From: Mustelus asterias
Taxonomy: Eukaryota
Reading direction: 5' to 3'
Length of the DNA: 64,000 nucleotides
Assembly: GCF_964213995.1 (NCBI RefSeq)
Contig: NC_135830.1
Coordinates: 8,866,001-8,930,000, forward strand
A program made the translations under genes and the position numbers. The notes below the pieces were generated by a model. It was not told the DNA's origin. It saw only the letters and a program-made list of their open reading frames with translations, and searched no databases. Positions 1 through 64,000 of the stretch are shown piece after piece. Positions within the stretch are counted from its first letter, which is position 1. Each line of letters opens with the position of its first letter.

Positions 1-214
1 CATCCTGACTTGGAAATATGTCGCCGTTCCTTCACAATCGCTGAGTCAAAATCCTTAAATTTCCTCCCTAACGGCATTGTGGGTCTACTCACAGAACATG
101 TACTGCAGCGATTCAAGAAGGCAACTCACCATAACCTGCTCAAGGGCAAGTAGGTATGGGGAATAAATGTTGACCAGCCAGCGACGCCCATGTCCCAAGC
201 ATGAATAAAAAAAG
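1..214 (+). mobile_element. CR1-clade LINE 3' end fragment
   Basis: CATCCTGACTTGGAAATAT...GGCAACTCACCA..CTCAAGGGCAA..AATAAATG..ATGAATAAAAAAA; related 3' ends at ~2990-3200, ~17460 and inverted at ~19900-20110. Confidence 0.7.
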
Positions 215-950
215 CAGACGCATGCCATTCAGCTTCTCGAACTCGCCCCCCATTCATAAGATCATCGCTGATCTGTGGCCAAACCCTATGTACCTGCCCT
301 TGGCCCATATCCCTTGATACCCCTGTTCAATAAAAAAAACGATCTCAGACATAAATCTAACAATTGAACCAGCACCCACTGGCCTTTGCGGAAGAGAGTT
401 CCAAAAGTCCACCACTCTCTGTGTGCAGAAATACTTTCTATCAACTCTCCTGAACGGCTTGGCCCTGTTTTTTTTAAATTATGGCCCTTTATTCTAGAGC
501 CTTCAACTTATTGATCCGCCCGATCCTTCCCGTAAATATTTTGTAGATTTTTGTCAGAACACCCCTCAACCTTCTGAATTCGAGAGGAAAAGTCCCAATT
601 TGTCTAATTTCTCCTCGCAACTTAACCCCTAAAGGCCAGGTCTAATTCTTGTGAACCTGCGTTCAACTCCCTCCAGGACCAAAATCTTTGCAAAGGTGTG
701 CTGCCCAAACCTGTGCACAGTACTCCAGGTGGGCTCTAACCAGGATTTTGCATAATTGCAGCATAACATCTGCATCGCTATACTCCAGTCCTGTAGATAC
801 AAAGGCCAGAATTCCGTTGACCTGCTTGACTATTTTCTGCATCAGTTCGTGTCATTTTAAGAAGCTATTCACTTGAACACCCAAATCTCGCTGGGCATCC
901 ACTAAATTTTACTTTGTGCCTTTTAAAAACTACCTTGATCTATCATTTGG
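215..950 (-). mobile_element. Decayed CR1-type LINE RT/3' region
   Basis: Remnants of the LEYCxQFW coding region on the minus strand (CCCAAACCTGTGCACAGTACTCCAGGTGGGCTCTAACCAG), similar to younger copies at 11.0-11.7 kb. Confidence 0.6.
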
Positions 951-1409
951 ATTATTTGACTTTTTGTGGCATTATCTAAGCCGTTATGAATATTGTAAAT
1001 AATTGAGACCTCAAGACAGATTCCTGCGGGACACAACTTAACCTGTATTATTCAGCAACGTACATCTAATCTATAATTCGTTGCACCTTAAATTTGGGGA
1101 GTTTCCGCAGAAGGGGATATGGTATTACATTTATGAATGTGAATTATTTGTACATTACTCTCATAAATCATACCTGACAGCGATATATTTACAGTAACTG
1201 TAATTGCAGAATTTTGCCAGCAGATGGAATTGGCACCTTGATGGTTTACATTACATGAAGAAGGCACTGCCTCAATAAATACTACACTGGACCCTAACTT
1301 TGCAGCTCTGCCACATGCAGTCCTGAATGGTGATGGACATTTAAACAAGTAACTGAAGCAGGAGCCTCAAACGAAACCCCCATTCTTAATGATGGGGGAG
1401 CTCTGCAAA

Positions 1410-3200
1410 AGGGAAAATAAACAAGACTGAAACAATTGCTACCATCTTCAGCCAGAAGATGTTCCATCTCGGCCTCTCCCTGATGCCCCGAACATCACAG
1501 ATGCCAGTCTCCAAGGAGGTCAACTCATTCAACATGATAACATGGAGGATAGGAATAGGAGTAGACCATTTAGCCCCTGGAGCCCGCTCCGCCATGCAAT
1601 ATTATCATGATTGATCTGTGGCCTAACCCTGTGCTGAAAGCATTGGCTACTGCAAAGATTATTGATCCTGACAATATTTCAGCAATAATAATAACGATTT
1701 GTGCTCTGGAGCTAGCTGAGCCTTCGCCAATCTATTCAAGTATAGCTATATCACGGTCACATACACAACAGTCTGAGAATTGGCAGACATGACCTGTTTC
1801 TGAAGGCAGGACAAACCCAACCCGACCAACTACCGCCCAATGCGTCCTCACTCGATCAACGTAATGGGAACTATGAAGGATCATCTAAAAAAGTAATAAT
1901 AATATAATAATAACAATGCTGCTACAACTACAAATACTAGTATTCTGCTCAATGACGCTCTGTTTGGGTCCCACTAGGGGAACTCAGTTCCAGAAATCAC
2001 TGAAGCTTAGTGCAAATCTAGTGGAAATAGCTGCTTTAATGAGGTGAGGTGAGAGTGCCGGCCCTCGACATCAACGCAGCACTTGGCCGATTGTGGCATC
2101 AAGAAGCCCGAGCAAAGCTGCAGTCAATGGGGATCCGGGGGAAAAAAACATTCCACTGGCTTCAGTCATACCGAGCACAGAGTAAGATGGTTGTGGCTGT
2201 TGAAAGCCAATCATCTCAGTCACAGGGCATTTGCTGAAGGAACTCCTCAGGATAGTGCCCTCGGCCTAATATTCACGCTTCAATACAAGCTCAGAAGTGG
2301 GATGTTCACTGATGATTGCACGATGTTCAGCACATTTACAACTTCTCAGTGTCCTCAGTTCTCACTTATCGGTGTCCGTAAGCAGAAAGACTTCGAAAAC
2401 ATTCAGGTTTTGGCTGTGAAGTGGCATGTGACATATACGCCACCCAAGTGACAGGCAATGACCCTTTCAGGTAAGAGAGATTGCAATCATCTCCGCTTGC
2501 CATTAATGGAATGACGACAGCCGAAGCCCCACTATCATCATTTTGGGAATTACCATTGATGGAAAGTTGAACTGGGACAGTCATGTAAATAATATTGCTA
2601 CAAAAGCAGGTCAGATGCTGGGAATTGTGCGCTAAGTAACTCACCTCCTGACTTCCCAAACCTATCCATCATATAAAGGCAAAAGTCAGAATTGTGATTG
2701 AATATTCTCCACTTGCCTGGCGTATGGTCCTGAACCAACAGCCAGAAAGCTCGAAACCACCCAGTAAAAAGCAGGCGGCTGGATGAACACCCCACCAACC
2801 ACTTTAAACATTCACTCTCTGCATCACAGATGTACAACTCTAGCCGTGTGAACCATATACAACTTGTATAGGAGCAAAATAATCCTTTGGTAGCAACTTC
2901 CAAACACATTAACTCTGACACTTAAAATGACAAGGGCAGCAGATGCATGAGAACACAATTATCTGCAAATGCCCATAAAACCCCCACACTGTCTTGACAG
3001 GGATCTATATCACTATTTTTTCAGTGTCAATGGATGCAAATCTTGCAACCCCCTTCCTACCAGCACTGTATGTGTACTTACTCATATGGAACGCAATGAT
3101 TTAGGAAGAGGGCTCACTAGCACATTCTCAAAGGAAAAAATAGAAGTGGCAACAAATCCTACTTTACCAGTGACACCAAAACCTCATTAAATGATTTTGA
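1410..3200 (+). mobile_element. Decayed CR1-clade LINE ORF2 fragment, with a short inverted LINE-tail insertion at ~1535-1628
   Basis: Frameshifted RT-like peptides (ALDINAALGRLWHQ..KLQSMGIRGK; MFTDDCT); homologous to 16878-17500. Confidence 0.65.
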
Positions 3201-3403
3201 ACATGTCATATCTCTGCTTACGTTCAACTAGCCCCCACGTCTGTTTGCATTGCAACAGGCCATGTCCCAATCACATTACAGCATGTCCTGTCTCTGTTAT
3301 TTCTCTACTCGGCTCATTATCAGTTGTTCATAAGTGAAGCCAAGGCCTGTTTTAACGATGGTTTCTGAATTATGACTGTGCTGAAATATGTTTCAGTTAA
3401 TCA

Positions 3404-3690
3404 GGGTGGCACGGTGGCACAGTGCCAGGGACCCGGGTTCAATTCCCAACTTGGGTGACTGTCTGTGTGGAGTCGGCACGTTATCCTTGTGTCTGCGTGG
3501 GTTTCCTCCGGGTGCTCCGATTCCCACTCACCGTCCGAAAGAGGTGCTGGTTTGATGCATTTTGGCCATGCGAAATTCTCCCTCAGTGTATTCAAACAGG
3601 CGCCGGAGTGTGACCACTCGGGGTTCTTCACAGTAACTTCATTGCAGTGTGAATGTAAGCCTACTTATGACACTAATAAATAAGCTTTAA
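3404..3690 (+). mobile_element. HE1-type tRNA-derived SINE with an internal deletion in the head
   Basis: GGGTGGCACGGTGGCACAGTG..GGGTTCAATTCCC B box, GTGTCTGCGTGGGTTTCCTCCGGGTGCTCC core, AATAAATAA tail. Confidence 0.8.
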
Positions 3691-3944
3691 ATCTTGAATC
3701 TGGGAAGAGACTGTGTCTCAATTCCTACTGCATCAGAACCTTTATCTGTGACTCCTATACTGGAGCAACATCCTTCTTGCGTTACAAAAGTTTCGGTCAC
3801 TGTCATTACTCTAATGGTTCGTTAGATCTAATAAACTCGACACTGTTTTAGTTAATGCTGCACGAGTGCATGTATTTGTTTATTCAACACTGTGCCCTGC
3901 CTCTGTTATTATTGCATCATGTGATCCTTCTAATTTGCTGCATT

Positions 3945-4250
3945 GTCCATATCTCAGTGTATGCCAGTCTAGATCACATATTAATAATTATTACCAATGC
4001 GCTAGACTCTTTCTGAGTTTATATCAGTCTAAATATCGTATCTCTAATCATTAATAACACACTAAATTCTGTCTCAGTTTTTATCAGTCTAGGTCCTGCA
4101 TCAGTAATGATCATTAACACACTGGACTCTGTCTCAGTTTATGTCAGTCCAGAATCTGTATCAGTAATTACTGCGAATGCGCTAAGCTCTGTCTCCATTA
4201 ATATCGGTTCAGGCCTGTATCAGTAATTGACACTATATGTCTCAGTTTAT
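3945..4250. repeat. Degenerate ~60-bp tandem minisatellite (~5 copies)
   Basis: TCTCAGTTTATATCAGTCTAG..TCAGTAAT..CTAGACTCT variants recur in register at 3961, 4021, 4081, 4141, 4201. Confidence 0.75.
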
Positions 4251-5213
4251 ATCGCGCAAGTTCCTGCATTCGGTTAAATTGCACTGGACACCATCTCAGT
4301 TTTTCTTGTACTCGTTGATGTCATCCATATTGTTAAAATATTTCTTTCATGGGATGTGGGTGTCTCTGGTAAGGCCAGTATTTTGCCTTTAACTTCCCAC
4401 AAAACACTCGGCACGACCTCATTTCTATTTCACTGCATCAGACCTCTGTTTATATTAAAATAGATCCTGTCTCTCTTAATACTCCGCTTGACCAGGGCTC
4501 AATTTATGATGCACTCGACCCATTCCCTGTTTATATGACATTTGACCCTGACTCTGTCTATATTTCGCGAGACCAGGTCACTGTTTATACTGCAGTATAG
4601 TATGCCTCTGTCTGAACTATGGCTCCATTAACATTACTCCACGGTTCTGTGAGGTAGAGAGATAATATAATGCATAAATATGCTGGGCTAAAAAATCTGA
4701 ATTGAAACGGAAAGTATTGGATCGAGAGTGTATGCTGCGCAGGATTTGATATCGATTTTCAATGCAGTCAGTAGAATGAGCTTTCAAATATCACTTCTTC
4801 TTTTCCAGTTCCCAAGACTAGTCTCCATCCGTCAGAGTTGTACCTTCAGGAGGATGCAGAGAATCATGTTCCCATAGCCACTTTTCACATTATTGCGCAT
4901 TGTCCAGTGCAGTAATAACTGAGTCCGTGCCCAATATAAAATGAACATGGACATGGTCAAGTGCATCCAGTTTAGTACAGAGACAGGTCTACATTAATAA
5001 AAGCAGAGCCATTGTCGATCTCAATATGAACAGAGACATGGTGACGTGTAATATTAACAGAGACAGCATCTAGTTTATTATAAACAGAAAGTACGTCTAG
5101 TGTAATGTGAACAGAGACAAAATCTTCTTTAATATAAACCGAAACAGGGATTAGTTAATTTAACATCAGCAGGGACAGGTCACAGATGAGTGCAATATAG
5201 AGACAGGGCCTAG

Positions 5214-5490
5214 TGTCCCATCAAACATTCCAAGGTCAGGTGTAGCATGTGGTTAGGTTCCGAATGTAAAGCTCCCTCCACAGTGCAACATTCAACACTC
5301 CCAAGCAGGTGTAGCATGGGATAGATAAAAAGTGAAACTCCGTCCACACTATCTCAATCAAGCATTTCCAGCAAACGTAGACTGTTTAGAAACAGTAAAA
5401 ACCTCTCTACACTGTCCATTGAAACAATTGGACGCTGGGACAGAAAGGGTTAGATACAGGGAATGATCAGGAGAAAAGCTCCCTCTATAG
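5214..5490. repeat. Degenerate ~65-bp tandem repeat (~4 copies)
   Basis: Variants of GTCCCATCAAACACTCCCA.GCAGGTGTAGCATGGGTTAGATACAGAGTAAAGCTCCCTCTACACT. Confidence 0.65.
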
Positions 5491-7108
5491 ATTGAATTAA
5501 ATCCATTTAGTTAGAGGCCTGAAAATAGGCCTGAGAGAATACATTAGCTGGAGTTTGACTTGAAGTTGTTGAGTTAAAAACAATGACCCATCGTGGAGAG
5601 ACAAAACAAGACACAGAATCAGAGAGGAGAAAGACAAAGAGAGATAAAGCACATTAAATCGCTGCAAATACAGGTCAATATGAACAATAGTGCAGTGCTC
5701 TTTGCAATATATTTAGGAATCTCTGTTATGATGCATTTTATTCGTTGTAGATTGTGTTGCACTATGTCAATTTGCTGCAGATTTTAGTGATAAAGATTGT
5801 TTCGCCTGTCGTATTTTATTAATAGCATTCAACTGATACACTGGCGGTATGAGACAGAATTTTGTACTCGCAATATCGCCAGATGGGCTCCCACAGGCCA
5901 ATTTTCTAACCAATGGTTAATTGTTCATCTGTTTCAGAGAGAAATAAAACGAAATGGCAACAGAACAAGTTATGTTTGAATAGAATTGAAATATATATAT
6001 TTTCTGCAATTTCCATTCTTATCTTCAAAATTATTTTTCAGTTTGGGATGTGTTAATCTGCCCAGGCCCTAAGCTCTGTTATTCCCTCCCTAAATCTCCT
6101 TATCTCACTTTCCTCGTCTAAATCAATGCATAAAACTGTCCCTGTATTGATCGTCCTTTTAGTAATCTGTTCAAATATCTCCTTGCTCAAAAACAAGATA
6201 CTGCGGATGCATGGGATCTGAAAAATGAACTGCCAGAAACACTCAGCAGATCATTCATCATAAATGGAGTGATATTAGTGCACTTGTCCATCTGTCTCTC
6301 TCTCTCTCTCCTCCCTCAGTCAACACTGCAGTTCATCCTCCAGGATTCATAGCATTAGATCACATATCGTTATTACTGAATTAGGCTATGATTCCGAGGA
6401 ACATATTAATGGCCATTTTTGTATTATTGCTTACTATGGTACGACGATGTATATGCTTAAATTTCACTATATATTGAGTTTAGTTTTATTACACTGCCCC
6501 TCCTTCTGTTATTACTGCATTTAACCATGTAATTTTTTTATTGCACAGGAGTTGTCTCAGTCATGTCTGTACGCCACCATATCTCGTTTTATCTTTCTTT
6601 CTGCACTATATAACGCAACCTGAAGTTTAATTTATTAACGGACTGGGCCTTGATCTATAAGGGCTACAATTAACCCTGTCTCAGTTAGTACTGTACTTGA
6701 CGATGTTCGCTGCAATAATCCATTTGGTGCAGTCTTATACAGTAATGCACTAGGCCATGCCTCTTTATGTACTGCATTTGATTCATTTGAATCATTATTG
6801 CAATATACCTTTTATCTGTTTACATTACATTACGTGCCGCTTCCTTGATATTACATGAAGGCATGCCGTGATATATGCTACAATTAATCATTTCTGAGCT
6901 GTTGTTGCTCAGTCAATAGTCCACATATGTTACATTAGGTTCCATCTCAGATATTATTTTTGGTAGGTTGTATGTCATGCACTACTGAGCACACCCGTAC
7001 CTCACGTTGCATTACATTGGGTCCGAATAAAAAAGCAGGCACTGCCGCAGTTACTAATTTTCTATAAAATGCTTCTGATGGATGGAAAAAGAGGAAGACC
7101 AAGCTAGC

Positions 7109-7395
7109 TGGATGGCGCAGTGGTTAGCAGTGGTTAGCACTGCTGCTTCACAGTGCTGGGGACTCGAGTTCGATTCCTGGCTTGGTCACTACATGTGTGG
7201 AGTTTGTACGTTCTCCCTGTGTCTGTGTCGGTTTCCTTCCACATTCCAAAGCTGTGCTAGTTAGGTGCATTGGGAATGTCACAATCTCCCTCAGTGTACC
7301 CGAACAGCTGCCAGAGTGTGGCGACTGGGGGATTCTCAGAGCCGCTTCATTGCAGTGCTAATGCAAGCCGACATGTGACTAATAAATTAACTTTG
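7109..7395 (+). mobile_element. HE1-type SINE
   Basis: TGGCGCAGTGGTTAGCA A box, GAGTTCGATTCC B box, core and AATAAA tail. Confidence 0.75.
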
Positions 7396-7604
7396 AATAA
7401 ATAGATACTAACTTAAGAAATGAAACGTATTCGTGTGGATGAAAGGGGTTGGAAGTATGCATTTCATCTTGTTAATAAATATTCGGTGTTGCACATCCTA
7501 TCTAGTTGCTCTCGTATTGTGTGCAATAATTTCTTGAAAGCTTGGGATGAATCTTGTAACATCCTCTTGTTCAAAAGGAATTGAGGAATACAATAAACGT
7601 ATGC

Positions 7605-7810
7605 CACGTTGGACTGCAAATGGATACTCAGGGACAATTCAGCATGACCACTCCTCCTAACCTGCACATCTTTGGACTGCAGGAGGAAAGTGGTAAACTT
7701 GGTGGAAACCCACGCACACAATTTGCAAAAACCACACAGACAGTTACACAAGGCCGAAATGGACCCTATGCCCATAACAATGTGAGGTACCAGTCATAAC
7801 TCCTATGTAA
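7605..7810 (-). mobile_element. HE1-type SINE, decayed
   Basis: GGACAATTCAGCATGACC..CTAACCTGCACATCTTTGGACTG..GGAAACCCACGCA (reverse complement of the SINE core). Confidence 0.6.
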
Positions 7811-9364
7811 ATAATTGCAATTAGTTTTAAGCATTTTATGGTAATTTGTTCAGTATTTACTTGCACATTCTTTGCCTCAGTCAATGCCTAAAGTTAATGA
7901 ACTGCTCTGGACGCTCTTGAATGTGATATACAGCTGGCCATTCCACTGCCAAGGCATTGCATCTTTCAAATGACTCATTGAACTTCTCTCCTCTCTTTCT
8001 CTGTCTCAGACAATACCTAAATCGGAAAACCTTTCTTCTCTCTCTCAACCTCCTTTAGCTCACTTACAGAGGTACCCATGAGCCGGATCTGGCTACTCGT
8101 TCAAAAATGTTTAACTTTCATGCTTAAGGCAACTTGTGACTGAAAAGATGAAGCACAACAATCTCAACAGAGGAAAATTCAGTGCCGGAAACAGACCAGT
8201 TCACTCTTTTATACGCTCTCCTCGATTTCACTCACACAACACCTAACACACTTAAACTTTCTATTTTAGAACACCTGTGCGGGGAAAAATGTTGCTTTAA
8301 TTTTCCCTCTTTTCTCTCAGCGATAATCTTCAATCCGTCTTCCTTTCAATTAACCTACCTAAACCCCAAATATGATCATTTTCTTGATTCATTAATATGG
8401 CAATCGAAGTGAATGTAATGCTGCGACCGGCAGCAATTCTGTGACTGTTCTTGAAGCTTTCAGAATGAGTTCACCCTCGCAGGCAGGAAGACTGTTCACG
8501 GTGATAACATTAAACTGGCCCCGTTTGTTTCATTCTCAGGTAATATAACTTCCCGATTCTTGCTGCCAGTTCCAAACCACACATCTCACTTCTGAGCAGA
8601 AAATAAATCCAGGGGCCACAATCTGACGAGAACATCTGTCAGTGCGGCCTATATCTGTCCACAGAGCCAGGGCAGTGTTATAAAGATCACATTGTGGTGA
8701 CATTTACAAATGAGTCTGTTGTGATCTGTTCAGAGTTTCCATTCCAGGACATAACTGGATGGTCAGTGGATCAGTCACTGAGCTCTCCCAGGTTTCGTGA
8801 AGAAAGGAAATGATAGCTCTTATCTTGAATTGTTCGATCATTTTCTCTCCATCTGCTATTTATTTTTTGTTCTTCAGCTTTTATCTGTCAGCACCCCGTT
8901 TTTCTTTCTCCTAACTCTCCCGGTGTCTCTCTCTCTCTCTATCTCCTTGCCAGTGTTTTGAACACTTTTATTCGTGTTCAAAATCATGACGTTTTGAGTG
9001 GGGTAATTAAAGAGCGGATATTTCAACTGGGAGGACGGTCAGCAACCAGTGGGCACAGATTTATTTTATTAAGCAGAGAGACAGAAATGTAATTGTTTAC
9101 TTTTACACAAGAGTTGTTGAGGACTGGAATGAACAGCTTCAGAGGGTGATCGAATCAGATTTCACAGTAACTTTGAAAATAAATGAGATATATCCTTCAT
9201 GGAGTAAAATGTGAAGGATTTTCGAGAATAGGTCCATTTTAATGGTTCTTATGCATCATTGTCCTAGCATCATTTTTGAGTCTCCCCCTGTCCTTCATTG
9301 CGACTGAATAAGATGCAATATTTATACAGCTGTCGTCTTGTGCTAATCTTATGTTTTGACAGCA

Positions 9365-9435
9365 CGTGTGTGTGTGCGCGGTGTGGGGGGGTGGGGGGGG
9401 GGGGGTGGGGGGCGGGGGGCGGGGGGGGGGGGGTG
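9365..9435 (+). repeat. (TG)n followed by poly-G tract
   Basis: Directly visible; explains the Pro/Gly-rich spurious ORFs. Confidence 0.9.
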
Positions 9436-10926
9436 TATGGGAGGGTTGGACGTGGACATTTGCCAGGAACGATTCCGAAATTCAATTATTCAATTCTATT
9501 TACAAGCCATCACTTTGAACAAATTAGCATTGGATCGAACTTGTTTCGGAAAAGTGCAATAATCCTTAACAGTTAACAGTGAATTGGAACCTATATCTGG
9601 TTTTGCTACGTTTGACACCTGCCAGTTGTTATTGAACAATTTACTTTTTTCTAGAATGATCACACGGAAAAAATTGTTTATTTAAATGTTATATCATGTT
9701 CTGTCTCTCATATTCTATATATCTCATACATTAATTTACATGGCTCTCCCGGCCAGTTTATGTTATCATTGCGCCAGCACATCTGTCTATATTAGATTAG
9801 ATTCTGTCTCTGTTGTTACCGCATAATTTTTAATCATTTATGGGATGTGGGCATCACTGGCATCTGTTGCCCTTCTCTAATTGCCCTGACAAAGTGATGA
9901 TGAGCTGCCATCTTGAACAGCTACTGTCCATGTTCACCAGGCAATATCACTGTTTATATCCACCCTTATAATATACCTGATCCTGATTCATCGTGTTACC
10001 GAGATTGTACAACCTATACACAGTAGAACATATTTAGGATGGTTACCATGGAGTTGGCGAATGTAACGGTTAAACAGAAATATTGCTCCATCTCTGGAGA
10101 GCAGCTGATGTTTCAATCATTTGCATTAATAGGAATAAGAAGTCTGAGAATTACAGGTGTAATTATCTCCTGCCGCCATCATTTTCACAAATCAGCACAT
10201 AATTGAGTCGAAAATCAGGAACTTTAGTGAGACACGAAGAGGATCAATTTCCAGTAATCTCCTCGTTATTCGAGATGTGATTTATCCATTTTCCAACAGA
10301 TTTTTAATGACAGATAAGTCAACGCTGGGAGCAAGATAGTCAGATTGAAATCGTTTTGTGTGCAAGAGCACACAGCAGAATGGTTGTCAATAAATAGTTA
10401 CATATTAAATGTTCTTCAGTTGAAATACATGAACTGTCTGGTGTTTTCATGCACTCATGGAAGGCAGAGATGGACTGAAGGTTATCACTTGGAAAACTGA
10501 AGGGAAATTGCTGAAAGAAATCATTGCTCCAAAGGGGGTAATTGGAGAAAAGAATATTTAAAAGAAATAAGCACTCGAATGTCTAAGCAAGGTATGATAT
10601 GATAATTCTTAGACATAGAACCATAGAATCCCTAGAGTTCAGAAAAAGACCATCTGGCTCACCGAGTTTGCATCCCACCCAGGCCCTCCCCTCTGCCCTG
10701 TCCCCGTTAGCCCCACACATTTACCATGGCGAATCCACATACCCTATGGACAATAACAGGCAATTTTGCATAGCCAATCCATCTAATACGATCTGTTGTA
10801 TTATGAACGAAGGACGGGTTTTGTGCAGTGATACAGAGACAGTGTCGAGTGCATCAATTATTGATACAGCACTTGTACTAATATGAATGTAGACTGGGTC
10901 CAGTTCAGTGCTTACTGAGAGCGGGT

Positions 10927-11727
10927 ATAGAACAAAGAAAAATTACAGCACAGGAACAGGCACTTTGGCCCTCCAAGCCTGCACCGACCATCTGCCCGAC
11001 TTAACTAAAACACGCTACGCTTCCGAAGACCATATCCCTCTATTCCCATCTCATTCATGTACTTTCCTAGGCGCCCCTTAAAAGTCACTACAGTGTCGGC
11101 TTCCACTACCTCCCCGGCAACGAGTTCGAGGCACCCACAACTCTCTGTGTAAAAGATCTGCCTCGTACATCTCTTTTAAAACTTGCCCCTCGCACCATAA
11201 CCTATGCCCCCTAGTAATTGACTCTTCCACCCTGGGAAAAAGCTTCTGACTATCCACTCTGTCCATGCCTCTTATAATCTTGTAGACTTCTATCAGGTCT
11301 CCCCTCAACCTCCGTCGCTCCAGTGAGAACAAACCAAGTTTCTCCAACCTCTCCTCATAGCTAATGCCCTCCATACTAGGCAACATCCTGCTAAATCTTT
11401 TCTGTACCCTCTCCAGAGCCTCCACACCCTTCTGGTAGTGTGGCGACCAGAATTGACCATACATTCCAAGTGCGGCCTCACTAAGATTCTATAAAGCGTC
11501 AACATGACTTGCCAATTTTTAAACTCAATACACCGGCCGATGAAGGCAAGCATGCCGTATGCCTTCTTGACTACCTTTTCCACCCGCCTTGCCACTTGCA
11601 GTGACCTGTGTACCTGTACACCCAGATCCCTTTGGCCTATCAATACTCCTAAGGGTTCTGCCATTTACTGTAAATTTCCTATCTGTATTAGACCTTCCAA
11701 AATGCATTACCTCACATTTGTCCGGAA
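10927..11727 (-). mobile_element. CR1-type LINE, 5'-truncated (RT C-terminus plus 3' UTR)
   Basis: ORFs with KCEVMHFG, DLGVQVHRSL, LVRPHLE, QFWSPHY, LERRRLRGDLIEVYKI; frameshifted; AGAACAAAG tail. Confidence 0.9.
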
Positions 11728-12594
11728 TTTGTATAGCTAGTACTAACCAGCGTGATATTTTCTCACATAGACAGAAACATGAATTACGCAGCTGTAACAA
11801 AGTCAAGGTTTATTCCAATGTATGCAGAGACAATGTGTACTATAATTTAAACTGAGACAGGTTCTAGTGTAATGTAATCTCACATGGACGCTATTAGAAT
11901 AAAGGGATATAATCTCGTGTGATATAAACAGAGATGTGACCCAGTGGAATAAAAAGTGAGGCAATGCAGAGTAAAGCAATAACTGAGAGAGGATAATGTG
12001 TAAAATGAACAGTGGTATGGTTTGGCGCATTAATAAAGGACACAGCAGCTAGCGCAATAAAACTCCACCTGTTCAATCGGTTCAAATACTGTTCAATCTG
12101 ATTCTGGGCATTGTATGATATAAACTGAGACAAAGCTGATGCAATAATTTCAAACTAAGGCTTCAGATTGATAAAAGGTTTGACAGGGACATTAGAGCAA
12201 TAAACGAGTCATGAAATAGAACAATAATTAGAGACAGGATATTATTCGGTATAAACAGGGAGGTGGACTGCTGCAGCAGTGATTGAGGTACAGTCGAGGT
12301 TTCTTTATCCGTTGCAGATTCCAGCAATGTAATGTCAAATGAGGCTTGGTGCGGTATAGTGACAACTAGGATTTTGCTGAGTATAGAATCAATTGAGAAT
12401 TATTGTCACGTAATCAGAAATATGATTTTGTGTCACATAAACTGGGTCTAGTTTAGGATGGATAAAGACTGCATCCATTGCAGCAATAACTGAGACGTTC
12501 TGTTTCGCGTCGTGCCAAAGAGCACGGTTTCACTGCCATCTCCTGGACGTCCTTTGCTATTGCAGATGTTATGAAATGCTGATTTTCGTTGCTG

Positions 12595-12960
12595 TTTCTT
12601 ATTCTTTCATGGGGTGTACACACAGCTGGCAAGGCCAGCATAATTTGGCAGTCGCGAGTACTCTGAATTCATTGGTTTCCTAGATCATCACAGAACGCAT
12701 GTAAACGCCAAACACGTGTGGGCCTGGAGTCAGCTATGGGCCAAACTGGGAAATGATGGATGGTTTCCTTTTCTGCTGGGCATTAGAGGATCTGCTATAT
12801 TACTTGTATTGGCCGCAATTACGGAACGAGGTTTAAATTCAAAATTGCAATTGCATTTTAAAACCCACGTTCTTTTGCAGTTAGATTTGAACATACACCT
12901 TGAGAAAATTGCCTCCCCTCAGAAATCCTCTCCCAGTGATATTACCACTTTGCCACTGAC
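12595..12960 (-). mobile_element. Decayed Deu-domain/SacSINE-like SINE
   Basis: GGGCCTGGAGTCA..GGCCAAACTGGG..GATGGTTTCCTT is the reverse complement of the core at 24170-24240; CR1-like tail at ~12600. Confidence 0.45.
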
Positions 12961-12984
12961 TTCATTTTCCATACTGATAGACTA

Positions 12985-24250: not shown

Positions 24251-24851
24251 CAACTAGTGGTATCCAAGTCCCACACACAGAAAAAATTCACTGGAATCAC
24301 TGTTAAAACTGTCCTGATAATAAGGCTAATGGACGTATTGAGAAAAAAAAAACAAGGACAGAACTATTTAGCCTCCATTAGCTTCCGGGTCACAGTAAGA
24401 AAATAAGGGTTTTTTGTGGAATGTCAATTATTGAGCATGTTCAAAAAATTCAACAGCTTTTGGAAGCCTAATGGCATTAAGCGCTATGCAGATAGCGCGG
24501 GAAAGTTGCGTTCAGGCTGGTCAGCCCTGATCTAACTGAATGACGAAGCAGAATCGAAGGACAGAATGGCCTACTGCTGTTCCCATGTTCCTGTACCCCA
24601 TTTTTCTACATTCTTCCCCAAGTCAATCGCTAAATGTGGAAGTTCTCTCTGTAAGGATGATTATATTAATCCAGCTCACGGTGCGTCTGGTTACTGTCTG
24701 TTATCTCACCACCTGGGTGTCACACAGCACCACTGGAGACAGAAGGGAGGGAGCTGAGAACATCCGGAGAAAGGAAGCTGATTATTGAAGGCGGGGATTA
24801 GACCGGATAAAATCAAACACACAGCTCCCCTTTTACAGAGCGACAGCGGCA

Positions 24852-26490
24852 ATGCAGCTGCTGTGGGGATCATTCCTGACAGGTAATTATGTGCAAAAGA
24901 CGTTGCACCATTTCACACGTTTCCCAAGCTTGGTTCCAGACCACAAATTAATCATACGCCCTTCTGACCATTTTCTGTTTTGTTATTTCCATATTTGAGA
25001 CATGGAGATTCTGTCACCCAGCCGCTCACATCAGATGTTAAGAGAGAAGGCGAGATCGTGACTTTAACATGTAGCAATGAAACCAAGCACGCTGAATGTC
25101 TTCTTCACCACTCTGTCCACCTGTGACTCCACTTTCAAGGAGCAGAGAGCGACTATAGGTTGTACTGGTACCGACAACATCCAGACACGCAGCCCGTGTT
25201 TATAGTGCGGAAAGATACTGATAGTTATGAAAATAAAGCAGATGTTTTTAAAAGTCGCTTCTTTGTAGCTAATGTCGCTCTGTAGGAGGTAGCTAAATTG
25301 ATACAAAATTGGCTTGATGACAGAAGCCACAGGGCGGTTGTAGAGGGTTGTTTTTTAAACAGGAGGCCTGTGACCAGCGTTGTGCCTCAGGGATCGGTGC
25401 TGGGTCCACTGTTATTTGTCATTTATATTAATGATTTGGGTGAGAAAAAAGGAGGCATGTTTAGGAAGTTTGCAGATGACACGAAGATTGGTGGCATAGT
25501 GGACAGTGAAGAAGGTTATCTCGGATTGCAACGGGATCTTGATAAATTGGGCCAGTGGGCTCACGAATGGCAGATGGAGTTTAATTTAGATAAATGCGAG
25601 GTTATGCATTTTGGTAGATTGAACCAGGGCAGGACTTACTCAGTTAATGGTAGGTCATTGAGAAGAGTTACAGAGCAAAGAAATCTAGAGGTGCAGGTCC
25701 ATAGCTCCTTGAATGTAGAGCCACAGGTGGACAGAGTGGTAAAGAAGACATTCAGCGTGCTTGGTTTCATCGCTCAGAACATTGAATACAGGGGTTGGAA
25801 CGTCTTGTTGAAGTTGTACAAGACATTGGTAAGGCTACACTTGGAATACTGTGTACAGTTCTGTTCACCCTATTATAGAAAGGATATTATTAAACTAGAA
25901 AAAGTGCAGGAAAGATTTACCAGGATGCTACCGAGACTTGATGGTTTGAGTTATAAGAAGAGGCTGGATAGACTGGGACATTTTTCTCTGGCGTGTAGAA
26001 GGCTGAGGGGTGACCTTATAGAGGTCTATAAAATAATGAGGGGCATGGATCATCTAGGTAGTCAATATATTTTCCCAAAGGTAGGGGAGTCTAAAACTAG
26101 ATGGCACAGGTTTAAGGAGAGAGGGGAAAGATGCAAAAGTGTCCAGAGGGCAGATTTTTCACACAGAGGATGGTGAGCGTCTGGAACAAGCTGCCAGAGG
26201 TAGTGGTAGAAGCGGGTACAATTTTGTCTTTTAAAAAGCATTTCGACAATTACATGGGTAAGACAGGTACAGAGGGATATGGGTCAAATGTGGGCGATTG
26301 GGACTAGCTTTGGATTTTTTTTAAAAAAGGCGGCATGGACAAGTTGGGCCGAAGGGCCTGGATCCATGCTGTTAACCTCTATGACTTCATGACTCTAGGT
26401 CTATCTCCAGACCTCGAACAAATTCATGAGTTTAAGTATATTTGATCTGAGCCTGACTGATGCTGCCGTTTATCATTGCGCGTCCAGACT
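24852..26490 (+). pseudogene. TCR alpha/delta-type V segment pseudogene 3, with two LINE-derived insertions
   Basis: Leader MQLLWGSFLT-G|GT (24852-24882); acceptor AT instead of AG (24991-2); DLRHGDSVTQPLTSDVKREGEIVTLTCSNET[57-nt insert]AESDYRLYWYRQHPDTQPVFIVRKDTDSYENKADVFKSRFFVA[LINE]YLQTSNKFMSLSIFDLSLTDAAVYHCASR. Confidence 0.9.
25284..26400 (+). mobile_element. CR1-type LINE, 5'-truncated, inserted in V3 FR3; long RT frame
   Basis: ORF 25298-26176: VPQGSVLGPLLFVIYINDL, KFADDTKIGG, KCEVMHFG, LRGDLIEVYKIM. Confidence 0.93.
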
Positions 26491-26529
26491 CACAGAGATA
26501 GAAAGAAGGCTCACCCTCATTCAGAAACC
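26491..26529 (+). promoter_or_regulatory. 23-RSS of V3
   Basis: CACAGAG + 23 nt + TCAGAAACC. Confidence 0.85.
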
Positions 26530-28058
26530 TGCTTAACACTGGAGATGGCGACTGAGGATTGCTGAGACTCATGGCCAGACGTTCAGTGAGTTTTCAGCCG
26601 CTCAAACACAAACAGAGGAAACCAAGTTAACCGCAGATGCAACTGACACCTAACTCTTTCCAGCCGCAATGGAGAAAACAAACTGCAGAATCCAATCTGT
26701 CAGGCAGATCCAGCACAGAACCATACTCGACTCATTCTTCCAAAAGACAATCATGCCACTTTTCTGGTCTGGCTCCACCAGTCGGTGGTGAGCTGGATAC
26801 CAGTGAATGGAAATACCTCAAGCTGCGACACAATTAATGTCCTGGTCATGGGAATGTTTCCATTGCCTGCGACCGCAGTTGGGAATAAAAGCCTTCTTTG
26901 TTAATTGGGGATAGTTCTCAAAACATTACAGGCATTGAACCCACCGTCATTGCACTCAACAGCAAATTTCAAAACTATCTGTGTAGAAAACAACTCGCAT
27001 TCAATTTCAGAGGAGTCCTAAAATCTACAGCTTGCATCACAGTAACAATAATACAAATCAGATGTCTGTTTGGATTGGCAGAAACATATTTTGAAAATAT
27101 AATGAATACATTGAATCTCCAGAAAGAAGGCCATTTACCACTCAGCACCAACAGAGGAAGCTCATGCATCACGTATTCATGACCACTGCAGCTAATCCAC
27201 CAAGAAGTCGCATGGCACTGGGGAATGAGGGCTTTCATTATTCTCATCATAAGTCACCAATTCAGAAATCTGCAAACATCCTTATAATTTGCCTTACTTG
27301 TTAGGAGACCACTATGTTTGATTTGGACTCTGTTACATTGATCAAATTCCATTGTTAATGATGACCACTCTCTACATAACCAACTGGGCCCTTACCTGTG
27401 CCCCAAATTTAAACTTATTTAAATGAAACGGTGGCCTGATGCTCTACAATCACAGTTCAATCTGCTAGATGTTTCAAGATAAACCTTTCCCATATCAGAT
27501 TGTACTTTATATTGTTGACTTCATATATTCCTTGAATTTCTGCTGCCATCTCAGTCATTGCTTCTCCCTTTGTCTATTTGCTTTTATCACTGTGCCTCCC
27601 CTTAACTCTCTCACTGACTTGTCATTGTCCTTGCAATTCTGTCGATTCCTCTGCCTATTTTTCTGTGATTCCTATGCGCCTAATTCCATCTCTCCATATG
27701 TCAGCTGAACAATATCTATTTCCAACCTCTGCAACAGCAGGGAACACAAGTGACCTTCAATGGGTATTGCTGACTTCATCTGTCCGTTTCGTAGTCACTG
27801 TGGCATCCTCATGCTCTCTGCTCACTATGAATTCACTGAATGAGACAAATAGAATCTCAGGCACCAATTTAAAACTTCGCAATGAAAGTCATGCCACCTG
27901 GTGGTGGCATCGCTAAATGCATGTTGGTCAAGTTTGTCAAACTCTCTTTCACATCCTGAATTACGTAAATTAATTTCCAGGGGTTCTTCCCCTGCTTTAA
28001 AACACGCACTCGGCCAAAAAATCCAAACAGACATTTTTCAACACACCGGCAGCCGGCG

Positions 28059-28132
28059 GTATCAGTAGTGTAGTTGTTATCACGTTCGCCCCCAACGCAA
28101 AAAAGATCCCGGTTTGAAATCAGGCAGAAACA
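28059..28132 (+). pseudogene. tRNA-Val pseudogene (array edge)
   Basis: GTATCAGTAGTGTAGTTGTTATCACGTTCGCC..GGTTTGAAATCAGGCAGAAACA; anticodon loop destroyed. Confidence 0.8.
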
Positions 28133-28978
28133 TTCATTAAACTTTCTCATGGAGGGTGAGGTATGTCTGTATGATTTCAGTTTCTTGCTGAATATCATCG
28201 GAATCTCGATGTTACAGCCACATTATCTTTGCTCTGACCTCGGCCTCAAATGCTTTCTCCAAAATCAGAAATGCTGAATTTTATGACGCAATGTCAGGAA
28301 AGAAACGTTCCTATTTTGACACCGTGCACATATTAGCATCTGCTTCAGTTTACACCAGTGTTTAGTTGGTTTAATAGATGCAGACTAACATAGTTAATCA
28401 CCATCTGAAACATGTCTAATAGTGATGAGTGCTCAGAAAGACAGACACAAGTGATGCTGTAAGTGAACTAAAGGAAATTGCACACATTTTCCGGAGCATT
28501 CTTTTTTGAAGATCGTTCTTCATAATAAAGAAATAGAAAAAAAAACACTCAGACAAATGAGAAAATCGAAACTTAGTGCGGATTTGTTGGACTTTCCTAT
28601 CGATGGACGGAATTTTTTAAGCGCCTGAATGTTAGTTACATATATTAACCGGTGACTCGATTCCTTTTGTTGGTCAGTTATGTTCGACATAAAATGTTGA
28701 ATAACGACAAATACTGGATATAACTGGTTGAAATTATTCGACGGAAGATGATAATGATGCATTAATGATTGAGCAGGAATCATTGCTCCCATAGACATTT
28801 CCCAGACGAACGCTTTTGAATTTTGAAGTTCAAGATGAGTTGAGATATCAGGTGGATAGTAACGGATATGTTCTTGTATTAAGTAACATGGGCCCTAAAT
28901 CTAACCATGAGAACCTGCAGCAAAACAGTGGAGTTGAACATTGTAGTCAGGCGAATTGGAGGCGTGGTGCTGTCTCTT

Positions 28979-29051
28979 GTTTCTGTAGTGTAGTGGTTAT
29001 CACATTTGTTGAACACGCGCAAGGTTTCTGGCTCGAAACCGGGCTGAAACA
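28979..29051 (+). pseudogene. tRNA-Val(AAC) pseudogene
   Basis: Val scaffold with anticodon-stem and T-loop mutations. Confidence 0.8.
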
Positions 29052-29760
29052 TTCATTAAGCTTTCTCATGTCGGGTGGGGGGAATCGATATGATTTCAGT
29101 TCGTTGCTGAACATTATCCGAATCTCGATGTTACAGCCATATTATCATTGCTCTGACCTCGGCTTCAAATGTTTTCTGGAAAATAAGAAATGCCGATTTA
29201 TTTTTGACGCACTGACAGAAAGAAACGTTTCGATTTTGACGCAATGCACATAATAGCACCACGTTCAGTCTACAACAGAATTTAATGGGTTTATCGGTGC
29301 AGACTAACATCGTTAATCACCATCTGAATCATGTCCAATAGTAGGGTGTGCTCTAAAGGATAGACACAAGTGATACTGCAAGTGAACTAGAGGAAACGGA
29401 GCATATTTCCCAGAAGAATCCTTTTTAAAATCGTTCTTCATAACAAAGAAATAGGAAAGAAGACTCAGACAGATGAGGGAATGGAGACTCAGTCCGGATC
29501 TACTGGACATTCCAAAAGATGGCCGGAAATTATGCGCCTGAATATTTCACGCCCATAATAAAAAGCTCAAGTGTAACTCACAGATATCTTTTCAATCCCT
29601 TCCATTTAAATGTGGTTGACTTTGTTTGAAAGCAGACTATGGTCAATCAAAAAAATTGCGATCTGTATTACCCGGTGATTCGATTCCCTTTGTTTATCAG
29701 TTATGTTTGCAATTGAGTGATATTCAATTTCAGAGATATTCTATTCATAATGAAGACATA

Positions 29761-30573
29761 CAGAACAGTACAGCACAGAACAGGCCCTTTAGCCCACGAT
29801 GTTGTGCCAAGCTTTATCTGAAACCAAGATCAAGCTATCCCACTCCCTATCATCCTGGTGTGCTCCATGTGCCTATCCAATAACCGCTTGAATGTTCCTA
29901 AAGTGTCTGACTCCACTATCACTGCAGGCAGTCCATTCCACACCCCAACCACTCTCTGCGTAAAGAACATACCTCTGATATCCTTCCTATATCTCCCACC
30001 ATGAACCCTATAGTTATGCCCCCTTGTAATAGCTCCATCCACCCGAGGAAATAGTCTTTGAACGTTCACTCTATCTATCCCCTTCATCATTTTATAAACC
30101 TCTATTAAGTCTCCCCTCAGCCTCCTCCGCTCCAGAGAGAACAACCCTAGCTCCCTCAACCTTTCCTCATAAGACCAACCCTCCAAACCAGGCAGCATCC
30201 TGGTAAATCTCCTCTGCACTCCTTCCAGCGCCTCCACATCCTTCTTATAGTGAGGTGACCAGAACTGCGCACAATATTCCAAATGTGGTCTCACCAAGGT
30301 CCTGTACAGTTGCAGCATAACCCCACGGCTCAGAAACTCCAACCCCCGTTAATAAAAGCTAACACACTATAGGCCTTCTTCACAGCTCTATCCACTTGAG
30401 TGGCAACCTTTAGAGATCTGTGGATATGGACCCCAAGATGTCTCTGTTCCTCCACAGTCTTCAGAACCCTACCTTTGACCCTGTAATCCACATTTAAATT
30501 AATCCTACCAAAATGAATCACCTCACATTTATCAGGGCCTACCAAAATGAACCACCTCACATTTATCACATTT
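29761..30573 (-). mobile_element. CR1-type LINE inserted in an edge array unit
   Basis: ORFs 29830-30342 and 30330-30656 (LVRPHLEYCAQFWSPHY, LRGDLIEVYK); splits the unit sequence GAAGACATA|TGTGTTAAAT. Confidence 0.92.
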
Positions 30574-30920
30574 ATATGTGTTAAATAATGCATTGATATT
30601 AAATATTGAAACAAATACTGAGTACAATTGTAAAATGAGCTTTGACAAAGTATCATCTGGACTCGAAATGTCAGCTATTTTCTATCCTTACAGGTGCTGC
30701 CAGACCTTGTGAGATTTTCCTGCATTTTCTCTTTTGGTTTCCGATTCCAGAATCCGCAGTAATTTGCTTTTATTACGGAGTACAAATGGTTCAGATTATT
30801 CGAAGGAAGATGTGAATGATGCATTAATGAATGAGCAGAAATCATTGCTCCCTCAGATATTTGTCAGACGAACCCTTTTAAATTTTAAAGTTCCAGGTAA
30901 GTTGAGCAATCAGATGGAAA

Positions 30921-31734
30921 ATTGGGCGGAGAAATGGTAGATGGAATTTAATTCAGATCAATGCGAAGTGATGCATTTTGGAAGAACGAATGTCGGGGGG
31001 AGTTATACAATAAACGGCAGAGCCACCAAGAGTATAGAAACACAGAGGGGCCTAGGTGTGCAAGTCCACAAATCCTTGAAGGTGGCAGCACAGGTGGAGA
31101 AGGTGGTGAAGAAGGCATATGGTATGCTTATCCTTATAGGACGGGCTATAGATTTTAAAAGCTGGAGTCTGATGTTGCAGCTGTATAGAACGCTGGTTAG
31201 GCCACATTTGGAGTACTGCATCCAGTTCTGGTCGCCGCACTATCAGAAGGACGTGGAAGCTTTAGAGAGAGTGCAGAGAAGGTTTACCAGGATGTTGCCT
31301 GGTATGGAGGGTCTTAGCTATGAGGAGAGATTGGGTAAACTGGAATTGTTCTCCCTGGAAAGACGGGAATGAGGGGAGACCTAATAGAGGTGTACAAGAT
31401 TATGAGGGGTATAGATAGGGTGAACAGTGGGAAGATTTTACCCAGGTCGGAGGTGACGATCACGAGGGGTCAAGGGCTCAAGGTGAGAGGGGCGTGATAT
31501 AACTCAGATATCAGAGGGACGTTTTTTTGCACAGAGAGTGGTGGGAGCCTGGAATGCGCTGCCAAGTAGCGTTGTGGAGGTAAACACGCTGGCATCGTTT
31601 AAGACTTACCTGGATAGTCACAGGAGCTGTCTGGGAGTGGAGGGATACAAACGAATGGTCTCGTTGGACCAATGAGCGGCACAGGCTTGGAGGGCCGAAG
31701 GTCCTGTTTCCTGTGCTGTACTGTTCTTTGTTCT
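30921..31734 (+). mobile_element. CR1-type LINE inserted in an edge array unit
   Basis: ORF 30941-31372 (QCEVMHFG, LVRPHLEYCIQFWSPHY); (TTCTTTG)n tail; splits CAGAT.GAAA|GTAACGG. Confidence 0.92.
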
Positions 31735-31860
31735 TTGAAAGTAACGGGTACCTTCCTGAAACAAGTGACATGGGCTCTCAGTCTAACCATTGGAACCTGC
31801 AGAAATACAGCGCAGTTGAACATTGCAGGAAGGCCGATTTGCTGTAGTCTGCTGTCAGCA

Positions 31861-31933
31861 GTTGCTGTAGTGTAGTTGCTATCATGTTCGCCTCACACGC
31901 AAGCGGCCCCGGGTTTGAAACTGAGTAGAAACA
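31861..31933 (+). pseudogene. tRNA-Val(CAC) pseudogene
   Basis: CCTCACACGC anticodon arm; many stem mismatches. Confidence 0.8.
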
Positions 31934-32707
31934 TTCATTAAGCTTTCCCATGCAGGGTGAGGGAAACCTGTGTGATTTCAGTTCGTTGCTGAACATTATC
32001 CGAATCTCGACGTGACAGCCATATTATCTTTGTTCAGACCTTGGCCACAAATTCTTTCTGCTAAGTAAGAAATGCTGATAGTTTTTTGATGCACTGGCAG
32101 GAAAGAAACGTTTCGATTTTGACACCGTGTATATATTCGCATCACGTTCAGTCTACAACAGAATTTAAGGGGTTTATAGGTGCAGACTAACATCGTTATT
32201 CACCATCTGAAACTTTTCTAATCGTAGTATGTGCTCCAGAAGACTGACGCAAATGCTACTGTAAGTGAACTAGAGGAAATGTTGCACATTTCCCAGGAGA
32301 ATCTCTACTGAAACCGTTCTTCATGACAAAGAAATAGGGAAAAAAACCATTCAGACAGATGAGGAAATCGAGCCTCAATGCGGATCTAGTGGACTTTCCA
32401 ATAGATGGCCGGAACTGATGCGCCTGAAAGTTTCACGCCCATAATAAAAAAGGCTCCACTGTCACTAACAGACAATTCTTCAAAGTCTTCCATTTAAATG
32501 TGGTTGACTTTGTTTAAAAGCTGGCCATAGTCAATCTCAAAATTGTGATCTGTATTACCCGGTGACTCGATTCATTCTGTTGCTCAGTTATGTTTGCAAT
32601 TCATTGACGTTCACTTTCAGAGATATCCAATTCATAATGAAGACATATGTGTTAAATAATGCCTTGATACTAAATAGTGAAACAAATACTGAGTACAATT
32701 GCACAAT

Positions 32708-32748
32708 GAGCTTTGACAAAGTGTCGTCTGGACTCGAAACGCCAGCTC
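32708..32748 (+). ncRNA. Penelope-type minimal type I hammerhead-like motif (U3-A8 core), edge copy with intact stem I
   Basis: GAGCT-TTGACAA-A-GTGTC(GTCTG)GACTC-GAAA-CGCC-AGCTC, followed by a Penelope-like tail CAGATGCTGCCAGA..CAGCATTTT..TTCAGATTCCAGCATCTGC. Confidence 0.55.
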
Positions 32749-33143
32749 TTTTCTCTCCTTACAGATGCTGCCAGATCTTGTGAGAATTTCCAGCATTTTA
32801 TCTTTTGGTTTCAGATTCCAGCATCTGCGGTAACTGGCTTTTATTACTGAGTACAATTGGTTGAGATTATTCGAAGGAGGATGAAAATGATGCATTAATG
32901 AATGGGCAGAAATCATTGCTCCCTCAGATATTTGCCAGACGAACGCTTCTAAGTTTTGAAGTTCAAGATAAGTTGAGCAATCAGGTTGAAAGTCGCGGTT
33001 ATCTTCCCGACACAAGTCACATGGGGGTAGGGGGGGGGGGTGGCGGAGGAGAGGGGGTTCTCAGTCTAACCATTTGAACGTGCAGCAATACAGCACAGTT
33101 GAACATTGCAAACAGGCCGATTTGCTCTAATGTCACTCAAGCT

Positions 33144-33216
33144 GTTTCTGTAGTGTAGTGGTTCTGACGTTCGCCTGACACGCGAAAAGTCCCCAGTTCA
33201 AAACCACGCAGAAACG
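33144..33216 (+). pseudogene. tRNA-Val pseudogene (anticodon GAC)
   Basis: CCTGACACGCG arm; D- and T-stem mismatches. Confidence 0.8.
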
Positions 33217-33386
33217 TTCGTTAAGCTTCTTCATGTCGTGTAAGGGAAAATTGCTTAATTTCAGTTCGTTGCTCATCACCATGCGAGCCTCGATGTTAAA
33301 GGCGCGTTATCCTTGCTCTGACATCACCCTCAAATGCTTGCTGTAAAATAAGGAACAGGCCGATTTGCTGTCGTCACTTATCAGCT

Positions 33387-33459
33387 GTTTCTGTAGTGTA
33401 GTGGTGATCACGTTCACTTCACACGCGAGAAGTCCCCGGTCCGAAACCGAGCAGAAAAA
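33387..33459 (+). pseudogene. tRNA-Val(CAC) pseudogene
   Basis: CACTTCACACGCG arm; GGTCCGAAACC B-box variant. Confidence 0.8.
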
Positions 33460-34613
33460 TTCATTCATCTTTCTCATGTAGGGGGAGAGAAATCTGTATC
33501 ATTTCAGTTCATTGCTGAACATTATCCGAATCTCGATGTTACAGCCATATTATCTTTGCCCTAAACCTGGGCCTCAAATGTTTTCTATAAAATAAGAAAT
33601 GCTGATTCATTTTTTGACACACTGACAGGAAAGAAACGTTTCGATTGTGACACATATTCGCATCTCGTTCAGTCTACAACAGAATTTAATGGGTTTATAG
33701 GTGCAGACTAACATGGTTAATCACCATCTGAAACATATCTTATAGTAATGTGTGCTCCAGAAGACTGACACAAGTGATCTACATGAAAGACACTCATTTC
33801 CCACAAGATTCTTTTTTGAAATCGTTCTTCACAACAAAGAAATAGGGAGAAAAAAAAACTCAGACAGATGAGGGAATCGAGACTCAGTGCGGTTCTCCTG
33901 GACTTTCCTATTAATGGCCAGAATTTATGCGTCTGAATGTTTCACGCCCATTATAAAAAAGGCTCAAGTGTCACGAACAGATAATTCTTGAATCTCTTCC
34001 ATTCAAATGAAGTTGACTCTGTGTGAAAGCTGACTATGGTCAATCGCAAAATTGCGATCGGTATTACCCGGTGACTCGATTCCTTCTGTTGGTCAGTTAT
34101 GTTTGCAATTCAATGATATTCAATTTCAGAGATATTCAATTCATAATGACGTGTTAAATAATGCATTGATGCTAAATATTGAAACAAATACTGAGTACAA
34201 TTGTAAAATGAGCCTTGACAAAGTGTCATCTGGACTTGAAACGACAGCCCTTTTCACTCCTTACATTTGCTGTCAGAGCTTCTGAGATTTTCCAGCATTT
34301 TCTCTTTTGGTTTCCTATTCCAGCATCCGCAGTAATTTGCTTTTATTACTGAGTACAGTTGGTTGAGATTATTCGAAGAAAGATGAGAATGATGCATTAA
34401 TGAATGGGCAGAAATCATTGCTCCCTTAGATATTTGCGGGACGAACGCTTTTAAATTTTGATGTTTGAGATAAGTTGAGCAATCAGATTGAAAGTAACGG
34501 TTATCTTCCTGAATTCAGTGACATGGGCTCTCAGTCTCACCATCGGAACCTGCAACAAGACAGCGGAGTTGAACATTGCAGATAGGCAGCTTTGCTCTAA
34601 CGTGTTTTAGGCT

Positions 34614-34686
34614 GTTTCTGTAGTGTAGTGGTTAACACATTCGCTAAACACGCAAATAGTCCCCGCTTCGAAACCAAGTAGAAGCA
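34614..34686 (+). pseudogene. tRNA-Val(AAC) pseudogene
   Basis: Multiple stem mismatches. Confidence 0.8.
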
Positions 34687-35435
34687 TTCATTAAGCTTTC
34701 GCATGTCGTGTAAGGAAAAATTGCTTGATTTCAGTTAATTGCTCAACATTATCCGAAACCCGATGTTAATGGCATGTTATCATTGCTCTGGCATCACTCT
34801 CAAGTGTTTTCTGTGAAATAAGAAACGATTTTTTTTTGACGCACTGACAGGAAAGTTCGATTTTGACACCGAACACATATTCGCATCTCGTTCAGACTAC
34901 AACAGAATTTAATGGGCTTATAGATGCAGATTAATATGGTTAATCACCATCTGAAATATCTGATAGTAGTGTGTGTTCAAAAAGTGATACTGTAAGTGAA
35001 CTGGAGGAAATGGCGCACATTTCACAGAAGAATCTTTTTTAAAATGGTTTTTCGTCACTAAGAAACAGGAAAAGACACTCAGGCAGATGAGGGAATCGAG
35101 ACTCACTGCGGATCGACTGGACTTTCCTGTAAAGGGCCGGAATTTATGCGCCTGAATGTTTCACGCCCGTAATAAAAAAGGCTCAAGTGTCACGAACAGA
35201 TAGTTCTTGATTCTCCTCCATTTAAATGTCGTTGACTTTGTTTAAAATTTGACGATAGTCAATCTCAAATTTGCGATCTGTATTAGCCGGTGATTCGATT
35301 CGTTCTGTTGGTCAGTTATGTTTGCAATTCAGTGATGTTCAATTTCAGAGATATTCAATTCATAATGAAGACATATGTGTTAAATAACGCATTGATATTA
35401 AATATTGAAACAAATACTGTGTACAATTGTACAAT

Positions 35436-35476
35436 AAGCTTTGATAAAGTGTCATCTGGACTCGAAACGTCCGCCC
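35436..35476 (+). ncRNA. Hammerhead-like motif, representative of the homogenised units (unit anchor +146 to +186)
   Basis: AAGCT-TTGATAA-A-GTGTC(ATCTG)GACTC-GAAA-CGTC-CGCCC; core and ACGT palindrome intact, stem I weakened. Confidence 0.45.
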
Positions 35477-35826
35477 TTTTCACTCCTTACAGGTGCTGCC
35501 AGACATTGGGAGATTTTGCAGCATTTTCTCTTTTCTCATCCGCAGTAATTTGCTTTTATTACTGAGTACAAATGATTGAGATGATTCGAAGAAAGATGAA
35601 GATGATGCATTAACGAATGAGCAGAAATCATTGCTCCCTTAGATATTTGCCAGAAGAAGGATTTTGAATTTTGATGTTCGGGATAAGTCGTACAATCAGA
35701 TTGAAAGTGACGGTTATCTTCCTGAATTCAGTCACATGGGCTCTCAGTCTCACCATCGGAACCTGCAGCAACACAGCGTAGTTGAACATTGCAGACAGGC
35801 AGATTTGCTCCAGTGCGATTACAGCT

Positions 35827-35899
35827 GTTTCTGTAGTGTAGTGGTTATCACGTTCGCCTAACACGCGAAAGGTCCCTGGTTCGAAACCAGGCAGAAACA
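35827..35899 (+). tRNA. tRNA-Val(AAC), intact cloverleaf
   Basis: GTTTCTGTAGTGTAGTGGTTATCACGTTCGCCTAACACGCGAAAGGTCCCTGGTTCGAAACCAGGCAGAAACA; TTTT at 35941. Confidence 0.93.
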
Positions 35900-36002
35900 T
35901 TCATTAAGCTTCCTCATGTCGTGGAAGTGAAAATTGCTTGTTTTCAGTTCGTTGCTCATCATTATCCGAGCCTCGATGTGAAAGGCATGTTATCATTAAG
36001 CT

Positions 36003-36075
36003 GTTTCTGTGGTGTCGTGGTTATCACATTCGCCTAACACGTGGAAAGTCACCGGTTCGAAACCAGGCAGAAACA
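36003..36075 (+). pseudogene. Second, degenerate tRNA-Val(AAC) of long units, fused to a SINE
   Basis: GTTTCTGTGGTGTCGTGG..CTAACACGTGGAAAGTCACCGGTTCGAAACCAGGCAGAAACA; A14 lost, stems mismatched. Confidence 0.85.
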
Positions 36076-36077
36076 TA

Positions 36078-36247
36078 GGGTAGCACAGTGGCACATCAGT
36101 TAAGACTGCTGCCTCAAGGCGCCAGGGTCCCAGGTTCGATTCCCAGTTTGGATCACTGTCTGCGCGGAGTCTGCATCTTCTCCCCGTGTCTGCATGGGTT
36201 TCCTCCGGGTGCGCCGGTCTCCTCCCACAGTCTGAAAGACATGCTGG
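36078..36247 (+). mobile_element. HE1-type SINE 5' half, co-amplified in all 12 long units (starts 75 nt after each second tRNA start)
   Basis: GGGTAGCACAGTGGCACA..GGTTCGATTCCC..GTGTCTGCATGGGTTTCCTCCGGGTGC..CCCACAGTCTGAAAGACATGCTGG; no 3' tail. Confidence 0.88.
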
Positions 36248-37288
36248 CATCACCCTCAAATGCTTTCTGTGAAATAAGAAACGTTTTTTTTGACGCACTG
36301 ACAGGAAAGTTCGATTTTGACACCAGCACTTATTCGCATCTCGTTCAGTCTACAGCAGAATTTAATGGGTTTATAGGTGCAGACTAATATGGTTAATCAG
36401 CATCTGAAATATCTGACAGTAGTGTGTGCTCAAAAAGACAGATACAAGTCATACTGCAAGTGAACTAGAGGAAATGACGCACATTTCACACAAGATCTAT
36501 TTTTAAATCGTTTTTCATCACTGAGAAACAGGAAAGGCCACTCAGACAGATGAGAGAATCGAGGCTCAGTGCGGATCGACTGGACTTTCCGGTAAAGGTC
36601 CGGAAGTTATGCGCCTAAATGTTTCAGGCCCATAATTAAAAGGCTCAAGCGTCACGAACAGATCATTCTTGATTTTTCTCCATTTAAATGCAGTTGACTT
36701 TGTTTAAAAGCTGACGATAGTCAATCTCAAATTTGCGATCTGTATTTCCCGGTGATTCGATTCGTTCTGTTGGGCAGTTTTGTTTGCAATTCAGTGATGT
36801 TCAATTTCAGAGATATTCAATTCATAATGAAGACATATATGTTAAATAACGCATTGATATTAAATATTGAAAGAAATACTGAGTACAATTGTACAATGAG
36901 CTTTGATAAAGTGTCATCTGGACTCGAAACAGCCGCCCTTTTCACTCCTTACAGGTGCTGCCAGACATTGGGAGATTTTGCAGCATTTTCTCTTTTCTCA
37001 TCCGCAGTAATTTGCTTTTATTACTGAGTACAAATGATTGAGATGATTCGAAGAAAGATGAAGATGATGCATTAACGAATGAGCAGAAATCATTGCTCCC
37101 TTAGATATTTGCCAGAAGAAGGATTTTGAATTTTGATGTTCGGGATAAGTCGTACAATCAGATTGAAAGTGACGGTTATCTTCCTGAATTCAGTCACATG
37201 GGCTCTCAGTCTCACCATCGGAACCTGCAGCAACACAGCGTAGTTGAACATTGCAGACAGGCAGATTTGCTCCACTGCTCTTCCAGCT

Positions 37289-37361
37289 GTTTCTGTAGTG
37301 TAGTGGTTATCACGTTCGCCTAACACGCGAAAAGTCCCTGGTTCGAAACCAGGCAGAAACA
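37289..37361 (+). tRNA. tRNA-Val(AAC)
   Basis: As 35827 with a variable-loop G>A. Confidence 0.88.
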
Positions 37362-37464
37362 TTCATTAAGCTTCCTCGTGTCGTGGAAGGGAAAATTGCT
37401 TGTTTTCAGTTCGTTGCTCATCATTCTCCGAGCCTCGATGTGAAAGGCATGTTATCATTAAGCT

Positions 37465-37537
37465 GTTTCTGTGGTGTCGTGGTTATCACATTCGCCTAAC
37501 ACGTGGAAAGTCACCGGTTCGAAACCAGGCAGAAACA
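37465..37537 (+). pseudogene. Degenerate tRNA-Val of the SINE cassette
   Basis: Copy of 36003. Confidence 0.83.
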
Positions 37538-38750
37538 TAGGGTAGCACAGTGGCACAGCAGTTAAGACTGCTGCCTCAAGGCGCCAGGGTCCCAGGTTCG
37601 ATTCCCAGTTTGGATCACTGTCTGCGCGGAGTCTGCATCTTCTCCCCGTGTCTGCATGGGTTGCCTCCGGGTGCGCCGATCTCCTCCCACTGTCTGAAAG
37701 ACATGCTGGCATCACCCTCAAATGCTTTGTGTGAAATAAGAAACGTTTTTTTTGACGCACTGACAGGAAATTTCGATTTTGACACCAGCACTTATTCGCA
37801 TCTCGTTCAGTCTACAGCAGAATTTAATGGGTTTATAGGTGCAGACTAATATGGTTAATCAGCATCTGAAATATCTGACAGTAGTGTGTGCTCAAAAAGA
37901 CAGATACAAGTCATACTGCAAGTGAACTAGAGGAAATGACGCACATTTCACACGAGATCTATTTTTAAATCGTTTTTCATCACTGAGAAACAGGAAAAGC
38001 CACTCAGACAGATGAGGGAATCGAGGCTCAGTGCGGATCTACTGGACTTTCCGGTAAAGGTCCGGAAGTTATGCGCCTAAATGTTTCAGGCCCATAATTA
38101 AAAGGCTCAAGCGTCACGAACAGATCATTCTTGATTTTTCTCCATTTAAATGCAGTTGACTTTGTTTAAAAGCTGACGATAGTCAATCTCAAATTTGCGA
38201 TCTGTATTACCCGGTGATTCGATTCGTTCTGTTGGGCAGTTTTGTTTGCAATTCAGTGATGTTCAATTTCAGAGATATTCAATTCATAATGAAGACATAT
38301 ATGTTAAATAACGCATTGATATTAAATATTGAAAGAAATACTGAGTACAATTGTACAATGAGCTTTGATAAAGTGTCATCTGGACTCGAAACATCCGCCC
38401 TTTTCACTCCTTACAGGTGCTGCCAGACATTGGGAGATTTTGCAGCATTTTCTCTTTTCTCATCCGCAGTAATTTGCTTTTATTACTGAGTACAAATGAT
38501 TGAGATGATTCGAAGAAAGATGAAGATGATGCATTAACGAATGAGCAGAAATCATTGCTCCCTTAGATATTTGCCAGAAGAAGGATTTTGAATTTTGATG
38601 TTCGGGATAAGTCGTACAATCAGATTGAAAGTGACGGCTATCTTCCTGAATTCAGTCACATGGGCTCTCAGTCTCACCATCGGAACCTGCAGCATCACAG
38701 CGTAGTTGAACATTGCAGACAGGCAGATTTGCTCCACTGCTATTCCAGCT

Positions 38751-38823
38751 GTTTCTGTAGTGTAGTGGTTATCTCGTTTGCCTAACACGCGAAAGGTCCC
38801 TGGTTCGAAACCAGGCAGAAACA
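38751..38823 (+). tRNA. tRNA-Val(AAC), D-stem mismatch
   Basis: ATCTCGTTTGCC variant. Confidence 0.7.
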
Positions 38824-38926
38824 TTCATTAAGCTTCCTCATGTCGTGGAAGGTAAAATTGCTTGTTTTCAGTTCGTTGCTCATCATTATCCGAGCCTCGA
38901 TGTGAAAGGCATGTTATCATTAAGCT

Positions 38927-38999
38927 GTTTCTGTGGTGTCGTGGTTATCACATTCGCCTAACACGTGGAAAGTCACCGGTTCGAAACCAGGCAGAAACA
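38927..38999 (+). pseudogene. Degenerate tRNA-Val of the SINE cassette
   Basis: Copy of 36003. Confidence 0.83.
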
Positions 39000-40196
39000 T
39001 AGGGTAGCACAGTGGCACATAAGTTAAGACTGCTGCCTCAAGGCGCCAGGGTCCCAGGTTCGATTCCCAGTATGGATCACTGTCTGCGCGGAGTCTGCAT
39101 CTTCTACCCGTGTCTGCATGGGTTTCCTCCGGGTGCGCCGGTCTCCTCCCACAGTCTGAAAGACATGCTGGCATCACCCTCAAATGCTTTGTGTGAAATA
39201 AGAAACGTTTTTTTTGACGCACTGACAGGAAATTTCGATTTTGACACCAGCACTTATTCGCATCTCGTTCAGTCTACAGCAGAATTTAATGGGTTTATAG
39301 GTGCAGACTAATATGGTTAATCAGCATCTGAAATATCTGACAGTAGTGTGTGCTCAAAAAGACAGATACAAGTCATACTGCAAGTGAACTAGAGGAAATG
39401 ACGCACATTTCACACAAGATCTATTTTTAAATCGTTTTTCATCACTGAGAAACAGGAAAAGCCACTCAGAAAGATGAGAGAATCGAGGCTCAGTGCGGAT
39501 CGACTGGACTTTCCGGTAAAGGTCCGGAAGTTATGCGCCTAAATGTTTCAGGCCCATAATTAAAAGGCTCAAGTGTCACGAACAGATAATTCTTGATTTT
39601 TCTCCATTTAAATGCAGTTGACTTTGTTTAAAAGCTGACCATAGTCAATCTCAAATTTGCGATCTGTATTTCCCGGTGATTCGATTCGTTCTGTTGGGCA
39701 GTTTTGTTTGCAATTCAGTGATGTTCAATTCATAATGAAGACATATATTTTAAATAACGCATTGATATTATATATTGAAACAAATACTGTGTACAATTGT
39801 ACAATAAGCTTTGATAAAGTGTTATCTGGACTCTAAACGTCCGCCCTTTTCGCTCCTTACAGGTGCTGCCAGACATTGGGAGATTTTGCAGCATTTTCTC
39901 TTTTCTCATCCGCAGTAATTTGCTTTTATTACTGAGTACAATTGATTGAGATGATTCGAAGAAAGATGAAGATGATGCATTAACGAATGAGCAGAAATCA
40001 TTGCTCCCTTAGATATTTGCCAGAAGAACGGTTTTGAATTTTGATGTTCGGGATAAGTCGTACAATCAGATTGAAAGTAACGGTTATCTTCCTGAATTCA
40101 GTCACATGGGCTCTCAGTCTCACCATCGGAACCTGCAGCATCACAGCGTAGTTGAACATTGCAGACAGGCAGATTTGCTCCAGTGCAATGACAGCT

Positions 40197-40269
40197 GTTT
40201 CTGTAGTGTAGTGGTTATCACATTTGCCTAACACGCGGAAGGTCCCTGGTTCGAAACCAGGCAGAAACG
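40197..40269 (+). tRNA. tRNA-Val(AAC) variant (G73, weakened anticodon stem)
   Basis: ACATTTGCC..GCGGAAGG..GAAACG. Confidence 0.7.
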
Positions 40270-41417
40270 TTCATTGAGCTTCCTCATGTCGCGTAAGGGA
40301 AAATTGATTGATTTTTGTTTGTTCCTCATCATTATACGAGCCTCGATGTTAACGGCATGTTATCATTGCTCTGACGTCACCCTCAATTGCTTTCTGTGAA
40401 ATAAGAAACGCTTTTTTTTGACGCACTGACAGGAAAGTTCGATTTTGACACCAGCACTTATTCGCATCTCGTTCAGTCTACAGCAGAATTTAATGGGTTT
40501 ATAGGTGCAGACTAATATGGTTAATCGCCATCTGAAATATCTGACAGTAGTGTGTGCTCAAAAAGACAGATACAAGTCATACTGTAAGTGAACTCGAGGA
40601 AATGGCGCACATTTCACAGAAGAATCTTTTAAAAATCGTTTTCATCACTGAGAAATAGGAAAAGCCACTCAGACAGATGAGGGAATCGAGACTCAGTGCG
40701 GATCTACTGGACTTTCCTGTAATCGGCCGGAATTTATGCGCCTGAATGTTTCACGCCCGTAATAAAAAAGGCTCAACTGTCACGAACAGATCATTCTTGA
40801 TTCTCCTCCATTTAAATGCAGTTGACTTTGTTGAAAAGCTGACCAGAGTCAATCTCAAATTTGCGATCTGTATTTCCCGGTGATTCGCTTCGTCCTGTTG
40901 GTCAGTTCTGTTTGCAATTCAGTGATGTTCAGTTTCAGAGATATTCAATTCATAATGAAGACATATGTGTTAAATAAGGCATGGATATTAAATATTGAAA
41001 GAAATACTGTGTACAATTGTACAATGAGCTTTGATAAAGTGCCATCTGGATTCGAAACGTCCGCCCTTTTCGCTCCTTACAGGTGCTGCCAGACATTGGG
41101 AGATTTTGCAGCATTTTCTCTTTTCTCATCCGCAGTAATTTGCTTTTATTACTGAGTACAATTGATTGAGATGATTCGAAGAAAAATGAAAATGATGCAT
41201 TAACGAATGGGCAGAAATCATTGCTCCCTTAGATATTTGCCAGAAGAACGGTTTTGAATTTTGATGTTCGGGATATGTCGCACAATCAGATTGAAAGTGA
41301 CGGTTATCTTCCTGAATTCAGTGACAATGGGCTCTCAGTCTAACCATCGGAACCTGCAGCAACACAGCGTAGTTGAACATTGCAGGCAGGCAGATTTGCT
41401 CCACTGCTATTCCAGCT

Positions 41418-41490
41418 GTTTCTGTAGTGTAGTGGTTATCACGTTCGCCTAACACGCGGAAGGTCCCTGGTTCGAAACGAGGCAGAAACA
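41418..41490 (+). tRNA. tRNA-Val(AAC) variant (T-stem mismatch)
   Basis: GCGGAAGG..GAAACGAGG. Confidence 0.7.
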
Positions 41491-41593
41491 TTCATTAAGC
41501 TTCCTCATGTCGTGGAAGGGAAAATTGCTTGTTTTCATTTCGTTGCTCATCATTATCCGAGCCTCGATGTGAAAGGCATGTTATCATTAAGCT

Positions 41594-41666
41594 GTTTCTG
41601 TGGTGTCGTGGTTATCACATTCGCCTAACACGTGGAAAGTCACCGGTTCGAAACCAGGCAGAAACA
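41594..41666 (+). pseudogene. Degenerate tRNA-Val of the SINE cassette
   Basis: Copy of 36003. Confidence 0.83.
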
Positions 41667-42882
41667 TAGGGTAGCACAGTGGCACAGCAGTTAAGACTGC
41701 TGCCTCAAGGCGCCAGGGTCCCAGGTTCGATTCCCAGTTTGGATCACTGTCTGCGCGGAGTCTGCATCTTCTCCCCGTGTCTGCATGGGTTTCCTCCGGG
41801 TTCGCCGGTCTCCTCCCACTGTCTGAAAGACATGCTGGCATCACCCTCAAATGCTTTCTGTGAAATAAGAAACGTTTTTTTTGACGCACTGACAGGAAAT
41901 TTCGATTTTGACACCAGCACTTATTCGCATCTCGTTCAGTCTACAGCAGAATTTAATGGGTTTATAGGTGCAGACTAATATGGTTAATCAGCATCTGAAA
42001 TATCTGACAGTAGTGTGTGCTCAAAAAGACAGATACAAGTCATACTGCAAGTGAACTAGAGGAAATGACGCACATTTCACACAAGATCTATTTTTAAATC
42101 GTTTTTCATCACTGCGAAACAGGAAAAGCCACTCCAAGACAGATGAGGGAATCGAGGCTCAGTGCGGATCTACTGGACTTTCCGGGAAAGGTCAGGAAGT
42201 TATGCGCCTAAATGTTTCAGGCCCATAATTAAAAAGGCTCAAGTGTCACGAACAGATAATTCTTGATTTTTCTCCATTTAAATGCAGTTGACTCTGTTTA
42301 AAAGCTGACGACAGTCAATCTCAAATTTGCGATCTGTATTTCCCGGTGATTCGATTCGTTCTGTTGGGCAGTTTTGTTTGCAATTCAGTGATGTTCAATT
42401 TCAGAGATATTCAATTCATAATGAAGACATATATGTTAAATAACGCATTGATATTAAATATTGAAACAAATACTGTGTACAATTGTACAATAAGCTTTGA
42501 TAAAGTGTCATCTGGACTCGAAACGTCCGCCCTTTTCACTCCTTACAGGTGCTGCCAGACATTGGGAGATTTTGCAGCATTTTCTCTTTTCTCATCCGCA
42601 GTAATTTGCTTTTATTACTCAGTACAATTGATTGAGATGATTCGAAGAAAGATGAAGATGATGCATTAACGAATGAGCAGAAATCATTGCTCCCTTAGAT
42701 ATTTGCCAGAAGAACGGTTTTGAATTTTGATGTTCGGGATAAGTCGTACAATCAGATTGAAAGTAACGGTTATCTTCCTGAATTCAGTCACATGGGCTCT
42801 CAGTCTCACCATCGGAACCTGCAGCATCACAGCGTAGTTGAACATTGCAGACAGGCAGATTTGCTCCAGTGCAATGACAGCT

Positions 42883-42955
42883 GTTTCTGTAGTGTAGTGG
42901 TTATCACATTCGCCTAACACGCGAAAGGTCCCTGGTTCGAAACCAGGCAGAAACG
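42883..42955 (+). tRNA. tRNA-Val(AAC) variant (A26, G73)
   Basis: Stems intact. Confidence 0.8.
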
Positions 42956-44103
42956 TTCATTGAGCTTCCTCATGTCGCGTAAGGGAAAATTGATTGATTT
43001 TTGTTTGTTCCGAATCATTATACGAGCCTCGATGTTAACGGCATGTTATCATTGCTCTGACGTCACCCTCAAATGCTTCCTATGAAATAAGAAACGCTTT
43101 TTTTTGACGCACTGACAGGAAAGTTCGATTTTGACACCGAACACTTATTCGCATCTCGTTCAGTCGACAACAGAATTTAATGGGTTTATAGGTGCAGACT
43201 AATATGGTTAATCGCCATCTGAAATATCTGACAGTAGTGTGTGCTCAAAAAGACAGATACAAGTCATACTGTAAGTGAACTCGAGGAAATGGCGCACATT
43301 TCACAGAAGAATCTTTTTAAAATCGTTTTCATCACTGAGAAATAGGAAAAGCCACTCAGACAGATGAGGGAATCGAGACTCAGTGCGGATCTACTGGACT
43401 TTCCTGTAATCGGCCGGAATTTATGCGCCTGAATGTTTCACGCCCGTAATAAAAAAGGCTCAACTGTCACGAACAGATCATTCTTGATTCTCCTCCATTT
43501 AAATGCAGTTGACTTTGTTGAAAAGCTGACCAGAGTCAATCTCAAATTTGTGATCTGTATTACCCGGTGATTCGCTTCGTTCTGTTGGTCAGTTATGTTT
43601 GCAATTCAGTGATGTTCAGTTTCAGAGATATTCAATTCATAATGAAGACATATGTGTTAAATAAGGCATGGATATTAAATATTGAAAGAAATACTGTGTA
43701 CAATTGTACAATGAGCTTTGATAAAGTGCCATCTGGATTCGAAACATCCGCCCTTTTCACTCCTTACAGGTGCTGCCAGACATTGGGAGATTTTGCAGCA
43801 TTTTCTCTTTTGTCATCCGCAGTAATTTGCTTTTATTACTGAGTACAAATGATTGAGATGATTCGAAGAAAAATGAAAATGATGCATTAACGAATGGGCA
43901 GAAATCATTGCTCCCTTAGATATTTGCCAGAAGAACGGTTTTGAATTTTGATGTTCGGGATCAGTCGTACAATCAGATTGAAAGTGACGGTTATCTTCCT
44001 GAATTCAGTCACATGGGCTCTCAGTCTCACCATCGGAACCTGCAGCAACACAGCGTAGTTGAACATTGCAGACAGGCAGATTTGCTCCACTGCTCTTCCA
44101 GCT

Positions 44104-44176
44104 GTTTCTGTAGTGTAGTGGTTATCACGTTCGCCTAACACGCGAAAAGTCCCTGGTTCGAAACCAGGCAGAAACA
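44104..44176 (+). tRNA. tRNA-Val(AAC)
   Basis: As 37289. Confidence 0.88.
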
Positions 44177-44279
44177 TTCATTTAGCTTCCTCATGTCGTG
44201 GAAGGGAAAATTGCTTGTTTTCAGTTCGTTGCTCATCATGATCCGAGCCTCGATGTGAAAGGCATGTTATCATTAAGCT

Positions 44280-44352
44280 GTTTCTGTGGTGTCGTGGTTA
44301 TCACATTCGCCTAACACGTGGAAAATCATCGGTTCGAAACCAGGCAGAAACA
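44280..44352 (+). pseudogene. Degenerate tRNA-Val of the SINE cassette
   Basis: Copy of 36003 with further changes. Confidence 0.83.
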
Positions 44353-45564
44353 TAGGGTAGCACAGTGGCACAGCAGTTAAGACTGCTGCCTCAAGGCGCC
44401 AGGGTCCCAGGTTCGATTCCCTGTTTGGATCACTGTCTGCGCGGAGTCTGCATCTTCTCCCCGTGTCTGCATGGGTTTCCTCCGGGTGCGCCGGTCTCCT
44501 CCCACAGTCTGAAAGACATGCTGGCATCGCCCTCAAATGCTTTGTGTGAAATAAGAAACGTTTTTTTTGACGCACTGACAGGAAATTTCGATTTTGACAC
44601 CAGCACTTATTCGCATCTCGTTCAGTCTACAGCAGAATTTAATGGGTTTATAGGTGCAGACTAATATGGTTAATCAGCATCTGAAATAACTGACAGTAGT
44701 GTGTGCTCAAAAAGACAGATACAAGTCATACTGCAAGTGAACTAGAGGAAATGACGCACATTTCACACAAGATCTATTTTTAAATCGTTTTTCATCACTG
44801 AGAAACAGGAAAAGCCACTCAGACAGATGAGAGAATCGAGGCTCAGTGCGGATCTACTGGACTTTCCGGGAAAGGTCCGGAAGTTATGCGCCTAAATGTT
44901 TCAGGCCCATAATTAAAAGGCTCAAGTGTCACGAACAGATAATTCTTGATTTTTCTCCATTTAAATGCAGTTGACTTTGTTTAAAAGCTGACGATAGTCA
45001 ATCTCAAATTTGCGATCTGTATTTCCCGGTGATTCGATTCGTTCTGTTGGGCAGTTATGTTTGCAATTCAGTGATGTTCAATTTCAGAGATATTCAATTC
45101 ATAATGAAGACATATATGTTAAATAACGCATTGATATTAAATAGTGAAACAAATACTGAGTACAATTGTACAATAAGCTTTGATAAAGTGTCATCTGGAC
45201 TCGAAACATCCGCCCTTTTCACTCCTTACAGGTGCTGCCAGACATTGGGAGATTTTGCAGCATTTTCTCTTTTCTCATCCGCAGTAATTTGCTTTTATTA
45301 CTGAGTACAATTGATTGAGATGATTCGAAGAAAGATGAAGATGATGCATTAACGAATGAGCAGAAATCATTGCTCCCTTAGATATTTGCCAGAAGAACGG
45401 TTTTGAATTTGATGTTCGGGATAAGTCGTACAATCAGATTGAAAGTAACGGTTATCTTCCTGAATTCAGTCACATGGGCTCTCAGTCTCACCATCGGAAC
45501 CTGCAGCATCACAGCGTAGTTGAACATTGCAGACAGGCAGATTTGCTCCAGTGCAATGACAGCT

Positions 45565-45637
45565 ATTTCTGTAGTGTAGTGGTTATCACATTCGCCTAAC
45601 CCGCGAAAGGTCCCTGGTTCGAAACCAGGCAGAAACG
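45565..45637 (+). pseudogene. tRNA-Val(AAC), probably non-functional (A1, C37, G73)
   Basis: ATTTCT..CTAACCCGCG..GAAACG. Confidence 0.75.
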
Positions 45638-46785
45638 CTCATTGAGCTTCCTCATGTCGCGTAAGGGAAAATTGATTGTTTTTTGTTTGTTCCGAATCAT
45701 TCTCCGAGCCTCGATGTTCACGGCATGTTATCATTGCTCTGACGTCACCCTCAATTGCTTTCTGTGAAATAAGAAACGCTTTTTTTTGACGCACTGACAG
45801 GAAAGTTCGATTTTGACACCGAACACTTATTCGCATCTCGTTCAGTCTACAGCAGAATTTAATGGGTTTACAGGTGCAGACTAATATGGTTAATCAGCAT
45901 CTGAAATATCTGACAGTAGTGTGTGCTCAAAAAGACAGATACAAGTCATACTGCAAGTGAACTAGAGGAAATGACGCACATTTCACACAAGATCTATTTT
46001 TAAATCGTTTTTCATCACTGAGAAACAGGAAAAGCCACTCAGACAGATGAGAGAATCGAGGCTCAGTGCGTATCTACTGGACTTTCCGGTAAAGGTCCGG
46101 AAGTTATGCGCCTAAATGTTTCAGGCCCATAATTAAAAGGCTCAAGTGTCACGAACAGATAATTCTTGATTTTTCTCCATTTAAATGCAGTTGACTTTGT
46201 TTAAAAGCTGACGATAGTCAATCTCAAATTTGCGATCTGTATTTCCCGGTGATTCGATTCGTTCTGTTGGGCAGTTTTGTTTGCAATTCAGTGATGTTCA
46301 ATTTCAGAGATATTCAATTCATAATGAAGACATATGTGTTAAATAAGGCATGGATATTAAATATTGAAAGAAATACTGTGTACAATTGTACAATGAGCTT
46401 TGATAAAGTGCCATCTGGATTCGAAACATCCGCCCTTTTCACTCCTTACAGGTGCTGCCAGACATTGGGAGATTTTGCAGCATTTTCTCTTTTGTCATCC
46501 GCAGTAATTTGCTTTTATTACTGAGTACAATTGATTGAGATGATTCGAAGAAAAATGAAAATGATGCATTAACGAATGGGCAGAAATCATTGCTCCCTTA
46601 GATATTTGCCAGAAGAACGGTTTTGAGTTTTGATGTTCGGGATAAGTCGTACAATCAGATTGAAAGTGACGGTTATCTTCCTGAATTCAGTGACATGGGC
46701 TCTCAGTCTCACCATCGGAACCTGCAGCATCACAGCGTAGTTGAACATTGCAGACAGGCAGATTTGCTCCAGTGCAATGGTAGCT

Positions 46786-46858
46786 GTTTCTGTAGTGTAG
46801 TGGTTATCACATTCGCCTAACACGCGAAAGGTCCCTGGTTCGAAACCAGGCAGAAACA
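46786..46858 (+). tRNA. tRNA-Val(AAC) (A26)
   Basis: Stems intact, A73. Confidence 0.87.
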
Positions 46859-48006
46859 CTCATTGAGCTTCCTCATGTCGCGTATGGGAAAATTGATTGA
46901 TTTTTGTTTGTTCCTCATAATTATACGAGCCTCGATGTTAACGGCATGTTATCATTGCTCTGACATCACCCTCAAATGCTTTCTGTGAAATAAGAAACGC
47001 TTTTTTTTGACGCACTGACAGGAAAATTCGATTTTGACACCGAACACTTATTCGCATCTCGTTCAGTCTACAACAGAATTTAATGGGTTTATAGGTGCAG
47101 ACTAATATGGTTAATCGCCATCTGAAATATCTGACAGTAGTGTGTGCTCAAAAAGACAGATACAAGTCATACTGTAAGTGAACTCGAGGAAATGGCGCAC
47201 ATTTCACAGAAGAATCTTTTTAAAATCGTTTTCATCACTGAGAAATAGGAAAAGCCACTCAGACAGATGAGGGAATCGAGACTCAGTGCGGATCTACTGG
47301 ACTTTCCTGTAATCGGCCGGAATTTATGCGCCTGAATGTTTCACGCCCGTAATAAAAAAGGCTCAACTGTCACGAACAGATCATTCTTGATCCAACTCCA
47401 TTTAAATGCAGTTGACTTTGTTTAAAAGCTGACGATAGTCAATCTCAAATTTGCGATCTGTATTTCCCGGTGATTCGATTCGTTCTGTTGGGCAGTTTTG
47501 TTTGCAATTCAGTGATGTTCAATTTCAGAGATATTCAATTCATAATGAAGACATATATGTTAAATAACGCATTGATATTAAATATTGAAAGAAATACTGA
47601 GTACAATTGTACAATGAGCTTTGATAAAGTGTCATCTGGACTCGAAACAGCCGCCCTTTTCACTCCTTACAGGTGCTGCCAGACATTGGGAGATTTTGCA
47701 GCATTTTCTCTTTTCTCATCCGCAGTAATTTGCTTTTATTACTGAGTACAAATGATTGAGATGATTCGAAGAAAGATGAAGATGATGCATTAACGAATGA
47801 GCAGAAATCATTGCTCCCTTAGATATTTGCCAGAAGAAGGATTTTGAATTTTGATGTTCGGGATAAGTCGTACAATCAGATTGAAAGTGACGGTTATCTT
47901 CCTGAATTCAGTCACACGGGCTCTCAGTCTCACCATCGGAACCTGCAGCAACACAGCGTAGTTGAACATTGCAGACAGGCAGATTTGCTCCACTGCTCTT
48001 CCAGCT

Positions 48007-48079
48007 GTTTCTGTAGTGTAGTGGTTATCACGTTCGCCTAACACGCGAAAAGTCCCTGGTTCGAAACCAGGCAGAAACA
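48007..48079 (+). tRNA. tRNA-Val(AAC)
   Basis: HOR copy of 37289. Confidence 0.88.
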
Positions 48080-48182
48080 TTCATTAAGCTTCCTCGTGTC
48101 GTGGAAGGGAAAATTGCTTGTTTTCAGTTCGTTGCTCATCATTATCCGAGCCTCGATGTGAAAGGCATGTTATCATTAAGCT

Positions 48183-48255
48183 GTTTCTGTGGTGTCGTGG
48201 TTATCACATTCGCCTAACACGTGGAAAGTCACCGGTTCGAAACCAGGCAGAAACA
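48183..48255 (+). pseudogene. Degenerate tRNA-Val of the SINE cassette
   Basis: Copy of 36003. Confidence 0.83.
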
Positions 48256-49468
48256 TAGGGTAGCACAGTGGCACAGCAGTTAAGACTGCTGCCTCAAGGC
48301 GCCAGGGTCCCAGGTTCGATTCCCAGTTTGGATCACTGTCTGCGCGGAGTCTGCATCTTCTCCCCGTGTCTGCATGGATTGCCTCCGGGTGCGCCGATCT
48401 CCTCCCACTGTCTGAAAGACATGCTGGCATCACCCTCAAATGCTTTGTGTGAAATAAGAAACGTTTTTTTTGACGCACTGACAGGAAATTTCGATTTTGA
48501 CACCAGCACTTATTCGCATCTCGTTCAGTCTACAGCAGAATTTAATGGGTTTATAGGTGCAGACTAATATGGTTAATCAGCATCTGAAATATCTGACAGT
48601 AGTGTGTGCTCAAAAAGACAGATACAAGTCATACTGCAAGTGAACTAGAGGAAATGACGCACATTTCACACGAGATCTATTTTTAAATCGTTTTTCATCA
48701 CTGAGAAACAGGAAAAGCCACTCAGACAGATGAGGGAATCGAGGCTCAGTGCGGATCTACTGGACTTTCCGGTAAAGGTCCGGAAGTTATGCGCCTAAAT
48801 GTTTCAGGCCCATAATTAAAAGGCTCAAGCGTCACGAACAGATCATTCTTGATTTTTCTCCATTTAAATGCAGTTGACTTTGTTTAAAAGCTGACGATAG
48901 TCAATCTCAAATTTGCGATCTGTATTTCCCGGTGATTCGATTCGTTCTGTTGGGCAGTTTTGTTTGCAATTCAGTGATGTTCAATTTCAGAGATATTCAA
49001 TTCATAATGAAGACATATATGTTAAATAACGCATTGATATTAAATATTGAAAGAAATACTGAGTACAATTGTACAATGAGCTTTGATAAAGTGTCATCTG
49101 GACTCGAAACATCCGCCCTTTTCACTCCTTACAGGTGCTGCCAGACATTGGGAGATTTTGCAGCATTTTCTCTTTTCTCATCCGCAGTAATTTGCTTTTA
49201 TTACTGAGTACAAATGATTGAGATGATTCGAAGAAAGATGAAGATGATGCATTAACGAATGAGCAGAAATCATTGCTCCCTTAGATATTTGCCAGAAGAA
49301 GGATTTTGAATTTTGATGTTCGGGATAAGTCGTACAATCAGATTGAAAGTGACGGCTATCTTCCTGAATTCAGTCACATGGGCTCTCAGTCTCACCATCG
49401 GAACCTGCAGCATCACAGCGTAGTTGAACATTGCAGACAGGCAGATTTGCTCCACTGCTATTCCAGCT

Positions 49469-49541
49469 GTTTCTGTAGTGTAGTGGTTATCACGTTTGCC
49501 TAACACGCGAACGGTCCCTGGTTCGAAACCAGGCAGAAACA
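49469..49541 (+). tRNA. tRNA-Val(AAC) variant
   Basis: CACGTTTGCC..GCGAACGG. Confidence 0.78.
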
Positions 49542-49644
49542 TTCATTAAGCTTCCTCATGTCGTGGAAGGTAAAATTGCTTGTTTTCAGTTCGTTGCTCA
49601 TCATTATCCGAGCCTCGATGTGAAAGGCATGTTATCATTAAGCT

Positions 49645-49717
49645 GTTTCTGTGGTGTCGTGGTTATCACATTCGCCTAACACGTGGAAAGTCACCGGTTC
49701 GAAACCAGGCAGAAACA
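49645..49717 (+). pseudogene. Degenerate tRNA-Val of the SINE cassette
   Basis: Copy of 36003. Confidence 0.83.
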
Positions 49718-50914
49718 TAGGGTAGCACAGTGGCACATAAGTTAAGACTGCTGCCTCAAGGCGCCAGGGTCCCAGGTTCGATTCCCAGTATGGATCACTG
49801 TCTGCGCGGAGTCTGCATCTTCTACCCGTGTCTGCATGGGTTTCCTCCGGGTGCGCCGGTCTCCTCCCACAGTCTGAAAGACATGCTGGCATCACCCTCA
49901 AATGCTTTGTGTGAAATAAGAAACGTTTTTTTTGACGCACTGACAGGAAATTTCGATTTTGACACCAGCACTTATTCGCATCTCGTTCAGTCTACAGCAG
50001 AATTTAATGGGTTTATAGGTGCAGACTAATATGGTTAATCAGCATCTGAAATATCTGACAGTAGTGTGTGCTCAAAAAGACAGATACAAGTCATACTGCA
50101 AGTGAACTAGAGGAAATGACGCACATTTCACACAAGATCTATTTTTAAATCGTTTTTCATCACTGAGAAACAGGAAAAGCCACTCAGAAAGATGAGAGAA
50201 TCGAGGCTCAGTGCGGATCGACTGGACTTTCCGGTAAAGGTCCGGAAGTTATGCGCCTAAATGTTTCAGGCCCATAATTAAAAGGCTCAAGTGTCACGAA
50301 CAGATAATTCTTGATTTTTCTCCATTTAAATGCAGTTGACTTTGTTTAAAAGCTGACCATAGTCAATCTCAAATTTGCGATCTGTATTTCCCGGTGATTC
50401 GATTCGTTCTGTTGGGCAGTTTTGTTTGCAATTCAGTGATGTTCAATTCATAATGAAGACATATATTTTAAATAACGCATTGATATTATATATTGAAACA
50501 AATACTGTGTACAATTGTACAATAAGCTTTGATAAAGTGTTATCTGGACTCTAAACGTCCGCCCTTTTCGCTCCTTACAGGTGCTGCCAGACATTGGGAG
50601 ATTTTGCAGCATTTTCTCTTTTCTCATCCGCAGTAATTTGCTTTTATTACTGAGTACAATTGATTGAGATGATTCGAAGAAAGATGAAGATGATGCATTA
50701 ACGAATGAGCAGAAATCATTGCTCCCTTAGATATTTGCCAGAAGAACGGTTTTGAATTTTGATGTTCGGGATAAGTCGTACAATCAGATTGAAAGTAACG
50801 GTTATCTTCCTGAATTCAGTCACATGGGCTCTCAGTCTCACCATCGGAACCTGCAGCATCACAGCGTAGTTGAACATTGCAGACAGGCAGATTTGCTCCA
50901 GTGCAATGACAGCT

Positions 50915-50987
50915 GTTTCTGTAGTGTAGTGGTTATCACATTTGCCTAACACGCGGAAGGTCCCTGGTTCGAAACCAGGCAGAAACG
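50915..50987 (+). tRNA. tRNA-Val(AAC) variant
   Basis: HOR copy of 40197. Confidence 0.7.
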
Positions 50988-52135
50988 TTCATTGAGCTTC
51001 CTCATGTCGCGTAAGGGAAAATTGATTGATTTTTGTTTGTTCCTCATCATTATACGAGCCTCGATGTTAACGGCATGTTATCATTGCTCTGACGTCACCC
51101 TCAATTGCTTTCTGTGAAATAAGAAACGCTTTTTTTTGACGCACTGACAGGAAAGTTCGATTTTGACACCAGCACTTATTCGCATCTCGTTCAGTCTACA
51201 GCAGAATTTAATGGGTTTATAGGTGCAGACTAATATGGTTAATCGCCATCTGAAATATCTGACAGTAGTGTGTGCTCAAAAAGACAGATACAAGTCATAC
51301 TGTAAGTGAACTCGAGGAAATGGCGCACATTTCACAGAAGAATCTTTTAAAAATCGTTTTCATCACTGAGAAATAGGAAAAGCCACTCAGACAGATGAGG
51401 GAATCGAGACTCAGTGCGGATCTACTGGACTTTCCTGTAATCGGCCGGAATTTATGCGCCTGAATGTTTCACGCCCGTAATAAAAAAGGCTCAACTGTCA
51501 CGAACAGATCATTCTTGATTCTCCTCCATTTAAATGCAGTTGACTTTGTTGAAAAGCTGACCAGAGTCAATCTCAAATTTGCGATCTGTATTTCCCGGTG
51601 ATTCGCTTCGTCCTGTTGGTCAGTTCTGTTTGCAATTCAGTGATGTTCAGTTTCAGAGATATTCAATTCATAATGAAGACATATGTGTTAAATAAGGCAT
51701 GGATATTAAATATTGAAAGAAATACTGTGTACAATTGTACAATGAGCTTTGATAAAGTGCCATCTGGATTCGAAACGTCCGCCCTTTTCGCTCCTTACAG
51801 GTGCTGCCAGACATTGGGAGATTTTGCAGCATTTTCTCTTTTCTCATCCGCAGTAATTTGCTTTTATTACTGAGTACAATTGATTGAGATGATTCGAAGA
51901 AAAATGAAAATGATGCATTAACGAATGGGCAGAAATCATTGCTCCCTTAGATATTTGCCAGAAGAACGGTTTTGAATTTTGATGTTCGGGATATGTCGCA
52001 CAATCAGATTGAAAGTGACGGTTATCTTCCTGAATTCAGTGACAATGGGCTCTCAGTCTAACCATCGGAACCTGCAGCAACACAGCGTAGTTGAACATTG
52101 CAGGCAGGCAGATTTGCTCCACTGCTATTCCAGCT

Positions 52136-52208
52136 GTTTCTGTAGTGTAGTGGTTATCACGTTCGCCTAACACGCGGAAGGTCCCTGGTTCGAAACGAGG
52201 CAGAAACA
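52136..52208 (+). tRNA. tRNA-Val(AAC) variant
   Basis: HOR copy of 41418. Confidence 0.7.
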
Positions 52209-52311
52209 TTCATTAAGCTTCCTCATGTCGTGGAAGGGAAAATTGCTTGTTTTCATTTCGTTGCTCATCATTATCCGAGCCTCGATGTGAAAGGCATGTT
52301 ATCATTAAGCT

Positions 52312-52384
52312 GTTTCTGTGGTGTCGTGGTTATCACATTCGCCTAACACGTGGAAAGTCACCGGTTCGAAACCAGGCAGAAACA
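52312..52384 (+). pseudogene. Degenerate tRNA-Val of the SINE cassette
   Basis: Copy of 36003. Confidence 0.83.
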
Positions 52385-53600
52385 TAGGGTAGCACAGTGG
52401 CACAGCAGTTAAGACTGCTGCCTCAAGGCGCCAGGGTCCCAGGTTCGATTCCCAGTTTGGATCACTGTCTGCGCGGAGTCTGCATCTTCTCCCCGTGTCT
52501 GCATGGGTTTCCTCCGGGTTCGCCGGTCTCCTCCCACTGTCTGAAAGACATGCTGGCATCACCCTCAAATGCTTTCTGTGAAATAAGAAACGTTTTTTTT
52601 GACGCACTGACAGGAAATTTCGATTTTGACACCAGCACTTATTCGCATCTCGTTCAGTCTACAGCAGAATTTAATGGGTTTATAGGTGCAGACTAATATG
52701 GTTAATCAGCATCTGAAATATCTGACAGTAGTGTGTGCTCAAAAAGACAGATACAAGTCATACTGCAAGTGAACTAGAGGAAATGACGCACATTTCACAC
52801 AAGATCTATTTTTAAATCGTTTTTCATCACTGCGAAACAGGAAAAGCCACTCCAAGACAGATGAGGGAATCGAGGCTCAGTGCGGATCTACTGGACTTTC
52901 CGGGAAAGGTCAGGAAGTTATGCGCCTAAATGTTTCAGGCCCATAATTAAAAAGGCTCAAGTGTCACGAACAGATAATTCTTGATTTTTCTCCATTTAAA
53001 TGCAGTTGACTCTGTTTAAAAGCTGACGACAGTCAATCTCAAATTTGCGATCTGTATTTCCCGGTGATTCGATTCGTTCTGTTGGGCAGTTTTGTTTGCA
53101 ATTCAGTGATGTTCAATTTCAGAGATATTCAATTCATAATGAAGACATATATGTTAAATAACGCATTGATATTAAATATTGAAACAAATACTGTGTACAA
53201 TTGTACAATAAGCTTTGATAAAGTGTCATCTGGACTCGAAACGTCCGCCCTTTTCACTCCTTACAGGTGCTGCCAGACATTGGGAGATTTTGCAGCATTT
53301 TCTCTTTTCTCATCCGCAGTAATTTGCTTTTATTACTCAGTACAATTGATTGAGATGATTCGAAGAAAGATGAAGATGATGCATTAACGAATGAGCAGAA
53401 ATCATTGCTCCCTTAGATATTTGCCAGAAGAACGGTTTTGAATTTTGATGTTCGGGATAAGTCGTACAATCAGATTGAAAGTAACGGTTATCTTCCTGAA
53501 TTCAGTCACATGGGCTCTCAGTCTCACCATCGGAACCTGCAGCATCACAGCGTAGTTGAACATTGCAGACAGGCAGATTTGCTCCAGTGCAATGACAGCT

Positions 53601-53673
53601 GTTTCTGTAGTGTAGTGGTTATCACATTCGCCTAACACGCGAAAGGTCCCTGGTTCGAAACCAGGCAGAAACG
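53601..53673 (+). tRNA. tRNA-Val(AAC) variant
   Basis: HOR copy of 42883. Confidence 0.8.
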
Positions 53674-54822
53674 TTCATTGAGCTTCCTCATGTCGCGTAA
53701 GGGAAAATTGATTGATTTTTGTTTGTTCCGAATCATTATACGAGCCTCGATGTTAACGGCATGTTATCATTGCTCTGACGTCACCCTCAAATGCTTCCTA
53801 TGAAATAAGAAACGCTTTTTTTTGACGCACTGACAGGAAAGTTCGATTTTGACACCGAACACTTATTCGCATCTCGTTCAGTCGACAACAGAATTTAATG
53901 GGTTTATAGGTGCAGACTAATATGGTTAATCGCCATCTGAAATATCTGACAGTAGTGTGTGCTCAAAAAGACAGATACAAGTCATACTGTAAGTGAACTC
54001 GAGGAAATGGCGCACATTTCACAGAAGAATCTTTTTAAAATCGTTTTCATCACTGAGAAATAGGAAAAGCCACTCAGACAGATGAGGGAATCGAGACTCA
54101 GTGCGGATCTACTGGACTTTCCTGTAATCGGCCGGAATTTATGCGCCTGAATGTTTCACGCCCGTAATAAAAAAGGCTCAACTGTCACGAACAGATCATT
54201 CTTGATTCTCCTCCATTTAAATGCAGTTGACTTTGTTGAAAAGCTGACCAGAGTCAATCTCAAATTTGTGATCTGTATTACCCGGTGATTCGCTTCGTTC
54301 TGTTGGTCAGTTATGTTTGCAATTCAGTGATGTTCAGTTTCAGAGATATTCAATTCATAATGAAGACATATGTGTTAAATAAGGCATGGATATTAAATAT
54401 TGAAAGAAATACTGTGTACAATTGTACAATGAGCTTTGATAAAGTGCCATCTGGATTCGAAACATCCGCCCTTTTCACTCCTTACAGGTGCTGCCAGACA
54501 TTGGGAGATTTTGCAGCATTTTCTCTTTTGTCATCCGCAGTAATTTGCTTTTATTACTGAGTACAAATGATTGAGATGATTCGAAGAAAAATGAAAATGA
54601 TGCATTAACGAATGGGCAGAAATCATTGCTCCCTTAGATATTTGCCAGAAGAACGGTTTTGAATTTTGATGTTCGGGATCAGTCGTACAATCAGATTGAA
54701 AGTGACGGTTATCTTCCTGAATTCAGTGACAATGGGCTCTCAGTCTAACCATCGGAACCTGCAGCAACACAGCGTAGTTGAACATTGCAGGCAGGCAGAT
54801 TTGCTCCACTGCTATTCCAGCT

Positions 54823-54895
54823 GTTTCTGTAGTGTAGTGGTTATCACGTTCGCCTAACACGCGGAAGGTCCCTGGTTCGAAACGAGGCAGAAACA
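54823..54895 (+). tRNA. tRNA-Val(AAC) variant
   Basis: Copy of the 41418 type. Confidence 0.7.
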
Positions 54896-54998
54896 TTCAT
54901 TAAGCTTCCTCATGTCGTGGAAGGGAAAATTGCTTGTTTTCATTTCGTTGCTCATCATTATCCGAGCCTCGATGTGAAAGGCATGTTATCATTAAGCT

Positions 54999-55071
54999 GT
55001 TTCTGTGGTGTCGTGGTTATCACATTCGCCTAACACGTGGAAAGTCACCGGTTCGAAACCAGGCAGAAACA
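54999..55071 (+). pseudogene. Degenerate tRNA-Val of the SINE cassette
   Basis: Copy of 36003. Confidence 0.83.
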
Positions 55072-56287
55072 TAGGGTAGCACAGTGGCACAGCAGTTAAG
55101 ACTGCTGCCTCAAGGCGCCAGGGTCCCAGGTTCGATTCCCAGTTTGGATCACTGTCTGCGCGGAGTCTGCATCTTCTCCCCGTGTCTGCATGGGTTTCCT
55201 CCGGGTTCGCCGGTCTCCTCCCACTGTCTGAAAGACATGCTGGCATCACCCTCAAATGCTTTCTGTGAAATAAGAAACGTTTTTTTTGACGCACTGACAG
55301 GAAATTTCGATTTTGACACCAGCACTTATTCGCATCTCGTTCAGTCTACAGCAGAATTTAATGGGTTTATAGGTGCAGACTAATATGGTTAATCAGCATC
55401 TGAAATATCTGACAGTAGTGTGTGCTCAAAAAGACAGATACAAGTCATACTGCAAGTGAACTAGAGGAAATGACGCACATTTCACACAAGATCTATTTTT
55501 AAATCGTTTTTCATCACTGCGAAACAGGAAAAGCCACTCCAAGACAGATGAGGGAATCGAGGCTCAGTGCGGATCTACTGGACTTTCCGGGAAAGGTCAG
55601 GAAGTTATGCGCCTAAATGTTTCAGGCCCATAATTAAAAAGGCTCAAGTGTCACGAACAGATAATTCTTGATTTTTCTCCATTTAAATGCAGTTGACTCT
55701 GTTTAAAAGCTGACGACAGTCAATCTCAAATTTGCGATCTGTATTTCCCGGTGATTCGATTCGTTCTGTTGGGCAGTTTTGTTTGCAATTCAGTGATGTT
55801 CAATTTCAGAGATATTCAATTCATAATGAAGACATATATGTTAAATAACGCATTGATATTAAATATTGAAACAAATACTGTGTACAATTGTACAATAAGC
55901 TTTGATAAAGTGTCATCTGGACTCGAAACGTCCGCCCTTTTCACTCCTTACAGGTGCTGCCAGACATTGGGAGATTTTGCAGCATTTTCTCTTTTCTCAT
56001 CCGCAGTAATTTGCTTTTATTACTCAGTACAATTGATTGAGATGATTCGAAGAAAGATGAAGATGATGCATTAACGAATGAGCAGAAATCATTGCTCCCT
56101 TAGATATTTGCCAGAAGAACGGTTTTGAATTTTGATGTTCGGGATAAGTCGTACAATCAGATTGAAAGTAACGGTTATCTTCCTGAATTCAGTCACATGG
56201 GCTCTCAGTCTCACCATCGGAACCTGCAGCATCACAGCGTAGTTGAACATTGCAGACAGGCAGATTTGCTCCAGTGCAATGACAGCT

Positions 56288-56360
56288 GTTTCTGTAGTGT
56301 AGTGGTTATCACATTCGCCTAACACGCGAAAGGTCCCTGGTTCGAAACCAGGCAGAAACG
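56288..56360 (+). tRNA. tRNA-Val(AAC) variant
   Basis: Copy of the 42883 type. Confidence 0.8.
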
Positions 56361-57508
56361 TTCATTGAGCTTCCTCATGTCGCGTAAGGGAAAATTGATT
56401 GATTTTTGTTTGTTCCGAATCATTATACGAGCCTCGATGTTAACGGCATGTTATCATTGCTCTGACGTCACCCTCAAATGCTTTCTATGAAATAAGAAAC
56501 GCTTTTTTTTGACGCACTGACAGGAAAATTCGATTTTGACACCGAACACTTATTCGCATCTCGTTCAGTCGACAACAGAATTTAATGGGTTTATAGGTGC
56601 AGACTAATATGGTTAATCGCCATCTGAAATATCTGACAGTAGTGTGTGCTCAAAAAGACAGATACAAGTCATACTGTAAGTGAACTCGAGGAAATGGCGC
56701 ACATTTCACAGAAGAATCTTTTTAAAATCGTTTTCATCACTGAGAAATAGGAAAAGCCACTCAGACAGATGAGGGAATCGAGACTCAGTGCGGATCTACT
56801 GGACTTTCCTGTAATCGGCCGGAATTTATGCGCCTGAATGTTTCACGCCCGTAATAAAAAAGGCTCAACTGTCACGAACAGATCATTCTTGATTCTCCTC
56901 CATTTAAATGCAGTTGACTTTGTTGAAAAGCTGACCAGAGTCAATCTCAAATTTGTGATCTGTATTACCCGGTGATTCGCTTCGTTCTGTTGGTCAGTTA
57001 TGTTTGCAATTCAGTGATGTTCAGTTTCAGAGATATTCAATTCATAATGAAGACATATGTGTTAAATAAGGCATGGATATTAAATATTGAAAGAAATACT
57101 GTGTACAATTGTACAATGAGCTTTGATAAAGTGCCATCTGGATTCGAAACATCCGCCCTTTTCACTCCTTACAGGTGCTGCCAGACATTGGGAGATTTTG
57201 CAGCATTTTCTCTTTTGTCATCCGCAGTAATTTGCTTTTATTACTGAGTACAAATGATTGAGATGATTCGAAGAAAAATGAAAATGATGCATTAACGAAT
57301 GGGCAGAAATCATTGCTCCCTTAGATATTTGCCAGAAGAACGGTTTTGAATTTTGATGTTCGGGATCAGTCGTACAATCAGATTGAAAGTGACGGTTATC
57401 TTCCTGAATTCAGTCACATGGGCTCTCAGTCTCACCATCGGAACCTGCAGCAACACAGCGTAGTTGAACATTGCAGACAGGCAGATTTGCTCCACTGCTC
57501 TTCCAGCT

Positions 57509-57581
57509 GTTTCTGTAGTGTAGTGGTTATCACGTTCGCCTAACACGCGAAAAGTCCCTGGTTCGAAACCAGGCAGAAACA
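57509..57581 (+). tRNA. tRNA-Val(AAC)
   Basis: HOR copy of 44104. Confidence 0.88.
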
Positions 57582-57684
57582 TTCATTAAGCTTCCTCATG
57601 TCGTGGAAGGGAAAATTGCTTGTTTTCAGTTCGTTGCTCATCATTATCCGAGCCTCGATGTGAAAGGCATGTTATCATTAAGCT

Positions 57685-57757
57685 GTTTCTGTGGTGTCGT
57701 GGTTATCACATTCGCCTAACACGTGGAAAATCATCGGTTCGAAACCAGGCAGAAACA
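57685..57757 (+). pseudogene. Degenerate tRNA-Val of the SINE cassette
   Basis: Copy of 44280. Confidence 0.83.
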
Positions 57758-58969
57758 TAGGGTAGCACAGTGGCACAGCAGTTAAGACTGCTGCCTCAAG
57801 GCGCCAGGGTCCCAGGTTCGATTCCCTGTTTGGATCACTGTCTGCGCGGAGTCTGCATCTTCTCCCCGTGTCTGCATGGGTTTCCTCCGGGTGCGCCGGT
57901 CTCCTCCCACAGTCTGAAAGACATGCTGGCATCGCCCTCAAATGCTTTGTGTGAAATAAGAAACGTTTTTTTTGACGCACTGACAGGAAATTTCGATTTT
58001 GACACCAGCACTTATTCGCATCTCGTTCAGTCTACAGCAGAATTTAATGGGTTTATAGGTGCAGACTAATATGGTTAATCAGCATCTGAAATAACTGACA
58101 GTAGTGTGTGCTCAAAAAGACAGATACAAGTCATACTGCAAGTGAACTAGAGGAAATGACGTACATTTCACACAAGATCTATTTTTAAATCGTTTTTCAT
58201 CACTGAGAAACAGGAAAAGCCACTCAGACAGATGAGAGAATCGAGGCTCAGTGCGGATCTACTGGACTTTCCGGGAAAGGTCCGGAAGTTATGCGCCTAA
58301 ATGTTTCAGGCCCATAATTAAAAGGCTCAAGTGTCACGAACAGATAATTCTTGATTTTTCTCCATTTAAATGCAGTTGACTTTGTTTAAAAGCTGACGAT
58401 AGTCAATCTCAAATTTGCGATCTGTATTTCCCGGTGATTCGATTCGTTCTGTTGGGCAGTTATGTTTGCAATTCAGTGATGTTCAATTTCAGAGATATTC
58501 AATTCATAATGAAGACATATATGTTAAATAACGCATTGATATTAAATAGTGAAACAAATACTGAGTACAATTGTACAATAAGCTTTGATAAAGTGTCATC
58601 TGGACTCGAAACATCCGCCCTTTTCACTCCTTACAGGTGCTGCCAGACATTGGGAGATTTTGCAGCATTTTCTCTTTTCTCATCCGCAGTAATTTGCTTT
58701 TATTACTGAGTACAATTGATTGAGATGATTCGAAGAAAGGTGAAGATGATGCATTAACGAATGAGCAGAAATCATTGCTCCCTTAGATATTTGCCAGAAG
58801 AACGGTTTTGAATTTGATGTTCGGGATAAGTCGTACAATCAGATTGAAAGTAACGGTTATCTTCCTGAATTCAGTCACATGGGCTCTCAGTCTCACCATC
58901 GGAACCTGCAGCATCACAGCGTAGTTGAACATTGCAGACAGGCAGATTTGCTCCAGTGCAATGACAGCT

Positions 58970-59042
58970 ATTTCTGTAGTGTAGTGGTTATCACATTCGC
59001 CTAACCCGCGAAAGGTCCCTGGTTCGAAACCAGGCAGAAACG
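58970..59042 (+). pseudogene. tRNA-Val(AAC), probably non-functional
   Basis: HOR copy of 45565. Confidence 0.75.
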
Positions 59043-60190
59043 CTCATTGAGCTTCCTCATGTCGCGTAAGGGAAAATTGATTGTTTTTTGTTTGTTCCGA
59101 ATCATTCTCCGAGCCTCGATGTTCACGGCATGTTATCATTGCTCTGACGTCACCCTCAATTGCTTTCTGTGAAATAAGAAACGCTTTTTTTTGACGCACT
59201 GACAGGAAAGTTCGATTTTGACACCGAACACTTATTCGCATCTCGTTCAGTCTACAGCAGAATTTAATGGGTTTACAGGTGCAGACTAATATGGTTAATC
59301 AGCATCTGAAATATCTGACAGTAGTGTGTGCTCAAAAAGACAGATACAAGTCATACTGCAAGTGAACTAGAGGAAATGACGCACATTTCACACAAGATCT
59401 ATTTTTAAATCGTTTTTCATCACTGAGAAACAGGAAAAGCCACTCAGACAGATGAGAGAATCGAGGCTCAGTGCGTATCTACTGGACTTTCCGGTAAAGG
59501 TCCGGAAGTTATGCGCCTAAATGTTTCAGGCCCATAATTAAAAGGCTCAAGTGTCACGAACAGATAATTCTTGATTTTTCTCCATTTAAATGCAGTTGAC
59601 TTTGTTTAAAAGCTGACGATAGTCAATCTCAAATTTGCGATCTGTATTTCCCGGTGATTCGATTCGTTCTGTTGGGCAGTTTTGTTTGCAATTCAGTGAT
59701 GTTCAATTTCAGAGATATTCAATTCATAATGAAGACATATGTGTTAAATAAGGCATGGATATTAAATATTGAAAGAAATACTGTGTACAATTGTACAATG
59801 AGCTTTGATAAAGTGCCATCTGGATTCGAAACATCCGCCCTTTTCACTCCTTACAGGTGCTGCCAGACATTGGGAGATTTTGCAGCATTTTCTCTTTTGT
59901 CATCCGCAGTAATTTGCTTTTATTACTGAGTACAATTGATTGAGATGATTCGAAGAAAAATGAAAATGATGCATTAACGAATGGGCAGAAATCATTGCTC
60001 CCTTAGATATTTGCCAGAAGAACGGTTTTGAGTTTTGATGTTCGGGATAAGTCGTACAATCAGATTGAAAGTGACGGTTATCTTCCTGAATTCAGTGACA
60101 TGGGCTCTCAGTCTCACCATCGGAACCTGCAGCATCACAGCGTAGTTGAACATTGCAGACAGGCAGATTTGCTCCAGTGCAATGGTAGCT

Positions 60191-60263
60191 GTTTCTGTAG
60201 TGTAGTGGTTATCACATTCGCCTAACACGCGAAAGGTCCCTGGTTCGAAACCAGGCAGAAACA
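60191..60263 (+). tRNA. tRNA-Val(AAC)
   Basis: HOR copy of 46786. Confidence 0.87.
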
Positions 60264-61411
60264 CTCATTGAGCTTCCTCATGTCGCGTATGGGAAAATTG
60301 ATTGATTTTTGTTTGTTCCTAATAATTATACGAGCCTCGATGTTAACGGCATGTTATCATTGCTCTGACATCACCCTCAAATGCTTTCTGTGAAATAAGA
60401 AACGCTTTTTTTTGACGCACTGACAGGAAAATTCGATTTTGACACCGAACACTTATTCGCATCTCGTTCAGTCTACAACAGAATTTAATGGGTTTATAGG
60501 TGCAGACTAATATGGTTAATCGCCATCTGAAATATCTGACAGTAGTGTGTGCTCAAAAAGACAGATACAAGTCATACTGTAAGTGAACTCGAGGAAATGG
60601 CGCACATTTCACAGAAGAATCTTTTTAAAATCGTTTTCATCACTGAGAAATAGGAAAAGCCACTCAGACAGATGAGGGAATCGAGACTCAGTGCGGATCT
60701 ACTGGACTTTCCTGTAATCGGCCGGAATTTATGCGCCTGAATGTTTCACGCCCGTAATAAAAAAGGCTCAACTGTCACGAACAGATCATTCTTGATCCAA
60801 CTCCATTTAAATGCAGTTGACTTTGTTTAAAAGCTGACGATAGTCAATCTCAAATTTGCGATCTGTATTTCCCGGTGATTCGATTCGTTCTGTTGGGCAG
60901 TTTTGTTTGCAATTCAGTGATGTTCAATTTCAGAGATATTCAATTCATAATGAAGACATATATGTTAAATAACGCATTGATATTAAATATTGAAAGAAAT
61001 ACTGAGTACAATTGTACAATGAGCTTTGATAAAGTGTCATCTGGACTCGAAACAGCCGCCCTTTTCACTCCTTACAGGTGCTGCCAGACATTGGGAGATT
61101 TTGCAGCATTTTCTCTTTTCTCATCCGCAGTAATTTGCTTTTATTACTGAGTACAAATGATTGAGATGATTCGAAGAAAGATGAAGATGATGCATTAACG
61201 AATGAGCAGAAATCATTGCTCCCTTAGATATTTGCCAGAAGAAGGATTTTGAATTTTGATGTTCGGGATAAGTCGTACAATCAGATTGAAAGTGACGGTT
61301 ATCTTCCTGAATTCAGTCACATGGGCTCTCAGTCTCACCATCGGAACCTGCAGCAACACAGCGTAGTTGAACATTGCAGACAGGCAGATTTGCTCCACTG
61401 CTCTTCCAGCT

Positions 61412-61484
61412 GTTTCTGTAGTGTAGTGGTTATCACGTTCGCCTAACACGCGAAAAGTCCCTGGTTCGAAACCAGGCAGAAACA
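61412..61484 (+). tRNA. tRNA-Val(AAC)
   Basis: HOR copy of 37289/48007. Confidence 0.88.
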
Positions 61485-61587
61485 TTCATTAAGCTTCCTC
61501 GTGTCGTGGAAGGGAAAATTGCTTGTTTTCAGTTCGTTGCTCATCATTATCCGAGCCTCGATGTGAAAGGCATGTTATCATTAAGCT

Positions 61588-61660
61588 GTTTCTGTGGTGT
61601 CGTGGTTATCACATTCGCCTAACACGTGGAAAGTCACCGGTTCGAAACCAGGCAGAAACA
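61588..61660 (+). pseudogene. Degenerate tRNA-Val of the SINE cassette
   Basis: Copy of 36003. Confidence 0.83.
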
Positions 61661-62873
61661 TAGGGTAGCACAGTGGCACAGCAGTTAAGACTGCTGCCTC
61701 AAGGCGCCAGGGTCCCAGGTTCGATTCCCAGTTTGGATCACTGTCTGCGCGGAGTCTGCATCTTCTCCCCGTGTCTGCATGGATTGCCTCCGGGTGCGCC
61801 GATCTCCTCCCACTGTCTGAAAGACATGCTGGCATCACCCTCAAATGCTTTGTGTGAAATAAGAAACGTTTTTTTTGACGCACTGACAGGAAATTTCGAT
61901 TTTGACACCAGCACTTATTCGCATCTCGTTCAGTCTACAGCAGAATTTAATGGGTTTATAGGTGCAGACTAATATGGTTAATCAGCATCTGAAATATCTG
62001 ACAGTAGTGTGTGCTCAAAAAGACAGATACAAGTCATACTGCAAGTGAACTAGAGGAAATGACGCACATTTCACACGAGATCTATTTTTAAATCGTTTTT
62101 CATCACTGAGAAACAGGAAAAGCCACTCAGACAGATGAGGGAATCGAGGCTCAGTGCGGATCTACTGGACTTTCCGGTAAAGGTCCGGAAGTTATGCGCC
62201 TAAATGTTTCAGGCCCATAATTAAAAGGCTCAAGCGTCACGAACAGATCATTCTTGATTTTTCTCCATTTAAATGCAGTTGACTTTGTTTAAAAGCTGAC
62301 GATAGTCAATCTCAAATTTGCGATCTGTATTTCGCGGTGATTCGATTCGTTCTGTTGGGCAGTTTTGTTTGCAATTCAGTGATGTTCAGTTTCAGAGATA
62401 TTCAATTCATAATGAAGACCTATATGTTAAATAACGCATTGATATTAAATATTGAAACAAATACTGAGTACAATTGTACAATGAGCTTTGATAAAGTGCC
62501 ATCTGGACTCGAAACGTCCGCCCTTTTCATTCCTTACAGGTGCTGCCAGACATTGGGAGATTTTGCAGCATTTTCTCTTTTCTCATCCGCAGTAATTTGC
62601 TTTTATTACTGAGTACAATTGATTGAGATGATTCGAAGAAAGATGAAGATGATGCATTAACGAATGAGCAGAAATCATTGCTCCCTTAGATATTTGCCAG
62701 AAGAAGGATTTTGAATTTTGATGTTCGGGATAAGTCGTACAATCAGATTGAAAGTGACGGTTATCTTCCTGAATTCAGTCACATGGGCTCTCAGTCTCAC
62801 CATCGGAACCTGCAGCATCACAGCGTAGTTGAACATTGCAGACAGGCAGATTTGCTCCACTGCTATTCCAGCT

Positions 62874-62946
62874 GTTTCTGTAGTGTAGTGGTTATCACGT
62901 TTGCCTAACACGCGAAAGGTCCCTGGTTCGAAACCAGGCAGAAACA
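62874..62946 (+). tRNA. tRNA-Val(AAC) variant
   Basis: CACGTTTGCC (G-U in the anticodon stem). Confidence 0.8.
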
Positions 62947-63049
62947 TTCATTAAGCTTCCTCATGTCGTGGAAGGGAAAATTGCTTGTTTTCAGTTCGTT
63001 GCTCATCATTATCCGAGCCTCGATGTGAAAGGCATGTTATCATTAAGCT

Positions 63050-63122
63050 GTTTCTGTGGTGTCGTGGTTATCACATTCGCCTAACACGTGGAAAATCACC
63101 GGTTCGAAACCAGGCAGAAACA
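63050..63122 (+). pseudogene. Degenerate tRNA-Val of the SINE cassette
   Basis: Copy of 36003. Confidence 0.83.
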
Positions 63123-64000
63123 TAGGGTAGCACAGTGGCACATCAGTTAAGACTGCTGCCTCAAGGCGCCAGGGTCCCAGGTTCGATTCCCAGTATGGAT
63201 CACTGTCTGCGCGGAGTCTGCATCTTCTACCCGTGTCTGCATGGGTTTCCTCCGGGTGCGCCGGTCTCCTCCCACAGTCTGAAAGACATGCTGGCATCAC
63301 CCTCAAATGCTTTGTGTGAAATAAGAAACGTTTTTTTTGACGCACTGACAGGAAATTTCGATTTTGACACCAGCACTTATTCGCATCTCGTTCAGTCTAC
63401 AGCAGAATTTAATGGGTTTATAGGTGCAGACTAATATGGTTAATCAGCATCTGAAATATCTGACAGTAGTGTGTGCTCAAAAAGACAGATACAAGTCATA
63501 CTGCAAGTGAACTAGAGGAAATGACGCACATTTCACACAAGATCTATTTTTAAATCGTTTTTCATCACTGAGAAACAGGAAAAGCCACTCAGAAAGATGA
63601 GAGAATCGAGGCTCAGTGCGGATCGACTGGACTTTCCGGTAAAGGTCCGGAAGTTATGCGCCTAAATGTTTCAGGCCCATAATTAAAAGGCTCAAGTGTC
63701 ACGAACAGATAATTCTTGATTTTTCTCCATTTAAATGCAGTTGACTTTGTTTAAAAGCTGACCATAGTCAATCTCAAATTTGCGATCTGTATTTCCCGGT
63801 GATTCGATTCGTTCTGTTGGGCAGTTTTGTTTGCAATTCAGTGATGTTCAATTCATAATGAAGACATATATGTTAAATAACGCATTGATATTATATATTG
63901 AAACAAATACTGTGTACAATTGTACAATAAGCTTTGATAAAGTGTTATCTGGACTCTAAACGTCCGCCCTTTTCGCTCCTTACAGGTGCTGCCAGACATT

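Follow-up and report, generated by a model that had tools for sequence, protein, structure and literature searches.

A decayed Penelope-like minimal hammerhead in a tRNA-Val array of Mustelus asterias, very probably an inactive passenger

One question raised by the tRNA-Val array on contig NC_135830.1 of Mustelus asterias is whether the hammerhead-like motif that recurs in it is an RNA-cutting device or a relic. In the window, by which we mean the whole 64-kb stretch that was analysed, the motif occurs 25 times, always on the plus strand, from 30637 to 63929. A sequence-only reading had described it as a U3-A8 minimal hammerhead about 355 nt upstream of each tRNA-Val, and had suggested that neighbouring copies cut read-through transcripts as dimers, while granting that it might be a dead passenger. 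The motif lies where it was reported, with the edge copies at 30637, 32708 and 34210 among the 25 counted; the predicted cut site, after 35471, is 355 nt before the tRNA-Val at 35826; and U3 and A8 are found in all 25 copies. It is the caveat that now gives the best account, on the grounds of descriptor failure, an unstable fold and decay at the background rate: very probably, the motif is a Penelope-like minimal hammerhead on one 138-bp fragment that gained its copies as an inactive passenger in DNA-level duplication of the tRNA unit.

Within the homogenised part of the array the motifs are spaced 1220-1466 bp apart, the 21 complete units have a mean pairwise identity of 96.2%, and there are 21 first-copy tRNA-Val(AAC) genes; the array extends about 5.3 kb beyond the window end (features in Table 1). 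The degenerate tRNA-Val of the 1.46-kb units, together with the adjoining head that we take to be SINE-like, is a second passenger. The insert-free unit that holds the empty site has a weak tRNA-like gene at about 28978-29052.

Table 1. Coordinates of the insert, its flanks and the associated genes in the window
Feature	Position	Strand	Remarks
Empty site: single diverged target copy	28713..28726	+	homologous tRNA-Val-like unit without insert
Edge copy of insert, 138 bp	30637..30774	+	stem II with two mismatches; C15.2 -> T
Target-site duplication, 5' copy, 14 bp	32688..32701	+	followed by 6-nt filler
Penelope-like pLTR fragment, edge copy	32708..32845	+	138 bp; U16.1 lost
Minimal hammerhead of this edge copy	32708-32748	+	then pyrimidine tract, CAG/ATG, tail
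Target-site duplication, 3' copy	32846..32859	+	identical to 5' copy at 32688..32701
Edge copy of insert, 138 bp	34210..34347	+	U16.1 lost; stem I broken
First homogenised copy, 125 bp	35436..35560	+	13-bp tail deletion
22 homogenised copies of 125-bp insert	35436..64000	+	within 1.22/1.46-kb units; motif starts 35436, 36898, 38360, 39806, 41026, 42492, 43713, 45175, 46395, 47616, 49078, 50524, 51744, 53210, 54431, 55897, 57118, 58580, 59800, 61021, 62483, 63929
tRNA-Val(AAC) gene of unit	35826..35900	+	390-391 nt downstream of each motif start
Second, degenerate tRNA-Val and presumed SINE-like head	36002..36250	+	only in 1.46-kb units; 36.7 bits in Rfam scan

The origin of the motif is to be sought outside the array. 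A 34-nt pattern of the motif has 5,499 exact matches in the genome and its reversed control none, so the motif is not a chance occurrence; a pattern from the tail, outside the ribozyme, has 8,939. Sorted by their 3-8 state, the 5,499 matches comprise 3192 U3-A8, 1451 C3-G8, 517 C3-A8, 141 U3-G8 and 198 others, that is, a U3-A8 subfamily and a sister C3-G8 subfamily, each keeping a Watson-Crick 3-8 pair. The 3-8 covariation holds in the family, as one split and not as many events. Of 24 sampled copies long enough to include the 5' core, 19 are U3-A8; this subfamily is large and apparently young. Its intact members have the core, an extra nucleotide between 9 and 10.1, G10.1-C11.1, a palindromic 15/16, a short stem I and the pLTR position; stem II of the family majority, GGGTC/GACTC, is fully paired, and the majority sequence passes the hammerhead descriptor. 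The composite drawn up in the earlier reading is the state of the array's founder, not the family consensus. Pfam gave no match with the first two short ORF remnants; longer remnants upstream of the motif, in copies L145 and L149, gave weak matches to RVT_1 (E 0.006) and GIY-YIG (E 0.007), below the curated cut-offs, and a PDB sequence search with the RT remnant found nothing. Homology to this family identifies the motif as a minimal hammerhead belonging to a dispersed Penelope-like (RT and GIY-YIG) subfamily, of type I and with a U3-A8 core, as had been supposed. We considered, and rejected, an origin of U3-A8 within the array through C-to-T change and CpG decay: most of the dispersed subfamily is in that state.

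The motif had also been thought to be built into the tRNA-Val unit; it was instead inserted there. In all 24 complete window copies a 14-bp target-site duplication flanks the insert on both sides, and true empty sites account for 23 of 160 junction matches in the genome, at other loci besides that at 28713. As judged from these flanks, the insert carries the signature of a Penelope-like pLTR insertion. Genome-wide, 306 copies bear the junction. The founder insert matches the majority sequence of the dispersed family at all but 4 of 137 sites, and the tail variant of the tRNA lineage occurs in none of 179 dispersed tails. That all tRNA-linked copies have a single junction, a single duplication and tail changes private to them establishes, by sequence comparison, their descent from one insertion.

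Every array copy is damaged, as the caveat that no single copy is perfect had foreseen. GAAACGTC is intact in 7 of the 25 window copies, exactly those of the seven units previously named (motif starts 35436, 41026, 42492, 51744, 53210, 55897 and 62483); core and palindrome are whole in these seven, one further copy has a G-U palindrome, and 17 are damaged. Even the copy at 35436, with core and palindrome intact, has stem I pairs 1.1 and 1.4 broken and a T-T at 10.2. A strict hammerhead descriptor is passed by none of the 25 window copies, by none of 112 other tRNA-linked copies and by 8 of 30 dispersed copies picked by tail alone; a relaxed one by 0/25, 5/112 (3/108 distinct places) and 10/30, respectively. 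The lesions are nested. Position 10.2 of stem II is T, and the pair broken, in 25/25 window copies, which leaves no continuous stem II (at least 4 pairs from 10.1). The family's GGG start of stem II is found in 0/306 junction-bearing copies genome-wide, so the T-T mismatch, to judge by its distribution, is a lesion of the founder copy. The weakening of stem I noted earlier in homogenised copies amounts to loss of the core-adjacent pair, 1.1-2.1, in all 22; it is kept in two window copies, both at the edge, and 74 of the 77 short inserts have C at 1.1, as does 1 of the 58 long ones. We also asked whether T10.2 might mark off a subfamily as the source: it occurs in 49 dispersed matches (about 1.5% of 3,192), and the 20 inspected differ in their flanks and are without the tail changes of the tRNA lineage. 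We read it there as recurrent mutation; there may be a minor subfamily. Two U3-A8 copies 1,464 bp apart on C12 (L078 and L079) were likewise set aside: they are not tRNA units, and C11.1 is missing in both.

Natural hammerheads tolerate a very weak stem II, even U10.1-U11.1, in the available part of PMC3088659, so the T-T lesion alone need not abolish activity. Across 72 distinct inserts the ribozyme differs at 332 of 2848 positions (11.7%) and its own tail at 703 of 6081 (11.6%), counts that are not independent because the inserts share ancestry; decay at the rate of the flanking sequence is the outcome that the sequence-only reading had set against its own proposal. Parsimony on a tree placed 33 changes at 13 core sites vs 39.6 expected (P=0.25); the tRNA genes of the same alignment, the positive control, had 98 vs 80 expected and so are no more conserved than spacer, for which reason the tree test may be underpowered and we use it as supporting evidence. 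Restricting the count to the 55 units whose tRNA could be called gives 7 core changes where 13.3 were expected (P=0.10), which hints weakly at constraint. On the tree, no change falls on U3, A13 or A14.

These data bear on whether array motifs act as cis dimers, cutting read-through transcripts to unit length in the style of retrozymes or newt satellite 2, which we consider very unlikely. The head-to-tail, single-strand geometry would in principle permit a nested double-hammerhead fold, both partners keep core and palindrome in 41026+42492 and in 51744+53210, and the hint of core conservation in one subset points the same way. Against this stand the loss of pairs 1.1 and 10.2, the background rate of decay and the predicted energies: the double-hammerhead fold of adjacent window copies comes to -3.5 to +8.6 kcal/mol, with no predicted stability, vs -15.9 and -20.7 kcal/mol for intact dispersed copies; for 41026+42492 it is +2.8 kcal/mol, less favourable by 20 kcal/mol than the best competitor, where the gap for intact copies is 8; and folding z is -0.17 to +1.09 in five window copies vs -2.24 in one intact dispersed copy. 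Moreover, 5-8 runs of at least four T, which are Pol III terminator-like, separate each tRNA from the following motif in 21/21 intervals; units measure 1.2-1.5 kb vs 170-400 nt in the accessible part of PMC7229834; and intact minimal hammerheads themselves cut poorly as dimers or trimers in vitro, according to the part of PMC4209133 available. A bolder version, more doubtful still, holds that the captured hammerhead made the tRNA-Val unit a retrozyme-like replicon, whose dimer-cut RNA circles were reverse-transcribed and seeded tandem arrays across the tRNA-cluster chromosome, some adjacent copies still cutting read-through transcripts.

Activity might instead reside outside the window, in a few older tRNA-linked copies that have the T-T lesion only and could partner any family transcript for weak cleavage in trans, with no role for the array; we judge this very unlikely. 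Copies in the founder state exist (L028, L030, L103), the founder-state homodimer fold is -13.7 kcal/mol, and that state has 64 matches in the genome, 15 of them on C71 and the small contigs bearing tRNA clusters; however, none of these 15 adjoins another, none is in the window, and a 4-bp palindrome would presumably need a high local concentration of partner. There is finally the sceptical position that what reads as a hammerhead is a retrotransposon end whose resemblance to one is due to chance. The suggested Rfam scan of the window, at E<=5, matched tRNAs only and no hammerhead, probably because stem III is missing, and the single split behind the 3-8 covariation can be counted on the same side; but intact family copies show every feature listed for Penelope minimal hammerheads, with a Watson-Crick 3-8 pair in both subfamilies, and we give the position almost no credence.

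For the inactive passenger, then, the history runs as follows. The source is a U3-A8 subfamily of thousands of dispersed copies, in which remnants of RT and GIY-YIG lie upstream of the motif; there, in line with the proposal made for Penelope elements, the ribozyme would act as a dimer and cut the element's precursor RNA after GUC. A single insertion founded all tRNA-linked copies, empty-site units surviving; G10.2 of the founder's stem II had become T before the first duplication, and later the AAC lineage lost stem I pairs 1.1 and 1.4 plus 13 bp of tail. Unequal crossing-over or gene conversion would then have spread and homogenised the unit, fixing the lesions. Cleavage by any array copy would be too slow to be of use, and two motifs would not regularly share a transcript.

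As found, the array motif matters little: it is a known kind of retrotransposon ribozyme, decayed and hitch-hiking in a tRNA cluster. Array cleavage, if true, would connect ribozymes with tRNA gene amplification. The insert and its nested lesions provide a clean marker of the order in which the tRNA-Val clusters duplicated, and the U3-A8 and C3-G8 sister subfamilies, as a naturally occurring pair, lend themselves to tests of the 3-8 swap in a minimal hammerhead. A 2017 RNA Biology paper reportedly concerns small Penelope hammerhead variants. Our literature search found no vertebrate U3-A8 Penelope case, though that paper or the 2014 supplements to the work cited below could contain one, and no precedent for a ribozyme link to tRNA gene amplification.

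Penelope elements of Schistosoma provide a published precedent for U3-A8 minimal hammerheads: the accessible part of Cervera and De la Pena 2014 (PMC4209133) describes minimal hammerheads in Penelope-like pLTRs, including the U3-A8 variant of Cercyon in Schistosoma mansoni. The present family shares with these the U3-A8 core, the extra nucleotide before stem II, G10.1-C11.1, a stem I of 4-5 bp, a palindrome in place of stem III, the position behind an RT and GIY-YIG ORF and the prevalence of single, truncated, scattered copies; it differs in its vertebrate host, in a stem II of 5 bp vs 7-8, and in that a single copy has multiplied at least 306-fold within clusters of tRNA genes, with each array copy damaged. 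Non-LTR retrozymes and newt satellite 2, in the portions available of PMC7229834 and bioRxiv 10.64898/2026.07.22.740005, likewise have a head-to-tail motif derived from a type I hammerhead of Penelope pLTR origin. However, the tandem unit of non-LTR retrozymes is about 150-450 bp, or at most 1000 in the 2026 pipeline, whereas array units here are longer, at 1220-1466 bp, and 0/25 window copies are complete. [quoted passage not shown] The expanded tRNA gene clusters of sharks and rays (bioRxiv 10.1101/2025.06.08.657570), whose main text, in the part available, does not mention Penelope or ribozymes, are the closest parallel to the setting itself, with very many clustered tRNA loci on few chromosomes, here C71.

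The tRNA-Val units run in tandem from about 31.8 kb to the end of the window, and a short-anchor scan of the window finds 25 copies of the motif, on the + strand only. All 25 have U3 and A8, and all have T at position 10.2. The sequence-only reading identified this motif correctly as a Penelope-like minimal hammerhead; the seven units that it listed as keeping GAAACGTC are exactly those returned by the scan, and its spacing holds, predicted cut and tRNA lying 355 nt apart. Rfam, which it had proposed as a check, gives no hammerhead match in the window at E ≤ 5. The 22 homogenised units (of the AAC lineage) are 1220-1466 bp long, with a mean identity of 96.2% among the 21 complete ones; the three older edge units are 82-88% identical to them. 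The 1.46-kb and 1.22-kb unit types differ by a degenerate second tRNA-Val with a SINE-like head, a further passenger that multiplied along with the array.

Features of the array and its surroundings (window positions unless a contig is named)
Position	Feature	Remarks
25286-26173	LINE-type fragment interrupting edge units	open stretch of 296 codons; CR1/L2-type reverse transcriptase look (label given by eye)
27900-29760	two further degenerate tRNA-Val-like units	left of the range of the sequence-only reading; no Penelope insert
28713	empty site	inside window; downstream-junction match without insert
29762-30570	LINE-type fragment interrupting edge units	
30906-31740	LINE-type fragment interrupting edge units	
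35471	predicted cut (after this base)	
35477-35500 and equivalents	pyrimidine tract	followed by CAG then GTG in AAC lineage and 30637 copy; by CAG then ATG in the element
35826	tRNA	
36002-36250 and its counterpart in every 1.46-kb unit	degenerate second tRNA-Val	SINE-like head of ~170 bp
G000:C12:14604400 and 14605864	U3-A8 copies (loci L078/L079)	same strand, 1,464 bp apart; no tRNA link; C11.1 changed in both

The array motif descends from a Penelope minimal hammerhead. The 3.68-Gb genome contains 5,499 exact matches to a 34-nt motif pattern and 0 to its reversed control; positions 3 and 8 are U3-A8 in 3,192, C3-G8 in 1,451, C3-A8 in 517, U3-G8 in 141 and other pairs in 198. Only two subfamilies appear among the matches listed, one combining U3-A8 with a GUC triplet, the other C3-G8 with GUU; the 3-8 covariation sought by the sequence-only reading is therefore real, but represents a single evolutionary event. 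The listed C3-A8 matches otherwise carry mostly the letters of the C3-G8/GUU subfamily, and most of them would be CpG decay products of it. A pattern drawn from the tail (the insert beyond the ribozyme), without any ribozyme overlap, has 8,939 exact genome matches; 24 of the first 30 such loci extend to the 5' core, 19 of these 24 with U3-A8, and dispersed copies (those outside tRNA units) chosen by tail lie about 5% from the majority in ribozyme and tail alike. Upstream of the motif, long copies have a pyrimidine-rich stretch and then a decayed ORF, whose remnants in loci L145 and L149 give matches below the Pfam cut-off to RVT_1 (E 0.006) and to GIY-YIG (E 0.007). The order is RT, endonuclease, ribozyme, the same layout as that of the Penelope-like elements in the accessible text of PMC4209133. 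The element's CAG and ATG are likely a splice acceptor and start. Many dispersed copies, loci L117, L132, L133, L055 and L060 among them, are head-to-head inverted pairs joined at the palindromic stem I arm, which suggests that the 5' end of family inserts is often set there.

Beside tRNA-Val, the 5' junction is identical in every tRNA-linked copy examined (139 matches in the window and 50 of the fetched loci, two of which are the window again). A 14-bp direct repeat brackets the Penelope part, which measures 138 bp in the old units and 125 bp in those of the AAC lineage; the 5' side also has a filler of 6 nt. Among 160 downstream-junction matches, the insert precedes 136, 23 mark empty sites where the target occurs once (one place was fetched twice), and one has an insert with a deletion; ARAGORN at a relaxed setting places a tRNA-like gene 256-266 nt downstream in 20 of the 24 non-filled matches. 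Compared with the majority of dispersed copies, that of 22 long inserts shows 4 differences over 137 sites: G10.2 to T in the ribozyme, and three more in the tail. None of 179 dispersed tails carries the two-base tail change of the tRNA lineage; we infer from these that one copy gathered private mutations before its first duplication. Genome-wide, the junction pattern has 306 copies, none followed by the family's GGG stem II; the 100 junction matches listed are all on C71, a contig bearing tRNA clusters, and on small contigs, which may include assembly duplicates. The two degenerate units at the left extend the ancestry of the array.

The family's stem II has five continuous pairs and its stem I four. 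A strict descriptor, which asks for the core, a Watson-Crick 3-8 pair, the palindrome and four continuous pairs per stem, passes 0/25 window copies, 0/112 other tRNA-linked copies and 8/30 dispersed ones; a relaxed one passes 0/25, 5/112 (3/108 distinct places, four having been fetched twice) and 10/30. C stands at 1.1 and 1.4 in 22/22 homogenised copies, and this change accompanies the 13-bp deletion (74/77 short inserts versus 1/58 long); thus the most-amplified lineage is the most damaged. By nearest-neighbour estimates, which leave out tertiary contacts, the double-hammerhead fold of 41-nt motif pairs has -20.7 and -15.9 kcal/mol in intact dispersed copies, -13.7 in the best tRNA-linked copy (L028) and -3.5 to +8.6 in four adjacent window pairs; the best competing fold is 15-26 kcal/mol away for window pairs versus 8 for intact copies. 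By the same kind of estimate, single window motifs fold no better than shuffles.

Constraint, for which the sequence-only reading had looked to slower decay, finds no support in divergence from the family majority: 11.7% in the ribozyme (332/2848) and 11.6% in the tail (703/6081) over 72 distinct inserts, whose shared ancestry makes the counts non-independent. On a tree built from 103 distinct units, against a base- and CpG-matched background, the core has 33 changes versus 39.6 expected (P=0.25), and core plus stems 91 versus 101 (P=0.24); for the 55 units whose tRNA-Val is callable the figures are 7 versus 13.3 (P=0.10) and 38 versus 35.4. In the same test the tRNA genes show no conservation (98 changes versus 80), which puts its power in doubt and counts against reading the motif as a dead passenger. 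The fallback named by the sequence-only reading is favoured: the array motif is very probably a dead passenger. Along the aligned units (window, L002-L030, L091-L110), tRNA-Val genes change at the spacer rate on the tree and anticodons differ among paralogous units (AAC, CAC, GAC, TAC and others); many may therefore be pseudogenes.

A dimer in cis needs two motifs on one RNA. Between a tRNA and the next motif there are 5-8 runs of at least four T in each of 21/21 intervals, 2-5 of them of at least five. Such runs terminate Pol III transcription; therefore, only Pol II read-through could supply a two-motif substrate.

A 2017 paper reportedly concerns small Penelope hammerhead variants. It and the supplements of PMC4209133 may bear on novelty; in the literature as accessible, our search found no paper dealing with a shark-like U3-A8 subfamily or with tRNA arrays that contain hammerheads. 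Retrozyme units are some 170-400 nt (PMC7229834, in part) and carry a complete motif in two consecutive units (bioRxiv 10.64898/2026.07.22.740005, in part); the array units are 1.2-1.5 kb and no consecutive pair has complete motifs, so the array is not a retrozyme, contrary to the likeness first drawn. Large tRNA clusters have been reported from sharks and rays (bioRxiv 10.1101/2025.06.08.657570, in part). U3-A8 covariation is natural, with prior in vitro activity (PMC3088659, in part), and about 1,300 U3-A8 minimal hammerheads are already known in Schistosoma; Penelope minimal hammerheads carry an additional nucleotide ahead of stem II and cleave poorly, even when joined as dimers or trimers (both from the accessible text of PMC4209133). 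Within its source family, the motif would act as these minimal hammerheads do.
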